Positions 1 through 51,245 of a stretch of 51,245 nt of DNA are shown here, piece after piece (positions within the stretch are counted from its first letter, which is position 1; every line of letters begins with the position of its first letter). The stretch is from Candidatus Woesearchaeota archaeon (GTDB taxonomy: Archaea; Nanobdellota; Nanobdellia; Woesearchaeales; ARS49). The notes beneath the pieces are model-generated. The model worked only from the letters and a program-made list of their open reading frames with translations. It was not told the DNA's origin and ran no database searches. The position numbers were made by a program, and so were the translations under genes. The stretch lies in assembly GCA_014729555.1 (NCBI GenBank), contig WJJT01000054.1, forward strand, positions 1-51,245, read 5' to 3'.

Positions 1-389
1 AACAAATCCCCTTCTTTTTCTGCTGCATGCTCCACTACATCAATAAGGGCGTTACCATACTCTCCGAGCTCAGCAGAACCAACTTTGCCGCGATTTTTAT
101 ATGCATCAAGCTGCATTCCATAACAAATACCAAGATAAGGAACACCTTCAGGAAGATTCTGAGGAGCGCCTTCATCTGTGACAGAACACTTTCCACCAGA
201 ACCAATAATACCTGCAAGACCCATCTCATCAATATCTTCCTGCGCGGTTTTATGTGACAATAAAACAGCATTAACTCCAAGATTAAGAATTCTCTTTCTG
301 ATTAAATTAGTGTACTGTCCACCATTATCAATAATGCCAATCTGAGGCTTTATACCGCCATCAGGCAAAAGTTCTTCTCCCGCACCCAT
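1..389 (-). CDS. guaA: GMP synthase glutamine amidotransferase domain (partial, runs off the left edge)
   Basis: Manual translation from the ATG at 389 gives MGAGEELLPDGGIKPQIGIIDNGGQYTNLIRKRI...GSGG...LGICYGMQL...GEYG. The DxGxQY and GICYGMQ motifs are typical of GuaA. Not in the ORF track because it is open at the edge. Confidence 0.85.
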   Translation of the reverse strand, partial: MGAGEELLPDGGIKPQIGIIDNGGQYTNLIRKRILNLGVNAVLLSHKTAQEDIDEMGLAGIIGSGGKCSVTDEGAPQNLPEGVPYLGICYGMQLDAYKNRGKVGSAELGEYGNALIDVVEHAAEKEGDL

Positions 390-497
390 AAAATGCAAAA
401 ACCGGTGTTTAATTAAAAGTATTTCTATGCTGGAAAAGCGATTTTAGAAAACCCAATGCCAATACATTTATATACCTGTATTTCCAAACAAAAAACC

Positions 498-3116
498 ATG
501 ACAGATTATTATTTAAAATCTGAAAAAGAGGTATTACAGGAATTACAGACTTCTGAAAAAGGGCTGTCACAATCAGAGGCAGAGGAAAGGCTGGAGAAAT
601 ACGGGCCAAACAAGATAGAGGAAGCAGACAAGATACATCCACTGCAGATACTTGCAAGGCAGTTCAAGAGCCCACTAGTGTGGATACTAATAATAGCAAT
701 GGTAATCTCATTCTTTGTGAAAGAATACACAGACTTCTATGTCATACTCGCAATAGTAATACTAAACGCAATACTCGGGTTTGTGCAGGAATACAGGGCA
801 GAGACAGCAATAGCAGCACTAAAGAAAATGATATCACAAAAAGCAATAGTGATACGAAGCGGAGTGCAGAAAGAGATAGATGCAACAGAAATCGTTCCAG
901 GAGACATACTAATACTTGAAACAGGAGAAAAAGTGCCAGCAGACGCAAGACTCACAGCCACAACAAACCTTGAGACACAGGAAGCAGCACTGACAGGGGA
1001 ATCAGTTCCTGTGAAAAAAGAGGCAATAGCACTCAGAAGCACAACACCAGTGGCAGACAGAAAAAACATGGTCTTCAATGGAACAGTAATCACAAAAGGA
1101 AGAGGAAAAGCAATTGTAGTTGCAACAGGAATGACTACAGAAATAGGAAAAATAGCAAAACTGATCAAAGAAGCACAGCCAGAGCCAACACCATTACAGA
1201 AAAAACTCAAGCATCTCAGCCAATTCCTTGGCATAGCAGTAATCGCAATAGCACTAATAGTATTCGGCGCAGGAATGCTCTACGGCAATGAACTCTTTGC
1301 AATGTTCCTTGCAGCAGTAGCACTTGCAGTAGCAGCAATACCAGAAGGACTGCCGGCAGTGGTGACAGTCGCGCTTGCAATGGGAGTCAAGAAAATGGCA
1401 AAACGCAATGCCCTTGTGAGAAAACTCCCAAGCGTAGAAACACTCGGGGCGTGCACAGTCATCTGCTCTGACAAGACAGGAACACTCACGCACAACCAAA
1501 TGACTGTCAAGAAAATATATGCGAATGATGAAGTTGTTGATGTCAGCGGCTCAGGATATGACCCAGAAGGAAAATTCACAAAAAACACAAACAGGTTTGA
1601 AAAACTTCTTTTAGCAGGGGTTCTGAACAACAACTCAAGCCTGAACAAGGAAAACAGCACCTGGCACGTGGTAGGAGACCCAACAGAAGCAGCACTGCTA
1701 GTGAGCGCTGAAAAAGCAGGACTGGACATATCAAGCCTCAAAGACAAATGCAAAAGAATAGAGGAAATAGAATTCACAGCAGAAAGAAAAAGAATGACAA
1801 CAGTAAACAAGGTAGGGCAGGAACACCTTGCATTCACAAAAGGAGCGCCAGAAGTCATACTAAAACTCTGCAACAGGATGCAGGTAAACGGAAAAACAGT
1901 CAGGCTCTCAAAAAAAGACAAGGACAAGATACTTGAAATGAACGAGAAATTCGCAGGAAACGCACTAAGAGTGCTCGGCTTCGCATACAAAGAAGTCTCA
2001 GGAAAAGTGTCAAGAAAAGAGCTTGAAGAAAACATGATATTCCTCGGCCTTCAGGGAATGATAGACCCTCCAAGGCCAGAGGTAAAAGAGGCAATAGCAA
2101 AATGCAGGACAGCAGGAATAAAAGTAATAATGGTAACAGGAGACCACAATGCAACAGCAATGGCAATAGCAAAACAGATAGGAATGCCAGGAAAAGCCCT
2201 GACAGGAGAAGAACTGGAAAACACAGAAAACCTTGAAGACCAGGTTGAAGACATTGCAGTGTTTGCAAGAGTAAACCCTTCACACAAAATAAAGATAATA
2301 GAGGCGCTCAAGAAAAAAGACCACATAGTTGCAATGACAGGAGACGGGGTGAATGACGCTCCTGCCCTTAAAAAAGCAGACCTTGGCATAGCAATGGGAA
2401 TAACAGGAACAGACGTGAGCAAGGAAGCAAGCGACATGATACTGGCAGATGACAACTTTGCATCAATAGTGAGCGCAGTAGAGGAGGGAAGAAACATATT
2501 TGACAACATTAAAAAATTTGTAGAATACCTGTTATCAAGCAACATGGGAGAGGTCCTGACAATCTTCATAGGAATACTCCTGAAAATGCCACTGCCGCTG
2601 ATGGCGATACAAATCCTGTGGATAAATTTAGTTACAGACGGCGCCCCTGCACTGGCGCTAAGCGCAGAACCGCCAGAACCAGGAATAATGAAAAGAAAAC
2701 CAAGAAAAGCACAGGAAAAAATAGTAAACAAAAAAAGAGGAATAATGATATTCCTGATAGGCATAATAATGATGCTCGGCACCCTTGGAATATTCCAGTG
2801 GTATAATCCTGAAGTAAACCTTACATATGCACAAACAATCGCATTCACAACACTGATGATGTACCAGATGTTCAACGTGCTAAACATGAGATCAGAGGAT
2901 TATTCCATATTCAGTTTAGGATTGTTTACAAACAAATGGCTAATAGGAGCAATACTGTTATCTGTCGGACTGCAGGTTGCAGTAGTTCATCTACCATTCA
3001 TGAACCCAATATTCGGGACAACAGCACTAACAGCCCTGGACTGGGTATACGCAGTCCTGATAAGCTCATCAGTGCTGATATTTGGAGAGATAGTAAAACT
3101 ATTCACAAAAGTGTAA
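498..3116 (+). CDS. Cation-transporting P-type ATPase (type II, Ca2+-like)
   Basis: TGES, PEGL, DKTGTLT phosphorylation site, KGAPE and TGDGVND motifs. Start set at MTDYYLK (498). Confidence 0.95.
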
Positions 3117-3117
3117 A

Positions 3118-4101
3118 ATGGTATTTGCAAACATAATGGAAATGGGCCAGTCATTTGGCCACAATTACCCTGTCATATTCTACTCTATAGCCTGTGTTCT
3201 CAGCCTGATAATTGTATTGAAAGCATCTGATTTGGCAATCTACGGCATTTCCAATTATGCAAAAAAGCTGGGGATAAGCCATTACTTGATTGGATTTTTA
3301 GTGGTTGCAGTAGGAACCTCTCTTCCAGAATTAGTAGCATCCATAACAGGAGCATTAGCAGGGCAGACAAGCATGATATTCGGCACAGTAGTGGGCTCAA
3401 ATATCAGCGACCTGACATTGGTTTTAGGAATAATGGTAATAGTCGGCAGAACAATAAAAATGGAACACCCAATAGTTGGAAAAACATTTTTCCAGACACT
3501 TGCATTGGCTGCCTTGCCTGTAATTCTTGTCAGTGACGGAGCCTTGACAAGACCAGACGGAGTGATATTATTAGCCGGCTTTGGGGCATACATTGCAAGC
3601 CTCTGGCTCAAAGAAGGAAAACTCGGCAAGATGAAAAAAGACGTCAAGCTAAAGACATTATGGAAAGACGGATTTGTATTTGCAGGATGCATAGTTGCGC
3701 TGTTATTGGGTGCAAGGTGGCTGATTTATTCTGCATCACAGATAGCAGCAATAGCAGGAATACCACCATATGTTGTTGGTTTAACAATCATTGCACTCGG
3801 CACTTCTTTACCAGAAGTAATGGTAGAGGTAAAATCAATACTAAAAGGAATAAGCTCATTAGCATTTGGGGACTTACTAGGCTCAGTAATAGCAAACTCA
3901 ACAATGGTGCTTGGAGTAATAGCACTAATACACCCAATAGAAATCGCATTTAATTCTATAATATTTGCCTGCGCAATAATGATAGCAACAGTGCTGTTAG
4001 GCCTGTATTTCATGACAAAAAAACAGATAACCTGGAAACACGGCATTGTACTGGTTTCAATCTATGTTGTATTCTTTGTGATGCAGTTCTTTTTAATGTA
4101 A
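3118..4101 (+). CDS. Na+/Ca2+ (CaCA family) antiporter
   Basis: Two GTSLPE alpha-repeats, GSN motif, about 10 TM helices. Confidence 0.92.
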   Translation: MVFANIMEMGQSFGHNYPVIFYSIACVLSLIIVLKASDLAIYGISNYAKKLGISHYLIGFLVVAVGTSLPELVASITGALAGQTSMIFGTVVGSNISDLTLVLGIMVIVGRTIKMEHPIVGKTFFQTLALAALPVILVSDGALTRPDGVILLAGFGAYIASLWLKEGKLGKMKKDVKLKTLWKDGFVFAGCIVALLLGARWLIYSASQIAAIAGIPPYVVGLTIIALGTSLPEVMVEVKSILKGISSLAFGDLLGSVIANSTMVLGVIALIHPIEIAFNSIIFACAIMIATVLLGLYFMTKKQITWKHGIVLVSIYVVFFVMQFFLM

Positions 4102-4189
4102 TTACCTTTTAGCGGTGTTTACACACAAACTTTATAAAGGGCGGCTTTCTTTATTTTACATAACACAAAATATGGGGGACAATACAAAA

Positions 4190-5827
4190 ATGGTATTCAA
4201 AAGAATAAAATCAGGATTAATTACACTAGCAGCATTAGCAGCACTACTGGCACCAGGATGCTCAGAAAAAACCAACACAGAATACATTTATCCAGAAAAC
4301 ACGCAGCAAATACCGACAGCTGCGCTTAAGGCAGTATCTGATGACGGAGAGTATGCAGCACTAAGCATGAAAGACAAGACAGACCTGGAAGCCATGCTAT
4401 TCAGTGCAGGCACAGGAACCACAAAAAACATGTCAAATTCCCCGCTTGCAAGTGATTTTGCAAGAACCTTTGCAGGGCACAACCTTGTGACAACAACAAG
4501 AGACGAAAAGAACAATGCGCAAATAAAAATATACAATACAGCAGGAGACACAATCTTTACATCAGACAAATTCAACTGGGTAAATGACGTCATTTCATAT
4601 CCAGACAACACAAAAATTATATTCAACGGAACAGACTATGACCACTACAGCCATGTGCATTCACACACAATAGGAAGCCAGAGTGCAGAAAAACTATTCC
4701 CTGATGCAAAAGCAAGCTATGTAGAGGTAAAATCACAGGATGATTCTGTCATCTTCATGTATGCATTCAGCCCTTCAAACGGAGACACATTATACATGCT
4801 AAAGACAGCAGACGACACAATAACACCAATAGTAAACCTGCCAGCAAACCAGGTCTTTGAAATCTCAAAAAACAACGCAACAGCCATACTTTACGATTGG
4901 AACAACCAAAGAATAAAAACAGTGGATACAGCCACTGCAGACGTACAAGCAGCAGACATACCTGCTGGCAAGCAGTTTCAAAATGTAGACAGGCTCTCTG
5001 AAACCGGGCTTGGAGCAATGCTGCAGTTTGGAGACACTGCAACTGGAAAAACAGAGTTCTGGCACTTTAACACACAAAACAGAACACTAGATTTTGTAAC
5101 AGAGAGAGCCACAGGAACAGCACACAGGTATCCAATGCAAATCTCTCCAGACGGAAAAACAACTGTGTTCAGCAAGCATGACTCTTCAACAGGAGACGGC
5201 GTACTAATTCATAATGCAGACACTTCTGATCTCTATAATCCAATAGGAACAGCAACAACCTGGGCAGACTGCAGAGGATTCAGCTCAGACGGAAAAGCAA
5301 TAATCCAGTATGATGACAGCGCCACAGGCGATAACAAGGCAGTTCTGCATGACACTGAAACAAAAACAAACACAGCCCTGGGAGATGCTGCAAATTACAG
5401 GCTTCACTGGTGCAATGACCCAACACCTGCCAGGAATCACCTGCCAATAAACGCAGCAGACCTGTCAACAGGATGGAATGTAGTGCTGCTTGAAGACTTG
5501 GCAAACAGCGGAAGAAAAGTCATCAGCCAGGCAGGGATAGACCTTGAATACATGGGGGCATCACCAGACAGCAAGTACATACTGCTAAAAGGGAAAAACA
5601 ATTCATCTCAAGAGAACCCAGCAAACCTGTTCGTGTATAATATTGAAGATGAAGAACTGACACAAGCCACACACAATACAGACCCAAGGCTTGACTGGAT
5701 ATACTTATCAATGCACTCAAAAGACGGCAGCAATGCATACTTTGAGGAAAAGTTTGACAACGGAACAAGCCTGGTGAAAGAGCTGGATTATGAAACACTT
5801 GAAGTGAAAGAAGTGGCTTATCAGTAG
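4190..5827 (+). CDS. Lipoprotein, probable beta-propeller (TolB-like repeats)
   Basis: Signal peptide with lipobox LAPGC; repeated SPDG/SxDG-type motifs; beta-rich composition. Confidence 0.7.
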   Translation: MVFKRIKSGLITLAALAALLAPGCSEKTNTEYIYPENTQQIPTAALKAVSDDGEYAALSMKDKTDLEAMLFSAGTGTTKNMSNSPLASDFARTFAGHNLVTTTRDEKNNAQIKIYNTAGDTIFTSDKFNWVNDVISYPDNTKIIFNGTDYDHYSHVHSHTIGSQSAEKLFPDAKASYVEVKSQDDSVIFMYAFSPSNGDTLYMLKTADDTITPIVNLPANQVFEISKNNATAILYDWNNQRIKTVDTATADVQAADIPAGKQFQNVDRLSETGLGAMLQFGDTATGKTEFWHFNTQNRTLDFVTERATGTAHRYPMQISPDGKTTVFSKHDSSTGDGVLIHNADTSDLYNPIGTATTWADCRGFSSDGKAIIQYDDSATGDNKAVLHDTETKTNTALGDAANYRLHWCNDPTPARNHLPINAADLSTGWNVVLLEDLANSGRKVISQAGIDLEYMGASPDSKYILLKGKNNSSQENPANLFVYNIEDEELTQATHNTDPRLDWIYLSMHSKDGSNAYFEEKFDNGTSLVKELDYETLEVKEVAYQ

Positions 5828-5844
5828 ATTTTTTATTTTTAATA

Positions 5845-6252
5845 TTATTCTTTCCTAAACAAATCTTCTAAAACAATCCTATCATTATCAGAAATCTTCA
5901 GGCTTTTCAATTCATCAAAAGAAAAAAGACTCAAATCCCTGCCTTCTTCCTACTGTTTTCTCAAGAAATCAATAGAATACCCTAATGGCGCGGTGTAAAC
6001 AAATTTCTCAAACAAGCCAGGCTTTTCCTGCGCCTCATAGCTCTTAAAAAATTTAAAGTCTTTAAGCTCAATGCCAAGCTCTTCCCCAGCCTCTCTTACC
6101 ACTGCCTGCTCTGGAGTTTCGCCTTCTTCAATGCCGCCACCAAAAAAAGCCCAGTAATCAGGCAAAAGCTTTGCAGATTCAGACCTATGCTGAAGAAGAA
6201 CCTTATCTTCTGCGTCTCTCAAAACAAACAATGCAACTCTTCTTGCGTACAT
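5845..6252 (-). pseudogene. NUDIX hydrolase interrupted by an in-frame TAG at 5950-5952
   Basis: Nudix box GGGIEEGETPEQAVVREAGEELG. After LRKQ-TAG the frame continues for 34 codons (EEGRDLSLFSFDELKSLKISDNDRIVLEDLFRKE) to a TAA at 5845, resembling a Nudix C-terminus. Confidence 0.75.
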
Positions 6253-6284
6253 GCAATAAAATAACAGAACAAAGTTTATAAAAC

Positions 6285-7514
6285 TTATCTCTTAATCCTA
6301 AAAAATATCCATATTACCGGCAGGAAAACAAATGCAGAAGCAAATATTGTCAGTCTTGCCCCAAATACATCAACCAAGGGGCCTGCAATCAAAGTAGAAA
6401 CAGCACCGCCTATTGCAAGGACCATTGACTGCATTGATGTTATTGTTGCACGCATTCTTGATGGGATTTTTTTCTGGATAAATGGGTTAAGTATCGGGTA
6501 TGTGAAGCTGCCAATCTCAAATAATGCTATCAGAAGCAGTAATCCCACAATCGGTCCTGCTACAAAGATTATGCTCAGCGTCATAATGCAATTAAGAATA
6601 AAACTGAACCTCAAAATCTTGATATCCTTGTATCTGCGCAATGCAGGCTTTGCCAGAAATGGAAGCAGGATCCCAAAAACAGCTGCAAGGCTTCTCATCC
6701 ACCCAAAATCCTTTAATTCAAAACCAAGCTCTATAAGCATCGGCTGATATGCAAAGCCAAGTATTCCTCCAATAAGACCAAACAATAACATAGAAATAAA
6801 CACAAGGAGCAATACAGTGTGATGCCTGATGTAAGAAGCACCTTTTCTAGAGTAATGCAAGACACCCAGTAGTTGCAGATGTATTTTCTTCTTCTTTCTC
6901 TTAAAATCCTCTTTTGTGAACAGCAACAAAACCAAAAGCGCAAAAGATATGCCTGCAGCCTGGAAAAACCAAACAAAATCAGCGCCAAAAAACACGTGAT
7001 TAAACAGAACATAAGTCTCATCTGCATCAAACACCATCAATATCCCTGTCAGCAAGACCCCTGCAAGCAGGATGCCTGCAGATGCCAGGCTGCGATATTT
7101 AACATAAAAATCAGGTATGTACTCTTTCTTGTTCTGCTTCTTGAGATAATCAATGACCCAAGCCTCTTCTGCACCAGACCTGAATGTGATGGCAATGCCC
7201 ATCATCGTGAACAGTAGTATAAGAACCAAAAAGCTCTGTATAAACGGCGCGAGAACTGCAAACAATATCATGAGAAGAAAGCCGATGGCAACACTGGTTT
7301 TCCTGCCAAAAATATCAGCAACAGCCCCTGTAGGGACTTCGAAAAGAAAAGTGGCTACAATCAAAATACTCATGCCAACACCAACTTCTGTAAATGAAAA
7401 CCCCTTCTGCACAAAATAAACAGTCCATATCAAGGAGCCAATCCCAAAAATGTGCTCAATAAATAAGAATAAGTAAAACGGCCAAAGCAGTCTTAATTCC
7501 TCTTTTTTGAACAT
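6285..7514 (-). CDS. MFS transporter
   Basis: EVPTGAVADIFGRK motif-A variant and about 12 TM segments. Confidence 0.9.
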   Translation of the reverse strand: MFKKEELRLLWPFYLFLFIEHIFGIGSLIWTVYFVQKGFSFTEVGVGMSILIVATFLFEVPTGAVADIFGRKTSVAIGFLLMILFAVLAPFIQSFLVLILLFTMMGIAITFRSGAEEAWVIDYLKKQNKKEYIPDFYVKYRSLASAGILLAGVLLTGILMVFDADETYVLFNHVFFGADFVWFFQAAGISFALLVLLLFTKEDFKRKKKKIHLQLLGVLHYSRKGASYIRHHTVLLLVFISMLLFGLIGGILGFAYQPMLIELGFELKDFGWMRSLAAVFGILLPFLAKPALRRYKDIKILRFSFILNCIMTLSIIFVAGPIVGLLLLIALFEIGSFTYPILNPFIQKKIPSRMRATITSMQSMVLAIGGAVSTLIAGPLVDVFGARLTIFASAFVFLPVIWIFFRIKR

Positions 7515-7552
7515 AACCCAGAATCAGAAAGATGTATTTAAAATCTTTTCTA

Positions 7553-8461
7553 TCAATACTCCTCAGCTTCCCAGAACCGTCCGTTAGTAATCCTTTCCCA
7601 CTCTTTGATCACTGTTTCCTGAATCTCTCCAATCTGCTCCTCAGTTAAATGCTTAAAGCGTCCTTGAATCTTTAAAGCTTCTTTGACAGGAATCATCTCA
7701 GGCTTGTGATTGATTGTTATTTTCTTTTTCTCAATCTCATAGAGAGGCCACATGCCAGACTCAACCATAAGTTTACCAGATTTTATAGTCTCATGCGGCT
7801 TGACAAGCCAGCCAGGCTCGCAAGGAGACAACAAATCAATAAAAACAGAACCCTCAACCTTGGCAGCCTTTCTTAACTTCCTGATAAAATCAAAAGGAAA
7901 AGAGACACAAGCAGTAGCACAATAATCAGCACCACCCATAGCCATCATCTTAGCCATGTTCTTCCTGGGCAAAGGATTGCCAATAGGAGGCGGTGTAGTA
8001 GTAGTCCTGGCATACTTCTCAGTAGCAGAAGTGCACTGATGCCCTGTATTGGCAAACTGGCAGTTATTATAACAAATGTAAATAATCTTTTCCCTCCTGT
8101 GAATCATTCCACTTAAAGACTGTAAACCAATATCATAAGTAGCGCCATCACCAGCATAAACAACAACATGAGTATCCTTGTCTTTCTTAAGAGCCTTCAA
8201 GCCCATCAAGATACCAGCAGCAACAGAGCCGCCATTCTCAATAGCACCATGAACCCAGGGAATCCTGTAAGGAGTAAAAGGCCAGGTAGCAGTAAGAGTC
8301 ATGCAGCCAGAAGAATTAACCATAATAACATTCCTGCCCAAAGCAATAAGAGTCAATCTAATACCCAAGACAGGATTACAGCCAGCACAAGCAAAAGTGC
8401 CTCCAGTAAGCAAGTGCGGTTTCTTCATCTCCTCTTTTATGTTAAAATCTACATCTGCCAT
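7553..8461 (-). CDS. porB: 2-oxoacid:ferredoxin oxidoreductase beta subunit (TPP-binding)
   Basis: ACAGC, GDG...NN TPP motif, SPCxxGW. Confidence 0.9.
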   Translation of the reverse strand: MADVDFNIKEEMKKPHLLTGGTFACAGCNPVLGIRLTLIALGRNVIMVNSSGCMTLTATWPFTPYRIPWVHGAIENGGSVAAGILMGLKALKKDKDTHVVVYAGDGATYDIGLQSLSGMIHRREKIIYICYNNCQFANTGHQCTSATEKYARTTTTPPPIGNPLPRKNMAKMMAMGGADYCATACVSFPFDFIRKLRKAAKVEGSVFIDLLSPCEPGWLVKPHETIKSGKLMVESGMWPLYEIEKKKITINHKPEMIPVKEALKIQGRFKHLTEEQIGEIQETVIKEWERITNGRFWEAEEY

Positions 8462-9588
8462 TTTCTATCATCTGCCTTAGCTTTTAAAACATCATTCAGG
8501 ATATCAACATAATCATCTTCTGAAACAAAATTTCCTCCTAAACCCTGAATATAATTACAAACAACATTTTTACAACCAGACAAGGCCATCTTGACCTCTG
8601 GATAAAGAATACCACCCATGCCAGGACAGATATTCTGGTCAATAACAGCAATATTATCAATCTTTTCAAGAGCCTTTCTTAACTGCTTTTCAGGAAAAGG
8701 CCTGAACAACCTAATCCTTAACAAACCAACCTTTTTTCCTTTTTTCCGCATTTTATCAACAGCAGAACGGGCAATAGTTGAGTTAGCACCAATCATCACA
8801 ATCACAGCCTTTGCATCCTTTGTCTTATACTCATCCAAAAACTCATACTTCCTGCCAGTCACTTTAGCCCAGGCTTTCTGAACATTGTCAACAACATCAA
8901 AAGAATCAAGCATAGCCTTATGCAATTGCTGCCTATACCTCATGTAATCAAGGCCCATTGCAGGAATACCCAGAGTCATAGGCTTCTTGACATCCAGCCT
9001 GACCTCTAATTCAGGATGAGACAGGAACTTGTCAACAAGCTTTTGCTCAGGAACATCAACCTCTGTCCTTGTGTAAGAATGCACAAAACCATCCATGTTA
9101 ACAATAACAGGAAGCAAAATCTTAGGATTCTCAGAAATCCTGTAAGCCATAATCACACTATCCAAGACCTCCTGATTAGTCTCGCAAATCAGCATAATCC
9201 AGCCAGCATCACGCATGGCCAAGGTATCATTGTGATCAGGCCACAAACCGATAGGAGCAGACAAGCACCTTGAGACTGTTGTAAGCACCATAGGAGTCCT
9301 GCAGCCAGAAATAATAGGAAGCATCTCATGCATCAACAACAAGCCCTGAGACGAAGTTGCTGAAAAAGTCCTTGCACCAGTCATAGAAGCACCCAAGCAA
9401 GCGCTTGCAGCACTATGCTCTGACTCCAACACAACAAACTCTCCAGGAAATTTTCCATCAGCCTTCCAGGCAGCAATAGTCTCAATAATCTCAGTAGTGG
9501 GAGTGATAGGAAAAACAGGAACACACTGCACCTTAGCCCTACGAGCACCCCATGCAGCACAAGCATTACCATCAAGTATGTCAATCAT
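8449..9588 (-). CDS. porA: 2-oxoacid:ferredoxin oxidoreductase alpha subunit
   Basis: FPITP, ESEH, ATSSQGL and RLFRPFP motifs. Confidence 0.92.
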   Translation of the reverse strand: MIDILDGNACAAWGARRAKVQCVPVFPITPTTEIIETIAAWKADGKFPGEFVVLESEHSAASACLGASMTGARTFSATSSQGLLLMHEMLPIISGCRTPMVLTTVSRCLSAPIGLWPDHNDTLAMRDAGWIMLICETNQEVLDSVIMAYRISENPKILLPVIVNMDGFVHSYTRTEVDVPEQKLVDKFLSHPELEVRLDVKKPMTLGIPAMGLDYMRYRQQLHKAMLDSFDVVDNVQKAWAKVTGRKYEFLDEYKTKDAKAVIVMIGANSTIARSAVDKMRKKGKKVGLLRIRLFRPFPEKQLRKALEKIDNIAVIDQNICPGMGGILYPEVKMALSGCKNVVCNYIQGLGGNFVSEDDYVDILNDVLKAKADDRKWQM

Positions 9589-9896
9589 TTTTTATGCAGC
9601 TTACCCCTCTCTTGCTCAACTGAAATACACTTAACAGGACAAACCTCAACACAAAGCAGGCAGCCCTTGCAGACCTTTGAATTACACACAGGAAAACCCT
9701 CTTTGTTAAAATCATAAGCAGCATCTGGGCAATGCAACCAGCACATACCGCACTTAATGCATTTGTCATAATCAATAACAGGCTTGAAAGTGCGCCAATT
9801 AGCACGCTCAATCAACTGCTGCTTTTCAACAGCATGAGGAATGCCTTTCTTGCCCAAATTCTTAATGTCCTTTTCCTTGATAATCTTGCTCAACAT
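9585..9896 (-). CDS. porD: 2-oxoacid:ferredoxin oxidoreductase delta subunit (2x[4Fe-4S])
   Basis: WRTFKPVID followed by two CxxCxxCxxxCP motifs. Confidence 0.9.
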   Translation of the reverse strand: MLSKIIKEKDIKNLGKKGIPHAVEKQQLIERANWRTFKPVIDYDKCIKCGMCWLHCPDAAYDFNKEGFPVCNSKVCKGCLLCVEVCPVKCISVEQERGKLHKK

Positions 9897-10444
9897 ACCA
9901 CCTTGTCATAACAGATCTCAGCAGCCTGCAAATTCTTCTTTACAGCCTCTGGATGCTTTTTCCCTAATTCAATCTCAACAGCCTTTGCCAAATGATCCAT
10001 GTCAATCTCCTTGAAAATCTTGACAAAAGCACCCAACAAAGCAATATTAGGAATATTCCTGCCAATAACCTGCACAGCAACACCAGTAGCATCAACCTTG
10101 CAGTACTCAACATCCAGCTTCAGGTCCCTTGCAGTGTTAATCAGCTCTTTAGTCGTCTTTTTCCTGCCCTTCAGGTGACAGGAAAGCTCTAAAGTATCAT
10201 CCAGAACAATAATAAAATCAGGATTCCAGACATAACCCCTTGTGCCGATAGGCTTTTTATCAAGCCTCACAAAACTAGTGACAGGAGCCCCCCTTCTCTC
10301 TGCGCCATACAAGGCAAAATCCTGAGTAAAATAGCCTGCAAGATACGCAGCCCTGGCTAAAATCTGTGCAGCCTTCTTTACACCCTGGCCGCCTCTTCCA
10401 TGCAGTCTTATTGAAATCATCTTTTCCTGTATTTTTTTAGCCAT
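9890..10444 (-). CDS. porG: 2-oxoacid:ferredoxin oxidoreductase gamma subunit
   Basis: HGRGGQG and YGAERRGAP motifs. Confidence 0.92.
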   Translation of the reverse strand: MAKKIQEKMISIRLHGRGGQGVKKAAQILARAAYLAGYFTQDFALYGAERRGAPVTSFVRLDKKPIGTRGYVWNPDFIIVLDDTLELSCHLKGRKKTTKELINTARDLKLDVEYCKVDATGVAVQVIGRNIPNIALLGAFVKIFKEIDMDHLAKAVEIELGKKHPEAVKKNLQAAEICYDKVVC

Positions 10445-11580
10445 GGCTCCATCCTCTTCAGGGCCTTTTGAATCAATTTATAATCAGTAGCAAAAGAAAA
10501 CCTGGCATGGCCTTCCCCTACAGTACCAAAATCAATGCCAGGAACAGCAGCAACCTTTGCCTCCTTAATCATCTTATTGCAAAACCTCTTGCTATTATCA
10601 TCAAACTGTCTTATATTACCAAAAGCATAAAACGCACCCTTAGGCATTGGACAGCTGATGCCCATCTCATTCAAGGCAGGAACAATCAAATTCCTTCTCC
10701 TGTCATACTCCTTAACCATCTGTTTTGCATGCCTGTCACCCATCTTCAGGGCTTTCAGGCCAATCAACTGAGAAATGCTCGGAGCACAAATAGTGGACAG
10801 TATATGAGTCTTCTTTATAGCCTCTGCCAAATCCTCATTACAAACAACATAACCAAGCCTGTGCCCGCACATTGCATAACTCTTTGAAAAAGTCTGAAAA
10901 GTAACTGCATAATCCTCCATGCCATTAAAAGATGCAATAGAATAATGCTTTGCACCATCATAAAGAATATGCTCATACGCCTCATCAGAAAAAATATACA
11001 AGTCATGCTCAACAGCAATATCTGCAAGCTCTTCCAATATCTTTTTACTGAGAACATTTCCAGTAGGGTTTGCAGGAGAATTAATCAGCAAAACCTTTGT
11101 TTTTTTCCTGTTAACCGCCTTTTTAACAGCATCAGGATTAACAGCATAATCATCCTCTTCCTTAAGCTCAACAAAACGCGGATTTGCATTAAACAACTCA
11201 AAAGTCGGGAGAAAGCCCATAAAGCCAGGATCAGGAAGAATAATCTGCTCAGAAACATCCAGGCAGCAGGCAGTTGCAAGCATCAAGGCCTCTTGCGAAC
11301 CGCAGGTCACAACAACATTATCAGGAGAAACCTTAATCTTATTCCCTTTTTTCAGCTTTTTACAAATCTCCTCCCTTAACTCCTTGAACCCGCCAGGAGG
11401 GGCATAATGATTCACCTTGTGCGCAAGTCTTTTTGTGTGAGCAACAAGACTTGGATGCAGTTCAAAATCCGGCTCACCAGGACCTAAAGAGATTATCTCG
11501 GGATGCTCAACAGCAATCTCCAACAGCTTGTCAATCTCCAGGTCAGGAAGCTCCTGCTCCCTCTCAGACAACTCAACCAT
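10417..11580 (-). CDS. PLP-dependent class I aminotransferase
   Basis: GEPDF, NSPANPTG, SDEAY and TFSKSYAMCGHRLG (PLP lysine). Confidence 0.93.
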   Translation of the reverse strand: MVELSEREQELPDLEIDKLLEIAVEHPEIISLGPGEPDFELHPSLVAHTKRLAHKVNHYAPPGGFKELREEICKKLKKGNKIKVSPDNVVVTCGSQEALMLATACCLDVSEQIILPDPGFMGFLPTFELFNANPRFVELKEEDDYAVNPDAVKKAVNRKKTKVLLINSPANPTGNVLSKKILEELADIAVEHDLYIFSDEAYEHILYDGAKHYSIASFNGMEDYAVTFQTFSKSYAMCGHRLGYVVCNEDLAEAIKKTHILSTICAPSISQLIGLKALKMGDRHAKQMVKEYDRRRNLIVPALNEMGISCPMPKGAFYAFGNIRQFDDNSKRFCNKMIKEAKVAAVPGIDFGTVGEGHARFSFATDYKLIQKALKRMEPWLKKYRKR

Positions 11581-12727
11581 AGTACACCTTTTTTTTAATG
11601 TTTAATCCTCTATTTTTCAATGCTTTATATAAAATTTGCGGAGGAACATCAAACTCATGCTTTAAAGCCCCTTTTTTCTTTATATCACCGCGAACAATCA
11701 TCTCTGCAATCACGCCGGCAGGAAAGCCAGTGCACCGTGTCATAGCAGTCAGGCCGCCTTTTTCCTTGTCAACAAGAGTGTAGACAACCTTTTTCTTTGT
11801 GCCCTCAACAATAACCTTTAGCAACACAAGATCCTTGTCCTTGTAAGACAGCTTTTCCTTGAACAAATCCTCAAGCAGTTCTCTGGGCGGAAACTTGCAG
11901 CCCTCCACCTCCCTGGGCTTGCTTGAAGTCAGGCCAAGATACATCATGCATCTTACCTTCTCTGCATGGCCAGGGTAACGAATAGTCTTGTAATTCAATT
12001 CCTTTATTTTGCCCTTATAACTCTGGGGCATTGTGGATGTTCCGCCAGAGGTATTAAATGCCTCCATCTTTCCAAAACCAGGAAAATTCAACTCCTCAAC
12101 ATCCTGCATAGGCTCAACAGTCTTGAGCTTGTAATTATCAATAACCAAAACAGGCTCAATATACTCATTAATCAGGCCATGAACAGAAAAAACAATCATA
12201 TACTTCAACGGGCCCTTTGGGTGCTGAGGCAGGCCTCCAACCCTGAGCTTGACAGACTTTACTTTATTGCCCTTAAAATCCTTTTGAACAGCCAGTGCAG
12301 CCAGGTTGCTCACAAGACCAGGAGCAAGACCGCAGTCAGGAATAATAGCAACATTATTCTTCTTAGCCTGCTTGCTTAATGAAAACTCTTTCTTCACAAT
12401 ATCAACATTACCCCCTAAATCAATAAAATTACACCCTGCTTTTACAGCAGCCCTTGCCAAATCATAATTATACTGATAAGGAACAGCACTCACAGCACAA
12501 TCAAACTTCTTCATAAGCTTCACAGTCTCGTTAAAATTCTTAGCATTAAGCTTCACAGGACAAATCTTGTCACTCTTAAGCATCTTCTTGATCTTCTTGG
12601 GCTTGTCAAGATGCCGTGAAGCAACACAAACCTCATCAATATCCTTCTGCCTGACAAACTCATAAGCAATAGCCTGAGCCTGCTTGCCAGCACCAACAAT
12701 CAACATCTTATAACTCATCTTATACAA
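11573..12727 (-). CDS. Saccharopine dehydrogenase / L-lysine 6-dehydrogenase family
   Basis: Rossmann GAG, DLGG, DCGLAPG, VGGLP, FSVHGLINEY, FNTSGG, YKTIRYPGH. Confidence 0.88.
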   Translation of the reverse strand: MYKMSYKMLIVGAGKQAQAIAYEFVRQKDIDEVCVASRHLDKPKKIKKMLKSDKICPVKLNAKNFNETVKLMKKFDCAVSAVPYQYNYDLARAAVKAGCNFIDLGGNVDIVKKEFSLSKQAKKNNVAIIPDCGLAPGLVSNLAALAVQKDFKGNKVKSVKLRVGGLPQHPKGPLKYMIVFSVHGLINEYIEPVLVIDNYKLKTVEPMQDVEELNFPGFGKMEAFNTSGGTSTMPQSYKGKIKELNYKTIRYPGHAEKVRCMMYLGLTSSKPREVEGCKFPPRELLEDLFKEKLSYKDKDLVLLKVIVEGTKKKVVYTLVDKEKGGLTAMTRCTGFPAGVIAEMIVRGDIKKKGALKHEFDVPPQILYKALKNRGLNIKKKVYYG

Positions 12728-12733
12728 CCTCTT

Positions 12734-13756
12734 TTAATGAATACACACTTTAGGAGGATTTTTCAACAAAGCCTCAAGGAGTTTTATGCAATCAAGTATA
12801 TCCTTAAGGCTTGCTATACCCACAGTAGTGTGCATGTTTCTTATAGCAACACCAACAACAGCAGTAGGAATCCCGCCTTTTTCAAAAGAAATGCTCAAGG
12901 CATCAGTAGTACCAAAATCACTAACATCCAACTGGATCCTGATTTTCTCTTTTTTTGCAACCTTCTTGAGCCAGTCACTAATGCAAAGGTTAGAAATCAT
13001 CTCAGCATCCTTGACAAGAATCACAGGACCTCCTCCCAAGCGTTTTGTGACAACATGGCCGTGCTCAATAGCATCATCTGCATTAGTGACATCAATAACA
13101 ATAGCCCAGTCAGGATCAATACTGGCAATAGAGGTCTTTGAGCCGTACAATCCAAGCTCTTCCTGAGTCGTGAAAACATAATAAATATCTGCACTGGATT
13201 TTTTAAGCCTTTTTGCAAGCTCAATCAAAGCATAGCAGCCAATCCTGTCATCAAGCGCCTTGCCAGAAATAACATCCCTGCAGCCGAGGCAGTCAACCGG
13301 CTGAACAAGCTCAAGAAAAGAACCAGCACCAATGCCCAGCTTTTTTAATTCTTTCTTGTCAAGACCTGTATCAACAAACAAATCCTCTATTGAGAATTTT
13401 TCTTCCGGCTCTTCACCATCACTAATTTCTGCAAAAGTGACAATGCCGTGAATCTTGGGGCCCTGCTTTGTCTTAATGCTGACCTTCTCCCCAACCAAGG
13501 AAACATACTCAACACCGCCAATAGGAGAGACATAAATATTTCCATTAGCAGAAATACTTTTAATCATCAAACCAACCTCATCCATGTGAGCAGCAAGCAT
13601 TACCTTTGCGCCCTTTCCCTTTTTATGAGCGATGATGTTCCCGAACTTATCAACAATTACATCCTTAACATGCTTTTTGATCTCTTTTAGTATCAAGCTT
13701 CTCACTTTTTCTTCATTGCCGCTGACACCCTGGACCTCTAACAACTTCTTTAACAT
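12734..13756 (-). CDS. M42 family (TET-like) aminopeptidase
   Basis: AAHMDEVG, GKALDDR, QEELG, DVT and GTTDA motifs. Confidence 0.92.
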   Translation of the reverse strand: MLKKLLEVQGVSGNEEKVRSLILKEIKKHVKDVIVDKFGNIIAHKKGKGAKVMLAAHMDEVGLMIKSISANGNIYVSPIGGVEYVSLVGEKVSIKTKQGPKIHGIVTFAEISDGEEPEEKFSIEDLFVDTGLDKKELKKLGIGAGSFLELVQPVDCLGCRDVISGKALDDRIGCYALIELAKRLKKSSADIYYVFTTQEELGLYGSKTSIASIDPDWAIVIDVTNADDAIEHGHVVTKRLGGGPVILVKDAEMISNLCISDWLKKVAKKEKIRIQLDVSDFGTTDALSISFEKGGIPTAVVGVAIRNMHTTVGIASLKDILDCIKLLEALLKNPPKVCIH

Positions 13757-15223
13757 CTACTTTTCACCCCATTCAATATCCTGAGCCTTCTGTAGCCTGC
13801 CAGAATAATCAACATAAACAGTCTTGGTCTCAGAAAACTCATCAATACCCTCCATGCCTGCCTCTCTAGTGCCATTGCCAGTCTGCTTGACACCGCCAAA
13901 AGGCAGGTGAACCTCTGCACCTGTTGTGCTGGAATTAATGTAAGTGATTCCTGCCTCTATCTTTTGAATGGCCTTGAAAGCATTATCAATACTCCTGGTG
14001 AAGATGCTTGAACTCAGGCCGTAATCAACACTGTTAATCACATCAATAGCCTCTCTGAAGTTCTTCACAGGAATAATCGTGACAACAGGACCAAAAATCT
14101 CCTCCTGCGCAACAGTCATGCCTTTTTTTGCATCAGAAAAAACAGTAGGCTCAAAAAACAAGCCCTTTAGTTTTTTCCCGCCGCAAAGCAGCCCAGCACC
14201 TTCTTTTTTTCCAATACCAACATACTTCTGCACCTTTTCAACAGCACTCTCATTAACCAAAGGGCCAACATCCACCTTGGAGTCAAGACCAGAACCAAGC
14301 CTTAACTTCTTGATTCTTGCAATAAATTTTTTCTCAAAATCTTTCTGCACTTTCTTGTGAACAATAACCCTTGAAGCAGCAGTGCACCTCTGGCCGGTTG
14401 TCCCAAAACCACCCCAGACAGCACCATCAACAGCCAAATCCAAATCAGCATCATCCATAACAATGATTCCATTCTTTCCGCCAAGCTCCAGGCCAACCTT
14501 TTTCAGGCCGGCATTCTCTGCAATGAATTTTCCGGTATTTCTTGAGCCTGTAAAAGATATTCCTCTAATATTTTCATGCCTGATTATCGGGGTCCCAACA
14601 TCCTTTCCACTGCCTGTAACGAGATTAACAACACCAGCAGGAACACCTGCTTTCACAAGAAGCTCAACAAACCTTATGCCGCACAAAGGAGTATCAGAAC
14701 TGGGCTTGAAAACAACAGTATTTCCACAGATTAAAGCAGGAGCAATCTTCCACGCAGGCAATGCAAAAGGAAAATTCCACGGCGTTATCACACCAAAAAC
14801 ACCAACAGGAACACGAAGGGTCATGCAGAACTTGTCAGGCAGTTCAGAAGGAGTAGTATGACCAAATAATCTCCTCCCTTCTCCAGCCATATACTCAAAA
14901 ACATCAATAGCCTCCTGCACATCACCCTCTGACTCAGCCAAGACCTTGCCCATCTCCATAGTGATGCATTTAGCCAGCTCTTTCTTGTTCTGCTTTAACA
15001 AATCTCTTACCGTGAAAAGAATCTCTGCACGCTCAGGAGCAGGAGTCTGCGACCAGCCAGGGTATGCCTTCCAGGCAGCTCTCACAGCATTATCAACATC
15101 ACTCTTGTTTCCCTGCGGAAATTTTCCAAGAGACCTGCCATTAGCAGGATTAAAACTCTCAAAAGTCTTTCCAGAGCTGGAATTAACCCATTTGCCGCCA
15201 ATAAAAATTTTATTAGTCCTCAT
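13757..15223 (-). CDS. NAD(P)-dependent aldehyde dehydrogenase (semialdehyde dehydrogenase-like)
   Basis: PWNFP, FTGS, LELGGKN, GQRCTA, EEIFGP, PFGG. Confidence 0.94.
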   Translation of the reverse strand: MRTNKIFIGGKWVNSSSGKTFESFNPANGRSLGKFPQGNKSDVDNAVRAAWKAYPGWSQTPAPERAEILFTVRDLLKQNKKELAKCITMEMGKVLAESEGDVQEAIDVFEYMAGEGRRLFGHTTPSELPDKFCMTLRVPVGVFGVITPWNFPFALPAWKIAPALICGNTVVFKPSSDTPLCGIRFVELLVKAGVPAGVVNLVTGSGKDVGTPIIRHENIRGISFTGSRNTGKFIAENAGLKKVGLELGGKNGIIVMDDADLDLAVDGAVWGGFGTTGQRCTAASRVIVHKKVQKDFEKKFIARIKKLRLGSGLDSKVDVGPLVNESAVEKVQKYVGIGKKEGAGLLCGGKKLKGLFFEPTVFSDAKKGMTVAQEEIFGPVVTIIPVKNFREAIDVINSVDYGLSSSIFTRSIDNAFKAIQKIEAGITYINSSTTGAEVHLPFGGVKQTGNGTREAGMEGIDEFSETKTVYVDYSGRLQKAQDIEWGEK

Positions 15224-15528
15224 TTGAGATTCAGAGCCTTCTTAATCTTGTCAACATCATAGCCAACAATAATCTTTCCGCCAATATCCAAGACAGGAAC
15301 ACCCATCTGATCTGACTTCTTGATCATCTCCTCCCTGGCCTGTTCATCAACAGAGACATCATGATCCTTGAAAGAAATCTTTTTCTCCTTCAGAAACTCC
15401 TTTGTCTTCCTGCACCAAGGGCAGGTATGTGTGGAATAAACAATCACTTTAGGCTTTTTCTTAGAAGACTTTTTTTTAGCTTTTTTTGCCTTTTTCTTGG
15501 CTTTCTTTTTAGCTTTTTTCTTAGCCAT
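15220..15528 (-). CDS. Glutaredoxin/NrdH-like redoxin with a Lys-rich N-terminal tail
   Basis: CPWC active site and QMGVPV; N-terminus MAKKKAKKKAKKKAKK. Confidence 0.9.
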   Translation of the reverse strand: MAKKKAKKKAKKKAKKAKKKSSKKKPKVIVYSTHTCPWCRKTKEFLKEKKISFKDHDVSVDEQAREEMIKKSDQMGVPVLDIGGKIIVGYDVDKIKKALNLK

Positions 15529-15609
15529 TTTCCTTTAAACACCTCTTTTTTGCTTATTGGATATTGTGAACAGAACGCTATATTAAAGTTTGTTATCATC
15601 TATGGATAG

Positions 15610-15882
15610 TTAACGACGCTTGTGCCCGATATGACCTTTTTTCTTTTTCTTTCCTGCAGAATCAACCTGCAATTCCCTTAATGAAACACCTGCCCAGACA
15701 AGATTCAATATCAAAAAAGGCCAGGCACGCAGAATGTAAGAATAATACGCCATCAACAAAGCACCAACAAGATTAGTTATGTCATACACAATAGAATCAC
15801 TCTTCCACTTATGAACCTGATTCATGAAAAAAGCAAGCAAAATAAGAAAAGCGCCAATCAAACCAATAATCATCAGAGTCAT
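15610..15882 (-). CDS. Small 3-TM membrane protein (CBU_0592/PQ-loop-like)
   Basis: IGLIGAFLILLAF...YDITNLVGA...WPFLILNLVW pattern. Confidence 0.65.
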   Translation of the reverse strand: MTLMIIGLIGAFLILLAFFMNQVHKWKSDSIVYDITNLVGALLMAYYSYILRAWPFLILNLVWAGVSLRELQVDSAGKKKKKGHIGHKRR

Positions 15883-15962
15883 AGCTGCACAAGAGATATT
15901 CGCACTTATAAACTTTGCGATAGAAAAGTATATAAAACAATGCATAAACCCTTTTTCTTACA

Positions 15963-17264
15963 ATGATAGACAAAAAAGAACACGCAGACCTGGAAGGCAT
16001 GCGGTTTCACAAGAACGCTTGCATGCTGACAGGCACAAAACTATATGCACCAAGCCACGCAGCAATGAGCGGGCTATGCGCAAACTGCATAATGTGCGGA
16101 CTGTGCGAAGTAGGGGCAAAAGCAAAATCAGGAAGAACACTTTTTCCACAGCCATTCGGCACAACACAATTCGGTGCAGAAAAAAGAATACCAAACATGG
16201 AAGACCTCCAGATAATGCCAGAATTATACGGAGAGGGATTATTCTTCACAAAAACAAGTTCTGAGGGAGAATTAGGAGGATTCAAGTGCACTGTCCCTCT
16301 AGTAATCGCAGGAATGGGCTCAACAAAAGTAGCATCAGACAAGAATGATGAACTCACAATCGGAGCTGCAAAAGCAGGAATAGCAAGAGTATTAGGAGAA
16401 AATTACCTCATAACATTTGGAGAGGAAAAACTAAAGCACACAATAGACATCTACAAGAAAAACCAGAAAAAAGGCTATGGAGCAATCGTGATACAGGTAA
16501 ATGCAAACGAGCACAAGCTGGGACTTGCAAAAATGGCAGCAGACCTCGGAGCAGATGCAATAGAAATGAAACTCGGACAGGGAGCAAAACAAGGACTAGG
16601 CGGAGAGATACAGTTTGAAGGAGAAGAAAAAGCAGAAAAATTCAAGAAAGCAGGATACCTAGTCATAGACAAAGGCAATGGCAAATATGAAAGACACGCA
16701 TTCCCAGGAACACTTACTTCAGAATCATTAAGAGAGACACTAAAAGAATATGCAAGCCATGGCAAACCGCTCTGGGTAAAGACAGGAATGGGCATAGGAA
16801 TAATAAAACTAATAGAAGAGCTGGACAAAATCAAGAAAGAAGAAGACCTTCCAATTGAAATACTGACAGTAGACGGATTCGGCGGAGGGACAGGAATGAG
16901 CCCATGGCTGGTCATGAATGAAATGAACATGCCGTCAGGAGCTTTGTTTTCTGTATTGAAAAAGAGACCAAGCTTTGACATAATATTAGCAGGCGGGTAT
17001 AGCACTGGCTTTGATGTGGCAAAAGCAATGATGCTCGGAGCAGACGGCGTTGCAATGGGAAGGCCGTTCTTGATAGCAGCAAGGCAGGAAAACGGAATAG
17101 AAAACTTTTGTGCTGCAATAAGCGAAGAACTAAAAATGACAGCAGTAACACAGAAAGTTGACACAATCTCAAAAATAGTAGGCAAAAGAAAATCACTGTT
17201 TGCCTTATCAAAAGAAGCAAAAAACATGTTTGGCATAACAACAGAGCCAAAGGATGTTTTATAA
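15963..17264 (+). CDS. FMN-binding glutamate synthase family protein (stand-alone FMN domain)
   Basis: IEMKLGQGAKQGLGG, VDGFGGGTG and DVAKAMMLGAD motifs; N-terminal CxxCxxCxxC. Confidence 0.85.
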   Translation: MIDKKEHADLEGMRFHKNACMLTGTKLYAPSHAAMSGLCANCIMCGLCEVGAKAKSGRTLFPQPFGTTQFGAEKRIPNMEDLQIMPELYGEGLFFTKTSSEGELGGFKCTVPLVIAGMGSTKVASDKNDELTIGAAKAGIARVLGENYLITFGEEKLKHTIDIYKKNQKKGYGAIVIQVNANEHKLGLAKMAADLGADAIEMKLGQGAKQGLGGEIQFEGEEKAEKFKKAGYLVIDKGNGKYERHAFPGTLTSESLRETLKEYASHGKPLWVKTGMGIGIIKLIEELDKIKKEEDLPIEILTVDGFGGGTGMSPWLVMNEMNMPSGALFSVLKKRPSFDIILAGGYSTGFDVAKAMMLGADGVAMGRPFLIAARQENGIENFCAAISEELKMTAVTQKVDTISKIVGKRKSLFALSKEAKNMFGITTEPKDVL

Positions 17265-17265
17265 A

Positions 17266-17493
17266 ATGAACAAATACACAAAATACGGACTAATATATGG
17301 AATATTGTTTGTTGCAGTATTATGGCTGGCATATTACATCAACTATGGAATAGGGTATGTAATGGGATATTCAATGGCAATGCTTGGACTGCCTGAAATG
17401 CCTTTTGCATCACTGATAATATCCTATGCAATAGTAGTGCTAATATTCCTGCTGGCCGGATACCTGATAGGCAGAAGCAAATCAAAAAGTTAA
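17266..17493 (+). CDS. Small membrane protein, hypothetical
   Basis: Two hydrophobic helices; starts 1 nt after the upstream stop. Confidence 0.6.
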   Translation: MNKYTKYGLIYGILFVAVLWLAYYINYGIGYVMGYSMAMLGLPEMPFASLIISYAIVVLIFLLAGYLIGRSKSKS

Positions 17494-17522
17494 TAAACTC
17501 TTTTTCTTTTTTCTTCATTAAG

Positions 17523-18263
17523 ATGGGGGCAAGATATTTAATATTATTCATATGCTTAGCAGCAGTACTGGCAGGATGCACTGCCAAAGAACAGCAAGAG
17601 AGCGAATATGAAGGGATTAAAGAAGCAATTTTCGCCTGCAACTCTGCTTTTAATACTTGGGATGGCAAGACACACACAATATGCTATGATTCTGCAGGGG
17701 AAAAATTATTTGATGAGCCTTATGATGTTCTAAATGAATTGGGCTTTTCTAAAAAAGAAACAGAAAAACTTGAAAAAGAATTTAAGCAAGGATGCTTTAA
17801 TGAAGTATTGTTCAAAGACCTGCCGCCAAGCATCATAACAGAAGCGATTCTTAATACAGGACTGTTCAAAGACAAAAAAATCTGCGGAAATATAGACAAA
17901 AACACATACTTTTGGAAACATATCAACCACACATACACATATTCTATAAAGCATACTGGAGCAGGAGGCAATTTCAGAGGATATATTTGGTCACTGGAAG
18001 TGGAGCCATACACAACTGAAGGAATTGCTGTTGAAAAGTACCCTTTCCTGGCTTGCGACTCATTCTCTGCACACAAAATGCATGCCTGGACCCTTGATAT
18101 TAAAAAAGAAGGCAACATGCTAAAAATAACTGCAGACAACATAAGCCCAAAAGAGCCAGAAGACCTTGATTCAGAAGGAATGAACAGGATTGCAAAAAAC
18201 TTCACAAACTGCAGCATCAAATATGATTATTACAGGATTTCTGAAGAAAATACATACAATTAA
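17523..18263 (+). CDS. Hypothetical lipoprotein
   Basis: Lipobox LAGC after a hydrophobic signal. Confidence 0.7.
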   Translation: MGARYLILFICLAAVLAGCTAKEQQESEYEGIKEAIFACNSAFNTWDGKTHTICYDSAGEKLFDEPYDVLNELGFSKKETEKLEKEFKQGCFNEVLFKDLPPSIITEAILNTGLFKDKKICGNIDKNTYFWKHINHTYTYSIKHTGAGGNFRGYIWSLEVEPYTTEGIAVEKYPFLACDSFSAHKMHAWTLDIKKEGNMLKITADNISPKEPEDLDSEGMNRIAKNFTNCSIKYDYYRISEENTYN

Positions 18264-18266
18264 ATC

Positions 18267-18330
18267 AAAACCGCAAATAAAGCTATTTCTTCAAAAAATC
18301 TTTCTGCTCTTTGGAAGATATTGCGGTTTT
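18267..18330. repeat. Imperfect inverted repeat
   Basis: AAAACCGCAA...TTGCGGTTTT enclosing TCTTCAAAA/TTTGGAAGA. Confidence 0.45.
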
Positions 18331-18370
18331 TCCTTGTAAATATATGTAAAGAATAGAATCAAGAAAAAAA

Positions 18371-18420
18371 GTAATCTAACTGGGATGACACCCAGCTGAA
18401 GACTAAATAACATTCACCCG
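18371..18420 (+). pseudogene. Degenerate partial copy of the downstream tRNA(GAA)
   Basis: 43/51 identity by eye to 18476-18526 (D-arm, anticodon arm, half of the V-arm); no T-arm or acceptor stem. Confidence 0.8.
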
Positions 18421-18469
18421 GTATAATACTCAAGACATTTTGCATATAAAAATGTTTTGGTTTGGCAAA

Positions 18470-18583
18470 GCCAGAGTAGTCTAACTAGGTATGACGCCTA
18501 GCTGAAGACTAGGTGACATTCACCCGAATGTCTTGCGGGTTCAAATGTCATGGTGGGAACTGAAATTCCCGCCTCTGGCGCCA
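18470..18583 (+). tRNA. tRNA with GAA anticodon (Phe), long variable arm, 21-nt intron at 59/60, encoded CCA
   Basis: Acceptor GCCAGAG/CTCTGGC-G; anticodon arm CCTAG-CTGAAGA-CTAGG; V-arm GACATTC-ACCC-GAATGTC; T-stem GCGGG/CCCGC; BHB TTCA-AAT...TGAA-ATT gives intron 18546-18566. Confidence 0.88.
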
Positions 18584-18638
18584 AATACCTTATTCAATCA
18601 AAACCTTAATATAATCCTTATTCTTATTTCTTCTTAAA

Positions 18639-19379
18639 ATGGGTGACAAGAAGCCAGTACTAGGCATTGTATCATTCACATGCGACCAAGGATGCCAGTT
18701 CACAATACTATTCATTGAAAAACTAATGGACATTCTAAAGAAATTTGACGTGCAATACTTTCATTTGCTGAAAGAAAAGAACAGAAAAGCAAAATTCGAC
18801 CTCTGCTTTGTAGAAGGAGCGATAACAACAAAAAAAGAAGCAGAAAAACTCAAAGAAATCAGAAAAAAAAGCAAAGTACTTGTGGCGCTGGGAGCATGCG
18901 CATGCCACGGCGGAGTTCCTGCAATGCGAAACTTCATAGAAAATAAAGAACTTGAGAAATACGTCTACAACCAAAAGCTTCCAAAAGACGCACTGTCAGC
19001 AGCAGGAATAGGAGAATACGTGAAAGTAGACTATTACATGTATGGCTGCCCAATAATAAAAGAAGAATTCATGAATTTTTTAAATCAATTCCTGAAAGGA
19101 AAAATAATGAAAGAATTTGAGGGGCCTGTGTGCGCAGAGTGCCCAAGACAAGGCAAGCAAGACTGCTTTTTAAGACAGAAAAAAATCTGCCTGGGGCCGC
19201 TGACACACGGCGGATGCTCAGCAGTCTGCACAAAAGCAAACTTTGAGTGCATGGGATGCAGAGGACCAAGACCAAAAGCAGACTACAAGGCAGAAATAGA
19301 GCTTTTCAAGTCCTGGGGATTATCAGAAAAAGAGGTAATGCAAAGACTAAACATGTTCAAGAACATAGAAAACACATAA
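18639..19379 (+). CDS. [NiFe] hydrogenase small (delta) subunit, group 3b-like
   Basis: TCDQGC, VEGAI, LGACACHGG, YGCP, CxxC, CLGPLT.GGC...C, CMGCRG. Confidence 0.9.
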   Translation: MGDKKPVLGIVSFTCDQGCQFTILFIEKLMDILKKFDVQYFHLLKEKNRKAKFDLCFVEGAITTKKEAEKLKEIRKKSKVLVALGACACHGGVPAMRNFIENKELEKYVYNQKLPKDALSAAGIGEYVKVDYYMYGCPIIKEEFMNFLNQFLKGKIMKEFEGPVCAECPRQGKQDCFLRQKKICLGPLTHGGCSAVCTKANFECMGCRGPRPKADYKAEIELFKSWGLSEKEVMQRLNMFKNIENT

Positions 19380-19428
19380 AATCATAAGATTTTAAGTGTA
19401 CAAAAAATTCAGGAGGAATTTTTCAGGT

Positions 19429-20706
19429 ATGCCAAAAAAAATAAACCTAAACCAAATAACAAAAATAGAAGGACACGCTAAACTCCACATAAAGATAGAC
19501 AAAGGAGAGATAAAAAAAGTAAACCTGAAAATCTATGAAGGCTCAAGATACTTTGAAGGCATACTAAAAGACAAGAAATTTAACGACGTCAACCACATTG
19601 CCTCAAGAATATGCGGGATATGCAGCCCTGTGCACGGCCTTACATCTGTCAAAGCAACTGAAAAAGCCCTGGGAGTGCAGGTATCTGAACAAACAGAACT
19701 ATTAAGAGAGATACTGAACATCGGGGGAACAATACAGAGCCATGTCCTGCATTTATATTTCTTAACACTGCCAGACTACACAGGCTTTCCAAACGCAGTG
19801 CAGATGGCGCAAAAACACCCAGAAAAAGTAAAATCAGCGCTAAAGATAAAACAAATAGGAAATGACCTTGTCAGAGTGATTGGAGGCAGGGACATCCACC
19901 CCTTTACCTTAACACCAGGCGGGTTTGTCAGAATACCAAAACCAGAACAATTCAAGGCATTATTAAAAAGCGCAAAAGCCTGCCTGCCAGAAACAGAAAA
20001 AGCAGCACATTTATTCTGCGGACTGGACTACCCAGACTTTAAGCGCGAGACAAAACATTATGCACTAAAAGCCAAAAAAGGGTGCTTTTTCTGCCCAGAA
20101 GACAAGATAACCTGCACAGGAGGAAAACAGTGCATAGCAGTCACAGACTATGAAGATTATTTCAAGGAGTTTTTCAAGCAGGGCTCAACAGCAGAATTTG
20201 CAAAAGCAAATGAATCAAGCTACATGGTAGGAGCATGGTCAAGAATACTTAACAATTATGACCAATTAAGCAAAGAAGGGAAAAAACTAACAAGCTGCAT
20301 ACTGCCAAGAAAATTCTCACCATTCATGAATAATCCTGCCCAAGCAGTAGAGATGTGGGAAGGGCTCAAAAGAGTTGTTGATGTTCTTGAAAGCACTGAC
20401 TTCAAGCCAGAAAAACCAGTTGAAATCAAGACAAAAGCAGGAACAGGCATAGGAGCAAATGAGGCACCAAGAGGAATTGTATTCCATAAATACAAGTATG
20501 ACAACAAAGGATACACAAAACTGGTCAACATAACAACACCAACAACACAAAACCTGCAAAACCTTGAAGACGACATCAAGCACTTCCTTCCAACACTATT
20601 AGACAAGCCCAAGGAAGAAATACAATTAGAAATAGAGAAACTGATAAGAGCATATGATCCCTGCATTAGCTGTGCAGCACACTTTCTGGAAATTGTGTGG
20701 GAATAG
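19429..20706 (+). CDS. [NiFe] hydrogenase large (alpha) subunit, group 3b-like
   Basis: TKIEGH, L1 motif RICGIC, EAPRG, L2 motif DPCISCAAH, then a short cleavable tail FLEIVWE. Confidence 0.95.
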   Translation: MPKKINLNQITKIEGHAKLHIKIDKGEIKKVNLKIYEGSRYFEGILKDKKFNDVNHIASRICGICSPVHGLTSVKATEKALGVQVSEQTELLREILNIGGTIQSHVLHLYFLTLPDYTGFPNAVQMAQKHPEKVKSALKIKQIGNDLVRVIGGRDIHPFTLTPGGFVRIPKPEQFKALLKSAKACLPETEKAAHLFCGLDYPDFKRETKHYALKAKKGCFFCPEDKITCTGGKQCIAVTDYEDYFKEFFKQGSTAEFAKANESSYMVGAWSRILNNYDQLSKEGKKLTSCILPRKFSPFMNNPAQAVEMWEGLKRVVDVLESTDFKPEKPVEIKTKAGTGIGANEAPRGIVFHKYKYDNKGYTKLVNITTPTTQNLQNLEDDIKHFLPTLLDKPKEEIQLEIEKLIRAYDPCISCAAHFLEIVWE

Positions 20707-20764
20707 TCATAAGTCCTCACAAATTCTGAGATTCAGATTTAATTGGGAATAAAAGAAAACACTA

Positions 20765-20860
20765 TAAAAGCATTAATGTCCGAAGTCTAAACTTCAACAA
20801 GACAGGTAATCCGAAGATCAAACGCTCGTATCAGCCTAAATTCTCCCATCAATGCTTTTA
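20765..20860 (-). ncRNA. Candidate structured ncRNA (long irregular hairpin)
   Basis: On the minus strand: 14-bp stem TAAAAGCATTGATG/CATTAATGCTTTTA, stem TTTAGGCT/AGTTTAGA, tandem G-A pairs, stem ACGAG/CTTGT and a C(UUCG)G hairpin. G-U pairs favour the minus strand. Confidence 0.5.
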
Positions 20861-20926
20861 GAGAATCACTATGCAACTGCCAAACGCAGTATGTTTTAAA
20901 ATATTTTGTCACTATTCTAAAGTAGA

Positions 20927-21430
20927 TTACTTGATTTCCTTAAACATCTCCTTAGGAGCACTGCAAACAGGACATATATCTGGAATCTCATCGCCCACAA
21001 TCGTGTAACCGCAGCACTCACAGACATGATAATTAGTTGGTTCTAAATCTTTTTTCTCTTTAATCGCCTTTAGGGCCTTTTCATACTCTCTCTCGTGAAT
21101 CTTTTCAGCAGCAATAGCCCACCTGAAAGACCTCACTGCATCATTGTCATTAGCCTCTTCAGCCTCCTTGATAAATCTCGGATACAGCTTCTCTGCCTCA
21201 TACTTCTCACCCTCAAAAGCATCAACAATGTTCTCCTCAGTGGTCTTTATTCCGTTCAAGACATTCAGGTGGTTCCTTGCATGAGCAGTCTCAGAAGCAG
21301 CAGCAGCCCTGAACAGCCTGGCAATCTGCTTCCTGCCCTCTATCTCAGCCTTGTCTGCAAAAAACAAATATTTCCTGTTAGCCTGGCTCTCTCCTGCAAA
21401 AGCCTCCTGAAGATTTTCTTTAGTTGTCAT
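20927..21430 (-). CDS. rbr: Rubrerythrin
   Basis: AFAGESQANRKY, ExxH motifs and a C-terminal rubredoxin CxxC...CPVC. Confidence 0.95.
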   Translation of the reverse strand: MTTKENLQEAFAGESQANRKYLFFADKAEIEGRKQIARLFRAAAASETAHARNHLNVLNGIKTTEENIVDAFEGEKYEAEKLYPRFIKEAEEANDNDAVRSFRWAIAAEKIHEREYEKALKAIKEKKDLEPTNYHVCECCGYTIVGDEIPDICPVCSAPKEMFKEIK

Positions 21431-21446
21431 GATAAATCACCCCAAA

Positions 21447-21812
21447 CTAACTTTTTCTTAACTCATTTATAAGCTTTATTATTCCCTGCTTTATAGTTTC
21501 CTTGTTGCCATGCATTGGAATGCCGATGATTGTTACGTTATTTATCTTGCCGATTGATTTTCTTAGTTTCAACTCAGTACCCAAGTCAAAATCATGCATT
21601 GTAACAGGATGAAAATCCTTGACCTTATCAAGAGGAATCAATCGAACATCTTTCAAGCCTTTTACAACATCAAGAACAACAACATCGCCATTGATGCTGT
21701 CCAGAGAATCACACTTGATGAACTCAACACCTGCTATCTTTAATTCATCAGCCAATTCTTTTGCAAGAGAATCATCTTCAATATATTCATTGCCAAAACA
21801 GAGGACTTTCAT
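21447..21812 (-). CDS. Hydrogenase maturation protease-like protein (short HycI/HybD type)
   Basis: FGNEYIEDD, VVLD and TMHDFDLG motifs, in hydrogenase context. Confidence 0.7.
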   Translation of the reverse strand: MKVLCFGNEYIEDDSLAKELADELKIAGVEFIKCDSLDSINGDVVVLDVVKGLKDVRLIPLDKVKDFHPVTMHDFDLGTELKLRKSIGKINNVTIIGIPMHGNKETIKQGIIKLINELRKS

Positions 21813-21847
21813 GAACGTGCAAAATCAAAAAGTATTTATATTCTTTA

Positions 21848-22753
21848 TTGTTCTGCAAGCACATGATAAAGAAGGGGCATGCATTTGTTCTACTGACAGC
21901 ATTAATTAGCGGAGTGTCCATCTTTGTTAATAAATTTGGGGTAGAGGGAATAAACCCATACCTATTCACATGGTCAAAGAACATATTAGTGGTTTTACTC
22001 CTGTTCTCATTACTGATATTATTCAAAGACCTGAAAACATTCAAGACACTGAATAATAAACAATGGCTAAAGCTTGTAGCAATAGGATTTTTCGGGGGCT
22101 CAATACCATTTTTACTGTTCTTTAAAGGATTATCAATGAGCCCAAGCTCAACAGCAGCACTACTTCATAAATCAATGTTCATCTTTGTGAGTGCCTTGGC
22201 AGTATTATTCCTAAAAGAGAAGATGAACAAAGGATTCATTGTGGCTGCAATACTGCTATTTGCAGGAAATCTGTTCTTGCTAAAATTAACAAACTTAAGC
22301 TTTGGAATACCTGAATTACTGATATTAATCGCAGTATTATTCTGGTCAACAGAGACAATCATCTCAAAAAACACACTAAAAGAACTGCCATCCAATGTTG
22401 TGGCATTCGGCAGAATGTTCTTTGGAGCAATATTTATTCTAATATTCCTGCTTGCAACAGGAAACATGGGACAATTCCTTGAATTAACTCTTCCACAACT
22501 AGGATGGATTGCCTTAACATCTGCATTCTTATTGTTGTATGTCACAACATGGTATGCAGGACTAAAATACACACCAGCATCAGTGGCAGCAAGCATACTA
22601 GTATTAGGAAGTGCAATCACAACAATACTGTCAATTGCATATGCTGGAAGCTTCAGCATTGTGGAAATCTTAGGAATTGGTTTAATCAGTGCAGGAGTAA
22701 TAACTGCAATCTGCACATCTAGAGTGAAAATATTACTTCCTTCAAAGAACTAA
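21848..22753 (+). CDS. DMT/EamA family transporter
   Basis: 10 TM helices with two EamA-like repeats (FLKEK). Confidence 0.85.
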   Translation: MFCKHMIKKGHAFVLLTALISGVSIFVNKFGVEGINPYLFTWSKNILVVLLLFSLLILFKDLKTFKTLNNKQWLKLVAIGFFGGSIPFLLFFKGLSMSPSSTAALLHKSMFIFVSALAVLFLKEKMNKGFIVAAILLFAGNLFLLKLTNLSFGIPELLILIAVLFWSTETIISKNTLKELPSNVVAFGRMFFGAIFILIFLLATGNMGQFLELTLPQLGWIALTSAFLLLYVTTWYAGLKYTPASVAASILVLGSAITTILSIAYAGSFSIVEILGIGLISAGVITAICTSRVKILLPSKN

Positions 22754-23193
22754 ACTTTTTCTACTGCATAACCATAGTGAATCATTGCAGAATCTCCTGC
22801 TTTAGCAGTTGGATATAATGCATGCACATATCTTATATCACCATCGCCCAAATCTGCCCTAAAGACATCACCAATCTGTTTTACGAGTTTGCCTTTTTTA
22901 ACAACACACAACCTCTTAATCATAGGAGGCAGGTCCTTGCTAATAGCCTCTTCATGCCTGTTCCAGAAGTATTCTCTAATTGTTTCTACAGTCCATGGAT
23001 CTGGATTGATTTTCATGATTCTCTGAATTGCCACAGGAAAAATCCGCTCAAGATAAGCCCTATCCAGCGGAGTGTCTGTCTCAGCTGCCTGCTTTAATTT
23101 TTCCCACTCTTTTTCTGTGATAGTCTTTCTCACATCAACCAAGACCCTTGCACAGGGAAAAGAATATCTCAAGAAATAAACCTCAGGCAGCAT
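22750..23193 (-). CDS. DUF6390-like hydrogenase-associated protein with a HypC-like C-terminus
   Basis: FLRYSFPC N-terminus, C-terminal GDSAMIHYGYAVEKV; overlaps hypC. Confidence 0.65.
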   Translation of the reverse strand: MLPEVYFLRYSFPCARVLVDVRKTITEKEWEKLKQAAETDTPLDRAYLERIFPVAIQRIMKINPDPWTVETIREYFWNRHEEAISKDLPPMIKRLCVVKKGKLVKQIGDVFRADLGDGDIRYVHALYPTAKAGDSAMIHYGYAVEKV

Positions 23194-23389
23194 TTTCCCA
23201 CTCCTTCAAGCTTGCCAGAGCCTCTTCTTCTGATAATTTCTGGACAATAATCTGCGCAGAGACAAAAACATAGTCACCGATACTGAATTCTCCTTCAACA
23301 ATCTTTGCAGTCCTTTGCTCACCAGGATATTCTATAGTTGCCTCATCATCCTCAATCTTAATTATTTTGCCAGGAATAGCCATGCACAT
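23183..23389 (-). CDS. hypC: Hydrogenase assembly chaperone HypC
   Basis: MCMAIPGKI N-terminus, GDYV, EEA. Confidence 0.9.
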   Translation of the reverse strand: MCMAIPGKIIKIEDDEATIEYPGEQRTAKIVEGEFSIGDYVFVSAQIIVQKLSEEEALASLKEWENAA

Positions 23390-23712
23390 TATTCAACCAC
23401 CACATCTTTTAGAACGATTTCCTCTCCTTCAATGATCTTAAAAGGAACTTTCTTGCATTTAGGGCACTCAAACAAAGTAAGATCATGCGCTTTCTCAAGA
23501 ATTTTCGGCTCTCCCCTGTAGCCGCACCTGCACTCAACAAGGCCAGGAATTCTTATTACCTCGACTTCCCAATCCACTCTTTTTTCCAGGGCATCTTTTA
23601 GCTCATCCGCAGGCAGGTGCGCAAGATCACCTACCTCTATAGTGACTTTTTTCACATTTCCCTGCTCTTTTGCCTTGTCAATCAGTTCCTTGGCAATAAA
23701 CCCCTCGTGCAT
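23389..23712 (-). CDS. hypA: Hydrogenase nickel chaperone HypA
   Basis: MHE N-terminus, CxC and CPKC zinc ligands, GEE. Confidence 0.9.
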   Translation of the reverse strand: MHEGFIAKELIDKAKEQGNVKKVTIEVGDLAHLPADELKDALEKRVDWEVEVIRIPGLVECRCGYRGEPKILEKAHDLTLFECPKCKKVPFKIIEGEEIVLKDVVVE

Positions 23713-23785
23713 AATCTCATAAATACAAAATAGTATATAAGATTTTCTAGTAAGATTTTTATATTAGCGCACCAAAATAAGTCAC

Positions 23786-24805
23786 ATGAAAAAAGAGGTT
23801 GTTATAGTGGGTGCAGGCCCAGGCGGACTGAGTGCAGCAGAAACACTAGCAAATGCAGGAAAAGAAGTTCTTGTCCTTGAACAAAATAAAATAATAGGAA
23901 ATAAAGTTTGCGCAGGAGGACTGACAAGAAATGCAATGAAACTAGGCATACCAAAATCACTTTACCAGAGAACCTTCAAAAAAATACTCCTGCACGACAC
24001 AACAGAAACAGCGGAAATCGAATTAACCAAGCCAGTGATTGCAACAATAGACAGGAAAGACCTCGGCAGGTGGATGGCAAAAAAGGCCAAAAAAGCAGGA
24101 GCAGAGATACAAACAGAAACAAGCGTAAAAAACATCGGCAAGAATTACATTGAAACAGATGACCAAAAAATCCAGTTCAAGTACTTAATAGGGGCAGACG
24201 GGGCAAACAGCATTGTAAGAAAACACCTCGGCCTTGAAAGCAAAAAAGTGCTGGAAGCATTCCAGTACATAGTCTCAAAAAGATTCAAGGATTTAGAGAT
24301 GTTTGTAGACCCAGACAGGTTCGGGCCAGTGTATGCCTGGATATTCCCATACTCAAAAACAACATCCATAGGCACAGGAGCAGACCTGGACTACAAAGGA
24401 ATAAAACCAAGCACAGTAAAAAACAATTTTGACAAATGGTGCATGCAGAGAGGATACAGCATCAAAAACTCAGAATTCCAGGCACACACAATAAACTATG
24501 ACTACAGCGGGTATGAATTTAAAAGAAAATTCCTTGTAGGGGATGCAGGCGGTTTTGCATCAGGCCTGACAGGAGGAGGAATGTACCAGGCAATTATCTC
24601 AGGAAAAGACACTGCAAAAAAAATAATTGATTCAAAATACGGCTGCCCAAACATCCACCGCATACTGCAAACAAAAGCAATAGAAGAGGCAGCACTAGGC
24701 GTGCTGGAAATAAACAAAACAGCATCAAAAATAGGATATGGCCTGCTCACAAAAATGTGCAAAACACAGCTGCTTGGCAAATTCTTTGTTGAGCACATGG
24801 CCTAA
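23786..24805 (+). CDS. FAD-dependent oxidoreductase, geranylgeranyl reductase family
   Basis: GAGPGG, KVCAGG, IGADGANS, YAWIFP, VGDAGG. Confidence 0.85.
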   Translation: MKKEVVIVGAGPGGLSAAETLANAGKEVLVLEQNKIIGNKVCAGGLTRNAMKLGIPKSLYQRTFKKILLHDTTETAEIELTKPVIATIDRKDLGRWMAKKAKKAGAEIQTETSVKNIGKNYIETDDQKIQFKYLIGADGANSIVRKHLGLESKKVLEAFQYIVSKRFKDLEMFVDPDRFGPVYAWIFPYSKTTSIGTGADLDYKGIKPSTVKNNFDKWCMQRGYSIKNSEFQAHTINYDYSGYEFKRKFLVGDAGGFASGLTGGGMYQAIISGKDTAKKIIDSKYGCPNIHRILQTKAIEEAALGVLEINKTASKIGYGLLTKMCKTQLLGKFFVEHMA

Positions 24806-24866
24806 CGAATAGAAACATTTTTAAATAAGAACTTTATAATCAATTAAAAAAGGGGGTGTAATAGTA

Positions 24867-25049
24867 ATGGCTAAGAAAAAGAGAAAAAAATCTAAAAAAT
24901 CAAAACCAAAATTAAAGTTCAAGTCAAAACCAGCAGCATACAAGGTTGAGTCAACAACCTGTGCTCCTGAGATAAAACTGGCAATCTGGGGAATAATAGC
25001 ACTTGTTGTGGTGGTAGTGCTGGTCATGTATTTCACTGGAATGTTATAA
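24867..25049 (+). CDS. Small Lys-rich single-TM protein
   Basis: GGGGGTG RBS upstream; basic N-terminus and one C-terminal TM helix. Confidence 0.55.
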   Translation: MAKKKRKKSKKSKPKLKFKSKPAAYKVESTTCAPEIKLAIWGIIALVVVVVLVMYFTGML

Positions 25050-25051
25050 AC

Positions 25052-25186
25052 ATGGCTAAAAAAGAAGACATTTTTCTTATTATTATACTTTTAATCATAA
25101 TAGTCGTGCTCGCGTGGGTAATAGCAAACCTTGACCTTCTCTTTCCCACGCCAGGAGCGCAAGCACTGATAGAGTCAGTAGCATGA
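25052..25186 (+). CDS. 44-aa single-TM protein (below the ORF-track cutoff)
   Basis: MAKKEDIFLIIILLIIIVVLAWVIANLDLLFPTPGAQALIESVA; fills the gap and has an ATGA overlap with the next gene. Confidence 0.55.
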   Translation: MAKKEDIFLIIILLIIIVVLAWVIANLDLLFPTPGAQALIESVA

Positions 25187-25974
25187 AAGAGACTGCAATA
25201 CTAAAACAAGCTCTCAGAACAGCATACACAAACAAAAAATTGTTTTTGCTAAGCATAATTTTTGATGTATTATTCCTGTTTGTGTACGGCTTTGCAACAG
25301 CGCCGACATACCTAAAATTAATGGAAAACGTGAACGTCATAGGAGCGCATGCAGGAGAAGTAGTAAAAACAGCAACAAGAGAGAGCCAGAGCATGCTCTC
25401 TGCATTATCATCAGAAACAGTTGCACCATACTTTAACAACATAATCTGGTTATTATTGATACTTGCAGCCACAGTATACTTAATTTACTGCATTTTCCAG
25501 GCCCTGAACTGGAAAATAGCACTGCAGTTAACTGGAAAGAAAATAAACTACCTTGACTACCTGAAAAAATTCCTGCTTTTGAACATACTCTGGTTTATCC
25601 TATTCATGCTTTACTATGCGCTGGGATTTGTTGTAGACATAAGAAAAGTACTCATAAGCACACTAACACAAACAGAACCCTCGCACGTACTGAATATTGT
25701 GCTGGCATTTTACCTAATATTTATAGCATACTTTGCAGTAATTTCATATGTAAAACAAAATCTTGGAAAAAGCATAAAAACAGGCGCAGGAAAGATAAAG
25801 CAATTACTGCCCTCAATACTGCTTATTGCTGTTTATTTGCTTGCACTAAACATTGTGATAAAATTACTGGCTTCTTTAAACCCAATAATTGCGGTCATTA
25901 CTGGATTTATTTTACTGCTTCCTGCAGCAACAATAGCAAGGATTTATATATCACTGATAATACAAAAAGCATAA
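25183..25974 (+). CDS. Hypothetical multi-pass membrane protein
   Basis: About 6 TM helices; coupled to lgt. Confidence 0.7.
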   Translation: MKETAILKQALRTAYTNKKLFLLSIIFDVLFLFVYGFATAPTYLKLMENVNVIGAHAGEVVKTATRESQSMLSALSSETVAPYFNNIIWLLLILAATVYLIYCIFQALNWKIALQLTGKKINYLDYLKKFLLLNILWFILFMLYYALGFVVDIRKVLISTLTQTEPSHVLNIVLAFYLIFIAYFAVISYVKQNLGKSIKTGAGKIKQLLPSILLIAVYLLALNIVIKLLASLNPIIAVITGFILLLPAATIARIYISLIIQKA

Positions 25975-25975
25975 A

Positions 25976-26731
25976 ATGTGGGTACACAACCTAAATCCTG
26001 TAATATTCTCACTAGGGCCTCTTGAAGTAAGATGGTACGGCCTGATGTATGTTCTAAGCTTTATTGTAATTTACTTATATGCACGGGCAGCTGTAAAGCA
26101 AAACAAGCTAAAAATTTCCATGAAAGAACTGGATGACTTAATGATAATGCTAGTGGCAGCCTTGATAATAGGGGCAAGGCTTGGAGAGGTATTGTTCTAC
26201 AATCCTTCATATTACATTGCCAATCCTTCTGAAATCATAGCAATATGGCACGGCGGGCTGAGCTTTCACGGCGGATTAATAGGAGTACTTATTATCGGAT
26301 ATGTATTTGCAAGAAAGAAAAAAATAAGTTTTCTTCAATTATGTGATGTGTTTGTAGTTCCATTAGCACTAGCACAAGTATTTGGCAGAATCGGAAATTT
26401 CATCAATGGAGAATTGTATGGAAGAGTGACTACATTACCCTGGGGAATAAAGTTTCCCTCTGCAGAGGGATTCAGGCACCCATCACAGCTCTATGAAGCA
26501 GCGTATGATTTATTGATATTCGGATTCTTGTTCTTCCAACGCAACCTCAAAAGAAAACCAGGATACTTACTGGGCTGGTTCTTGGTATTGTATTCTGTAT
26601 TCAGATTCTTCACAGAATATGTCAGAGAGCCAGACTTTATGGTAGGGCCATTGACAATAGGACAAGTATTGAATATTCCTATGTTCATAGCAGGAGCTTA
26701 TTTGCTTTATAGGATTAGAAAGAAAAGCTAA
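25976..26731 (+). CDS. lgt: Prolipoprotein diacylglyceryl transferase
   Basis: VRWYGLMY, IGARL, GGLSFHGG, GRIGNFINGELYGR, RHPSQLYE, RFFTEYVR. Confidence 0.95.
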   Translation: MWVHNLNPVIFSLGPLEVRWYGLMYVLSFIVIYLYARAAVKQNKLKISMKELDDLMIMLVAALIIGARLGEVLFYNPSYYIANPSEIIAIWHGGLSFHGGLIGVLIIGYVFARKKKISFLQLCDVFVVPLALAQVFGRIGNFINGELYGRVTTLPWGIKFPSAEGFRHPSQLYEAAYDLLIFGFLFFQRNLKRKPGYLLGWFLVLYSVFRFFTEYVREPDFMVGPLTIGQVLNIPMFIAGAYLLYRIRKKS

Positions 26732-27342
26732 AGTAATCTCTCCAGAACAGGCCAGACAGCCTCAAAAATCAACTTATGACCTTCTGTATTTGGGTGAAGA
26801 CCGTCTATCAAATGCTTTTTGTCCATGCCAAAAATATCCACAAAAACCACTTGATTCTCTTTACAGACCTCTTTTGCAATCTCATTATATTGCTTTGCAA
26901 ACTCGTTTTTGTAAGAACACTCCTGCAACCAAGGAACAGGATCTACTCTGGACTCATCAACACCTGCAGAACCAACAAAAAGCATCTTTGCCTTGAAAGT
27001 TTTAGCAATCTTGAATAGTTCCTGCAGATTTTTATTGTACTCTTCTGGAGAAACCCAGTGCTCTTTTTTCTTGTTGTTAAACAAAGAATCATTATCCCCT
27101 ATAGAAAATACGAAAATAGTATCTCCGCCATACACAATCCTTGGCTTTGTCTCTGACTCAAAACGCTTAAGCAAACCTTTAGAAGTATCACCATCAACAC
27201 CAAGAGGATGCGCAAGCCAAGAAAAATCAGGATCTTCTAAAAACTTTTGGTGTATCTCTTGTTTAATCCTGTCTGCCCAGCCGCCTTTTGCATCCCATGC
27301 ACCATAAACAATACTGTCTCCGAAAATAAGTATTTGTGACAT
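26728..27342 (-). CDS. SGNH/GDSL hydrolase
   Basis: FGDSI, GxND and DGLHPN. Confidence 0.9.
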   Translation of the reverse strand: MSQILIFGDSIVYGAWDAKGGWADRIKQEIHQKFLEDPDFSWLAHPLGVDGDTSKGLLKRFESETKPRIVYGGDTIFVFSIGDNDSLFNNKKKEHWVSPEEYNKNLQELFKIAKTFKAKMLFVGSAGVDESRVDPVPWLQECSYKNEFAKQYNEIAKEVCKENQVVFVDIFGMDKKHLIDGLHPNTEGHKLIFEAVWPVLERLL

Positions 27343-27345
27343 TTT

Positions 27346-27834
27346 TTAAAACTCCTCAATCTCAATCTTATCTGTATCTGTGTCCCAGATTGCAAAGCTT
27401 GGCTTGCCTAATCTACCCATTATCTCTCCAGGATTAACAAATAATGTTTTGCCAATCTTCTTTATATTGCTTTTGTGTTCATGGCCATAGAAAACAATGT
27501 CAAACCTGCCAGACTTTGCCAATTCCTCTGCTTTTGCAGGCATATGACAGATGGCAATCTTTTTTCCTGCTAATTCGAATTCTGCAATATCGCCATACAA
27601 CGTAACGTTTTCTGCTTCATCAGCCAATTGCTTAGTTGCTTCCCTGTCATCAATATTGCCATAAACACAGTGAACAGGCTTACCAAACTTAGCCAAGTAA
27701 TCCTTGATGATAAAAGGGGCGCATAAATCACCGCAGTGAAACAAGGCAGCAACATTCTTCTCCTTAAGGATATTTAGTGCCTTTTCAAGGTTCCAGATAT
27801 TATCATGACTGTCGCTTATAACTCCAATTATCAT
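27346..27834 (-). CDS. Metallophosphoesterase (YfcE/MJ0936 family)
   Basis: ISDSH, HCGD, GNID, GHEH, NPG. Confidence 0.9.
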   Translation of the reverse strand: MIIGVISDSHDNIWNLEKALNILKEKNVAALFHCGDLCAPFIIKDYLAKFGKPVHCVYGNIDDREATKQLADEAENVTLYGDIAEFELAGKKIAICHMPAKAEELAKSGRFDIVFYGHEHKSNIKKIGKTLFVNPGEIMGRLGKPSFAIWDTDTDKIEIEEF

Positions 27835-27864
27835 GACATATCTGAATAGGGCGTTCTATAAAAG

Positions 27865-27932
27865 ATTTTCGCCGAAAAATTAATTTTTCGGTGAATTTGG
27901 AAATGCAAAGCATTTCCAATTTTCGCAGAAAA
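27865..27932. repeat. Double-palindrome intergenic element
   Basis: TTCGCCGAAAAAT/ATTTTTCGGTGAA followed by TTGGAAATGC-AAA-GCATTTCCAA, bounded by the near-direct repeat ATTTTCGC(C/A)GAAAA. Confidence 0.65.
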
Positions 27933-27963
27933 GTTTAAATAAACCACTGCCAAACCACAAAGC

Positions 27964-28308
27964 ATGAAAACAATACAGTTACTAACAATAACAAGCCTAT
28001 TGCTTATATTGACAGCATGTGTTCCGCCTGCAGAAGAGCTTGCAGGCATTAATGATACAGAGAGCAAAACAGTGCCAAAAGAACCAGAAGTCGAGGTAAA
28101 ACAGGAGATAACAATAGTGCCAGAAGTGCCTGAAGAAAACAAAACTGTTATTAAAAACATCACAAACACAACACAAAACACAACAGTGCCGCCAATAACA
28201 ACAGCAGCACAAACACAGCCGCCGCAGATAGCAGGCAAAACAATTGTTTACCAAGGCGGAGCAATAGAGATGGGAGAAGGAGAATCAGCCAGAATCATAA
28301 TAAAATAA
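27964..28308 (+). CDS. Hypothetical lipoprotein with a Thr/Asn-rich linker
   Basis: Lipobox LTAC; several NxT sequons. Confidence 0.65.
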   Translation: MKTIQLLTITSLLLILTACVPPAEELAGINDTESKTVPKEPEVEVKQEITIVPEVPEENKTVIKNITNTTQNTTVPPITTAAQTQPPQIAGKTIVYQGGAIEMGEGESARIIIK

Positions 28309-28318
28309 AAAGGGTGAT

Positions 28319-29230
28319 ATGATGGTAGTCTATGACACAATAATCGTAGGAGCAGGGCCTGCAGGGCTCTCAGCCGCAATATATGCAGCAAGACAAAAAA
28401 TGAAATTCCTTGTTCTCACAAAAGACATAGGAGGCCAGACACTCTGGAGCACAGAAGTAGGCAATTATCTCGGATTCCACTTATTGACAGGAGAGGAGCT
28501 TGTAAAAAAATTCGAAGAACACCTGGAAGACTATGACATACAAGTAAAAGAGCAAGAGCCTGTCAAAGAAATCAAGAAAAGCAAGAAAAAATTCAAGGTA
28601 AAGACAGACAAGAAAACATACGAGACAAAGACAGCCATAATAGCATCAGGAAAACACCCAAGATACCTTAAAGTGCCAGGAGAAAAAGAATATTACGGCA
28701 AAGGCGTGGCATACTGCGCAACCTGCGACGCCCCGCTATACAAAGACAAGACAGTGGCAGTAGTAGGAGGGGGCAACTCAGCAATAGAGGCAGCAATGAT
28801 ACTTGAAAAATACGCCAAAAAAATATACCTGCTGGTGAGAGGAGACAAATTACAGGGAGAGCCAGTGCTAATGGACAAAATAGACAAGATGAAAAAACTG
28901 ACAATGATAACAAATGCAGACACAAAAGAAATAAAAGGCAACAAATTTGTCACAGAGCTTGTCTATGACCAAAAAGGAAAAGAAAAAAGCATCAAAACAG
29001 AAGGAGTATTTGTGGAAATAGGACTCATACCAAACTCAGACATGATAGACTTTGTCAAGAAAAACAAAAAAGGAGAGATAAAAGTAGACAAGGAAATGCA
29101 CACATCAGAAGAAGGCGTATTTGCAGCAGGAGATGTAAACGACGGCACAGAAAAACAGATAATAGTGGCAGCAGGAGAGGGCTGTGTTGCGTTATTAGAA
29201 GCAGTAAGATACCTTCAAAAACAGGAATGA
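28319..29230 (+). CDS. trxB: Thioredoxin reductase
   Basis: GAGPAG, YCATCD, VGGGNSA, FAAGD. Confidence 0.93.
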   Translation: MMVVYDTIIVGAGPAGLSAAIYAARQKMKFLVLTKDIGGQTLWSTEVGNYLGFHLLTGEELVKKFEEHLEDYDIQVKEQEPVKEIKKSKKKFKVKTDKKTYETKTAIIASGKHPRYLKVPGEKEYYGKGVAYCATCDAPLYKDKTVAVVGGGNSAIEAAMILEKYAKKIYLLVRGDKLQGEPVLMDKIDKMKKLTMITNADTKEIKGNKFVTELVYDQKGKEKSIKTEGVFVEIGLIPNSDMIDFVKKNKKGEIKVDKEMHTSEEGVFAAGDVNDGTEKQIIVAAGEGCVALLEAVRYLQKQE

Positions 29231-29309
29231 TTAAGGATTTTAGAAAGATATATAAATAAGCTCATTTTTAAACAAGACACCAAAGACCAAAAAGGGGGAT
29301 CTTTTAATT

Positions 29310-29528
29310 ATGGCTGTAAAACGAGCTACAACTATTCCTAAAGCACCGCTTGCAAGAATAATGATGCAGTCAGGAGCACAAAGAATAAGCTCAGATGCAC
29401 TGGACGTTCTTGTAGAGGTATTAGAAGACAAAGCACTAGAGATAGCAAACCAGGCAGTAAAGATATCAAAACACGCAGGAAGAAAAACAGTGAATGACGG
29501 AGACATCAGGCTGGCAGCAAAAAAATAA
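29310..29528 (+). CDS. Archaeal histone (HMf family)
   Basis: IPKAPLARIM, RISSDA and KHAGRKTVxxxDI histone-fold motifs. Confidence 0.93.
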   Translation: MAVKRATTIPKAPLARIMMQSGAQRISSDALDVLVEVLEDKALEIANQAVKISKHAGRKTVNDGDIRLAAKK

Positions 29529-29951
29529 CTATTTTCTCTTCATGTAAATTATTTCATCCCTGTCAAACAACCTTGCAAAAAAATTATACAGCTCTGCCCT
29601 CTTCAGAGGCCAGGGAGCTTTTTTCCTTGTAATCTTCTTAAAACCAAACTTTTCATAATACTGCTCAAGATGAGGAAGGCAAATCAAGTAAAGCCTGCTG
29701 TATTTCTTAAGAACATTATTCAGAAGCTTAGCCATGTAGCCGCGCCTCCTGAAAGGCTTTGTTGTTATGACAATACCCAACTCCTTAACCCTGCCAAAAT
29801 TCTTGATACAGCAGATAGAAATAAGCTTATTCTTGTCAAAAAGCATGTACACCTTTGCATTCATGAATATAGCAAGAGTATCCATCCATTCAGTGATTAT
29901 AAGCCAAATAACCCTGGGCTGGCACAGTATCCTGCTTTCAACTATCTTCAT
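29529..29951 (-). CDS. GNAT acetyltransferase
   Basis: FRRRGYM and YYEKFGF motifs. Confidence 0.8.
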   Translation of the reverse strand: MKIVESRILCQPRVIWLIITEWMDTLAIFMNAKVYMLFDKNKLISICCIKNFGRVKELGIVITTKPFRRRGYMAKLLNNVLKKYSRLYLICLPHLEQYYEKFGFKKITRKKAPWPLKRAELYNFFARLFDRDEIIYMKRK

Positions 29952-30006
29952 AATCAAGCATAAAAGCAGAGGTTTTATATAAAAATTAGGTATTTTCACC
30001 AGCAAT

Positions 30007-30174
30007 GGGCTGGTAGTTCAACCTGGTAGAATGCTCCGCTGGCAGCGGAGAGGCTGCGGGTTCAAAAGCGAGAGACTGCACTCTACGCGTACTGGCGTAC
30101 GGTTGGGCATTCCTACAGAAGCCCAACAGGACTCTGGAATATGTGATCTCTTGTTGAAGGTCCCGCCCAGTCCA
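30007..30174 (+). tRNA. tRNA-Ala(GGC) with a 94-nt intron at 59/60
   Basis: GGGCTGG/CCAGTCC-A with G3-U70; CTCCG-CTGGCAG-CGGAG; BHB TTCA-AAA...TGAA-GGT gives intron 30067-30160. Confidence 0.92.
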
Positions 30175-30231
30175 TACTTTATATCGATACCTTTTTAAAG
30201 GATAAGTAATCCTTTAGTTGCTGGGGGAAAA

Positions 30232-30870
30232 ATGGCAAAAGCAGTATTATTTGATTTTTGGGGGACATTAGTAGAAAACGGGACCTATTCTCCTCTAAGG
30301 CAGACTTATAATATACTTAGAGTAAGAATGAAATTCTCAGATTTTGTGATAAAAACAGAAGAAGTTCTAATGACAAAACCCTATGAAGACCAAAAAACAG
30401 CATTCACAGAGGTCTGCAAGGCATTCAACATAGAGCCAAAACCATTCATAATAGACAAACTCATAGGAGTATGGAACAAAAACAAACTATTAGCAAAACT
30501 ATACCCAGAGACAATAGACGTGCTGGAAGACCTTAAAAAGAAAAAATACAAGCTTGCAATAATATCAAACTGCCCAAACAACTCAGTAGAGCCTGTAATC
30601 GAAAAATTCGGGCTGGGAAAATACTTTGATGCAGTAATGCTGAGCTGGCAGACAGGCCACCTGAAAACAGACACAGAATTATTTGAAGAAACACTCAAAA
30701 AACTAAAAGCCAAGAAAGAAGACACACTAATGGTCGGAGACAGCATACCAACAGACATAGAGGGGGCAAAAAAGGCAGGAGTAAACGCAATACTCGTCGA
30801 CAGAAAAGGAAAAAAAGAGTGGCCTGAAAAGATAAAAGACCTGACAGAAGTAAAGAATGTTCTACCATGA
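30232..30870 (+). CDS. HAD-superfamily hydrolase
   Basis: DFWGTL, ISN and VGDSIPTDIEGA. Confidence 0.9.
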   Translation: MAKAVLFDFWGTLVENGTYSPLRQTYNILRVRMKFSDFVIKTEEVLMTKPYEDQKTAFTEVCKAFNIEPKPFIIDKLIGVWNKNKLLAKLYPETIDVLEDLKKKKYKLAIISNCPNNSVEPVIEKFGLGKYFDAVMLSWQTGHLKTDTELFEETLKKLKAKKEDTLMVGDSIPTDIEGAKKAGVNAILVDRKGKKEWPEKIKDLTEVKNVLP

Positions 30871-31613
30871 AAAAAGAAATAAGCTTCAAGAACAACAAAG
30901 GACAGACACTAATGGGATACCTTTATGTTCCTGAAGAAAAATACAAATCAAAATATCCTGCAGTTATTGTTTGTCATGGTTTAGGCGGAAACAAGGATGC
31001 GCAGAACAAAGTTGAGCTTTCTGAAGCGCTGTATAAACAAGGATTTGTTGCCCTGAGATTTGACTACAGCGGACACGGAAAAAGCGAAGGAAACTATGAA
31101 GACACCACAGTAACACAAATAATAAAAGACATACAATCAGCAATAGAGGCGCTGTATTCTCTTGAAAAAGTAGACAGAAAAAGACTGGGCTTAGTTGGGC
31201 ACAGCATAGGCGCAGTTGCAGCAATAATAGAGGCAGCAAAAGACAGCAGAATAAAATCAGCAGCAGCAATAGGAGCATTCTGCGAGCCAATGAAACCACT
31301 AAAAGCCTGCATAAAAAACAAAAAAGAATGCGAGGCATGGGCAGGCAAAGGAATAATAGAAGTAGAAGGCGGCCAGCTGAAATACGATTTCCTAAAAGAC
31401 TTTAAAAAATATAACCTACTGAATTTAGCCAAGAAAATAAAGATACCCTTTCTGCTTGTTCACGGAGCAAATGACCACATAGTAGCGCAAAAACAAGCAC
31501 AAACAATAGCAAAAACAGCAAAACTGCCAATCAAAATCGTGGAAGAAACACACATATTTGACAAAAAAGCAATAGAACAAGCAGTTGAATGGTTCAAAAA
31601 AACACTGAGGTGA
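30867..31613 (+). CDS. Alpha/beta hydrolase
   Basis: CHG, FDYSGHG, GHSIG nucleophile elbow, HGAND. Confidence 0.88.
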   Translation: MKKEISFKNNKGQTLMGYLYVPEEKYKSKYPAVIVCHGLGGNKDAQNKVELSEALYKQGFVALRFDYSGHGKSEGNYEDTTVTQIIKDIQSAIEALYSLEKVDRKRLGLVGHSIGAVAAIIEAAKDSRIKSAAAIGAFCEPMKPLKACIKNKKECEAWAGKGIIEVEGGQLKYDFLKDFKKYNLLNLAKKIKIPFLLVHGANDHIVAQKQAQTIAKTAKLPIKIVEETHIFDKKAIEQAVEWFKKTLR

Positions 31614-31618
31614 TTTCT

Positions 31619-32029
31619 ATGGACTGCGTATTTTGTAAAATTGTAAAAGGAGATATTCCTTGCCAGAAATTGTATGAGAATGACAAAATACTTGCGTTTC
31701 TTGACATAAGCCCAATACACAAAGGGCACACACTAATTATTCCTAAAGAGCACCATGAAAACATACTAGACATGCCAGATGAAACACTCGCAGAACTGGC
31801 AAAAACAACCAAAAAAATCTCAAAAGCAGTCAAAGAAGCAACAAATGCAGACGGGTTCAATGTAACACAGAACAACGGAGCAGCAGCAGGACAGGCAGTA
31901 TTCCACTTCCACACACACATAATCCCCAGATTTGATGGAGACGGGCTAAAAACCTGGCCACACAAAGACATTCCAGAAGAGGAAATGAAGCGAATACAGG
32001 AAGATATAGCAAGTTTTTTAAAAGATTAA
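31619..32029 (+). CDS. HIT family hydrolase
   Basis: CVFC, GHTL and HFHTHIIPR triad. Confidence 0.93.
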   Translation: MDCVFCKIVKGDIPCQKLYENDKILAFLDISPIHKGHTLIIPKEHHENILDMPDETLAELAKTTKKISKAVKEATNADGFNVTQNNGAAAGQAVFHFHTHIIPRFDGDGLKTWPHKDIPEEEMKRIQEDIASFLKD

Positions 32030-32048
32030 TATATTTTCTCCAATTAGT

Positions 32049-32200
32049 GGCGGCGTAGCTTAGCCTGGTATAGTACTGCGCTCATGAATGTTTTTCTTGA
32101 GCTATGAGGTTTTTAACCAATGATTACAAGAAAGCAGTGCAACGCAGGGGTCCCGAGAGGTATATACAAATATCCGGGAATTCAAATCTCGGCGCCGCCA
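32049..32200 (+). tRNA. tRNA-Met(CAT), elongator-type, with two introns (about 55 nt in the anticodon loop; 23 nt at 53/54)
   Basis: GGCGGCG/CGCCGCC-A; anticodon stem CTGCG/CGCAG enclosing 62 nt; T-stem BHB CCCG-AGA...CGGG-AAT gives intron 32158-32180. The first intron's boundaries are uncertain because its BHB is relaxed. Confidence 0.8.
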
Positions 32201-32943
32201 TTTTTAATATCATACAGGTTTATTTTTCCATCTAAGATTAAATTCTTTTGTTCGTAATTTAAATTAGCTGGGCAGAATCCAAATTTCTTCCAAATCCTAT
32301 ATTTCAGAAGGTGTTTTTCATTTCTTAAACCAATTATTTTCAAATATCTTTCAACATTTTTGACTCCGTTAAGCGATAAAACCCATGTTTTGTTAGGGCG
32401 AGCTTTGCTTTCTTTTTCTTCGTTAAAAGATGCATTCAATTGAAATTTTTCCAATAGTTTCGCAACTTGTTGAATAAGTGGTTTAGATTTAGATGTCAAA
32501 CGAAGTTCTGGATAAGAATGATATTTTCCTTTAAAGGGTTTTCTAAATTTTAAGTAACCATCTGTATCGAACAATCCTCTGATACACGCTATTGTGAATT
32601 TTTTATCAGATAAAACCCATGCAGGAATTTGCATATCTGTCTTTGGACCTAAAGGCAATCCCATTCTTTTCTTGAATAAAATCAAAGACTTGCGATGATA
32701 TTTCATTTCAACAGTATTTTTCCTAATGTGTATATGAGAGGGAAAAATATTATACAGTTTTTTGATTAATTCTTTTACAAATTCGCTATATGCCACATCA
32801 TTTATCGCATCTGCAGAGTATGAAAAAGTATTATTGTTATATTTAGGATAAATATTCATGAAGCCATCTCCAATATGAATTCCTGTTTCTTCTGCCAGTT
32901 CTTCACTATATTCTGTCGGTAATTTTAATTTGTATTTTACCAT
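32182..32943 (-). CDS. Free-standing two-motif LAGLIDADG homing endonuclease
   Basis: LAEETGIHIGDG and IRGLFDTDG motifs; AT-rich; its last codons overlap the tRNA-Met 3' end. Confidence 0.88.
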   Translation of the reverse strand: MVKYKLKLPTEYSEELAEETGIHIGDGFMNIYPKYNNNTFSYSADAINDVAYSEFVKELIKKLYNIFPSHIHIRKNTVEMKYHRKSLILFKKRMGLPLGPKTDMQIPAWVLSDKKFTIACIRGLFDTDGYLKFRKPFKGKYHSYPELRLTSKSKPLIQQVAKLLEKFQLNASFNEEKESKARPNKTWVLSLNGVKNVERYLKIIGLRNEKHLLKYRIWKKFGFCPANLNYEQKNLILDGKINLYDIKNGGAEI

Positions 32944-33077
32944 GTCAAATAGTTTAGAATTACGTCTTTAAATAGTCTACGAGAACCTGTCCAGTGACCT
33001 GTGATTATTTGGGAAAAAATCGAAAAATTTTCGGAAAATTAAGTAACTTTTAAAAACACCCATATGTTTTCTTACTT

Positions 33078-33129
33078 CTATGCCGTGGCACAACCGTGGC
33101 AAACTTTTAAAAAAAAAGTTTGATCAAAA
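33078..33129 (+). repeat. tRNA-5'-like fragment fused to a CAAACTTTT-A5-AAAAGTTTG hairpin
   Basis: CTATGCCGTGGCACAACCGTGG resembles 33183-33207; the hairpin recurs at 49732-49751. Confidence 0.55.
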
Positions 33130-33186
33130 CTCTTCAAGCAGGATCTGCGATCCCGCGATATGCGGATTGTGCTACGCAATAGCTAT

Positions 33187-33292
33187 GCCGGCGTGGTACA
33201 ACCTGGTACTGCGCGAGACTGGAAAATTGGAACCCGTTCCAAATTCTTGGAAAAAGGGGTTTCCAAGAAATCACGTTTCCTTCGGGATACCC
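33187..33292 (+). pseudogene. Truncated, intron-containing tRNA-Ser(GGA)-like copy
   Basis: GCCGGCG-TG-GTA..TGC-G-CGAGA-CTGGAA, a structured insert, then TCACG and the V-arm TTTCCTTCGGGATA identical to the intact tRNA-Ser; ends in poly-A with no T-arm. Confidence 0.75.
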
Positions 33293-33311
33293 AAAAAAAA
33301 TCGCCTCCAAT

Positions 33312-33395
33312 GCCGCAGTCGCATAACCTGGTATTGCGCAGGACTGGAAATCCTGTTTCCTTCGGGATATCCCGGTTCAAATCCGGGCTGCGGCG
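33312..33395 (+). tRNA. tRNA-Ser(GGA), intronless
   Basis: GCCGCAG/CTGCGGC-G; CAGGA-CTGGAAA-TCCTG; V-arm; CCCGG-TTCAAAT-CCGGG. Confidence 0.95.
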
Positions 33396-33454
33396 TTTAT
33401 ATCCATAAAATTTTTATATTTTAATCAATTAAACACTAATAAGGAGGTTTTAAA

Positions 33455-33931
33455 ATGTACGAAATTAATTCACCATTACGAAGAGGGGGATCTATCAGTA
33501 AAGCAGATCCTGAATTCATTGCTCGCGCAACTCATTTAATGGGACAGTCTGCTCAACTAGCAGTTGACGCATTAGGAGATCTTGCTGCATTGGATTCTTT
33601 AGTTCAAGGAAGTTTTATGAAACAATTAAATAACGCTGCAGGCGCATTGACAGGAAAAACAGATATTACAGACTCCAATAAAAAAATAGAAGCAGCATTT
33701 GCTAAAAGTGAAATTACTGCCAATGCATTTCTTGGAAGAGCATTTGGACAGATGAGAGGTATTTGCGATTATATTGAAGATTGTAATTATTTATTAGGAA
33801 ACAGGTGTAAATCAGTCATTAGAGAAGCAATACACTCTTCTCCCAAGACCATCAGCGGAGTTGCTGGAACATTAGGAGTTAGTCAAGGCTATTTAGAGAT
33901 TGCTCTCTTGAGATGTGCATATGGTACCTGA
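33455..33931 (+). CDS. Hypothetical helical protein
   Basis: AAGGAGG RBS; atypical T-ending codons; GQMRG..DYIED motif. Confidence 0.7.
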   Translation: MYEINSPLRRGGSISKADPEFIARATHLMGQSAQLAVDALGDLAALDSLVQGSFMKQLNNAAGALTGKTDITDSNKKIEAAFAKSEITANAFLGRAFGQMRGICDYIEDCNYLLGNRCKSVIREAIHSSPKTISGVAGTLGVSQGYLEIALLRCAYGT

Positions 33932-34373
33932 AAATTTTGATTTTATTTTAAAACAAGCAATGGATATTTTATATGCCAAGCTTGATGATGCATGGAGTTG
34001 TGCCCAAGCATGGGAACAAAGCCGAAAAAAGACTTCAGGAGTTAGAGGAATATTTAATTTGGTCACAAATCCTGATGATTATTTTGAGAATAAACCCCGA
34101 GTCAAACAGTTAGAAACTCAAAAAGAATATCTTACTGGTCAAATGGCCGGCGCATCAAATGCTATTATAGATTTTATTGAAGACAATCTGCCCCCTGCTC
34201 TTGCTGAACAAGTTATTACTGCAGCAAGAGGCAGTGTTGAATCATATCTTAGACAAAATAAGAGCAAGATAAAAAGATTTAGTGATGATTCAACCACTGT
34301 AATAAATGAGTTAGGAAGTTCTATTGAAACTGCAATGCATGATGCTGCTCAAAGATATTATAGTAATCAATAA
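33921..34373 (+). CDS. Hypothetical helical protein, probable paralog of the upstream gene
   Basis: GQMAG....DFIED motif; overlaps the upstream stop. Confidence 0.7.
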   Translation: MVPENFDFILKQAMDILYAKLDDAWSCAQAWEQSRKKTSGVRGIFNLVTNPDDYFENKPRVKQLETQKEYLTGQMAGASNAIIDFIEDNLPPALAEQVITAARGSVESYLRQNKSKIKRFSDDSTTVINELGSSIETAMHDAAQRYYSNQ

Positions 34374-34748
34374 AAGTAAAATACAACAACTCCAAAGAGT
34401 TTCTTGATCAATCTGCTCAATTAAAGCAGAAAAGGCTGGTTTTAGTTATAGAATGAAGTTTTATGCTTCTTATGATGGACTAAAAAGGGCGATCAATAAG
34501 ATGGCCAGGAATAATGAGCCTTTGCCTATATTGTTGTATTTGATTCAATAAAAGGTTTCTGAGTAGCTTATACCCACAAAACCCTGGGAGGAAAAAAGAA
34601 TTATTGAAAAAGTATTGCATGCTGCGCAGCATGCCACGCTATACAAAGACAAAACAGCGATGATGGCAGGTGCAGGCACATTATTATTAAAAAAAACAAC
34701 ATTTATATATCTGTATACTTTTTTGAATATTAAACGGGTGCTGATACA

Positions 34749-36149
34749 TTGACGAGGAAACTAATTAAGAGACTCACCACAATAAAAGATATAAACACGT
34801 CTAAAACAAAAAAATCAAAAACTTCTACTGCAAACACGATTGCTGCAGACTTTAAGAAAGACGCTTCTGAGATAGAAACTGCAGCAAGAAAAGATGCTTC
34901 TAAGACAGAAATCGCAGCAATGAAAGAATCCTACGGCCCAGATGATACAAGAGAGGAAGCAACCAGATTCATAGAAAACAAGCAGATAAGTCCTGACAAT
35001 CTCGCAGAGACATACGATGACTACAACTGCCTATACAAAGGGGTGTCAAGCATAGAAGAACTTATAATAAAGCAAGACGGTGGAATTGGAGGCTACAACT
35101 GCCTGCGAGAACTAGGAAGAGGCGGGCTCGCAGTTGTCTACCTTGCAGAAGACAAGGTAGGGCTGAGGAATATCCCAGAACAGGTCGCGATGAAAGTGCC
35201 TGTAGCACCTGGAAAAATACCAAAAGGACAATTAGAAAATGAGATAGAGATCTGCCTAAAAGCACAGAAAGCCATGAAGAACCTGGACAAAATAGGGTGG
35301 ACAAGAAGACCAAACATAATCAGAATATATGACCACAACAAAGGGGACATAACCTATGCAGTGCTTGAACTGCTCGGACAGGAACTGAAAAGAAAAAGAC
35401 CTGAAAAAACCGGAAAAGTAACCAAATGCGCAGCAGACATGATCTGGGGCGAGAGCATAGGGCAACAGCCAGTCAAGGTAGCTGTGTTCATATATGATAT
35501 ACTTCACGCAATAACATTCCTTCATGAAACAGGCATTGTACACAGGGACATAAAACCCTCAAACTGCATGTCAGGAGAGACCTGCCTGCGCGCAAAACTA
35601 TTTGACTTTGGGGGAGCACTAGACCTTGAAAATGAGGAAAAAATAGGAAATGCAAGCATGGTGATGTCACCACCATACATATCAAGACACATCGCAAGAA
35701 TAATGTCAAGATACCATTTTACAACTGACGGACTCTTCGGGCGCTGCAACTACACAAGACTCTCAACAATACTAAGGACAGCAGACATACACGCAGCAGC
35801 ACATGCAACAGCAGAGCTGCTCACAGGCATAAGCCCTTATGCATTTACAGACAAGGAACCTGAAATTGAAATGACAACCGGAGAACCCAGATACCCCAAC
35901 CTATTGGACGGCTGCAGGACAGTGTCAGAGGCAGTGAGAAGGATAAGAAATTACAAAGGAGACCCGCTGCACCTGAAAAAAGTGAGTGCACTTCCAATGG
36001 GAGAGATATTCGTTGATGTAATACAAAAACTAATGCATCCAGAGATAACAAAACCAGGAGGGCTGGAGGAAGTCTACGCAACGCTCAAAGAGGCAACAAA
36101 ACAGCCTGCAATGTTTCCAGCCTATAAAAAAAGCGAGGCAAATCTTTAA
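34749..36149 (+). CDS. Hanks-type Ser/Thr protein kinase
   Basis: LGRGGLAVVY, VAMK, HRDIKPSN and DFG; no TM segment seen. Confidence 0.9.
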   Translation: MTRKLIKRLTTIKDINTSKTKKSKTSTANTIAADFKKDASEIETAARKDASKTEIAAMKESYGPDDTREEATRFIENKQISPDNLAETYDDYNCLYKGVSSIEELIIKQDGGIGGYNCLRELGRGGLAVVYLAEDKVGLRNIPEQVAMKVPVAPGKIPKGQLENEIEICLKAQKAMKNLDKIGWTRRPNIIRIYDHNKGDITYAVLELLGQELKRKRPEKTGKVTKCAADMIWGESIGQQPVKVAVFIYDILHAITFLHETGIVHRDIKPSNCMSGETCLRAKLFDFGGALDLENEEKIGNASMVMSPPYISRHIARIMSRYHFTTDGLFGRCNYTRLSTILRTADIHAAAHATAELLTGISPYAFTDKEPEIEMTTGEPRYPNLLDGCRTVSEAVRRIRNYKGDPLHLKKVSALPMGEIFVDVIQKLMHPEITKPGGLEEVYATLKEATKQPAMFPAYKKSEANL

Positions 36150-36174
36150 ATAACCCCAAGCACAGCTTATTCTC

Positions 36175-36849
36175 ATGAAACTAGGAGCATTATTCTCAGG
36201 AGGAAAAGACAGCACATATGCCTTGTATAAAGCAAGCAAAGAGCATGAAGTAGTCTGCTTGATAGCAATTAAGTCATTTAATCCTGAGTCATACATGTTT
36301 CACGTGCCTGCATTTGAACATATTGAAAAACAGGCAGAGGCATTAGGAATACCATTAATTCTTGCAGAGACAAAAGGAGAAAAAGAAAAAGAACTAAAAG
36401 ATCTGCAAAAAGCAATTGAAGATGCTAAAGAAAAATACAAAATAGAAGGAATCGTGACAGGGGCAGTAGCATCAACATACCAGGCATCAAGAATACAAAA
36501 AATCTGCAGTGCACTAGAGCTATGGCAATTCAATCCACTATGGCAGATAAAACAAATGGAACTGCTGAAAGACTTGATAAAAGATAATTTTGAAGTGATA
36601 ATAACAGGAATCGCAGCATATCCCCTGGATGAATCCTGGCTTGGAAGAAAATTAGACGAGAAAATGCTTAAAGAGCTTGAAAAACTAGAAAAAGAATACA
36701 AGATAAATGTAGCAGGAGAAGGAGGGGAATTTGAGACACTTGTTGTTGATTCTCCAATACACAATAAAAAAATACAATTAGCAGAGACAGAGAAAGAATA
36801 TTCAGACCACCACGGAACATTAATAATCAAAAAAATGGAGCTAAAATGA
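36175..36849 (+). CDS. dph6: Diphthine--ammonia ligase
   Basis: SGGKDS PP-loop, SYMFH, YQASRI, GEGGEFET. Confidence 0.92.
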   Translation: MKLGALFSGGKDSTYALYKASKEHEVVCLIAIKSFNPESYMFHVPAFEHIEKQAEALGIPLILAETKGEKEKELKDLQKAIEDAKEKYKIEGIVTGAVASTYQASRIQKICSALELWQFNPLWQIKQMELLKDLIKDNFEVIITGIAAYPLDESWLGRKLDEKMLKELEKLEKEYKINVAGEGGEFETLVVDSPIHNKKIQLAETEKEYSDHHGTLIIKKMELK

Positions 36850-37373
36850 TATTAGTAATAAACACATGCAAACATAAACTGCATTCTGCAGAGTTTGTAA
36901 AGCCAATAATAGACCTGCTGGATGATTTTAAAGTAAAACACTTCACAGAATTAAAAAAACAAGACATTGAAAAAGCAGATAAAATAATAATCTCAGGAAC
37001 AGCATTAAAAGACAATGAGGCAAGAAAACACCTGAAAAAATTCGCGTGGATAAAAGACCTTGACAAGCCGTTGCTTGGCATATGCATGGGAATGCAATTG
37101 ATAGGCCTGATACATGAAGCAGAAATCTATGAATGCAACGAGATAGGGCCGACAAAGATAACCATAACTGAAAAGACACAATTGATAGATAAAACAGAAC
37201 TTGAGGCATATGAACTGCATGATTTTGCAACAAAGCTCCCAAAAGGATTCAAGGAAATGGCAAAAAGCGAAAAATGCCTTCAGATAATGCAGAAAGGAAA
37301 AATATGCGGCATGATGTTCCACCCAGAAGTCATGAACAAAGAAATAATTCTTAAATTTGATAGAAAAGATTAA
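36846..37373 (+). CDS. Stand-alone class I glutamine amidotransferase
   Basis: ISG, LGICMGMQ and FHPE triad. Confidence 0.87.
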   Translation: MILVINTCKHKLHSAEFVKPIIDLLDDFKVKHFTELKKQDIEKADKIIISGTALKDNEARKHLKKFAWIKDLDKPLLGICMGMQLIGLIHEAEIYECNEIGPTKITITEKTQLIDKTELEAYELHDFATKLPKGFKEMAKSEKCLQIMQKGKICGMMFHPEVMNKEIILKFDRKD

Positions 37374-37400
37374 ATACTGCAGATTCCCCTTTCTTTTATC

Positions 37401-37928
37401 ATGGCAGTAGCCGACTCAGAACAAGAAGCAAAAATAATAGGAATCACCAGCAGGGCATACCAGGAAGCCTGGAGCGAAATAATAAGCCTTATTGCAAGAC
37501 TGGAAGATTACCTTGAAACAAAATACAACACAGGCATTGATGACCTAGAGCAGGGCAAGGTATATGCTGCTCCAGAAACAGGAGGAGTGTGGGTAGCAGA
37601 CAAAGTCAGAATACCCCTGAACACAATAGATTTTCAAATCCTTGACTTTCTAAAAAAATCCAGAGTACTGTTTGCAGACCTTGCGAACCTGGGAGCTCTT
37701 GTTAAAAAACTGCCTGCAAGCGCAACAGAAATACTAAACAATATATCCCCACTACAAGCAAGAGCAAATGCACTGCTTAGGACTAGCGAGGCAGAGCTGG
37801 AAGGCTTTAAAGACAAGACAAGAAATGAAACTGCAATACTAAGGATAACAACAGACCTGGCAACAATACAAAAATACGCACACACACTCATGGAGCTGTC
37901 CTTAAGCAAAAAAGCAGCAGCTGCATAA
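37401..37928 (+). CDS. Hypothetical protein
   Basis: 175-aa ORF with host-like codon usage. Confidence 0.65.
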   Translation: MAVADSEQEAKIIGITSRAYQEAWSEIISLIARLEDYLETKYNTGIDDLEQGKVYAAPETGGVWVADKVRIPLNTIDFQILDFLKKSRVLFADLANLGALVKKLPASATEILNNISPLQARANALLRTSEAELEGFKDKTRNETAILRITTDLATIQKYAHTLMELSLSKKAAAA

Positions 37929-37950
37929 TTCTAAAACGATAGCTATAAAT

Positions 37951-38832
37951 ATGACTAAAAAACTAGCAGGTTTCATGGCAAAAAAGAAAAAAGGCAGAGC
38001 AATAAACACAATAGGAAAAACACTGGTATTCACAAGCACAGCAGTAATGTACATGTTCAAAGGACTCTACACATTCTTAGACGGCATAGGCTCTGCAATA
38101 CTGTTCACAAGCAAAAAAGTAAAAGAAAAAAGAACAGAAAAACCAGGCAATAAAAAAGAAAAAGCAAAAAACAGGCCTAAAACATCTGCAAAATACACAG
38201 TACTAAAAGACATAAAGCCAATAAAAGGAAAATCAACGTCATTTGAAAACTTCTTTCATAAATCAGACAGCACAATCGGGATAATACTAGGAGCAAGAGG
38301 CACAGGAAAAAGCGCAATAGGGCTAAAGCTGTTAGAAAACGCGCATGCAAAGGCAGGAAAACAAGTCTATGCAATAGGTTTCAATGCAAAAGACCTGCCA
38401 GGCTGGATAAAAACAGCAAAAACACCAGAAGAGGTGGAAAACAACTCCCTGGTCCTGATTGACGAGAGCGGAATAAGCTTTAGCTCAAGAAAATCAATGT
38501 CAAACTCAAACCAGTTATTATCATCCTTGTTAATGGTAGCAAGGCACAAGAACATAAGTGTTTTATTTATTACACAAAACAGCTCAAACCTTGAAGTAAA
38601 TGCATTAAGACAGGCAGACTTCTTAGTAATGAAGCCAAGCTCATTAATGCAGAAAGACTTTGAAAGAAAGAAAATAAAAGAAGTCTATGAAGCAATGGAA
38701 CCAGGCTTTGAAGAATTAAAAGAAACAACAGGTTTAACTTATATTCATTCTGACAAATACCAGGGATTTGTAACAAACGAGCTACCATCATTCTGGACAA
38801 CAAGAGTCAGCAAGGCGTTTAAAGAGAAATAA
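37951..38832 (+). CDS. Membrane-anchored P-loop ATPase (Zot/pI-like)
   Basis: Walker A GARGTGKS, Walker B LVLIDE, ARHK...ITQ; start may be at 37975. Confidence 0.7.
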   Translation: MTKKLAGFMAKKKKGRAINTIGKTLVFTSTAVMYMFKGLYTFLDGIGSAILFTSKKVKEKRTEKPGNKKEKAKNRPKTSAKYTVLKDIKPIKGKSTSFENFFHKSDSTIGIILGARGTGKSAIGLKLLENAHAKAGKQVYAIGFNAKDLPGWIKTAKTPEEVENNSLVLIDESGISFSSRKSMSNSNQLLSSLLMVARHKNISVLFITQNSSNLEVNALRQADFLVMKPSSLMQKDFERKKIKEVYEAMEPGFEELKETTGLTYIHSDKYQGFVTNELPSFWTTRVSKAFKEK

Positions 38833-38854
38833 AGCTCTAAAAAGAGGTGCAGCA

Positions 38855-39049
38855 GTGATAAACATAGAAGATGCAAAGAAAAACAAGAAACTAATAGACT
38901 ATGAAGACATAAAAGATACTGTAATCGCTAATTCTATCAAAAAAATGCAAACAAACAAAAAAACAAAAATTGGAACCAAAGGTTCCAAATTCACGAAACG
39001 AGGTTTTGCGAAAGAAAAAGAGCAAGACAGGCTCTTGTGCGAGTTCTAG
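38855..39049 (+). CDS. Small hypothetical protein
   Basis: GAGGTG RBS upstream of a GTG start. Confidence 0.45.
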   Translation: MINIEDAKKNKKLIDYEDIKDTVIANSIKKMQTNKKTKIGTKGSKFTKRGFAKEKEQDRLLCEF

Positions 39050-39342
39050 ACTATTGGTTCCATTGGAACCTTAGCAAGCTTTGCAACACACCTGTTATCC
39101 TCGCAGACACACTTTCCGCCACAATCCAGTGTGCCTTCCCTGCACTCCATTGTGCAGAAAACATCTGTGCAGTCAGGAGCCTGATCCTTGGAAACGCAGC
39201 CAGTTGCGTGACAGCAATCAGACGGGACACAGTCCTCATCTGAATTGCAAAACCCCGATGCATAGGAGGGAGGCTTGACCACGCAACCAGTTACTGCCAG
39301 TAAAATAAAAAACAATGCTGCAAAAAAGATTCTGGTTCTCAT
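39046..39342 (-). CDS. Cys-rich lipoprotein (CxSDxDC-type domain)
   Basis: Lipobox VTGC; CNSDEDCVPSDCCHATGC...CTMEC...CGGKCVCEDNRC. Confidence 0.75.
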   Translation of the reverse strand: MRTRIFFAALFFILLAVTGCVVKPPSYASGFCNSDEDCVPSDCCHATGCVSKDQAPDCTDVFCTMECREGTLDCGGKCVCEDNRCVAKLAKVPMEPIV

Positions 39343-40112
39343 TTTATCCTGTAACTCACACTAACAGTAGCTGAAATCCTGACCTGCTCTGGCTCAATAG
39401 GAGGCGCTGGTTCAGGAGCTCTGCCAGCCTTCATGGCCATTGATTCCATATCTGCCCTGAAAACAGGACCATAATTAAATGAAGCCTCCTGCACAGCAAG
39501 CAGCTCTCCAAGGCCCACACCAAGGCCGTCAGCCATTGTCTGAGCCTTTATCTTTGCATTATTAGCAGCATCCTGCAAGGCAACCTTTCTCACTTCCTGC
39601 TTCTGCTTTTCACTCAAGCCAAAATTAACACTCTCAACACCAGTAGCACCAGCATCAACAGCGACCTGGACAAAATCACCAACCTTGTCCAAATCAGCAG
39701 TCTTGACCTTTAAAGTGTGATAAACCCTAAAACCCAGCTCTTTCTGCCTGTGCTCATCAGGATCCCACTCTGTCCAGGGATACAAATTATACCGGTCTGT
39801 CTCAATATCTTTTGAAGCAATACCTGCTCTTTTCAAAGCAGACTGGACAGAGGCCATAATCCTTGAATTCTCATCCTGCGCCTCCTGCGCAGTCTTTGCC
39901 TTTGTCTCAACCTTAATCCTTACAGTAGCCTCATCAGGCATAACAGACAACTCTGCATCACCAGAAGCAGTTATCTTAGGTATGCCTTCTCCACCAGGAC
40001 CAGCCTGAGTAATCGTTATAGGCCTCTGGTACTGGGTGTAAACCAAAGCGAATGTTGCCAAAACAATCAACAACAAGGCAATCCCAAAAAACGAATGTGT
40101 TTTTTCCTTCAT
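39339..40112 (-). CDS. SIMPL domain (DUF541) protein
   Basis: N-terminal TM; ITASGDAELSVMPD, DAGAT, AxxKAxxMA, V.ISATVSV.Y. Confidence 0.88.
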   Translation of the reverse strand: MKEKTHSFFGIALLLIVLATFALVYTQYQRPITITQAGPGGEGIPKITASGDAELSVMPDEATVRIKVETKAKTAQEAQDENSRIMASVQSALKRAGIASKDIETDRYNLYPWTEWDPDEHRQKELGFRVYHTLKVKTADLDKVGDFVQVAVDAGATGVESVNFGLSEKQKQEVRKVALQDAANNAKIKAQTMADGLGVGLGELLAVQEASFNYGPVFRADMESMAMKAGRAPEPAPPIEPEQVRISATVSVSYRIK

Positions 40113-40169
40113 AAATATCAATCCTCCAATGCTTGATAATAACATAGAAATAACTGATATATAAATACC

Positions 40170-40787
40170 CTACTTTTTATTAAGGGATTTGCCTAACTTA
40201 CTTTTCTTATAGAAATAAACTGCAAGTATCAATAATATAATTGTCAGCACAGCAAAAACAATCAAGACATAAGGCGGCTGCGACACTGCAGCTGCAACTG
40301 TTTGATTAGTCACCTCAGGAGCTGCTGTTGGAACAGCATTCAGGGCAACTGCCTCTTCAGCAGAATCAACTGCAACCTCTGCAGCAGCCTGCTTTGCAGC
40401 AAGCATCCTTGTCGGCTCAGCACCCCCAAACACAGCAGCTCTTCCTGCAAAATAATTCCGAGCAGCAATAATCGTGCCTGCAACAGAAGCCAGGAAAAAT
40501 CCCAAAACAATCCACAATCTTTTTCTCTCAGGATCAAGAACACACTTTGCCTTTTCTGTCAAAGAATAATAAATCCACTTCCTGCCCTCTTCATTTCTTT
40601 TAACTAAACCAGTTTTTTCCAAAGCACCCAAGTGTTCTTTAACCGTCGGAACAGACATGTCAAGAACAGCAGACAACTCAGATTGAGTGTGCCTTCTTTT
40701 ATCCAAAGTCTTCAATATCTTAACCCTTGTTCCAGTAGCCAGTGCCTTGAAAGTGTCCTGATCCAAAACAATCTTAGCCTCATCCAT
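40170..40787 (-). CDS. Membrane-anchored ArsR-like winged-HTH regulator
   Basis: FKALATGTRVKIL...TVKEHLGALEKTGLV...WIYYSLT followed by two TM helices. Confidence 0.85.
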   Translation of the reverse strand: MDEAKIVLDQDTFKALATGTRVKILKTLDKRRHTQSELSAVLDMSVPTVKEHLGALEKTGLVKRNEEGRKWIYYSLTEKAKCVLDPERKRLWIVLGFFLASVAGTIIAARNYFAGRAAVFGGAEPTRMLAAKQAAAEVAVDSAEEAVALNAVPTAAPEVTNQTVAAAVSQPPYVLIVFAVLTIILLILAVYFYKKSKLGKSLNKK

Positions 40788-40855
40788 AACTGAAAATAAA
40801 ACCACTGTCATTTATTAAGCTTAGGATTTGTTAAGGCAAAAAGCTAAAAGGAAGC

Positions 40856-40941
40856 GAACAAGAGGGAACCTCGTATTTTGCGAGAAGAAGACTATCGTCT
40901 CGACTTTGGCTGGTGGGAGAACAAGGCACGCCCTCTTGTCC
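40856..40941 (-). ncRNA. Candidate structured RNA (multi-stem)
   Basis: On the minus strand: GGACAAGAGGG/CCCTCTTGTTC, CCTTG/CGAGG, CGAGA/TCTCG, then a T-rich tract; TATA-like TTTAAATA near 41015-41022. Confidence 0.45.
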
Positions 40942-41099
40942 GTAAGAAGAAAATGATATTTTTATCAAATCTCGCAATATTCCACCCCTTTTTAATACAA
41001 AAACAACAAAGTAGTATTTAAACATTGTTTTTCACTCCAGACTAAAAACGAAAAGTTTTTATATACACATTATAAAGAAATACCTAAAGAGGTGAAACC

Positions 41100-41438
41100 T
41101 TGGACAACAGGCAAAGCATAATAATTCTAATAGCATTGGTACTAGTTGTTGCTGTTTCTGGATTTATCCTAAAAACAAGCGTTACAGGACAATACGTGTG
41201 CGCAGGAGGATGCCAGCAAGGGGTAGGAACTATACAATACAGTTATCCAGCAGAGGCCTGTGAACATGTACCATGCCAAAACGGACACGCAATATTCAGC
41301 ACAACAGTGGGAGGAATGAGCCCATGGCAGACACAACAACAACTGGCAGAGTGCTACTGCCCTGAAAAACCAGAACAAAAAATATACATACCAATGGTTC
41401 ACAAAAGGCCTCAAAAAGGTATGTACATCTATGATTAA
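41100..41438 (+). CDS. Small membrane-anchored Cys-rich protein (paralog 1)
   Basis: GAGGTG RBS, TTG start; TM, VTG, Cx4C...CxCP. Confidence 0.7.
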   Translation: MDNRQSIIILIALVLVVAVSGFILKTSVTGQYVCAGGCQQGVGTIQYSYPAEACEHVPCQNGHAIFSTTVGGMSPWQTQQQLAECYCPEKPEQKIYIPMVHKRPQKGMYIYD

Positions 41439-41742
41439 AATGGAAACACAACCCTTAATTTCAATAACCCTGATTGCAGTCATTGCAATCGCAGGAATGA
41501 TACTTTTTGTAAACAGCGAAACAACAGGCATGATTTCTGGGCAGCAAAAAATACCATATGCATATGTATACGGAAAACAAGCAAACACAAACCTGTGTGC
41601 GCTGATGGACTGCCCAAACGGGGCGCATGGAATGCCAGTAGGCGTGGAAAGATACACAAACAAGGTATACTGTGTATGCCCCACAGAACCAATACCATAT
41701 TATGAAATGCCTGGCTATGTAAAAGCAGGTGAGCCGCAGTGA
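41431..41742 (+). CDS. Small membrane-anchored Cys-rich protein (paralog 2)
   Basis: TM, TTG motif, Cx4C...CxCP. Confidence 0.7.
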   Translation: MIKMETQPLISITLIAVIAIAGMILFVNSETTGMISGQQKIPYAYVYGKQANTNLCALMDCPNGAHGMPVGVERYTNKVYCVCPTEPIPYYEMPGYVKAGEPQ

Positions 41743-42029
41743 ACTCAAAAATAGCATTAATAATCCTGCTAATTGTTGCAATAATAGCAGCAGCAGGCCT
41801 GTTTCTGTTCTACAAAAGCACAACAGGAGCAGCAACATACCAGCAATTAATACACAGAAACCCAGAAGTCTTTTTGCCGAAGTATGATGTCTGCGCAAGA
41901 GGGCCGTGCGGAGCACAAGCAAGACAGATAGGGGAGATACAGCCAGAAGAAAATCCTGTCACAAAAACAGCAATATGCCAGTGCCCTAATGGAAAGACAT
42001 ACCAGACAGACTTCAGAAACCCTTACTAA
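41739..42029 (+). CDS. Small membrane-anchored Cys-rich protein (paralog 3)
   Basis: TM, TTG motif, Cx4C...CxCP. Confidence 0.7.
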   Translation: MNSKIALIILLIVAIIAAAGLFLFYKSTTGAATYQQLIHRNPEVFLPKYDVCARGPCGAQARQIGEIQPEENPVTKTAICQCPNGKTYQTDFRNPY

Positions 42030-42030
42030 A

Positions 42031-42348
42031 ATGAACCGCGAACAAAGAAGACTTGCATTTATTATACTGGATGTTGTAGCAATAATCGCGATACTTGGAA
42101 TAGTGCTATTAGACGACATATCAAGAGGATATGAAAAAAGCGAATTCCAGAAACTTCTGACAGGAAAGGCACACTTTGACGAAGGAACAGCCTGCGATGC
42201 AGTAAAATGCAGAACAATAACAGAACCAGCACAATTCCTCGGCAAAGACCAGAAAGGATACTCAATATGCAAATGCCCTGACAGGATGCTATACTCTATA
42301 ACCAGTTTTTACAGCCAGCCGCCCGAAACTGATATAAACCAACCCTAA
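42031..42348 (+). CDS. Small membrane-anchored Cys-rich protein (paralog 4)
   Basis: TM, LTG, Cx4C...CxCP. Confidence 0.7.
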   Translation: MNREQRRLAFIILDVVAIIAILGIVLLDDISRGYEKSEFQKLLTGKAHFDEGTACDAVKCRTITEPAQFLGKDQKGYSICKCPDRMLYSITSFYSQPPETDINQP

Positions 42349-42361
42349 TTCTAATAAGAGC

Positions 42362-43018
42362 ATGCTTAAAGAAATGCCTGAAAAAGCACTCCAGGTGCTA
42401 AAGAAGGAGAACATAAAAGAACTAAGACCTGCACAGGAAAAAGCAATAAAAGCAGGACTGTTCAAGGGAAAAAACCTTCTAGTGTGCACGCCAACAGCAT
42501 CAGGAAAAACACTGATAGCAGAGATGGCGGCAGCAAAAAACATATTAGAGGGCAGGGGAAAAGCAATATACATTGTCCCATTAGTTGCGCTTGCCTCTGA
42601 AAAACACAAGGAATTCAAAAGAAAGTACAGGGATTTGTTCAACATTGCGTTATCAATAGGAGATTATGACAGCTCTGACAAGCATTTAATTGATGCAGAC
42701 CTGATAATATGCACTGCTGAAAAACTAGACAGCCTGATAAGGCACCACACGCCCTGGCTCAAGTTTGTAAGCCTTGTTGTAATTGATGAGATTCATCTGA
42801 TGAATGACGTAAGCAGGGGGCCAACACTAGAGATAATCATAACAGTACTGAAAAAACTCCTGCCAAAAGTGCAAATCATCGGCTTGTCAGCAACAATAGG
42901 CAATCCCTATGAACTGGCAGAATGGCTCAATGCAGAATTAGTCCTTGATACCTGGAGGCCTGTGCCGCTCAAAAAAGGAGTTTACCTGCAGGGAGAAATA
43001 GAATTTGAAAAAGAATAA
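42362..43018 (+). CDS. Hel308/Ski2-like helicase, N-terminal RecA domain only
   Basis: Q motif, PTASGKT, PLVALA, DEIH, LSAT and WRPVPL; stops at 218 aa. Confidence 0.85.
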   Translation: MLKEMPEKALQVLKKENIKELRPAQEKAIKAGLFKGKNLLVCTPTASGKTLIAEMAAAKNILEGRGKAIYIVPLVALASEKHKEFKRKYRDLFNIALSIGDYDSSDKHLIDADLIICTAEKLDSLIRHHTPWLKFVSLVVIDEIHLMNDVSRGPTLEIIITVLKKLLPKVQIIGLSATIGNPYELAEWLNAELVLDTWRPVPLKKGVYLQGEIEFEKE

Positions 43019-43024
43019 AAAAAA

Positions 43025-43345
43025 TTAAATCTTAATCTTCTTAGCATACCTGCCAATAATAGGCAATGGCTTTTCCTTTCCTGTCAAGGCATGGATTATA
43101 CCAATGATGGTCATTATCAACATCAAGACCCACCACACCGGCAAAAGGCCCCATCCAAGGAACGGAATGAACACAAGAATTGCCCAACCAATCATGTACA
43201 CAATAAACAAAACAAGAGACTGCTTTGCGTGGTACATAGCAAACTTGTTGTCTTTTTTTGCCAAAATCACAATCAAGAAACCGATTATGCTAAGCAAATA
43301 CGCCAGAAACGCAAATATCTTGCCTTCTTCTATGTCTTTAGTCAT
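43025..43345 (-). CDS. DUF4870/Tic20-like membrane protein
   Basis: AFLAYL, FAMYHAKQS, PLPIIG. Confidence 0.8.
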   Translation of the reverse strand: MTKDIEEGKIFAFLAYLLSIIGFLIVILAKKDNKFAMYHAKQSLVLFIVYMIGWAILVFIPFLGWGLLPVWWVLMLIMTIIGIIHALTGKEKPLPIIGRYAKKIKI

Positions 43346-43454
43346 TTATATTACCCCCTTTGGTTAATACAGAGAATTCTGAATCAATCATTTATAAACT
43401 TTACTAAAATCACCATATTGATTTTAGAACCTGCCAAAAAAAAGTTTTGCCAGG

Positions 43455-45083
43455 TTACGAAAACAAAGAGTCTAGAATCTTATCTCTATCAAAAGGCTCT
43501 AAATCATCATACTCCTGCCCCACACCCATGTACAGAATCGGCTTCTTTGTGACATAACTGACAGAGATAGCAGCACCGCCTTTTTCATCAACATCAGCCT
43601 TAGAAAGAATAATACCATCAACCCCGACAGCCTCATCAAACTTCTGCGCCTGCTCTGTGCAGTCATTGCCAGTAATGCTCTCACCAACAAAAAGAACCAA
43701 ATCAGGCTTAGAAACCCGCACAATCTTCTTCATCTCCTCAACAAGATTATGGTCAGAGTGAAGCCTGCCTGCAGTGTCAATCAAGACAACATCCCTGTCC
43801 TTTGCCTCTGCATGCTTGACAGCATCAAAAGCAACAGCAGCAGCATCAGCACCATAATCATGCTTTATGAGCTTGACTCCTAAATTATCAGCATGCAACT
43901 GCAACTGGTCTATGGCTGCAGCCCTGAAAGTGTCTGCAGCAGCAAGAACAACAGAAGCCTTGTTTTTCAAAAACATATTAGCAACCTTAGCAATAGAGGT
44001 TGTCTTTCCAGAACCATTAATTCCAACAAAACAAATAACCAAAGGCTTTTTTTCTTTCAGCTTTGCAAACAGGTCAACCTGCTCGACATCAAACAGCCCA
44101 CTCACAGAATTTTTCAAGGAGTGAATTACAGTCTCTTCAATCTTTGCCCTTGGAACAGGCTTTTCAGTCAAATCCTTTTTTAAATCTGCCTTTATTTTCT
44201 CAATAACCTCAACTGCTACATTGTTTTCCAGCATTGCAAGCTCTAAGTCCCAGAACAAATCATCAAACTGCGATTCTGAAATTCTTTTGGTGGTAATCTT
44301 CTCAGTTATCCGCCTGAAAAAACCCTTTTTCTCATCTTTAGGAGCCTCTTCAACAGGCTTTTCTACTGGCTTAGGCTTGATTTCAGGTTTTGGTTTTGGA
44401 ACTTCTTCAGGCTTCTCAACCTTAACTTCAGGCTTAGGCTTAACTTCTTTAGGCTTTTCTTCAACTTTTGAAGCCTCTGGCTCTTCCTTAACCTCTTCAT
44501 AAATCTTAAGAATCTCTTCTGCAGGAGTTTCTTCTTTTTTCTCTTCAGGCTTTTTTTCTTCAATTATTTCAGGAATTTCTTCTTCGACTTTCTTAATCCC
44601 TTTCCTAAATTCCTCAATCTTTCTTTCTTCAACTTCTGGAAAAACAGCGCTGCGGAATCCGCAGGACTTGCACACACAATTCAAGGGGGCACCGTAACGG
44701 ACTTTAGCAGCATTATCCTTTTCTATCTCAACATCTATAGAACCGCACTTAGGACAGATTTTTACACACTGTTTCTTTTCTTCCTTAACTTCTTCAACAA
44801 CCTCTGCTTTTTTCTCAGGAACTTCTTCTTTTACTTTTTCAACTTTTTCTTCAGGCTCTTCTTCCTTAACTTCTTCCTCAGCTTTTACTTCTTCCTTGGC
44901 TTCCTCTTTTACTTCTTCTGCAGGCTTTTCCTCAGCCTTCAGCTCTTCCTTAACAGTAACTTCCTCAGGCTTTACCTCTACTTCTTTCTTGACTTCAACT
45001 TCCTCTTCAGGAGCCTCTTCCTCAACCTTCTTGGTAAACTTGTCAAGAGCCCCCTTTAGTTTCTTCTTTAGAAAGCCAAACAT
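43455..45083 (-). CDS. ftsY: SRP receptor FtsY
   Basis: MFGFLKKKL, acidic domain, GINGSGKTT, DTFRAAA, DTAGR, GVGQ. Confidence 0.96.
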   Translation of the reverse strand: MFGFLKKKLKGALDKFTKKVEEEAPEEEVEVKKEVEVKPEEVTVKEELKAEEKPAEEVKEEAKEEVKAEEEVKEEEPEEKVEKVKEEVPEKKAEVVEEVKEEKKQCVKICPKCGSIDVEIEKDNAAKVRYGAPLNCVCKSCGFRSAVFPEVEERKIEEFRKGIKKVEEEIPEIIEEKKPEEKKEETPAEEILKIYEEVKEEPEASKVEEKPKEVKPKPEVKVEKPEEVPKPKPEIKPKPVEKPVEEAPKDEKKGFFRRITEKITTKRISESQFDDLFWDLELAMLENNVAVEVIEKIKADLKKDLTEKPVPRAKIEETVIHSLKNSVSGLFDVEQVDLFAKLKEKKPLVICFVGINGSGKTTSIAKVANMFLKNKASVVLAAADTFRAAAIDQLQLHADNLGVKLIKHDYGADAAAVAFDAVKHAEAKDRDVVLIDTAGRLHSDHNLVEEMKKIVRVSKPDLVLFVGESITGNDCTEQAQKFDEAVGVDGIILSKADVDEKGGAAISVSYVTKKPILYMGVGQEYDDLEPFDRDKILDSLFS

Positions 45084-45088
45084 CGCCT

Positions 45089-45505
45089 TTATTCTCCTTT
45101 CATCAACTCTGCCTGAAGCGCCTGCATCTTATTCGCAAGCTCTGAAAACTTGCCTGTCATGTCTTTCTTGACCTTTTCCAGCTCACCTAACTGCTTCTTA
45201 AGCATCTCTTCAACCTCTGGAACAGACTTGCTGACAGTCGTATTGCTGCCAACATTAACAAGCAATTCCCTGTTATCCTGAATCTTTGCTTTTACAAAAA
45301 TACCAGAACTCAAAGGAACCAGAATATCTGAACCAGGCTCGACTTTTAAAATACTGCCAAGCGCATCTATAACAGACTCAACCTCCATAGACTGCTGCTC
45401 AACTGCATGCAATTGCTGCTGAATCTGCTTTAACTGCTGGTCAATCATCTGCATCTCCATATACTTCTGCTGCATAACCTGAGCATCTTCTTCTTTCTTA
45501 GCCAT
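45089..45505 (-). CDS. pfdA: Prefoldin alpha subunit
   Basis: Coiled coils flanking ILVPLSSGIFVKA...LLVNVGS; adjacent to ftsY. Confidence 0.92.
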   Translation of the reverse strand: MAKKEEDAQVMQQKYMEMQMIDQQLKQIQQQLHAVEQQSMEVESVIDALGSILKVEPGSDILVPLSSGIFVKAKIQDNRELLVNVGSNTTVSKSVPEVEEMLKKQLGELEKVKKDMTGKFSELANKMQALQAELMKGE

Positions 45506-45509
45506 AATA

Positions 45510-45680
45510 TCACTCCAGTTTCTTCAACAATTTCTCAAGATAATGTTTATATTCGTGTTCTCCCTTTAAAAAAGTTAGGGGCATTCCAACAAACAAGCTT
45601 TTCTGCGTCTTTTCAAAATTGGCAAGCTCATGCTTAACCATCTCTCTCAAGACCTTTTTATCATCCCTTGTCAGTGCCAT
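45510..45680 (-). CDS. Small hypothetical protein
   Basis: GAGGTGG RBS; packed within the operon. Confidence 0.55.
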   Translation of the reverse strand: MALTRDDKKVLREMVKHELANFEKTQKSLFVGMPLTFLKGEHEYKHYLEKLLKKLE

Positions 45681-46413
45681 CCTGGTCACCACCTCTTAAT
45701 TTTATATTAATCTCACCAAAATGCTTTTTCTGCTCAAGATGAATCTTGTCCTCATTGAACAAATGCAAAAGCGGAATAAACGTGTACACATGGTCATTTT
45801 TTGTCTCAGAAGGAACTAACTCGCTGAAAGCAATCTGCTCATCCTTTCTGGACTTAAACAGGCTGAGAATCTTTCCATAAATCCCCCTGATTGCCTCACT
45901 GATATCAAACTTTTTCTCAGGAACCTTGACATCAGACTCTCTTATTGAATTAAAAACACGCCTCTTCTTGACCTCAAGAGCCTGTTCAAGAGCATTCACC
46001 AGGTCATAAACAGAAACCTTTCTCTTCCTGGGCTGAGGAGTCCTTGGCATCAACTCAATACCCTCATGCAGTGCCCGCTCCTCGCCCCTCTTTAACTCAT
46101 CTGCAAGGCCGTCATAAAACTCCTCTTCATCAACATCAGTAGCAGCCAAAAGCCTGTCAAACTCATTCAAGTCCTCCCCTACTAATCTCTTGGACTTAAT
46201 CTTCAAAAGAATAGCAGCAGCAAGCAAAACCTTGCCGCTCACCTTTAAATCCATCTGCTTCAGCTCTTTCAAACGTTCAACATACTTCTGAGCAAGCAAA
46301 GAAACATTAACATTCCAGGGATCCATCTCCTCTTTTCGGATAAGGCCGTAAATAATAGACTTCCAGCTAATCTCATTCTCCTCAACAAGCATCTGAAAAA
46401 GCCTATCTTCCAT
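45661..46413 (-). CDS. scpA: Segregation and condensation protein A (kleisin)
   Basis: MDPWNVNV, LLAAAILLKIKS, R.VS..DL..AL, FIPLLHL...LEQ..HFGEI. Confidence 0.9.
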   Translation of the reverse strand: MEDRLFQMLVEENEISWKSIIYGLIRKEEMDPWNVNVSLLAQKYVERLKELKQMDLKVSGKVLLAAAILLKIKSKRLVGEDLNEFDRLLAATDVDEEEFYDGLADELKRGEERALHEGIELMPRTPQPRKRKVSVYDLVNALEQALEVKKRRVFNSIRESDVKVPEKKFDISEAIRGIYGKILSLFKSRKDEQIAFSELVPSETKNDHVYTFIPLLHLFNEDKIHLEQKKHFGEINIKLRGGDQDGTDKG

Positions 46414-46470
46414 AAAATTGACTATTGATATATAGTATATAAAACTTATCAAAAGAAAAAAGAAAAAGTT

Positions 46471-46806
46471 CTACCAGCGCAATGCAGGACAGGGCACAGG
46501 CACGCCTTCCCTAATCAAGCAAAAATTATAGCTGTACTCCCCGAAAACCTGGCCATTAACATTACAACAGACACGAGGACAGTTTGCCACCATACCGCGC
46601 AAGTCATAACAGACCTGGTCATTCTCAGCCTGAACATATGCCAACTCACCATGCAGATTCTTTACTGCACAGCAAATCTTTTTAGATTGAAGCTCGTAAA
46701 CCTCCTGCTCTCTTGAAGGCATTTGATATGCTTTTCCGCTTGTATCACAGCCAATAAGCACAGCAAGGCATGCCAAAACCATCATTAATAAAAATACTTT
46801 TTTCAT
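46471..46806 (-). CDS. Cys-rich lipoprotein (CC-repeat family, paralog C)
   Basis: Lipobox LIGC; two CC...C..xG...C units. Confidence 0.7.
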   Translation of the reverse strand: MKKVFLLMMVLACLAVLIGCDTSGKAYQMPSREQEVYELQSKKICCAVKNLHGELAYVQAENDQVCYDLRGMVANCPRVCCNVNGQVFGEYSYNFCLIREGVPVPCPALRW

Positions 46807-46819
46807 AATTACCACCTTT

Positions 46820-47182
46820 TTATCTACAAGGAACAACACGACCTCCCCTAGAACGGCAGTCATAGAAAGTAAATGATTCCACTATACTGCCCTTAATCTC
46901 TCCGCCAATCTCACAACAGGTAGGAATTGTCCCTGGCTTAGCAAGCCTTCCACCCTGCCTTAAGCAATTCTGTATCTCCTGAGGAGTTTCACAATAAAGC
47001 CTGTCACCAAGCACACAACACATATCAACAGGATAAAAAATCTCTCTCTGCTGGTACTCTGGGACATAAACCTTGTCTGTGCTTCCAGGATACCTGCCAT
47101 AAACAGCAGCACCTGACCTGCAGCCAATCACAAGCAAAGCTAAACAAACAAGAAGTGAAAGCAAAACAAATCCTCGCATCAT
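46820..47182 (-). CDS. Cys-rich lipoprotein (CC-repeat family, paralog B)
   Basis: Lipobox VIGC; two CC...C...GG units. Confidence 0.7.
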   Translation of the reverse strand: MMRGFVLLSLLVCLALLVIGCRSGAAVYGRYPGSTDKVYVPEYQQREIFYPVDMCCVLGDRLYCETPQEIQNCLRQGGRLAKPGTIPTCCEIGGEIKGSIVESFTFYDCRSRGGRVVPCR

Positions 47183-47210
47183 ATCACCTTTTTTAATAAT
47201 ATTGAATCTA

Positions 47211-47241
47211 CAGACCTTCTATTATATAAACATTACTCAAA
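47211..47241 (-). promoter_or_regulatory. Duplicated promoter, copy 1
   Basis: 31-nt exact repeat (CAGACCTTCTATTATATAAACATTACTCAAA) with a TTTATATA TATA box on the minus strand. Confidence 0.75.
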
Positions 47242-47264
47242 ATAATAAAGAAAAAAATAATTTA

Positions 47265-47741
47265 TTATCCTCCGATAACTGGGCAAGGCACTACTTGTCG
47301 TCCGAGTTTTGGTAAGATAACACAATCGCTAGCAGAGCGCCCATACAAGCTTCCACCAGCATTTTCACAACATCCAGGACAATCTACTATTTTTCCGCCA
47401 CTTTTGCCACATAAATAAGTACTAGCAACTGCAACATAGCTGCCATCTATAGACCTCGCACAACACTTTGGCGACGTAGGCACAGGTTCTGGCGACGTAG
47501 GCACAGGTTCTCTTTCATATGAGCTTGTAGTATACGCCGATTGTTGATATGATTGAGGGTATGATGGGGGGTATGATTGTTGGTACACTGGCTTTTGGGA
47601 TGGCGGCTCATATTTTGGAAAATCATAACTCTTTTTTGGCTTGTCAAACCAGCCCTTTCCAGTTTGCGGCTGCTGCTGGCAGCCGACTGCAAATAACAGT
47701 ACACAAGAAAGAACAATTGTCATTAAAAGCAATGCTCTCAT
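47265..47741 (-). CDS. Cys-rich lipoprotein (CC-repeat family, paralog A) with a Pro/Gln/Tyr linker
   Basis: Lipobox AVGC; two CC...C..xG...CP units. Confidence 0.72.
   Translation of the reverse strand: MRALLLMTIVLSCVLLFAVGCQQQPQTGKGWFDKPKKSYDFPKYEPPSQKPVYQQSYPPSYPQSYQQSAYTTSSYEREPVPTSPEPVPTSPKCCARSIDGSYVAVASTYLCGKSGGKIVDCPGCCENAGGSLYGRSASDCVILPKLGRQVVPCPVIGG
47469..47510. repeat. 21-bp perfect tandem repeat encoding EPVPTSP twice
   Basis: TGGCGACGTAGGCACAGGTTC x2. Confidence 0.9.
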
Positions 47742-47822
47742 TAAATATCACCTTTTTGTTTACCAAAAAAAGACCAGCTGAGACTTTGCTTCAGCGCTGC
47801 CTTTTTAATTCTAAAAGCTTCT

Positions 47823-47853
47823 CAGACCTTCTATTATATAAACATTACTCAAA
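47823..47853 (-). promoter_or_regulatory. Duplicated promoter, copy 2
   Basis: Identical to 47211-47241. Confidence 0.75.
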
Positions 47854-48008
47854 TTAAGCAGGGAACAGTAAACTTTTCAAACCAGCCCTTAAGAAAGGCA
47901 GAATCCTAACAAGTGCAGCACAAGGCTAGCACGTGTGAAAATGATTTGAATATTATATTCGCAATATAGCGTAAACCTTTTAAACCAATAATATTTCCTC
48001 ACACTTAC

Positions 48009-48132
48009 GGGCCCATGGTCTAGTGGTTATGACAACACCCTTACAAGTGAAAACTAAGCAAGGTGTGGATCCCCGGTTCGAACAGGCTCGAAGGATTCGC
48101 GTCCTTCAGCCACGAAAGTCCGGGTGGGCCCA
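48009..48132 (+). tRNA. tRNA-Val(TAC) with introns at 37/38 (15 nt) and 59/60 (36 nt)
   Basis: GGGCCCA/TGGGCCC-A; BHBs CTTA-CAA..TAAG-CAA (intron 48046-48060) and TTCG-AAC..CGAA-AGT (intron 48083-48118). Confidence 0.93.
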
Positions 48133-48141
48133 TTCAAATCT

Positions 48142-48212
48142 GCGCCAGTGGTTGAATGGTACAATACGACGTTGCCAACGTTGTGGTCTGGGTTCGATTC
48201 CCGGCTGGCGCA
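48142..48212 (+). tRNA. tRNA-Gly(GCC)
   Basis: GCGCCAG/CTGGCGC-A; CGACG-TTGCCAA-CGTTG; TTCGATT loop. Confidence 0.95.
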
Positions 48213-48245
48213 TATTTTATATACTTCTTGATAAATTAGCCTTTT

Positions 48246-49097
48246 ATGTTGAACTCATTAATTAAAGGAGCCAGAAGAATTCCAACTTATGCCAACCAAG
48301 TTTATTATAAAGATGGAAATTACATTAAAGTTTTTGACCATGCCTGGGAAGCAAGAAAAGCCATACTTGTTTACAAATTATTAGATGATATCCCTGTTCC
48401 CCGCGTTCTTAAATCAGGCAGAAATTATATTGTGATGGAAGAGATTAAAGGCGAAACTTTAGCCAAAGCAAAATATGATAAGGGAAAAATTGCCGCACAG
48501 TTAGGAACAATCTTAGCTAAGATTCATTCGAGAACATATTCAAAATTTGGTGATTTATCTGGGAGAGAAGTGGGTAAATCTCAAGAAATCAATGCTGGAC
48601 CGTTCACAACATGGAAAGAGATGCATCAGGCTATCGTAAAACATAGACTCACATATTTTAAAAAAACTAAATTTGAGCATTTAATAAAGCCAATACAACA
48701 ATATTTTAAACAAAACAAACATTTAATTGATTACAAAATCACGCCCAGATTACTACATATCGATCTTAACAAGAAAAACATTATTGTTAAAAACAACAGA
48801 ATTGTGGGCATACTTGATGCAGAGGGCGGTTTTGTTGGACATAATGAGGAAGATCTGATGCGGACAGAACTTGCACAGTTTGGTGATGTATTTGCAAACA
48901 AAAACAAATGCAGAGATGTGTTTTTTCGAGCTTACCAAAAGCAAATACAGTTAGATAAAGGATATAAAGAGAGGTGTAAATTTTATTGGTTGTCAAGAGC
49001 GATGGTTGGAATGCGTTGCATAATACAGTTTCCAGATTATAATGATCCTGAATTTCCTGGGAAAATTGAAGCTTTTCTAAAACAGAACGTCAAATGA
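48246..49097 (+). CDS. Aminoglycoside phosphotransferase (APH)-like kinase
   Basis: IPVPRVL, MEEIKG, LAKIH, HIDLNKKNI, ILDAE; atypical codon usage. Confidence 0.8.
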   Translation: MLNSLIKGARRIPTYANQVYYKDGNYIKVFDHAWEARKAILVYKLLDDIPVPRVLKSGRNYIVMEEIKGETLAKAKYDKGKIAAQLGTILAKIHSRTYSKFGDLSGREVGKSQEINAGPFTTWKEMHQAIVKHRLTYFKKTKFEHLIKPIQQYFKQNKHLIDYKITPRLLHIDLNKKNIIVKNNRIVGILDAEGGFVGHNEEDLMRTELAQFGDVFANKNKCRDVFFRAYQKQIQLDKGYKERCKFYWLSRAMVGMRCIIQFPDYNDPEFPGKIEAFLKQNVK

Positions 49098-49112
49098 GTT
49101 ATTAATCATACC

Positions 49113-49469
49113 ATGCCTAGACTGCCAAGAGTATCGGACTTTGAAAACAAAAAAGACCACTTAGGCAGGAAGATATGCAGGAATTGTGAACAGACTGTGG
49201 CAAAAAGAAGACGATTCTATTGCAGCACAAAATGCATGGACGAATTTAATCAGAATCACGATTGGCACTGGGTTAGAAAAGCAATACTAAGACGAGACAA
49301 TTACCGCTGCAGCATCTGCAGAACAAGAAAGCGCAAAGCAGAGCTTGATGTCGACCATATTATTCCAGTAAGATGCGGAATCAATCCATTTGGCAAAAAT
49401 AATCTGCGGCTTCTCTGCAAAGAATGCCATAAAGCAAAAACAAAACTGGACCGCGAAGCAAATCTTTAG
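49113..49469 (+). CDS. HNH endonuclease
   Basis: RD.YRCSIC, VDHIIP, NLRLLCKECHKAKT, plus an N-terminal zinc finger. Confidence 0.9.
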   Translation: MPRLPRVSDFENKKDHLGRKICRNCEQTVAKRRRFYCSTKCMDEFNQNHDWHWVRKAILRRDNYRCSICRTRKRKAELDVDHIIPVRCGINPFGKNNLRLLCKECHKAKTKLDREANL

Positions 49470-49508
49470 AAACTTTTAAAAACCGCTCTAAGTTTTTATC
49501 AACCAGAC

Positions 49509-49654
49509 GGGCCCGTAGCTCAGCTTGGTTAGAGCGCTGGTCTTATATGGCCACGTTTTAAGCATAACTCGTCTAAGCGAGCCAGAGGTCCTGGGTTCAA
49601 ATATGTTCGAGGGGATTCAACTCCCTTCGGTCGTTGAAAGTCCCAGCGGGCCCA
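49509..49654 (+). tRNA. tRNA-Ile(TAT) with introns at 37/38 (32 nt) and 59/60 (39 nt)
   Basis: GGGCCCG/CGGGCCC-A; CTGGT-CTTATA..A-GCCAG; BHBs CTTA-TAT..TAAG-CGA (intron 49548-49579) and TTCA-AAT..TGAA-AGT (intron 49602-49640). Confidence 0.92.
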
Positions 49655-49706
49655 CTTTTTTCCCAAAACCTTTAAAAACACAATAGAACTTTTCAACAAA
49701 CGGACG

Positions 49707-49751
49707 CAACACTCCTGTGTAGCAGCCCGGCGAACTTTTAAAAAAAAGTTC
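49707..49751 (+). pseudogene. Degenerate 5' copy of tRNA-Glu fused to a GAACTTTT-A4-AAAAGTTC hairpin
   Basis: CAACACTCCTGTGTAGCAGCCCGGCGAAC is colinear with CAACGCTCCTGTGGTGTAGTCCGGCCAAT (22/29). Confidence 0.65.
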
Positions 49752-49809
49752 AAACAAAAAAGCCTACAAACGGACAAAAGGTTTTCGCAAACGCTCAAAC
49801 CCTTACAAC

Positions 49810-49884
49810 GCTCCTGTGGTGTAGTCCGGCCAATCATCCGGCACTTTCGATGCCGGGACCGGGGTTCGAATCCCCGCGGGAGCA
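49810..49884 (+). tRNA. tRNA-Glu(TTC)
   Basis: GCTCCTG/CGGGAGC-A; CGGCA-CTTTCGA-TGCCG; CGGGG-TTCGAAT-CCCCG. Confidence 0.95.
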
Positions 49885-50005
49885 CTTACTTTAACAAAAG
49901 GCTTTTAAACAACGCCCAAATCTTAAACGATAAACAATGAAAAGAAGCAGTAGATAAAGAAAATCAAAGATTTTCTAATCTCAAACGTTGAAAATAATAA
50001 AAAAA

Positions 50006-50119
50006 ATGAAGCGAAGTTCAAGACGTTGGAAAAAGAAAGGACAGATGCGCTGGAAATGGCAGAGAAAGCGCATGAAAAAAGACAAGAGAAAGAGAGCTCA
50101 GCGAGCAGGCAAAAAATAG
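50006..50119 (+). CDS. rpl41e: Ribosomal protein eS32 (L41e), 37 aa
   Basis: MKRSSRRWKKKGQMRWKWQRKRMKKDKRKRAQRAGKK matches the archaeal WKKKGxMRWKW signature; below the ORF-track cutoff. Confidence 0.88.
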   Translation: MKRSSRRWKKKGQMRWKWQRKRMKKDKRKRAQRAGKK

Positions 50120-50125
50120 TTCTAG

Positions 50126-50650
50126 TTAGATAATTTTTCTTTTTTGAAGTTCTGACTTTATTTTAAGTGCAGCATGTTCTGGGGAGATATTATCATAAAC
50201 AACGATATCCGCATGCTTTTTCAGGAGAGGAATGCTGTATTTATGGCGCTCTAAAACATCTTCAAAAGATATCCTATATTCTCTTTTTTGCTCTCTAGCA
50301 GAACAAATCTCCGCGCTTTTCTTTATGGACCTGTCAGGAAGAATCAATATCAAAACGCCGTTTTTTTGGCAAAACTTTGCATCTTTTTCCTTTATGTCCT
50401 CACCTTCCTTATTTCCAAATAAAACCTGCGGAATAACAAAGTTTCCCTTTGGCAAAGCTCTTAGAATATCAGAGGATTTTTCTATCATCTTTCTCCAACC
50501 ATGCATCTGGATAAACTTACCGATATCACCAAATTCATTGATAAAAACCTGATCTGGATCAATACAGGGCCAATTAAGAAGATTAGCCAGTGCAACAGCG
50601 GTGGTGCTTTTTCCTGCACCATACGGGCCTGTAAGGTATAGATGTACCAT
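50126..50650 (-). CDS. Shikimate kinase-like P-loop kinase
   Basis: GPYGAGKST, D.D and I..FI...GW pattern. Confidence 0.7.
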   Translation of the reverse strand: MVHLYLTGPYGAGKSTTAVALANLLNWPCIDPDQVFINEFGDIGKFIQMHGWRKMIEKSSDILRALPKGNFVIPQVLFGNKEGEDIKEKDAKFCQKNGVLILILPDRSIKKSAEICSAREQKREYRISFEDVLERHKYSIPLLKKHADIVVYDNISPEHAALKIKSELQKRKII

Positions 50651-50733
50651 GTCTAAAATAAAAAAATAGGATTATAAAAATATATCTATTAAAAAACAAT
50701 TTACTGAGGATACTTTTTACTATACTGCAACCA

Positions 50734-50746
50734 AAAGGTTTATAAA
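50734..50746 (+). promoter_or_regulatory. Probable rRNA promoter (BRE + TATA)
   Basis: AAAAGG-TTTATAA about 220 nt upstream of the 16S start. Confidence 0.5.
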
Positions 50747-50960
50747 TCACCACCAAATTCTACGTCCTATTCGTGAAATCATCTCCAATAGAAAGTCGGT
50801 AAATTTTTCCGGCACAACTTCTATCCTCGGGAAAGCTGAGGACACAAACAACAATGACTAAATATGAGTGTCAAAACTAGAGTTTTGTACATGAGAGAGA
50901 GCAGCTCAAGTCAATTTCAACCGGCCGTATAAGTGGTACGTTCTTTATGGACGTTCGCAA

Positions 50961-51245
50961 ATTTCCCGTTTATCCTGCGGGAGGTTGCTGCTATCAGAAT
51001 CCGGCTAAGACATGCAAGTCTAGGGGCCTTCGGGTCACTGGCAGACTGCTCAGCAACACGTCGATAATCTGCCCTTAGGTCAGGGATAACCTTGGGAAAC
51101 TGAGGCTAAACCCTGGCAGGGAATGGAAACTGGAATGTTCTATTCCTGAAAACTTCGGTGCCTAAGGATGAGTCGGCGGCCCATCAGGTAGTTGGCGGTG
51201 TAACGGACCACCAAGCCTAAGACGGGTAGGGGCCATGAGAGTGGT
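50961..51245 (+). rRNA. rrs: 16S rRNA, 5' part (runs off the right edge)
   Basis: TTCCCGTTTATCCTGCGGGAGG...CATGCAAGTC...CTGCTCAG..AACACGT...GGGATAACC..GGGAAACTG...GTAACGG.CCACCAAG, colinear with archaeal 16S. Confidence 0.96.

Follow-up and report, generated by a model that had tools for sequence, protein, structure and literature searches.

The window (the whole stretch of 51,245 nucleotides analyzed here, contig WJJT01000054.1 of a Candidatus Woesearchaeota archaeon) carries a composite operon. Its core consists of a class I aminotransferase (AT) gene and the genes porCDAB of a four-subunit OFOR, and an accessory trio coding for an ALDH, an M42 aminopeptidase and a saccharopine-dehydrogenase-fold (SDH-like) NAD(P) enzyme has been inserted into it. 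The cassette represents one version of a module that recurs among DPANN, ALDH - class III omega-aminotransferase - M42, with an NAD(P)-dependent dehydrogenase in the place of the transaminase. We hold the combined reading, a core operon with an inserted amino-acid cassette and a proposed lysine-type route, at a little better than even confidence.

Nine co-directional ORFs on the minus strand abut or overlap from 15528 to 7553, which is exactly the span given in a preliminary description of this DNA, and neighboring ORFs either overlap by 4 to 28 nt or are spaced 0 to 6 nt apart. The family named there for each of the nine genes also agreed with our Pfam and NCBIfam assignments. The first core gene in the window is glutaredoxin-like (grx, 15220..15528); its product belongs to the YruB family (97.6 bits, cut-off 88.55), contains a CPWC motif and has a Lys/Ala-rich N-terminal tail. 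It is followed by the cassette genes for the ALDH (13757..15223), the TET-type M42 aminopeptidase (12734..13756) and the PH1688-like, that is lysine 6-dehydrogenase-like, SDH-like enzyme (11573..12727, likely starting at the ATG at 12718). The core then resumes with the fold-type I AT (10417..11580) and the OFOR subunits PorC (gamma, 9890..10444), PorD (delta, 9585..9896), PorA (alpha, 8449..9588) and PorB (beta, TPP-binding, 7553..8461). The trio lies precisely between grx and AT with exact junctions: an overlap of 4 nt joins the grx stop to the ALDH start, and one of 8 nt joins the SDH-like stop to the AT start. Two further genes outside the set of nine continue the run in the same direction and were assigned by Pfam and NCBIfam to an MFS transporter (6285..7514, 38 nt after porB) and a short Nudix-domain protein (5950..6252). 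In relatives, neither was found in the interval from porB to the NaCa-exchanger/u570 genes. The MFS gene is a second accessory insertion, with which the Nudix gene travels, and its product is possibly a substrate importer or a product exporter.

The distinction between core and cassette comes from a tblastn comparison of the por loci of nine relatives, seven of which extend upstream of porC. In six of these seven (G001-G004, which are unpublished genomes, G014 and G009) the AT lies directly upstream of porCDAB, adjoining porC, with 68-83% identity to the AT of the window, and PorC is conserved as well. A grx match (75-85% identity) directly precedes the AT in the three congeners G001-G003. The seventh locus, G049, has porCDAB without the AT, and two further loci were too short to judge. 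At AT-porCDAB of the same six relatives tblastn found no ALDH, no M42 and no SDH-like gene. Genome-wide searches of five genomes of the same genus (86-97% complete) likewise gave no SDH-like ortholog (best match 27% identity), no ALDH (E<=1e-30) and no M42 (E<=1e-20); the PorA of these congeners is 86-93% identical to that of the window. Altogether, the trio was not found in the five congeners and two further genera, and ALDH orthologues were found in none of 29 sampled family members. Since AT-porCDAB stands without the trio in six relatives, the set of nine is not conserved as a unit, the very outcome that the preliminary description had itself named as speaking against its pathway. Gain or loss of the cassette was judged by parsimony over the loci of seven relatives, four of them from unpublished genomes. 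The top-matching homologues of the SDH-like protein (91%), the ALDH (88%) and the M42 protein (76%) share one value for the longest contig, 46215 bases, and judging from this figure alone the same trio is probably present on a sister contig.

It had been suggested that the OFOR may prefer 2-oxoadipate or other amino-acid-derived oxoacids over pyruvate, but we saw no sign of a preference for 2-oxoadipate. The enzyme is the only OFOR in the genome (sole POR_N match; genome 89% complete) and scores best against POR models. PorC and PorD exceed the cut-offs of TIGR02175 (160 > 81.1) and TIGR02179 (74.3 > 60.05), while PorA (POR_N and PFOR_II domains) and PorB (TPP_enzyme_C) stay below those of PorA_Arch (403.5 < 550) and PRK11865 (301.7 < 405). 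The best PDB match of PorA is the POR alpha subunit 9BT4 (E 1e-80). PorD carries two CxxCxxCxxxC motifs for 2x[4Fe-4S], PorB a GDG...NN motif and PorA an FPITP motif, and two POR-aligned motifs of PorA are identical in congeners without the trio. Enolase and PEP synthase/PPDK are encoded in the genome, and hence pyruvate is probably a central metabolite. As far as sequence can tell, this OFOR is a generalist closest to POR, neither specialized nor a dedicated lysine enzyme. The gene order porC-D-A-B matches that of most four-subunit PFORs as stated in PMC13768988, and a table of this paper lists broad-range archaeal OFORs able to use 2-oxoadipate, including those of A. pernix at 37-52% of their own pyruvate rate. 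The AT (Pfam Aminotran_1_2, 219.8 bits), the only strong class I AT of the genome, had been read as a 2-aminoadipate enzyme. Its nearest PDB entries are instead the P. horikoshii aromatic AT structures 1DJU/1GD9 (E 1e-94), and none of its 22 PDB matches at E <= 1e-40 is named a 2-aminoadipate aminotransferase.

Divergent from the run and on the plus strand lie a GltS-domain/FMN protein gene (15963..17264; weak Pfam matches to Glu_synthase and FMN_dh) and, within 4 kb, the small and large subunit genes of a NiFe hydrogenase (18639..20706). The GltS-like protein is 80-94% identical in relatives, and in G014 its gene precedes hydS by 46 nt (tblastn). Its synteny is with the hydrogenase genes, not with the trio, and the suggestion that it might recycle the amino acceptor is not supported. 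The hydrogenase matches sulfhydrogenase I alpha (9NEZ, E 2.4e-75), has a ShyD/HydD-like delta subunit and is group 3b/sulfhydrogenase-like. Hydrogenases of this type are by homology NAD(P)H-linked rather than ferredoxin-linked, and the idea that OFOR electrons reach this neighbor is not supported.

The ALDH (Pfam Aldedh, 597.7 bits) has the catalytic motifs ELGGK (Glu) and GQRCTA (Cys), and its best NCBIfam match, alpha-KGSA DH, remains below the cut-off (534 < 770). We considered an ALDH7/P6C (AASA) dehydrogenase type and rejected it: NF050084 gave 382 bits against a cut-off of 730 and ranked below 14 other models. At E<=1e-150, 23 of 400 other genomes of the phylum have a match (58-68% identity), and none of the five congeners does. 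The ALDH is a member of a patchily distributed DPANN ALDH group, not of ALDH7 type. We surveyed 21 DPANN ALDH loci, from 20 of the 23 matched genomes plus G049. Of these, 17 also encode a class III omega-aminotransferase in the stretch, as a rule immediately behind the ALDH, and 13 encode an M42 protein (one inferred via overlapping contig ends). OTC is present at 10 loci, carbamate kinase (CK) at eight, an ADP-forming acyl-CoA synthetase (ACD) at four, a class I AT at three and AT-porCDAB at one (G348). At G049, OTC (373 > 306) and arcC (368 > 358) accompany a class III AT of acetylornithine/ornithine type. Our literature search found no published description of this module. Its ALDH is orthologous to that of the window, as is its M42 protein (45-60% identity), and AT, porCDAB or ACD are occasional neighbors. 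Unlike the module, which often includes OTC, CK and a P-loop protein, the cassette has the SDH-fold dehydrogenase after M42, and in the genome (89% complete; provisional) we found no class III AT, CK, X453, ADI or close OTC. The cassette M42 protein (Peptidase_M42, 279.7 bits) is the only one of the genome, and among solved structures PhTET2 (1Y0R, E 3e-66) comes closest to it, before the lysyl aminopeptidase 4X8I (3e-53). PhTET2 is leucine-preferring, and the cassette enzyme is closer to it than to lysyl aminopeptidases.

The SDH-like protein contains the Pfam domains Sacchrp_dh_NADP and Sacchrp_dh_C and a GAGKQA motif. It is nearest to 3ABI/PH1688 in phmmer (E 1.5e-40), has the same structure at Foldseek rank 1 (TM 0.79-0.88, 28% identity) and falls within a clade of 22 sequences with a support of 0.999. 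PH1688 is the one solved L-lysine 6-dehydrogenase, and 3ABI is named as a lysine 6-dehydrogenase in PMC10413350. The assignment made in the preliminary description is upheld by these matches, which make the protein a candidate L-lysine 6-dehydrogenase. Two family members with 45% identity adjoin a P6C dehydrogenase above its cut-off (783, 784 > 730), which speaks for lysine, and two family members adjoin glutamate-semialdehyde dehydrogenases above theirs (771, 772 > 648), which speaks against it. An amino-acid permease is encoded just upstream in 11 of 155 distant SDH-family loci with a recognizable SDH gene, and this, too, was counted in favor of lysine.

Bacterial LysDH is known in a pairing with AmaB. 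As in the bacterial LysDH/P6C (AASA) dehydrogenase route to 2-aminoadipate, and alike to PH1688 in its fold, the NAD(P) enzyme of the window is paired with an ALDH; unlike there, the ALDH is of a generic DPANN type, an M42 gene separates the two and the identity to PH1688 is low. The AT with its kinship to Pyrococcus aromatic AT, the four-subunit OFOR and the ACD follow the logic of Thermococcales peptide fermentation, in which aminotransferases, POR/VOR/IOR/KGOR and ACDs act. Thermococcales have several OFORs, ACDs and class I ATs each, whereas in the genome studied here a single OFOR, a single ACD and a single strong class I AT must cover every substrate, and a GDH was not found. A TK gene table is given in PMC9986279, and according to a table of that paper the ornithine omega-aminotransferase TK2101 of T. 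kodakarensis uses L-Orn as well as L-Lys, the amino group going to 2-oxoglutarate or 2-oxoadipate. Its step is probably that of the class III AT of the DPANN module. TK2101 is a PLP transaminase in need of a 2-oxoacid acceptor, whereas the enzyme of the window is a pyridine-nucleotide dehydrogenase and would release ammonia.

The pathway originally proposed, a dedicated and co-evolved set of nine genes leading from peptides via lysine, 2-aminoadipate and 2-oxoadipate to glutaryl-CoA, with an OFOR preferring 2-oxoadipate and electrons going to the neighboring hydrogenase, appears unlikely to us. The lysine route itself is possible from the coherent chemistry of the families and the kinship of the SDH-like enzyme; gene packing is tight enough for translational coupling, the hydrogenase is near, and one ACD is encoded elsewhere in the genome. 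Against the dedicated part of the proposal speak the trio-less AT-porCDAB of six relatives, the sole OFOR in a genome with enolase and PEP synthase/PPDK, its unchanged PorA motifs and POR-like matches, the ALDH and AT types, the group-3b-like hydrogenase and the GltS-like gene that belongs with it. That the trio was originally present here and was lost again and again in relatives, or that the contig is a chimeric assembly, is highly improbable. Seamless junctions, equal GC in cassette and flanks (0.41-0.43) and the ease of gene loss in reduced genomes would fit, but the distribution of trio and ALDH among congeners, further genera and family members would demand repeated loss, and a chimera is made unlikely by ORFs overlapping across both junctions and by the second contig that seems to hold the same trio.

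Against our own reading count the low identity of the SDH-like protein to PH1688, the glutamate-semialdehyde dehydrogenases beside two family members and the closeness of the M42 protein to PhTET2. Moreover, ALDH orthologues elsewhere usually adjoin ornithine-pathway genes and the ALDH fails the P6C cut-off, so that glutamate semialdehyde from ornithine is a live alternative. The dehydrogenase would then be an ornithine 5-dehydrogenase replacing the ornithine omega-aminotransferase in the use of ornithine- or arginine-derived carbon, the ALDH would form glutamate from glutamate semialdehyde, and this glutamate would either be processed by AT and OFOR via 2-oxoglutarate or be retained. We regard this as possible, if rather doubtful. 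The OTC and CK neighbors, the class III AT of G049 and the family members beside bona fide glutamate-semialdehyde dehydrogenases favor it, as does a single ureohydrolase of the genome with practically equal agmatinase and arginase scores (130 and 128 bits, both below cut-off). However, the genes CK, X453, ADI and a close OTC were not found in this genome, M42 enzymes do not release ornithine from peptides, and the dehydrogenase has a single characterized relative, which acts on lysine. Moreover, the related omega-aminotransferase of T. kodakarensis takes both Orn and Lys in the table cited above, and the usual substrate of the DPANN module may thus itself be either of the two. A role in polyamine or other amine metabolism, for example in a carboxyspermidine or homospermidine-type reaction or in aminoaldehyde oxidation, with the two enzymes beside AT-porCDAB by an accident of insertion, is very unlikely. 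The fold family does include carboxyspermidine dehydrogenase (CASDH) and homospermidine synthase, and the relative G011 has a distant SDH-like gene immediately behind one for an aminobutyraldehyde-dehydrogenase-type ALDH (625, cut-off 615). Nevertheless, CASDH matches are far weaker than those to LysDH (E 1e-7 to 3e-9 vs 1.5e-40; 18% vs 28% identity), no carboxyspermidine decarboxylase was found nearby, and the M42 and permease genes recurring beside the module or the family point to amino acids.

Under the composite-operon reading, the cassette substrate is probably a basic amino acid, most likely lysine, because genes for turning arginine into ornithine, such as accompany the module in other genomes, were not found in this one. 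We infer the following steps. The M42 enzyme would release amino acids from the N termini of peptides, and the dehydrogenase would oxidatively deaminate the omega-amino group of the basic amino acid. The semialdehyde so formed (2-aminoadipate semialdehyde/P6C) would be oxidized by the ALDH to 2-aminoadipate, which the AT and OFOR of the core could pass via 2-oxoadipate to glutaryl-CoA, from which the ACD would yield glutarate and ATP. Neither GDH nor an acyl-CoA dehydrogenase was found in the genome (89% complete; provisional), and lacking a GDH the fate of the alpha-amino group is not accounted for. The general line of the core would lead, through AT, OFOR and ACD, from an amino acid or pyruvate via a 2-oxoacid to acyl-CoA and reduced ferredoxin and on to acid and ATP. 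The 2-oxoadipate/glutaryl-CoA end would accordingly be a side activity of generalist enzymes and not the task of a dedicated 2-oxoadipate OFOR.

An ORF list bore out the nine co-directional ORFs of the preliminary description, which run exactly from 15528 to 7553 on the minus strand, with adjacent ORFs overlapping by 4-28 nt or separated by 0-6 nt. Profile searches with Pfam and NCBIfam also returned the gene families as first read, and a motif search found the catalytic and cofactor motifs of the run intact. From the upstream end, and all on the minus strand, the genes encode a glutaredoxin-like protein of the YruB family (grx; 15220-15528; score 97.6, cut-off 88.55), an aldehyde dehydrogenase (ALDH; 13757-15223), an M42 aminopeptidase (12734-13756), a saccharopine-dehydrogenase-fold protein (SDH-like; 11573-12727), a class I aminotransferase (AT; 10417-11580) and the gamma (9890-10444), delta (9585-9896), alpha (8449-9588) and beta (7553-8461) subunits of a 2-oxoacid:ferredoxin oxidoreductase (OFOR; porCDAB). 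An MFS transporter gene (6285-7514, -) and, beyond it, a short Nudix gene (5950-6252, -) follow porB in the same direction. In the listed glutaredoxin-like ORF a Lys/Ala-repeat tail of 27 residues (15448-15528, -) precedes the Grx domain; tblastn matches in relatives span this domain only and not the tail, which may reflect either an incorrectly called start or an extension specific to the lineage. The premise of a reduced DPANN genome is reasonable: the assembly (58 contigs, 89% complete, with the window as contig C44) amounts to 1.04 Mb, the window holds archaeal markers (prefoldin, diphthamide synthase and SRP54/FtsY), and the nearest ALDH and M42 homologues carry the source names Woesearchaeota, Nanoarchaeota or Aenigmarchaeota. 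Elsewhere in the window, a free-standing LAGLIDADG-domain ORF (32182-32943, -) lies near a tRNA-Ser and an HNH endonuclease ORF (49113-49469, +) near a tRNA-Gly and a tRNA-Glu; both are possible mobile-element remnants.

We fetched the por loci of nine relatives and searched them by tblastn with the proteins of the window. PorA is 86-93% identical in all five congeners (genomes of the same genus); in two other genera of the family the figures are 83% and 65%. Seven of the nine loci extend upstream of porC, those of genomes G005 and G036 being too short to judge. The AT gene (68-83% identical) stands immediately upstream of porCDAB in six of these seven (G001, G002, G003, G004, G014 and G009), and in G001-G003 a grx match lies directly upstream of it. 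All six also contain, like the window, a divergent glutamate-synthase-like (GltS-like) gene and then NiFe hydrogenase genes. The seventh, G049, has porCDAB without an AT within 4 kb upstream. Matches to ALDH, M42 and the SDH-like gene were found in none of the nine por loci, and genome-wide searches of 60 relatives recovered orthologues of these three genes in 0/5 congeners (86-97% complete), where the top match to the SDH-like gene is just 27% identical. The statements on G001-G004 draw on unpublished genomes; AT-porCDAB without the trio is seen independently in G014 and G009. The run had been taken for one dedicated pathway from peptides through lysine to glutaryl-CoA; with the core present without the trio in six relatives and the trio in none of the congeners, this is not upheld.

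The junction sequences show that the trio sits precisely between the end of grx and the beginning of AT. The stop of grx overlaps the start of ALDH by 4 nt and the stop of the SDH-like gene overlaps the start of AT by 8 nt, and in one congener grx is joined straight to AT through an overlap of this kind. The relatives share the gene order of the flanks (a Na/Ca exchanger and u570 to one side, rubrerythrin to the other), and the GC content of the cassette is not distinct from that of its flanks. The best-supported picture is thus a composite run, in which an accessory cassette was inserted into the operon of a single generalist AT/OFOR line. The MFS-Nudix pair (5950-7514, -) is absent from the syntenic site after porB in the relatives and is a second accessory insertion into the same operon; the MFS protein may import or export a substrate or product of the cassette.

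The OFOR belongs to the four-subunit POR/VOR family and contains the TPP motif and Fe-S cysteines. Its genes follow the order porC-D-A-B, given as the usual one in the accessible text of PMC13768988. It passes the POR/VOR subfamily models TIGR02175 (160, cut-off 81.1) and TIGR02179 (74.3, cut-off 60.05) and stays below the POR equivalog cut-offs (PorA_Arch 403.5 < 550; PorB 301.7 < 405; PorC 159.4 < 270; PorD 75.9 < 120). POR models are nevertheless the best-scoring OFOR models for every subunit, KOR models being far lower at 88-140 bits, and the best PDB match is the four-subunit POR 9BT4 (E 1e-80), with oxalate oxidoreductase (OOR) behind at 7e-61. The alpha subunit is the sole POR_N match in its genome, which also encodes enolase and PEP synthase/PPDK; the simplest assignment is therefore that this OFOR oxidises pyruvate. 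Pyruvate kinase was not found in this genome (89% complete).

Two alpha segments align with the YPITP-type motif and with a loop that contains arginine in the POR and OOR structures, and we take them to line the substrate pocket. FPITPTTEI is identical in G001-G004 and G014, all of which lack the trio; VSRCLSAPIGLWPDHND recurs unchanged in G002, G003 and G014, and G001 and G004 each carry a single substitution in it. A preference for 2-oxoadipate or 2-oxoglutarate thus appears unsupported, the active site showing no change relative to relatives without the trio beyond these single substitutions. A side activity on 2-oxoadipate is plausible without specialisation, since broad-range two-subunit OFORs of Aeropyrum pernix are described in the accessible text of PMC13768988 as using 2-oxoadipate at 37-52% of the pyruvate rate. 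The locus is also a caution that the substrate specificity of an OFOR should not be inferred from neighbouring genes alone.

Specific assignments of the AT and of two cassette enzymes to lysine degradation fared similarly. The nearest PDB entries to the AT are the Pyrococcus horikoshii aromatic aminotransferase (1DJU/1GD9, E 1e-94) and then aspartate aminotransferases; none of its 22 PDB matches at E<=1e-40 is named as a 2-aminoadipate aminotransferase of the LysN or KAT II type, which does not bear out that assignment. Its genome has no other strong class I AT, and a broad specificity is possible. The ALDH matches PF00171 over its full length (597.7 bits, residues 12-469), with ELGGK at residue 246 and GQRCTA at 277. 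Its reading as an ALDH7/P6C (AASA) dehydrogenase fails, as NF050084 gives 382.2 bits, below the cut-off of 730 and below 14 other ALDH models. The best models are those of alpha-ketoglutaric semialdehyde dehydrogenase (533.9, cut-off 770) and 2,5-dioxovalerate dehydrogenase, with no equivalog cut-off reached, and the best PDB matches are generic ALDHs. The M42 protein is likewise full-length (PF05343, 279.7 bits, profile positions 1-292), and its nearest structures are PhTET2 (3e-66), lysyl aminopeptidase 4X8I (3e-53) and the PhTET3-like 2WZN (6.5e-52); it appears to carry no specific sign of a lysine preference. The archaeal lysyl aminopeptidase model NF040822 was rejected (216.7, cut-off 700).

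ALDH matches at E<=1e-150 (58-68% identity) occur in 23 of 400 other genomes sampled from the phylum and in 0/29 sampled members of the window's own family. We surveyed about 7 kb on each side of the gene in 20 of the 23 genomes and added G049, giving 21 loci. A class III aminotransferase is present in 17/21, usually directly after the ALDH gene, and M42 (45-60% identical) in 13/21, one of these being counted across two G049 contig ends that overlap by 955 nt at 95% identity. Ornithine carbamoyltransferase (OTC) and a conserved 453-aa soluble P-loop protein without family match (X453) each occur in 10/21, carbamate kinase in 8/21, an ACD (ADP-forming acyl-CoA synthetase) subunit in 4/21, a class I AT in 3/21 and AT-porCDAB in 1/21 (G348, convergent on the module). 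In G049, OTC (373, cut-off 306) and carbamate kinase (368, cut-off 358) pass their NCBIfam cut-offs, and the class III enzyme belongs to the acetylornithine/ornithine-aminotransferase family. ALDH and M42 therefore recur together in DPANN, and the gene that usually completes the set encodes an omega-aminotransferase. The window carries the orthologous ALDH and M42 genes side by side, but the class III aminotransferase is missing from its version; PF00202 has no match anywhere in the genome, and the SDH-fold gene is present instead. As a side observation, X453 (L185:3799-5160 in G049, and nine other DPANN loci) occurs beside carbamate kinase and OTC, and in G049 these two flank it directly. The protein contains a Walker-A-like motif and has no match in Pfam (E<=1e-6) or NCBIfam (E<=1e-5). 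Since these clusters showed no arginine deiminase, X453 could be responsible for an as yet undescribed step in an arginine or citrulline pathway.

The SDH-like gene is rarer than ALDH in the phylum sample, with matches at E<=1e-50 in 9/400 genomes (best 46% identity), and it adjoins none of ALDH, M42, AT or OFOR in 11 DPANN loci examined. Its close clade comprises 22 sequences (54-91% identity, support 0.999) from metagenome assemblies. The best homologues of the SDH-like protein (91%), ALDH (88%) and M42 (76%) share a longest-contig value of 46215 bases, and further values match for SDH-like and ALDH (54996) and for SDH-like and M42 (12674), which suggests that the trio arrangement recurs in other assemblies.

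The SDH-like protein has the two-domain saccharopine-dehydrogenase fold (PF03435 and PF16653), with a Rossmann GAGKQA motif at residue 12 and an AlphaFold (AF2) model of pLDDT 90.8. Its nearest solved relative by sequence is 3ABI (PH1688; E 1.5e-40), while saccharopine dehydrogenase/reductase, carboxyspermidine dehydrogenase (CASDH) and homospermidine synthase are at 1.7e-12 or weaker, saccharopine dehydrogenases and CASDH lying between 1e-7 and 1e-12. Foldseek with the model also ranks 3ABI first (TM 0.79-0.88, 28% identity) and CASDH next (18%). 3ABI is an L-lysine 6-dehydrogenase (LysDH) according to the accessible text of PMC10413350, and many family members carry this name automatically at JGI. 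By a real margin, the protein is closer to LysDH than to saccharopine dehydrogenase/reductase, carboxyspermidine dehydrogenase or homospermidine synthase, at a large distance.

Whether the family acts on lysine or on ornithine was approached through gene neighbours. A metagenome scan with the single protein gave no match, and an alignment query gave relatives 39-47% identical among the matches listed. ORF neighbours were analysed for 160 genome and metagenome loci, 155 of which have a recognisable SDH gene (39-47% identical, among the matches listed). Informative neighbours in the distant loci listed are amino-acid permeases (11), ALDHs (7) and sodium:solute symporters (5); the others are mostly lineage-specific (PilZ, 3D domain, sigma factor) and carry no information on function. 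In 80 genome loci, searched by tblastn over 10 kb, ALDH occurs in five, a class I AT in one, and OFOR and M42 in none. Six neighbouring ALDHs were scored: two are P6C dehydrogenases above the cut-off (783 and 784, cut-off 730), two are glutamate-semialdehyde dehydrogenases above theirs (771 and 772, cut-off 648), and two are generic. These permeases, symporters and ALDHs therefore tie the family to the oxidation of basic amino acids at the omega position, and both lysine and ornithine are hinted at as substrates. In bacterial loci L003 and L010, family members 44-45% identical to the window's are convergent with glutamate-semialdehyde dehydrogenases that pass the cut-off, and in L010 a sodium:solute symporter also adjoins the gene; this hints that some members named lysine 6-dehydrogenase act on ornithine or in proline-related catabolism. 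In G011 (L186:6130-8741) an ALDH of the aminobutyraldehyde-dehydrogenase type (625, cut-off 615) is followed directly by a very distant SDH-fold gene, 21% identical to that of the window, which is another such pairing built from different paralogues.

A midpoint-rooted FastTree of 177 family members, with no characterised LysDH among them, grouped the 22-member clade of the window's protein with other DPANN homologues at weak support (0.68, 0.31). Patristic distances from this clade are 2.43 to members linked to P6C dehydrogenase versus 2.70 to those linked to glutamate-semialdehyde dehydrogenase, and the tree does not settle which group is nearer. Lysine is favoured in this genome because carbamate kinase, X453, arginine deiminase and a close OTC were not found there, and because M42 can free lysine, but not ornithine, from peptides. 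The genome also encodes one ureohydrolase with equal scores as agmatinase and arginase, so ornithine is still a possible substrate. Conversion of lysine to 2-aminoadipate would be the most likely chemistry of the cassette, an assignment about which we are evenly balanced.

2-Aminoadipate could then be converted further, to glutaryl-CoA and glutarate. The acyl-CoA synthetase to be looked for elsewhere in the genome was found as one ACD (TIGR02717, 504, cut-off 567), with subunits of 454 aa (alpha) and 211 aa (beta). The two genes lie about 4 kb apart at locus L256 (G000:C5:18000-28000), where the neighbours are another MFS transporter, a SufS-type cysteine desulfurase and a thioredoxin-like lipoprotein. 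Acyl-CoA dehydrogenase, glutamate dehydrogenase (GDH) and DHDPS were not found in the genome (89% complete), and glutaryl-CoA could therefore at most yield glutarate and ATP.

The two genes of the NiFe hydrogenase (18639-20706, +) encode a large subunit nearest to sulfhydrogenase I alpha (E 2.4e-75) and a small subunit nearest to ShyD/HydD delta, and by these similarities the enzyme classifies as group 3b-like. Characterised group 3b hydrogenases use NAD(P)H. The proposed flow of OFOR electrons to this hydrogenase by direct ferredoxin oxidation is thus not supported. The GltS-domain/FMN protein (15963-17264, +) lies beside the hydrogenase. It had been proposed to recycle the amino acceptor; its gene is instead conserved with the hydrogenase, which it adjoins in each of the six relatives with readable context; in G014 it shares a strand with hydS and is placed 46 nt upstream. 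A hydrogenase-associated redox protein appears the more likely identity, and the protein may be the electron-input subunit. In the window, a 246-aa ORF (17523-18263) without family match lies between the GltS-domain gene and the hydrogenase genes.

The best-supported picture of the cassette is a dehydrogenase-for-transaminase variant of the DPANN module that would oxidise basic amino acids. In a lysine-to-glutarate reading, an ammonia-releasing NAD(P) omega-amine dehydrogenase would replace the class III omega-aminotransferase by non-orthologous displacement, so that a genome without GDH would no longer require a 2-oxoacid as amino acceptor. The cassette product would enter the single generalist line of AT, POR-type OFOR and ACD, to which it would be wired directly by the insertion within the operon, where stop codons overlap start codons; the MFS gene inserted alongside would function in uptake or in the export of glutarate. 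Taken as a whole, including displacement, wiring and the role of the MFS protein, the proposal that a DPANN archaeon of about 1 Mb gained lysine-to-glutarate fermentation with substrate-level ATP through only three or four genes strikes us as unlikely.

The usual description of DPANN archaea is of near-obligate symbionts whose catabolism is minimal. The accessible text of an early 19-genome survey reports no porA/B in Woesearchaeota (PMC5994134), and that of a later one por with acdAB in few MAGs (PMC11606122). We found no description of this module or of lysine catabolism in DPANN in the literature text accessible to us, though the papers' supplements may list such genes. The locus exposes a recurrent DPANN module of ALDH, omega-aminotransferase and M42, with or without OTC and carbamate kinase, and offers a clean, testable case of transaminase-to-dehydrogenase displacement. 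For the organism, it would represent a cheap widening of the diet, in which a small accessory cassette is put into the operon of one generalist oxidoreductase line.

Follow-up and report, generated by a model that had tools for sequence, protein, structure and literature searches.

The window analysed here, a stretch of 51,245 nt from a Candidatus Woesearchaeota archaeon (GCA_014729555.1 WJJT01000054.1:1-51245), contains four loci that, judged from their sequences, are cases of a single recurring layout, T-S-T, where T denotes a copy of a gene terminus (13-103 nt) and S a non-coding spacer (19-120 nt). The layout is polymorphic among relatives, involves a multicopy element and carries signatures of gene conversion. 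Our preferred reading, to which we assign a probability of roughly 40%, is the duplicative insertion of small palindrome-bearing cassettes at gene termini, followed by conversion and unequal recombination; the insertion step and its enzyme are what we infer.

The source genome of the window, G000 (a 58-contig assembly, 89% complete, in which 21 tRNAs pass Rfam), was compared with five congeners and three further genera (eight other genomes; other G numbers denote relatives) and with four metagenome runs. C33, C38, C48, C49 and C57 are G000 loci named by contig. Two contig ends of G000 have self-overlaps of 56 nt, and tyrosine recombinase genes number two in G000 and nine in G002. Each gene start was locally aligned against its own 300-nt upstream region, and significance is given as the number of shuffles reaching the same score.

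The first-pass annotation had proposed partial upstream copies of the gene start at tRNA(GAA), tRNA-Ser, tRNA-Glu and eS32. All four were recovered, the first two at 0/1000 shuffles, tRNA-Glu at 15/1000 and eS32 at 4/500 with additional evidence from relatives, while the start of a control tRNA-Gly revealed no upstream copy (430/1000). A genome-wide self-alignment, suggested there as a check, points the same way: seven of the 28 tRNA or tRNA-like loci of G000 score at least 20 in viable orientation (a 5' piece upstream of the gene, or a 3' piece downstream), against a 95th percentile of 19 and a 99th percentile of 24 in 756 mismatched gene/flank pairs. In the opposite orientation, Asn is one further locus scoring 20, and the variable-arm copy of tRNA-Ser scores 31 there too. 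Rfam searches of the window and the element loci matched tRNAs and the start of the SSU rRNA, nothing else.

At tRNA(GAA), positions 18475-18526 align with 18370-18420 (score 62, 0/1000 shuffles). The locus is composed of:

18263..18270, no strand, left copy of an 8-nt direct repeat (four-genome alignment)
18370..18420, plus strand, dead 5' copy of the tRNA, corresponding to positions 5-57 of the gene, with an anticodon stem that has lost its pairing
18421..18469, plus strand, spacer with an A/T-armed palindrome (18435-18455) around a TATA-like box, as read from the sequence
18470..18583, plus strand, working tRNA with anticodon GAA (Rfam, 24.6 bits)
18596..18603, no strand, right copy of the 8-nt direct repeat (four-genome alignment)

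The palindrome lies about 20 nt upstream of the working gene, which has a variable-region hairpin, an interrupted T-loop and an encoded CCA. The module of about 333 nt between the 8-nt repeats is missing from the syntenic site of G004 in the same alignment. In the GAA, TAG and AAG variants, the dead tRNA copy and its live neighbour have the same anticodon, which we read as a signature of conversion.

The tRNA-Ser locus is stacked (T-S-T-S-T), as are L056 and L057. Positions 33311-33350 align with 33186-33225 (score 40, 0/1000 shuffles), and the variable arm is found again at 33267-33292:

33045..33057, plus strand, original promoter-like box, kept ahead of the single gene in G003 and G004
33080..33101, plus strand, dead copy 1 of the gene's 5' end, of the G003/G004 allele type minus 3 nt
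33100..33184, plus strand, spacer S1, with a palindrome at 33100-33122
33185..33292, plus strand, dead copy 2, with 5' exon, an intron of about 49 nt and variable arm, stopping before the T-arm
33293..33311, plus strand, spacer S2 of 19 nt, starting with an A8 run
33312..33395, plus strand, working intron-less tRNA-Ser(GGA) (tRNA match)

The first fragment is genuine, because three deleted nucleotides aside it corresponds to the beginning of the G003/G004-type gene. Copy 1 and S1 are missing from G003 and from contigs of runs X2 and X3 (joint 33077>33183), which reveals an exact empty site. Dead copy 2 is of the intron-bearing tRNA-Ser(GGA) type with the acceptor type of G004, and the live gene has that of G001; since the live gene lacks the intron and differs in acceptor-stem type, it was not copied from the dead one.

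At tRNA-Glu, positions 49811-49833 align with 49712-49734 (score 21, 15/1000 shuffles), and the following features are present:

49670..49679, plus strand, original promoter-like box, read from the sequence
49712..49734, plus strand, dead 5' copy (alignment)
49735..49809, plus strand, spacer S2, with a palindrome/promoter-like box at 49732-49751 and a leader hairpin at about 49777-49805
49810..49884, plus strand, working tRNA-Glu(TTC) (tRNA match)

Pairing in the leader hairpin is maintained despite altered stems in G004 and G005. Copy number among congeners is one, two or at least 3.5: the dead copy is missing, leaving an exact empty site, in G002, G003 and contigs of runs X3 and X4, the duplication is present in G005-like contigs of run X2, and G005 itself has an array of at least 3.5 near-identical 98-nt units that ends a contig.

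The eS32 locus comprises:

49919..49957, plus strand, dead leader and start, with a short upstream ORF at 49937-49957 (MKRSSR-stop)
49959..49975, plus strand, 17-nt A/T-armed hairpin between the units, a weak match of the element model described below
49977..50119, plus strand, second leader (49977-50005) and working eS32 gene (50006-50119), from sequence, relatives and phmmer

Its nucleotide start match alone is not significant (129/1000 shuffles); leader and start together align upstream at 4/500, and the leaders of the two units align. Weak by itself, the duplication is confirmed by the relatives. Translated, the upstream piece gives MKRSSR-stop where the gene has MKRSSRRW; six of the 18 nt differ, none of them changing an amino acid, and in G004 the dead start equals the one live start of G002 (18/18). 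G002 has the exact empty site, and contigs of X2-X4 skip 49952-50020. The assignment as eS32 comes from phmmer, which matches archaeal ribosome chains labelled L41e/eS32 at E about 6e-5; Pfam and NCBIfam give no match for the protein.

As had been noted from the window alone, TTTAAA promoter-like boxes lie upstream of the gene remnants at Ser, Glu and eS32, 23-42 nt ahead of the outermost one. The accompanying idea that the dead copy marks the original gene start agrees with the relatives, because those without the duplication place the same box immediately ahead of their single gene. A restriction to 5' ends, by contrast, does not hold, as G000 also has downstream duplicates of 3' ends, at tRNA-Cys, at a second tRNA-Ser and at gyrB. 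Cases at protein genes are C33, C48, C49 and C57. C48 has exact empty sites in G002 and G003. At C33, both copies hold a G000-specific codon (43/43 identical) although the duplication is common to G002-G005, again a signature of conversion, and the spacer shows no genome-wide repetition; good matches to its pattern within the genus are the C33 and C48 orthologues only. Across congeners and public metagenome contigs the layout varies from exact empty sites over two-unit forms to an array of at least 3.5 units. S always holds an A/T-armed palindrome that resembles the predicted BRE/TATA promoter of the lineage.

Could these loci be plain local tandem duplications, by slippage or unequal crossing-over, of promoter-leader-gene-start units? 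Only duplications spanning a gene boundary would be tolerated, no mobile cassette would be involved, and the palindromes would be native promoters. The Glu spacer is homologous to the region before the dead copy, clearest in G004, and therefore fits such a duplication; as a multicopy element it is absent from 20 other family genomes and from elsewhere in G000. Along this line, the leaders of both Glu units are homologous (12/500 in G000, clearer in G004), copy number varies among congeners, the last two of three units at C38 are 76/77 identical including the promoter, the eS32 leaders align, and cases occur both upstream of 5' and downstream of 3' ends. Copies of native upstream sequence with varying copy number are, however, found at Glu, C38 and partly eS32, whereas the spacers at C57, C33, C48, Cys and Ser S1 are not copied from sequence flanking the T pair. 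Furthermore, the gyrB spacer is a multicopy element (E) found at unrelated loci, and duplicating a T-E or E-T unit cannot yield T-E-T without a second E. We consider plain tandem duplication quite unlikely.

The first-pass annotation had instead envisaged the insertion of an element that brought along a replacement 5' end before its eventual deletion, and had pointed to nearby endonuclease genes. Two such ORFs exist by Pfam, about 140 and 240 nt from the Ser and Glu loci:

32182-32943, minus strand, LAGLIDADG ORF (Pfam)
49113-49469, HNH ORF (Pfam)

An insert between the copies, and a live Ser gene that differs from the dead one, stand; the large deleted integrase or endonuclease element does not, and this model is largely refuted. 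LAGLIDADG paralogues in G000 also adjoin intron-bearing tRNA genes, and tyrosine recombinases occur in the genus. Yet in eight other genomes and four metagenome runs no endonuclease, integrase or other coding insert was found between the copies, where relatives are empty or hold a 19-120 nt non-coding spacer or tandem repeats of it. HNH and LAGLIDADG homologues are missing from the roughly 1.5 kb to either side of the Glu and Ser orthologues, G001 has tRNA-Met and tRNA-Ser 11 nt apart without a LAGLIDADG gene, and contigs of runs X2-X4 skip the HNH region, X2 with the Glu duplication in place. A link of the scars to these genes was hence rejected. Nor can a precise 118-nt spacer at 39 places be a deletion leftover, and the larger element is very improbable.

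An artefact of metagenome assembly, which the 58 contigs, the 56-nt end overlaps and the position of the G005 array at a contig end might suggest, is extremely improbable: the same layouts recur with lineage-specific substitutions in the independent assemblies G002-G005, G009 and G015, as they do in Logan contigs from two studies, and most copies have diverged.

The spacer downstream of gyrB (C57:19660-19777) is an element of about 118 nt with a predicted rod-like fold, in which 11 of 37 predicted pairs show compensatory changes. It is present in 12 of 31 family genomes with 1-13 copies per genome (1, 1, 7, 2, 4 and 10 within the genus), and is thus multicopy and patchy with discrete ends; in other families of the order it was found in 0/60. 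Searches with nhmmer and covariance models reveal one full element in G000, at C57. Direct repeats of 13-103 nt abut both ends in 10/17 and 8/22 copies, so that duplicated gene ends enclose about half of the 39 copies looked at. The targets are unrelated (gyrB, other protein 3' ends, tRNA-His, tRNA 3' ends), and their T pairs are in places identical or nearly so (29/29, 71/74, 35/35, 44/44). When 54.6 kb were searched with the element model, T-S-T spacers accounted for all six top-ranking, weak matches (E 0.09-1), and Ser S1 and Glu S2 give the two top, weak matches of the whole window. The palindrome of Ser S1 with the next ~15 nt matches the palindrome end of the element in other genera; the matching part covers about the first 30-39 nt of S1. 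Against Rfam 15, five element-bearing loci gave only tRNA matches at E<=1.

Several observations weigh against duplicative insertion. In the element, terminal inverted repeats are absent and the two ends differ, a short target duplication of fixed length was not found, and we know of no transposase class with target duplications so long and variable. Reverse transcriptase and Cas1 were rejected as insertion enzymes, since among five genus genomes an RVT_1 match occurs in G004 only and Cas1 in none. Within a genome, the copies share only 73-89% with the G000 copy, and no recent burst is therefore seen; G000 itself has just the one full element. The locus-unique Glu spacer, with its homology to the upstream region, also runs counter to this reading, and intron loss and acceptor switch at Ser require steps beyond target duplication. 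Splicing of the element with one T copy at RNA level was likewise rejected: the gyrB T-E-T transcript has an unremarkable predicted fold (z -0.62), and its two copies lie 154 nt apart and hence out of frame.

Coding T pairs pose a further difficulty. Over ten pairs, 43 of the differing codons are synonymous and 9 non-synonymous, and the outer copy keeps its stop codon. At gyrB, the outer copy and the element agree better across G000, G004 and G005 (31-33 of 35-36 and 99-104 of 119-120) than does the live end (27-28 of 35), which would require effective conversion or another constraint. Both observations speak for a rival in which S would travel with its own copy of a host terminus and recombine into the homologous terminus, by a Campbell-type single crossover of the host or a tyrosine recombinase in trans; the resident terminus would be displaced and the cassette copy would join the working gene. 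Integrative elements at tRNA genes displace the resident terminus and supply a replacement in this manner. The intron-less Ser gene of G001 acceptor type beside a dead copy of G004 type, the stacked layers and the tyrosine recombinase genes are consistent with it. However, a terminus-bound unit cannot reach new targets, and the element sits at many unrelated genes; we know of no means by which a circle of 150-220 nt would persist or be transferred, and no circular junction was observed. Identical T pairs together with conversion can account for the synonymous bias without import, and the three gyrB pairs are mutually dependent. We regard such replacement as rather unlikely.

Under duplicative insertion, the target stretch would be copied to both sides of the S cassette, much like a target-site duplication except for its long and variable length (13-103 nt). 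The copy continuous with the gene body would work, while the other would be stranded beside the original promoter or the downstream flank. An intact gene would be left only where the duplicated sequence runs across the start or stop of a gene, which would explain why the insertions are seen at termini; at 5' ends, survival would be limited to cassettes with a promoter. Conversion between T copies would keep the stranded copy gene-like, unequal recombination between them would cause collapse to one copy or expansion into arrays, and some stranded protein-gene starts may be kept as short upstream ORFs.

Gene-end attachment sites are used by tRNA-targeting integrases and by e14 and phage 21 at icd of E. 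coli. As in such scars, a partial copy of the target gene brackets the insert as a direct repeat on both sides, the gene stays intact, layers stack, and the displaced copy still looks coding, most of its differences being synonymous. Unlike them, the inserts here are 19-120 nt, non-coding and without an integrase between the repeats, 5' ends are affected as often as 3' ends, and one element family has many targets. With MITEs, Correia, ERIC/IRU, REP/REPIN and Rickettsia palindromic elements, our element shares a size of about 120 nt, multicopy and patchy occurrence, the rod fold, the position at gene boundaries and possible promoter-like sequence. It differs in lacking terminal inverted repeats and an identified partner transposase; flanking duplications of MITE-like repeats are 2-10 nt and fixed in length, here 13-103 nt and variable. 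Tandem promoter repeats and minisatellite-like arrays occur upstream of stable RNA genes and resemble the head-to-tail units of variable number at Glu and C38, but here the units take in part of the gene and many spacers are foreign to the locus. An archaeal mobile-element integration site also places a tRNA fragment beside an intact tRNA gene, with a 1.8-kb insert encoding a recombinase (PMC4033280); no genome examined here has a coding insert. Our literature search found no description of the T-S-T layout or the ~118-nt element.

We tentatively suggest, while considering it doubtful, that one DPANN family harbours an undescribed miniature mobile cassette, either with the ~118-nt core or palindrome-only, which settles at termini with a long terminus copy and has no enzyme of its own. 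It would supply promoters and termini, remodel tRNA genes (intron loss, allele swaps, anticodon change) and leave conversion-kept mimics that are sometimes reused as coupled upstream ORFs. Duplications of 13-103 nt around such a structured 118-nt element match no mode of transposition that we know of; should they really result from insertion, a hitherto unknown route of integration would be indicated. That the "dead" copies diverge only synonymously would imply that purifying selection reaches a non-expressed repeat, or an unrecognised function. DPANN genomes are minimal, single-copy and difficult to annotate. Recurrent terminus duplication, promoter import and tRNA 5' swaps would account for part of their disorder and would disturb gene calling, where false starts, upstream ORFs and pseudo-tRNAs would result. 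They would also show, in a concrete and testable instance, how small non-coding DNA remodels essential genes.

The partial upstream copies of gene starts that the first-pass annotation had described in the window are real. The start of tRNA(GAA) (18475-18526) aligns to 18370-18420 and that of tRNA-Ser (33311-33350) to 33186-33225, each alignment being equalled by none of 1,000 shuffles. For tRNA-Glu (49811-49833 against 49712-49734), 15 of 1,000 shuffles were as good, and the control, tRNA-Gly, has no upstream copy in the same alignment test. At the Ser locus, the upstream copy extends on through an insert of about 49 nt and the variable arm (33267-33292). The upstream match of eS32 is not significant by nucleotides (129 of 1,000 shuffles), but leader and start together against the upstream piece give 4 of 500. 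This piece reads MKRSSR-stop and the gene MKRSSRRW, with six base differences that are synonymous throughout; the eS32 product, 37 residues long, aligns with L41e/eS32 chains of archaea at E about 6e-5.

These scars share a single layout, T-S-T, in which a short non-coding spacer (S) lies between duplicate copies of a gene terminus (T) and which recurs throughout the source genome G000. Pieces in viable orientation (5' upstream or 3' downstream) scoring at least 20 were found at 7 of 28 tRNA or tRNA-like loci, where the background of 756 mismatched pairs has its 95th percentile at 19 and its 99th at 24. The following loci belong here.

Further loci with duplicated termini in G000, by contig
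C21: paralogous tRNA(GAA) locus, homologous dead copy
C38: three-unit tRNA locus, units 2 and 3 identical at 76/77 positions, promoter included
C41: tRNA-Leu, T-S-T
C50: tRNA-Cys, duplicated 3' end
C15: second tRNA-Ser, duplicated 3' end
C33: protein-gene start duplicated, copies 43/43 identical
C48: protein-gene start duplicated
C49: protein-gene start duplicated
C57: gyrB end duplicated

All spacers read contain an A/T-armed palindrome, which resembles the promoter boxes ahead of single tRNA genes and mostly abuts one T copy. The G000 assembly comprises 1.04 Mb in 58 contigs, the window being C44, and is 89% complete; proteins related to its FtsY are titled Candidatus Woesearchaeota. Only 21 (Rfam) or 18 (ARAGORN) tRNA genes were detected, many of them with introns. 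The ends of C19 and C39 carry 56-nt self-overlaps that are reverse complements of each other, and hence these contigs probably join; C43:2529-2720 is a repeat with a 55-nt period.

Several tRNA genes of the window are unusual in themselves. tRNA(GAA) (18470-18583; compare loci L021, L022, and L028) has a 7-bp variable-region hairpin, G73 and an encoded CCA, and may combine a class-II-like body with a Phe anticodon. GAA is its anticodon in the window, on C21 and in the congener G005, whereas G003 has TAG at the corresponding syntenic position and G002 has AAG. Two more tRNA genes escaped ARAGORN. One, at 32049-32200, is tRNA(CAT) with two introns, scoring 28.9 bits in Rfam; the other (49511-49655), directly ahead of the Glu locus, has its T-loop interrupted. 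Elsewhere, an ORF at 37951-38832 has a weak Zot-like P-loop Pfam match (E 5.5e-6) and is surrounded by several ORFs without family.

The congener genomes G001 to G004 are unpublished; public backing was taken where possible from G005, from G009, G015, and G032 of further genera in the family, and from metagenome contigs of runs X1-X4. The Glu locus consists of promoter and tRNA without a dead copy in G002 and G003, of two units in G004, and of at least 3.5 near-identical 98-nt units in G005, where the array reaches the contig end. eS32 has one copy in G002, whose sole start is identical (18/18) to the dead start of G004. Plain tandem duplication agrees with Glu, C38 and, in part, eS32, and fails at loci with a foreign spacer; as a general origin of the layout we consider it unlikely. 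The Ser locus is a single gene with intron in G001 and G004. In G003 a promoter is followed by 5' exon, intron and variable arm of the G004 acceptor type, then by a 22-nt A-run spacer and a full intron-less gene of the G001 acceptor type; in G000 an extra layer precedes this arrangement. At the syntenic site G004 lacks the 333-nt tRNA(GAA) module, which comprises dead copy, spacer, and gene and is flanked by an 8-nt repeat.

Logan contigs of runs X2-X4, from two studies and at least 85% alike, give independent public support for this polymorphism, and an assembly artefact is extremely improbable.

Stretches of the window exactly absent from X2-X4 contigs
33078-33182
33260-33346
49694-49809, replaced by nine other letters
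49952-50020
48227-49507, kinase-like ORF and HNH ORF (three runs)

The last of these sits between tRNA-Gly and the next tRNA, and 33 different letters replace it in the skipping contigs.

The first-pass annotation had attributed the scars to an integrase or endonuclease element that supplied a new 5' end and was later deleted. The relatives and contigs examined hold no coding element between the copies, only empty sites, the short spacers again, or arrays. Nor did the proposed link of endonucleases to the sites hold, homologues of the window's HNH and LAGLIDADG proteins being absent from the orthologous Glu and Ser loci (about 3 kb) fetched from relatives. We therefore regard such an element as very improbable. 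In the window, the free-standing LAGLIDADG ORF (32182-32943, minus strand) separates tRNA-Met from tRNA-Ser, an insertion relative to G001, where 11 nt lie between the two genes; paralogues of the ORF in G000 (C2:2041-2640 and C48:7541-8119) adjoin intron-bearing tRNA genes too. Tyrosine recombinases occur in all five genus genomes searched, a reverse transcriptase in only one of the five and Cas1 in none.

At gyrB, the spacer that separates the live gene end from the copy downstream of it (C57:19660-19777) is a mobile-looking element of 118 nt, which recurs at many unrelated sites in congeners. Its alignment (15 copies) has 58 invariant columns; the predicted fold is a rod with a terminal A/T hairpin, with compensatory changes in 11 of 37 predicted pairs, and no matching family exists in Rfam. 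By covariance model, six genus genomes carry 1, 1, 7, 2, 4, and 10 copies. Within the family, 12 of 31 genomes hold 1-13 copies each, while none occurs in 60 genomes from 60 other families of the order. Direct repeats of 13-103 nt abut both ends in 10 of 17 copies, and in 8 of 22 copies from G009, G015, and G032; they span the 3' ends of tRNA genes or of protein genes (stop codon included), in other cases 44 nt of a tRNA or an entire tRNA-His gene. With filters off, the six top matches of the model in 54.6 kb, all weak (E 0.09-1, none individually significant), are T-S-T spacers. The two top matches in the window, likewise weak and individually not significant, are the first Ser spacer (S1) and the second Glu spacer (S2). 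Over its first 30-39 nt, the former agrees with element copies from other genera at their palindrome end; the Glu spacer body is confined to its own locus. In G003 (L051, C9), an insert of about 470 nt with a small ORF lies downstream of gyrB where other species carry the element.

The "dead" copies are subject to more than simple decay. Ten coding T pairs, three of them gyrB orthologues and hence non-independent, show 43 synonymous versus 9 non-synonymous codon changes, and the outer copy keeps the stop codon. Non-synonymous change is below random-mutation expectation in nine pairs individually; the tenth has one difference. Comparison of G000, G004, and G005 gives 27-28 of 35 positions alike for the live gyrB end, against 31-33 of 35-36 for its outer copy and 99-104 of 119-120 for the element, the latter two being better conserved. 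Dead tRNA copy and live neighbour share the anticodon in the GAA, TAG, and AAG variants alike. The C33 duplication, in a gene which we take to be AMP/thymidine-phosphorylase-like, is common to G002-G005 and missing in G001, and yet both G000 copies share a G000-specific codon, which demonstrates conversion. In G003 and G005, a short ORF begins with the upstream copy and ends in a stop codon that overlaps the main gene's GTG start. The duplicated start (L029, C33:1235-1352; L038-L041) forms an upstream ORF of 13-26 codons kept in the genus; in G002 and G005, the spacer of this locus holds two additional nested A/T-armed hairpins.

Both the synonymous pattern and the allele swap at Ser would fit best with a cassette that carries its own terminus and integrates by recombination inside that terminus; such a cassette by itself has no reach to new targets, however, and we consider this origin doubtful. 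Attachment sites overlapping gene ends are known from tRNA integrases and from e14 at icd; T-S-T has this logic in common, but here no integrase lies between the repeats. In size and structure the 118-nt element is like ERIC, Correia, and other miniature repeats, whereas the defining features of such repeats, inverted termini and a short fixed duplication, are both absent here. We found no description of the layout or the element in the literature searched. Our preferred but tentative reading, with a probability of about 0.4, is that palindrome-ended cassettes insert duplicatively at gene termini. Selection would retain those insertions after which the gene is intact and, for 5' ends, has a promoter, and conversion and unequal recombination between the T copies would follow.

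Follow-up and report, generated by a model that had tools for sequence, protein, structure and literature searches.

The gene described here lies at positions 18470–18583 of the forward strand of the window, by which we mean the whole stretch of 51,245 nucleotides that was analyzed, contig C44 of the 1.04-Mb metagenome-assembled genome (MAG) G000 of a Woesearchaeota archaeon (89% complete, 39.8% G+C). It reads as a class II tRNA whose anticodon is GAA; a single intron interrupts the gene, and the CCA end is encoded. The 5′ strand of the acceptor stem (18470–18476) pairs in 7/7 positions with 18573–18579; the D arm (18479–18495) has a 3-bp stem extended by a U13·U22 opposition, and its Ser-like loop, with U20 and not G20, is patterned like that of the tRNA-Ser(GGA) gene at 33312–33395, with which the gene also has the GCC start in common. 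The anticodon arm (18497–18513) consists of a 5-bp stem and the 7-nt loop CUGAAGA, with U33, the GAA anticodon at 18504–18506, and G37, and the 21-nt variable region (18514–18534) forms a perfect 7-bp stem (18515–18521 with 18526–18532) that is closed by the C-rich 4-nt loop ACCC. The 5′ strand of the T stem, GCGGG (18535–18539), is followed by T-loop positions 54–59 (together 18535–18545), a 21-nt intron interrupts the T loop at tRNA position 59/60 (18546–18566), and the remaining part (18567–18583) holds the last T-loop base (18567), the 3′ strand of the T stem, CCCGC (18568–18572), the 3′ strand of the acceptor stem (18573–18579), the discriminator base G73 (18580), and CCA (18581–18583). 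An earlier note on this DNA had listed the CUGAAGA loop, the 7-bp arm, G73, the GCC start, the 3-bp D stem, and the Ser-like D loop, and each of these lies exactly where it had been placed. Taken together, the elements form a cloverleaf of the RF00005 type (7-bp acceptor stem, D arm, 5-bp anticodon stem, U33, 5-bp T stem, and a TTCRA-type loop) in the 7/5 acceptor/T-stem configuration. Some 18–26 nt upstream of the first base of the tRNA, an A/T-rich TATA-like box can be read from the sequence (18444–18452, forward strand); a similar box is found at similar spacing upstream of the paralog on contig C21 and of the copy in genome L035.

The intron carries the BHB motif of archaeal introns in its strict hBHBh′ form, with H being UUCA:UGAA (4/4 pairs), an h of 5 that is provided by the T stem, an h′ of 2, and 3-nt bulges AA↓U and AU↓U at the borders (arrows). 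The same 59/60 position and BHB motif were present in 11/11 parsed family members, and the BHB helix covaries among the long-arm genes (UUCA:UGAA, UUCG:CGAA, UUCG:CGGA). Without the intron, the mature length would be 90 nt plus CCA, compared with 114 nt for the gene. It is because of this T-loop intron that standard tools miss the gene: ARAGORN called three other tRNAs in the window and made no call at 18470–18583, and Rfam gave no call there at gathering score, as RF00005 reached 24.6 bits on the unspliced DNA against a cut-off of 29 and misread the variable arm as the T arm. When the sequence was spliced in silico, ARAGORN recognized it as tRNA(gaa), 90 nt long and equipped with a variable arm. 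T-loop introns are common in G000, and the tRNA genes of this genome are heavily interrupted by introns. The regex-based tRNA finders used in our work miss anticodon arms that are split by introns, and RF00005, which detected only 20 tRNAs in the complete genome G052, is too insensitive for a tRNA census.

The variable arm itself is predicted to remain in the mature tRNA, because no BHB is found there and because relatives show compensatory changes in it. The earlier note had found no convincing BHB that would remove the arm, and our scan of all splice-site pairs that leave a variable loop of 3–6 nt and an intact T stem (H of at least 3, h and h′ of at least 2) gave no acceptable one in the target, which speaks against the arm being an intron; what that first intron search had overlooked is the 21-nt intron at 18546–18566. 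Across the family, arm-removing BHBs occurred as chance candidates in 2/11 members, compared with 11/11 for the T-loop intron, and a variable-arm hairpin with a C-rich loop was present in all 11 parsed members, with stem sequences that are unrelated to each other.

A second copy in the same genome, at G000:C21:14683–14788(−), is 82% identical; it agrees with the target in GAA, G73, and the intron, its variable arm has 5 bp, and its acceptor, anticodon, and variable stems each show base changes that compensate for one another. Orthologs with GAA were identified in G005 (96% identity), G036 (90%), G009, G038, G043, G044, G240, L141, and L158, and with the two G000 genes this anticodon is present in 11 of the 12 public copies, the GAA copies spanning at least five families. 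The fold z-score of the 114-nt gene is −5.96, and none of 200 shuffled sequences folded equally well; because of this fold, the paralog, and the orthologs with their compensatory changes, 18470–18583 is a real tRNA gene, beyond chance. Pairs of the acceptor, anticodon, and T stems are all standard in 8/8 public parsed members and are made of several pair types, G73 is found in 14/14 copies with a readable 3′ end, and position 37 is G in eight and A in three of the 11 public GAA copies. The one public copy with another anticodon is the syntenic gene of L035, which has UAG, and copies in unpublished genomes have GAA (G003), CAA (G004), or AAG (G002). Since syntenic orthologs carry UAG (L035), CAA (G004), and AAG (G002), the decoding identity of the family, as far as these sequences tell, is not fixed. 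A strict class II pattern matched 5/301 sampled genomes of the phylum, all of one order, and as the pattern searches were strict, such distribution counts are lower bounds. In a genome-contig database, a still stricter pattern gave 27 matches, of which four were tRNA-like, all in MAGs of the Woesearchaeota type; one of these four is labeled ‘uncultured Methanosarcinales’. With the strict pattern and sequence searches combined, relatives of the long-arm tRNA-GAA were found in Woesearchaeota only. Viral contigs contained 42 pattern matches, and none of them had a paired anticodon stem or was tRNA-like, which speaks against a viral origin.

At the genomic locus, the gene is placed between an ORF of 246 aa without a Pfam match and hydrogenase subunit genes, and the adjoining hydrogenase gene is 81–88% identical to genes of ‘Candidatus Woesearchaeota’ MAGs. 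There is no neighbor gene that is conserved across families or shared with G000, and the upstream ORF of 246 aa shows no relationship to those of 253 aa that precede the gene in G038 and G043. About 50 nt upstream of the tRNA gene, a degenerate partial copy of the 5′ part of the tRNA (18370–18420, forward strand) has 85% identity to gene positions 6–57; it spans the D arm, the anticodon arm (loop CTGAAGA), and, of the variable arm, the 5′ half and the loop, and its stems are now unpaired. It is probably what is left of an earlier copy or of an integration, and the same upstream arrangement recurs at the C21 paralog and in G005, G036, and the public genome L035. A cassette of about 330 bp is present at one locus in G000 and L035 and absent from the close relatives L034 and L032, and a transposase-like ORF occupies the cassette site in L031.

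To assign a tRNA to its synthetase, the known identity elements have to be considered. For archaeal tRNA-Phe, the available text of PMC9976931 gives A73, C13–G22 and G20 (the A. pernix set), and G34, A35, and A36; of these, the target has the GAA anticodon and lacks A73, G20, and C13–G22. For tRNA-Ser, the same text names the variable arm and G73 together with a weaker G30–C40, all independent of the anticodon, and it describes anticodon mutants of tRNA-Ser that stay serylated and mistranslate (PMC9976931). The target has the long arm and G73, with A30–U40 in place of G30–C40, a position that is G–C in the C21 paralog and in 5/8 public members, and its GAA is not a Ser isoacceptor anticodon (NGA or GCU). 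For tRNA-Leu, the rules of H. volcanii are A73 together with A47c/G47d in the arm loop (PMC9976931, available text), and the target has G73 and the arm loop ACCC; the two recognizable tRNA-Leu genes of G000 carry A73 and are built differently in the D arm and the arm loop. The target is also not a tRNA-Sec, as it has GAA and not UCA, a 7/5 and not a 9/4 fold, and a 3-bp D stem, and it does not show the 8/4 or 9/3 configuration of allo-tRNAs. A73 is used by PheRS, LeuRS, ValRS, and IleRS, and a single G-to-A change would generate it. G000 encodes a SerRS with the N-terminal arm-binding domain (contig C48, ORF near 11272; PF02403, 98.3 bits) as well as the PheRS alpha subunit (C25). The three canonical tRNA-Ser of this genome (GGA, GCU, UGA) have one identical 15-nt variable region, whereas the arm of the target exceeds it in length and has a C-rich loop unlike theirs. 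One of these three, the intron-containing tRNA-Ser(UGA) gene at about G000:C15:18475–18644, whose arm is the same as in Ser GGA and GCU, rules out that a −1 shifted anticodon of the target (positions 33–35, UGA) supplies a missing tRNA-Ser(UGA).

The earlier note had proposed to look for another tRNA-Phe in the genome, and such a gene exists: a canonical class I tRNA-Phe with A73, G20, C13–G22, and the loop CUGAAGA is encoded at G000:C42:11017–11209(−), where it is interrupted by four introns. The first intron has 32 nt and follows position 4 (H 3/4, h′ 6), the second has 32 nt and lies at 37/38 (strict BHB), the third has 31 nt and lies in the variable loop (H 4/4, h′ 4), and the fourth has 24 nt and lies at 59/60 (strict BHB). 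ARAGORN, Rfam, and the pattern searches all missed this gene, which was found by blastn-short with eight class I tRNA-Phe genes of same-family relatives as queries (31/31 bases identical on C42), and ARAGORN recognized the spliced sequence as a 74-nt tRNA-Phe. A strict class I tRNA-Phe pattern had matched 187/301 genomes, with G000 not among them; a looser version gave noise at control level in five genomes, its one tRNA-like match being a tRNA-Lys intron, and an anticodon-arm search of G000 gave 40 matches, with the three long-arm genes as the sole tRNA-like ones. Canonical intron-containing tRNA-Phe genes were also detected in the carriers G043, G038, and G240, so that canonical and long-arm tRNAs co-occur in 4/6 carriers examined, with G009 and G044 being undecided. 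Because of the canonical tRNA-Phe on C42, the long-arm tRNA-GAA is an extra species and not the housekeeping tRNA-Phe, and this holds for at least 4/6 carriers examined. That the long-arm tRNA replaces tRNA-Phe in G000 is ruled out by the same blastn-short result, the apparent mutual exclusivity of the two genes having been an intron artefact.

UUY is not reassigned in this genome. The earlier note had already argued against full reassignment from conserved Phe motifs, and EF-2 of G000 (C9:3375–5549) bears this out: in conserved columns, Phe is found at 5/5 TTT and 9/9 TTC codons, in total 14/14, and the Leu, Ile, Val, and Ser codons in such columns are all standard. EF-2 was aligned with 108 homologs from Woesearchaeota, none above 77% identity (P0013–P0120 of 120, with the 12 closest dropped), and a column was used when its conservation reached 90% and its occupancy 80%.

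The GAA gene is not the only accessory long-arm tRNA gene of G000. Two further genes are Ser-like with G73 and a long arm, one at G000:C55:2505–2599(−) with the loop UUGAAAC (anticodon GAA), and one at G000:C12:6838–6951(+) with the loop UUCACAC (anticodon CAC). The genome thus has three Ser-like GAA genes (C44, C21, C55) against one canonical tRNA-Phe with four introns. Among public genomes, orthologs of the C12 gene carry either GAU (G014, G009, G010, G052) or the canonical Ser anticodon CGA (G039), the public C55-type ortholog of G023 has GAA, and related genes in the unpublished genomes G001–G004 have UAG, GAG, UAC, GAA, and CGA. The accessory long-arm tRNAs with Val, Ile, and Leu anticodons all keep G73. 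The C12 type resembles a tRNA-Ser(CGA) lineage in which the anticodon has drifted between codons that share U as their second base.

Our preferred reading, which we hold tentatively and at somewhat short of an even chance, is that the long-arm tRNA-GAA is a functional accessory tRNA that would be charged by SerRS and could read UUY as Ser. It would probably be transcribed from its own TATA-type promoter, the archaeal splicing endonuclease would, to judge by the motif, remove the 21-nt intron at the T-loop BHB, and the product would be a class II tRNA of 90 nt with the long variable arm still in place, and its anticodon loop, with U33, G34, A35, A36, and G37, should make it a proper decoder of UUU and UUC. 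SerRS, which is blind to the anticodon, would charge this tRNA at least in part, and the serylated form could, in the way proposed for the nev-tRNAs of nematodes and the allo-tRNAs of bacteria, compete with tRNA-Phe at UUY and cause a low-level Phe-to-Ser ambiguity. Charging by SerRS appears most likely because the tRNA has Ser marks (long arm, G73, G1–C72, and a D arm with U20) and no Phe marks outside the anticodon, and these marks of the tRNA body favor the Ser reading without proving it. SerRS, or another enzyme that is blind to the anticodon, is also favored by the fact that no copy has gained A73, by the syntenic switches to Leu anticodons, and by G73 in the other accessory tRNAs. The two options put forward in the earlier note, an unusual long-arm tRNA-Phe or a tRNA that inserts Ser at UUY codons, are still the right alternatives, with the second being favored by G73 and the lack of Phe marks.

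The first of these two options is a rather unlikely competitor. It describes the gene as a second, structurally odd tRNA-Phe that is charged by PheRS via GAA and kept away from SerRS by its arm or core, and that adds decoding capacity for UUY. Several observations that speak for such a tRNA also weaken the Ser reading. Yeast tRNA-Tyr with a GAA anticodon is mischarged by PheRS, and the anticodon is described as a major Phe determinant (PMC9976931, available text); as PheRS leans strongly on GAA, Phe charging is plausible. UUY is used as usual at conserved Phe positions, the arm differs from the single canonical Ser arm type, and SerRS may discriminate against it. Three GAA genes, if all were expressed and serylated, would impose a heavy mistranslation load at a common codon, while under the Phe reading three additional genes next to a single canonical one, itself heavily interrupted, would do no harm. 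GAA and, for the most part, G37 are conserved across families, as would be expected of a real Phe decoder, and A30–U40 in this copy adds a point against Ser. However, A73 is found in 0/14 readable copies, and the parsed copies have U20 and no C13–G22. The syntenic switches to Leu anticodons would not be tolerable to a synthetase that reads the anticodon, and the G73 of every accessory tRNA that has a Val, Ile, or Leu anticodon suggests a single enzyme that does not read the anticodon.

Less probable still, and in our view unlikely, is a tRNA-shaped RNA that acts outside translation, be it as a decoy for an anticodon nuclease, as a regulatory RNA, or as a conserved integration site that travels in a small mobile cassette. 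This would fit the patchy distribution (5/301 sampled genomes by the strict pattern), the varying presence of the 330-bp cassette at one locus among close relatives, the degenerate partial copies upstream of both G000 genes, and the variable anticodon loops among orthologs of the C55 and C12 families. Yet conservation extends over the whole cloverleaf, the sequence of the T loop, U33, and a purine at 37; the intron BHB is present in 11/11 members and GAA in 11/12 public copies, none of the 42 matches in viral contigs is tRNA-like, and there is no conserved neighbor gene. A tRNA that accepts Leu, derived from an isoacceptor lineage in which CAA shifted to GAA and thus inserting Leu at Phe codons, is very unlikely. 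GAA is one change away from CAA, G37 is typical of Leu and Phe decoders alike, G009 and L035 have a more Leu-like D loop, and syntenic orthologs have Leu anticodons, with UAG in the public L035, CAA in the unpublished G004, and AAG in the unpublished G002, but G73 in all copies contrasts with A73 and the different D arm and arm loop in the tRNA-Leu of this genome, and the C-rich loop without AG does not conform to the H. volcanii rule of A73 plus A47c/G47d (PMC9976931, available text). A decaying tRNA-Ser duplicate or an assembly artefact is strongly disfavored and the least probable of all, since the missing call by the tRNA finders is explained by the intron, and the degenerate fragment that adjoins the gene has to be seen against two intact copies in G000 and intact, compensated copies in independent MAGs of several families.

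Serylation of a tRNA with a foreign anticodon has precedents. In CUG-clade yeasts, the codon read by tRNA-Ser(CAG) is reassigned genome-wide. This tRNA and engineered tRNA-Ser mutants (the latter in the available text of PMC9976931) have Ser bodies with a Leu- or Pro-type anticodon and are still serylated, because SerRS ignores the anticodon. The CUG-clade tRNA resembles our gene also in the purine 37 that is inherited from the new codon family, and the difference is that UUY still stands at conserved Phe positions in G000 and a canonical tRNA-Phe is present. The nearest described kinds are the nev-tRNAs of nematodes and the allo-tRNAs of bacteria with their odd folds. The nev-tRNAs combine class II bodies with class I anticodons, coexist with the normal tRNA, carry class II recognition elements, and would be expected to render codons ambiguous (Hamashima et al., 2012, PMC3333845, and PMC4033280, in their available text), and the table of the 2014 review lists them for nematodes only (PMC4033280, available text). 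The class II body, the class I anticodon, and the coexisting normal tRNA recur in our case. As far as the available text of these sources describes them, nev-tRNAs are eukaryotic, Leu-charged, and equipped with Gly(CCC) or Ile(UAU) anticodons for rare codons, whereas the gene studied here is archaeal, has Ser-type marks (G73), faces a common Phe codon, and carries a T-loop BHB intron. Allo-tRNAs have a long V arm and G73 or U73, which has been interpreted as pointing to serine as the amino acid accepted (Mukai et al., 2017, PMC5389517, available text); they share with the target the long V arm, G73, and non-Ser anticodons, and they differ in being bacterial and of the 8/4 or 9/3 type, whereas the target is archaeal and 7/5. 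Within G000, the tRNA-Ser at 33312–33395 is similar in its D-arm pattern, G73, and GCC start and differs in the variable arm, and the tRNA-Phe on C42 is similar in the CUGAAGA loop and the 59/60 T-loop intron and differs in A73, G20, and C13–G22, which the target lacks. A Nanobdellota preprint (10.64898/2026.05.13.725050), in its available text, states that tRNAscan-SE detected tRNAs for every amino acid, Trp and Val patterns excepted, and that text makes no mention of long-arm Phe tRNAs. In the literature searched, we found no description of an archaeal 7/5 long-arm tRNA with the anticodon of a class I amino acid.

The Ser reading of the long-arm tRNA-GAA can be extended to a broader, more doubtful but possible picture, in which Woesearchaeota would possess a set of Ser-accepting long-arm tRNAs on hydrophobic codons, with GAA for Phe and, in the related genes, CAC/UAC for Val, GAU for Ile, and UAG/GAG for Leu, that serve a programmed misincorporation of Ser, or else feed an unknown tRNA-dependent pathway that reads the C-rich arm loop. 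A practical consequence concerns genome annotation: a procedure that looks at the anticodon only would label the long-arm gene as the tRNA-Phe, while the real, multi-intron tRNA-Phe escapes the finders. As a Phe anticodon and a Ser-type discriminator are conserved together across families, beside a normal tRNA-Phe, the gene offers a clean natural test case for the partitioning of tRNAs between SerRS and PheRS, for codon ambiguity in genome-reduced symbionts, and for shifts of tRNA identity. If the broader picture is true, the programmed and possibly regulated misincorporation of Ser would amount to a statistical proteome in a host-dependent archaeon.

Two further tRNA genes of the same genome have a Ser-like body with a long variable arm and G73 in combination with a non-Ser anticodon, one with the anticodon loop UUGAAAC (contig C55, 2505-2599, minus strand) and one with UUCACAC (C12, 6838-6951, plus strand). 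Their orthologs in relatives (loci L043-L058 and L079, with the rows of G001-G004 coming from unpublished genomes) carry the anticodons GAU, UAG, GAG, UAC, GAA or the canonical CGA, and the anticodon therefore shifts between close relatives while the tRNA body is retained. The tRNA cassette of ~330 bp with the long-arm GAA gene lies in a syntenic region located upstream of the gene for the small hydrogenase subunit, and its presence there differs between close relatives: the cassette is present in locus L035, where the anticodon is UAG, it is absent from this region in L034 and L032, and in L031 its site is occupied by a transposase-like ORF.

About 50 nt upstream of the long-arm GAA gene, tRNA positions 6-57 recur in degenerate form (window 18370-18420), and the homology of this copy to the tRNA stops within the loop of the variable arm. 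Such a copy is likewise placed upstream of the paralog on C21, as well as in the related genomes G005 and G036 and at L035, and it may be the scar of an integration or of a gene replacement.

The genome also encodes a canonical class I tRNA-Phe, which lies outside the window (C42, 11017-11209, minus strand) and is split by four insertions: one follows position 4, one lies at 37/38, one in the variable loop and one at 59/60. A strict bulge-helix-bulge motif is seen in two of them and a relaxed one in the other two. The known maximum for archaeal tRNAs is given as three introns (PMC4033280, PMC3333845). Within the window, four more tRNA genes were missed by the ARAGORN default search or remained below the Rfam cut-off because of their introns, with anticodons read as Ala GGC (30007-30174, with a T-loop insertion of roughly 100 nt), Met CAU (32049-32200), Val UAC (48009-48131) and Ile UAU (49509-49653). 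The last one, an apparent tRNA-Ile(UAU) adjoining the rRNA operon, fits the ATA-rich usage at conserved Ile columns of EF-2 (C9, 3375-5549; 23 ATA, four ATC, no ATT), and no tRNA-Ile(GAU) was recognised in the genome.

The three canonical tRNA-Ser genes, UGA (C15, about 18475-18644), GCU (C48, 8549-8709) and GGA (window 33312-33395), differ in their introns and remaining parts but share an identical 15-nt variable region. This pattern suggests that the genes evolve in concert or that the arm is read in a sequence-specific way.

What the first reader, a model, noticed from the sequence alone, without database searches (positions are those of the whole stretch)
21447..23712. Minimal hydrogenase maturation cluster in which the HypC His appears on a neighbouring DUF6390-like protein
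The cluster has hypA, hypC, a DUF6390-like gene, a DMT transporter and a short protease, but no hypB/D/E/F in the window. HypC keeps Cys2 but reads GDYVFVSAQ where canonical HypC has GDxVLVHxG, whose His is implicated in Fe binding. The overlapping downstream protein ends in the HypC-like GDSAMIHYGYAVEKV, which has that His, and carries Cys residues (YSFPC, RLC). Inference: a HypC-DUF6390 pair could be an alternative scaffold, or could scavenge a preformed Fe(CN)2CO/Ni centre, with the DMT as importer.
Basis: partly seen in the sequence, partly recalled or inferred. Interest (0 to 1): 0.7.

Follow-up and report, generated by a model that had tools for sequence, protein, structure and literature searches.

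The report
HypC-like hydrogenase helper replacing HypDEF
A small unstudied protein whose rear half copies the iron chaperone HypC sits in a minimal nickel-iron hydrogenase assembly cluster of a tiny archaeon that lacks three assembly enzymes thought indispensable, so these microbes probably build the enzyme's metal centre by an unknown route.

Summary
Window 21447-23712 encodes a short endopeptidase, an EamA permease, a 147-aa protein (X147), HypC and HypA, beside a group-3b-like [NiFe] hydrogenase. X147 is a new helical domain joined to a HypC-type OB domain with an internal Cys96 and His139. It is a compact relative of DUF6390 (hhalign 98%) but falls below Pfam's threshold.

HypD, HypE, HypF and HypB were not found in the 89%-complete genome. 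In a 401-genome phylum sample, 92 genomes match the hydrogenase large subunit:
- 16 carry HypD, HypE and HypF.
- 63 carry X147 or DUF6390 and no HypD; the 57 of these tested also lack HypE and HypF.
- 5 carry a HypC::HydE fusion plus HydG.
- 8 carry none of these modules.
One HypD genome also has DUF6390.

HypC has lost its His wherever HypD is absent, so the His did not move to the neighbour. DUF6390 also coexists with full hypFCDE in Mycobacterium and Sulfobacillus plasmids.

X147 most likely holds the iron unit for HypC. The source of CN and CO is unknown. This scan noted DUF6390 clusters before on other DNA. No paper was found.

The parts
18639..19379 (+). [NiFe] hydrogenase small (delta-type) subunit, 246 aa
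   Evidence: PF01058 E 3e-24; NF040831 sulfhydrogenase delta E 6e-49, below its cut-off.
19396..20706 (+). [NiFe] hydrogenase large subunit, group-3b-like, 436 aa. It carries RICGIC, DPCISCAAH and a 7-residue C-terminal tail.
   Evidence: PF00374 E 4e-32; NF040828/NF040832 E about 1e-82, below their cut-offs. Motifs read.
20927..21430 (-). Rubrerythrin, 167 aa. A neighbour kept only in close relatives.
   Evidence: PF02915 E 4e-23. Present in L005, L008 and L035 only.
21447..21812 (-). Short (121 aa) putative hydrogenase maturation endopeptidase
   Evidence: TIGR00072 E 9e-5, 22.5 bits against a cut-off of 47.45. PF01750 E 0.05. Orthologues lie beside the hydrogenase in 23 of 29 loci. G7, N8, D14, D48, H73 and D74 are invariant in 15 orthologues. 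The best PDB profile hit is the Hyd-2 peptidase 5ttx, but at E 0.33.
21848..22753 (+). EamA/DMT permease, 301 aa. Its 3' end overlaps X147 by 4 bases.
   Evidence: PF00892 E 7e-38. Found beside X147 or DUF6390 in 27 of 29 loci, 27 of 31 and 9 of 9 unique DUF6390 loci.
22750..23193 (-). X147: a 147-aa two-domain protein, a compact relative of DUF6390
   Evidence: 73 close homologues, all Woesearchaeota or Nanoarchaeota where named. 309 clusters at 50% identity. hhalign against DUF6390 gives 98%. The Atlas structure match to DUF6390 clusters gives TM 0.76-0.79.
22909..23193 (-). X147 residues 1-95: helical domain carrying conserved Cys14 and His80
   Evidence: AF2 pLDDT 87.6 when folded alone. 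Best PDB matches are Z 4.3 and Foldseek E 4.6. H80 is invariant and C14 at least 90% conserved in 129 sequences.
22753..22908 (-). X147 residues 96-147: HypC-type OB domain with internal Cys96 and His139, without the C-terminal part of HypC
   Evidence: H139 is invariant and C96 at least 90% conserved.
23183..23389 (-). HypC, 68 aa. Cys2 is kept; the conserved His is replaced by Ser. It overlaps the X147 start by 11 bases.
   Evidence: PF01455 59.3 bits; TIGR00074 50.8 bits against 48. Alignments.
23389..23712 (-). HypA, 107 aa, with an MHE start and a CxC...CxxC zinc motif
   Evidence: PF01155 E 7e-12. Sequence read.

Best explanation
X147 is a [NiFe]-hydrogenase maturation factor of the DUF6390 superfamily. 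It joins a previously unseen 95-residue helical domain to a HypC-derived OB domain whose metal-binding Cys (Cys96) and His (His139) are kept, but lie inside the chain.

In this archaeon X147, a His-less HypC, HypA, an EamA permease and a short endopeptidase are the only maturation genes found for a group-3b-like hydrogenase. HypD, HypE and HypF are truly missing.

The most likely mechanism is this. X147 holds the iron unit of the cofactor on Cys96 and His139, probably together with Cys14 and His80 of the helical domain. It hands that unit to HypC, which delivers it to the large subunit. HypA then inserts nickel and the peptidase trims the 7-residue tail. X147 would thus take over the scaffold role of HypD.

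Shown here: the domain make-up, the conserved residues, the synteny, the absence of HypDEF, and the mutual exclusion with HypD in this phylum sample.

Inferred: metal binding, contact with HypC, and the scaffold role. The source of the CN and CO ligands is not explained.
For: Structure and homology:
- The profile aligns residues 95-146 to HypC 1-52, with Cys on Cys2 and His on the HypC His.
- The fold matches HypC: 3vys_A at TM 0.81, rmsd 1.6 A.
- 49 of 56 diverse relatives hit PF01455 at E 0.1 or better, and 17 of 56 score over the Pfam cut-off.
- H80 and H139 are invariant, and C14 and C96 at least 90% conserved, in 129 sequences with 19% mean column identity.

Synteny:
- In 29 loci, hypC is present in 26, EamA in 27, the protease in 23, the large subunit in 24 and hypA in 22.
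- Two of these loci are titled as CPR bacteria.
- No other conserved unknown gene lies nearby.
- Three natural HypC-X147 fusions exist among the 150 listed relatives.

Absence of HypDEF:
- Own genome.
- 29 other genomes that carry X147: HypD in 0 of 29, HypE over cut-off in 0 of 29, large subunit in 29 of 29.

Phylum sample of 401 genomes, of which 92 match the large subunit:
- 16 have HypD. All 16 also have HypE over cut-off, and all 16 have HypF at E 1e-40 or better.
- 40 have X147-type and 23 have DUF6390, and none of these 63 has HypD.
- 0 of the 64 HypD-less genomes tested have HypE or HypF.

The enzyme itself:
- All 29 large subunits of at least 400 aa in the loci keep RxCGxC and DPCxxCxx[H/R].
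- On a quick tree of 63 large subunits the module types are interleaved. It needs 20 label changes, and there are sister pairs of DUF6390-type and HypD-type at support 100. The same enzyme lineage is therefore served by either module.

Background: C2 and H51 of HypC and C41 of HypD are the proposed iron ligands, and their exchange abolishes activity (review PMC12134894, passages read).
Against: - DUF6390 is not a general stand-in for HypD. It sits directly after hypD or hypE in full hypF-hypC-hypD-hypE operons on a Mycobacterium intracellulare plasmid and a Sulfobacillus acidophilus plasmid. One of the 16 HypD-bearing genomes of the sample, G276, has DUF6390 as well.
- X147 shows no [4Fe-4S] or redox motif of the HypD kind, and no fold match to HypD was found.
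- Nothing in the cluster could make CN or CO. Own genome has no HydE or HydG.
- Cys96 is internal, whereas the HypC Cys is the first residue of the mature protein.
- Whether Cys14 and His80 lie near Cys96 and His139 could not be measured, because no coordinates are given out.
- Four X-type loci (L034-L037) show no EamA in the 3.4 kb held. One of them, L035, is from the same genus as the window.
- Related genomes are not independent, and labels on the large-subunit tree are by genome, not by adjacency.
Confidence: 0.5

Rival explanations
1. X147/DUF6390 is an extra carrier or holdase of the HupF/HoxL kind. It keeps the apo large subunit, or a ready-made Fe(CN)2CO unit, in a transfer-competent state, and it does not replace HypD. 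In HypDEF-less cells the iron unit or its ligands come from outside, from a host or neighbour, possibly through the EamA permease.
For: - DUF6390 coexists with full HypCDEF in two bacterial plasmid operons and in G276.
- Additional HypC-type proteins that pass on the Fe(CN)2CO unit (HoxL, HupF, with HoxV/HupK) are known (PMC12134894, passages).
- The Sulfobacillus HupF-like gene beside the structural genes also lacks the His, as the HypC here does.
- The EamA linkage is tight.
- The genome is small (1.04 Mb), and DPANN archaea are widely taken to depend on hosts (abstracts listed).
Against: - No transporter of such a unit is known.
- EamA is missing from four X-type loci as far as they are held and from the two bacterial DUF6390 operons.
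- The near-complete complementarity of HypD and X147/DUF6390 in the sample is not predicted by a mere add-on role.
Confidence: 0.25
2. X147/DUF6390 handles nickel rather than iron. It would be a metallochaperone or sensor that works with HypA in place of HypB, and EamA would move nickel or a metal chelator.
For: - No GTPase-type HypB is found in the genome; the only weak hit is FtsY.
- Two Cys and two His are conserved.
- The protein is adjacent to hypA and to a permease.
Against: - The conserved Cys/His pair is the one homologous to the iron-binding pair of HypC.
- The Sulfobacillus operon has HypA and HypB as well as DUF6390.
- This role does not explain the missing HypDEF.
- An ATPase-type archaeal HypB was not searched for.
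Confidence: 0.12
3. The hydrogenase-like genes are relics or carry another cofactor, so no Fe(CN)2CO synthesis is needed. X147 would then be a leftover or serve some other end.
For: No expression data could be obtained. No maturation enzyme for CN or CO is found.
Against: - All four cofactor cysteines and a cleavable tail are kept in 29 of 29 large subunits.
- HypA, HypC and the peptidase are conserved with them.
- X147 keeps invariant residues across 129 diverse sequences.
Confidence: 0.06
4. hypD, hypE and hypF exist but lie in the unassembled 11% of the genome.
For: Completeness is 89.4% in 58 contigs.
Against: - 0 of 29 other X147-bearing genomes have HypD.
- 0 of 64 HypD-less hydrogenase genomes that are at least 90% complete have HypE or HypF, against 16 of 16 HypD-bearing ones.
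Confidence: 0.02

Closest known systems
HypC/HybG/HupF chaperones (PF01455, TIGR00074; T. kodakarensis HypC 2z1c and 3vyr-3vyu; E. coli HypC 2ot2)
   Same: The C-terminal 52 residues of X147 have the same OB fold, with the Cys and His at the homologous places. X147 lies in a hydrogenase maturation cluster.
   Different: - The Cys is internal (residue 96), behind a 95-residue helical domain.
- The part of HypC after residue 52 is missing.
- The window protein scores 15.5 bits against the Pfam cut-off of 28.5.
- A separate true HypC is encoded next to it.
DUF6390 (Pfam PF19927), uncharacterised
   Same: - Profile-profile homology of 98% over 121 columns, with Cys96 on Cys152 and His139 on His209.
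- Whole-model TM 0.76-0.79.
- The same neighbours: HypC, EamA, peptidase and hydrogenase.
- The same exclusion with HypD in this phylum sample.
   Different: - X147 is about 90 residues shorter and lacks the central insert with the PHH motif.
- It gives no PF19927 hit.
- X147 is co-oriented with hypA-hypC, whereas DUF6390 is co-oriented with EamA and the peptidase.
HypD, the [4Fe-4S] scaffold of the HypCD complex
   Same: X147 occupies the gene slot after hypC and is found where HypD is missing. The proposed role as co-holder of the iron unit with HypC is inference.
   Different: No sequence or fold likeness was found. X147 has no cluster-binding cysteine motif and no Rossmann part. It is 147 aa, against about 340-370 aa for the HypD genes of relatives.
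HoxL/HupF with HoxV/HupK, the extra Fe(CN)2CO carriers of O2-tolerant hydrogenases
   Same: A second HypC-type protein stands beside HypC in the same maturation pathway (PMC12134894, passages).
   Different: Those proteins act downstream of HypCDEF, in aerobes, and keep the N-terminal Cys. No large-subunit-like scaffold is encoded here.

Membership tests
HypC/HupF family (for X147) | OB-fold beta barrel of HypC type | tested here: met
   Foldseek: 3vys_A TM 0.81, rmsd 1.6 A, 53 columns, 38% identity. VIA: 2ot2 Z 5.7 and 2z1c Z 5.2, though other OB folds score alike.
HypC/HupF family (for X147) | Met-Cys start, so that Cys is the first residue of the mature protein | tested here: not met
   The homologous Cys is residue 96.
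HypC/HupF family (for X147) | Conserved His in the GDxVLVHxGFA stretch | tested here: met
   His139 aligns to it and is invariant in 129 sequences.
HypC/HupF family (for X147) | Pfam PF01455 gathering score | tested here: not met
   15.5 bits against 28.5 for the window protein. 17 of 56 relatives pass.
DUF6390 (PF19927) (for X147) | Pfam gathering score of 25 bits | tested here: not met
   No hit at E 10 or better. 8 of 56 relatives give sub-threshold hits, the best at 22.6 bits. No hit in own genome.
DUF6390 (PF19927) (for X147) | Homology at profile and structure level | tested here: met
   hhalign 98.0%, E 2e-13. Atlas TM 0.76-0.79 over 138-140 residues.
DUF6390 (PF19927) (for X147) | Full architecture of about 240 aa with the central PHH-bearing insert | tested here: not met
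   147 aa; the insert is absent.
HypC (for the 68-aa gene) | Family score, Cys2 and conserved His | tested here: inconclusive
   The scores pass (PF01455 59.3 bits; TIGR00074 50.8 against 48) and Cys2 is present. The His is Ser here, and S/T/Q/N in all 36 distinct HypC genes next to X147 or DUF6390. It is a member by score that lacks one functional residue.
HypD-type scaffold (for X147) | Fold or sequence likeness to HypD | tested here: inconclusive
   HypD is not among the matches of the whole model or of the N-domain. A missing match does not exclude it.
Hydrogenase maturation endopeptidase (for the 121-aa gene) | Family score and the Asp/Asp/His metal site | tested here: inconclusive
   TIGR00072 22.5 bits against 47.45. 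PF01750 E 0.05. D14, D48 and H73 are invariant in 15 orthologues. PDB profile hit to 5ttx at E 0.33.
Group 3b [NiFe] hydrogenase (large subunit) | RxCGxC and DPCxxCxxH motifs; best family match | tested here: met
   Motifs are present. The best NCBIfam models are sulfhydrogenase alpha, E 1e-82, below their equivalog cut-offs.

The most novel reading that the evidence does not exclude
These archaea, and some CPR bacteria, mature a [NiFe] hydrogenase with no HypD, HypE or HypF at all. The HypC plus X147/DUF6390 pair would be the iron scaffold. The tightly linked EamA permease would import a preformed small organometallic iron unit or ligand precursor made by neighbouring cells, for example something like the Fe(CO)2(CN)-cysteine product of HydG. 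In sister lineages the same hydrogenase type is instead served by HydG and a HypC::HydE fusion. HypCDEF would then be only one of three interchangeable routes to the Fe(CN)2CO site.
Probability: 0.2. Interest if true: 0.95.

Novelty: new variant of a known kind. Interest (0 to 1): 0.8.

Why it matters
Current reviews state that all six Hyp proteins are needed to build the NiFe(CN)2CO cofactor (abstract of PMC12134894).

In a sample of one archaeal phylum, only 16 of the 92 genomes that match the hydrogenase large subunit carry HypD, HypE and HypF. 63 carry a HypC-like DUF6390/X147 protein instead, and 5 carry HydG with a HypC::HydE fusion. Closely related large subunits are served by different modules.

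If these enzymes are active, CN and CO can reach the nickel-iron site by routes not yet described. That bears on the evolution of hydrogenases, on symbiont dependence, and on simpler heterologous production of [NiFe] hydrogenases.

The cluster is small: seven genes in about 5 kb. It can therefore be tested directly in a hyp-deleted laboratory host.

Tried and rejected
- Complex prediction for HypC with X147 was not available, so binding was not tested.
- The look-up of sequencing runs listed no run, so there are no expression data.
- The N-terminal domain, folded alone, found no convincing fold in the PDB: best VIA Z 4.3 and best Foldseek E 4.6. This does not show that the fold is new.
- Single-sequence PDB searches with the peptidase and with HypA gave nothing useful. 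The peptidase profile gave only E 0.33 to a Hyd-2 peptidase.
- The HypB-like hit in the window is FtsY. An ATPase-type (Mrp/MinD) HypB was not looked for.
- HydE and HydG are not found in the window's own genome, so the radical-SAM route seen in five relatives does not explain this genome.
- No other conserved gene lies near X147 beyond the hydrogenase beta and gamma subunits.
- The careful tree search did not finish. The quick tree with SH-aLRT support was used.

Literature searches:
- 'DUF6390' found 0 papers.
- DPANN with hypC and hypD found 0 papers.
- The searches listed nothing on HypDEF-less [NiFe] maturation. In one search the term 'hypE' matched 'hyper...', and one search listed only 10 of 158 papers, so those two are weak.
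- HypC with His51 found 0 papers.
- Supplementary tables of the Woesearchaeota and hydrogenase papers were not opened and may list hyp genes.

Rejected readings:
- The HypC His moved to the neighbour.
- HypDEF are hidden by incompleteness.
Full report
**What is there**

The window is contig C44 of a 1.04-Mb genome in 58 contigs, 89.4% complete. Close homologues of its proteins are named Woesearchaeota or Nanoarchaeota where a name exists. The window also holds archaeal markers such as prefoldin and diphthamide synthase.

The genes of interest are these:
- 18639-19379(+): a [NiFe] hydrogenase small subunit.
- 19396-20706(+): the large subunit. Its best family matches are sulfhydrogenase (group 3b) alpha and delta. 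It carries RICGIC, DPCISCAAH and a 7-residue tail.
- 20927-21430(-): rubrerythrin.
- 21447-21812(-): a 121-aa protein with weak endopeptidase likeness.
- 21848-22753(+): an EamA permease.
- 22750-23193(-): a 147-aa protein, called X147 here.
- 23183-23389(-): HypC.
- 23389-23712(-): HypA.

**What X147 is**

The window protein passes no Pfam or NCBIfam threshold. Its only hit is PF01455 (HypC) at E 0.019 over residues 112-147.

X147 has 73 close homologues of about 147 aa and 309 clusters at 50% identity in a profile search, nearly all full-length. A profile of 33 of them aligns residues 95-146 to residues 1-52 of T. kodakarensis HypC. Leu95-Cys96 falls on Met1-Cys2, and His139 on the conserved HypC His.

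The AlphaFold model (pLDDT 84.6) has helices over residues 3-95 and a five-stranded domain over 98-146. That domain superposes on HypC chains at TM 0.77-0.81 and rmsd 1.6-1.7 A. Other OB folds score alike by VIA, so it is the sequence profile that names HypC.

Among 56 diverse relatives, 49 hit PF01455 at E 0.1 or better and 17 pass its cut-off. Eight give sub-threshold DUF6390 hits. In 129 diverse sequences His80 and His139 are invariant, and Cys14 and Cys96 are at least 90% conserved.

hhalign of this family against nine true DUF6390 proteins gives 98% probability. Cys96 aligns to Cys152 and His139 to His209, and DUF6390 carries an extra central insert. The ESM Atlas model of X147 matches DUF6390 clusters at TM 0.76-0.79.

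The helical domain, folded alone (pLDDT 87.6), found nothing convincing in the PDB.

X147 is therefore a compact relative of DUF6390: a helical domain plus an internalised HypC domain.

**Neighbours**

In 29 loci from other genomes that encode a relative (28-87% identity), I found hypC in 26, EamA in 27, the peptidase in 23, the large subunit in 24 and hypA in 22. Two of these loci are titled Gracilibacteria and Peribacteria.

Clustering all ORFs within 7 kb in 31 loci showed no further conserved gene except the hydrogenase beta and gamma subunits. Four more X-type loci held only as 3.4-kb stretches show no EamA.

In nine distinct DUF6390 loci the order is peptidase-EamA-DUF6390 on one strand, with overlaps, and hypA-hypC convergent.

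Three of the 150 listed relatives are in-frame HypC-X147 fusions. Because the two genes overlap, an assembly indel could also create such a fusion.

**Missing HypDEF**

In own genome:
- No HypD and no HypE were found.
- The only HypF-model hits are to acylphosphatase-, YrdC- and Kae1-sized pieces, far below the cut-off.
- The only HypB-like hit is FtsY.

In the 29 other genomes with X147:
- HypD in 0 of 29.
- HypE over cut-off in 0 of 29.
- Large subunit in 29 of 29.

In an even sample of the phylum (401 genomes including this one; the other 400 are at least 90% complete), 92 genomes match PF00374, 87 of them over the cut-off. They split as follows:
- 16 have HypD.
- 40 have X147-type. 36 were found by the narrow profile at E 1e-10 or better, and G184, G339, G425 and G340 by the broad profile.
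- 23 have true DUF6390 and no HypD.
- 5 have a HypC::HydE fusion.
- 8 have none of these modules. These are G280 and G342, plus six genomes with only weak large-subunit hits.

No full-length X147 co-occurs with HypD. The three apparent overlaps (G305, G370, G380) are ordinary 68-75-aa HypC genes. One HypD genome, G276, also has DUF6390.

On 80 of these genomes:
- HypE is over cut-off in 16 of 16 HypD genomes and in 0 of 64 others.
- HypF matches at E 1e-40 or better in 16 of 16 HypD genomes (12 over cut-off) and in 0 of 64 others.

Genus g32 alone holds a HypD genome (G068), an X-type genome (G184) and a DUF6390 genome (G207).

Related genomes are not independent, so I give counts and no test.

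Seven genomes are flagged unpublished: G004, G005, G014, G027, G272, G425 and G362. They are included in these counts. No statement depends on them alone, except that G362 is one of the five HydE/HydG genomes.

**The enzyme looks intact and is the same enzyme**

All 29 large subunits of at least 400 aa in the loci keep RxCGxC and DPCxxCxx[H/R], most with a 7-19-residue tail. This includes one from a HypD genome with the same tail type.

I built a quick maximum-likelihood tree of 63 large subunits: 26 X-type, 17 from HypD genomes, 15 from DUF6390 genomes and 5 from HydG-type genomes. It carries SH-aLRT support only, because the careful search did not finish.
- The module labels need 20 changes, against a minimum of 3 and a shuffled mean of 31.
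- There are cross-module sister pairs at support 100, for example L082 (DUF6390 genome) with L070 (HypD genome).
- HypD-genome rows lie inside a starred clade of DUF6390-genome rows.

Labels are by genome, and some genomes have two hydrogenases.

**The HypC histidine**

The review PMC12134894 (passages read) gives C2 and possibly H51 of HypC, together with C41 of HypD, as the iron ligands. Exchanging them abolishes activity.

What I found at that position:
- In HypC next to X147 or DUF6390 it is Ser, Thr, Gln or Asn in all 36 distinct genes. These are 27 and 9, where L039 and L047 are the same locus.
- It is Gln in all five HypC::HydE fusions.
- It is Ser in the three natural HypC-X147 fusions.
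- Three HypC genes from HypD-bearing relatives keep the His.
- On the Mycobacterium and Sulfobacillus plasmids, which have both HypD and DUF6390, the HypC genes keep the His. A HupF-like gene beside the Sulfobacillus structural genes has Glu.

Loss of the His therefore tracks loss of HypD. The His of DUF6390/X147 is its own old feature.

**DUF6390 is not simply a HypD substitute**

A tblastn search of plasmids with a DUF6390 protein found two records. In both, DUF6390 lies directly behind hypD or hypE in a full hypF-hypC-hypD-hypE operon next to hydrogenase genes, and without an EamA gene.

Earlier notes of this scan had said the same for actinobacteria. I checked it here.

**Reading**

The most economical account is that DUF6390/X147 is an iron-unit-handling accessory protein derived from HypC. 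It is optional where HypCDEF exist, and it is the retained core, with HypC and EamA, where they do not. My odds:
- 0.5 that in this archaeon it acts as the scaffold partner of HypC in place of HypD.
- 0.25 that it is only a carrier or holdase, with the iron unit or its ligands coming from outside.
- 0.12 that it handles nickel.
- 0.06 that the enzyme is a relic or carries another cofactor.
- 0.02 that HypDEF are merely unassembled.

None of these explains where CN and CO come from in this genome. It has no HydE or HydG either.

**Side finding**

Five genomes of the sample have no HypD, HypE, HypF, X147 or DUF6390. They encode hypA, then a HypC::HydE fusion (426-449 aa; TIGR03956 about 250-290 bits against a cut-off of 254.6). 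Directly downstream lies a 458-478-aa ORF. In the four tested it is a clear HydG (TIGR03955 538-569 bits against a cut-off of 312); the G362 ORF was not scanned. All of this lies beside the peptidase and the [NiFe] subunits.

These five have no [FeFe] hydrogenase domain (0 of 5) and no HydF over cut-off (0 of 5). HydE matched none of the 16 HypD, 23 DUF6390 and 34 X-type genomes tested. Radical-SAM maturases of the [FeFe] system thus seem to be recruited to a [NiFe] enzyme. This strengthens the view that HypDEF are replaceable in this phylum.

**Known or new**

No paper in the searched library names DUF6390. None was found that treats [NiFe] maturation without HypDEF in DPANN or CPR. The Woesearchaeota genomics paper PMC8421398 reports group 3b hydrogenases but does not hold the word 'maturation' in its main text. 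Its supplements were not opened.

This scan has 38 earlier notes on DUF6390 in at least 32 genomes, so the family-level finding is not new to the scan. Added here:
- the short sub-threshold X147 form;
- the three-way split of modules in one phylum;
- the link between HypC His loss and HypD loss;
- the interleaving of modules on the large-subunit tree;
- the HypC::HydE-HydG module.

Noticed in passing
L051 2828-5510(+); L052 3786-6450(-); L053 356-3040(-); L059 65-2727(-); L056 552-3261(+): Five related genomes have a [NiFe] hydrogenase but no HypD/E/F, no DUF6390/X147 and no [FeFe] hydrogenase. They encode a His-less HypC fused to a HydE-type radical SAM enzyme, followed by a 458-478-aa ORF that is a clear HydG in the four tested (the G362 ORF was not scanned), beside hypA, the peptidase and the hydrogenase genes. 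This suggests that HydG-made Fe-CO/CN units feed a [NiFe] enzyme. G362 (L056) is flagged unpublished.
   Followed up: yes
proteins P0111, P0135, P0143: Natural in-frame fusions of a His-less HypC with an X147-type protein (215-233 aa). They support a physical link, but an assembly indel at the overlapping gene junction is not excluded.
   Followed up: partly
L054 10064-10774 and L055 9188-9439: The Mycobacterium plasmid encodes a 236-aa protein annotated as 'HypC family', and the Sulfobacillus plasmid an 83-aa 'hypothetical'. Both have a CVTCSD motif upstream of a HypC-like VLVH stretch and no Met-Cys start. This is another kind of N-terminally extended HypC-like protein inside hyp operons.
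   Followed up: no
window 15963-17264(+) and 18639-20706(+): Only the alpha and delta hydrogenase subunits are encoded here. The beta (Fer4_22) and gamma (NAD-binding) subunits seen in 12 of 31 related loci are not adjacent. A glutamate-synthase-like FMN protein with a Cys-rich start lies upstream, also in L007, and may be the redox partner.
   Followed up: no
window 25976-26731(+): A bacterial-type prolipoprotein diacylglyceryl transferase (Lgt, PF01790, E 1e-78) in what looks like an archaeal genome.
   Followed up: no
window 32182-32943(-): A LAGLIDADG endonuclease-like ORF lies in the stretch with the lowest G+C of the window, 0.354 for 32001-34000.
   Followed up: no
genomes G068, G184, G207 (one genus, g32): One genus holds all three of a HypDEF genome, an X147-type genome and a DUF6390 genome. 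This points to frequent swapping of whole hydrogenase-plus-maturation clusters.
   Followed up: partly
L035 (G425, same genus as the window; flagged unpublished): The sister species has hypA-hypC-X-peptidase-rubrerythrin with a much more divergent X, found only by the broad profile, and no EamA between X and the peptidase.
   Followed up: no
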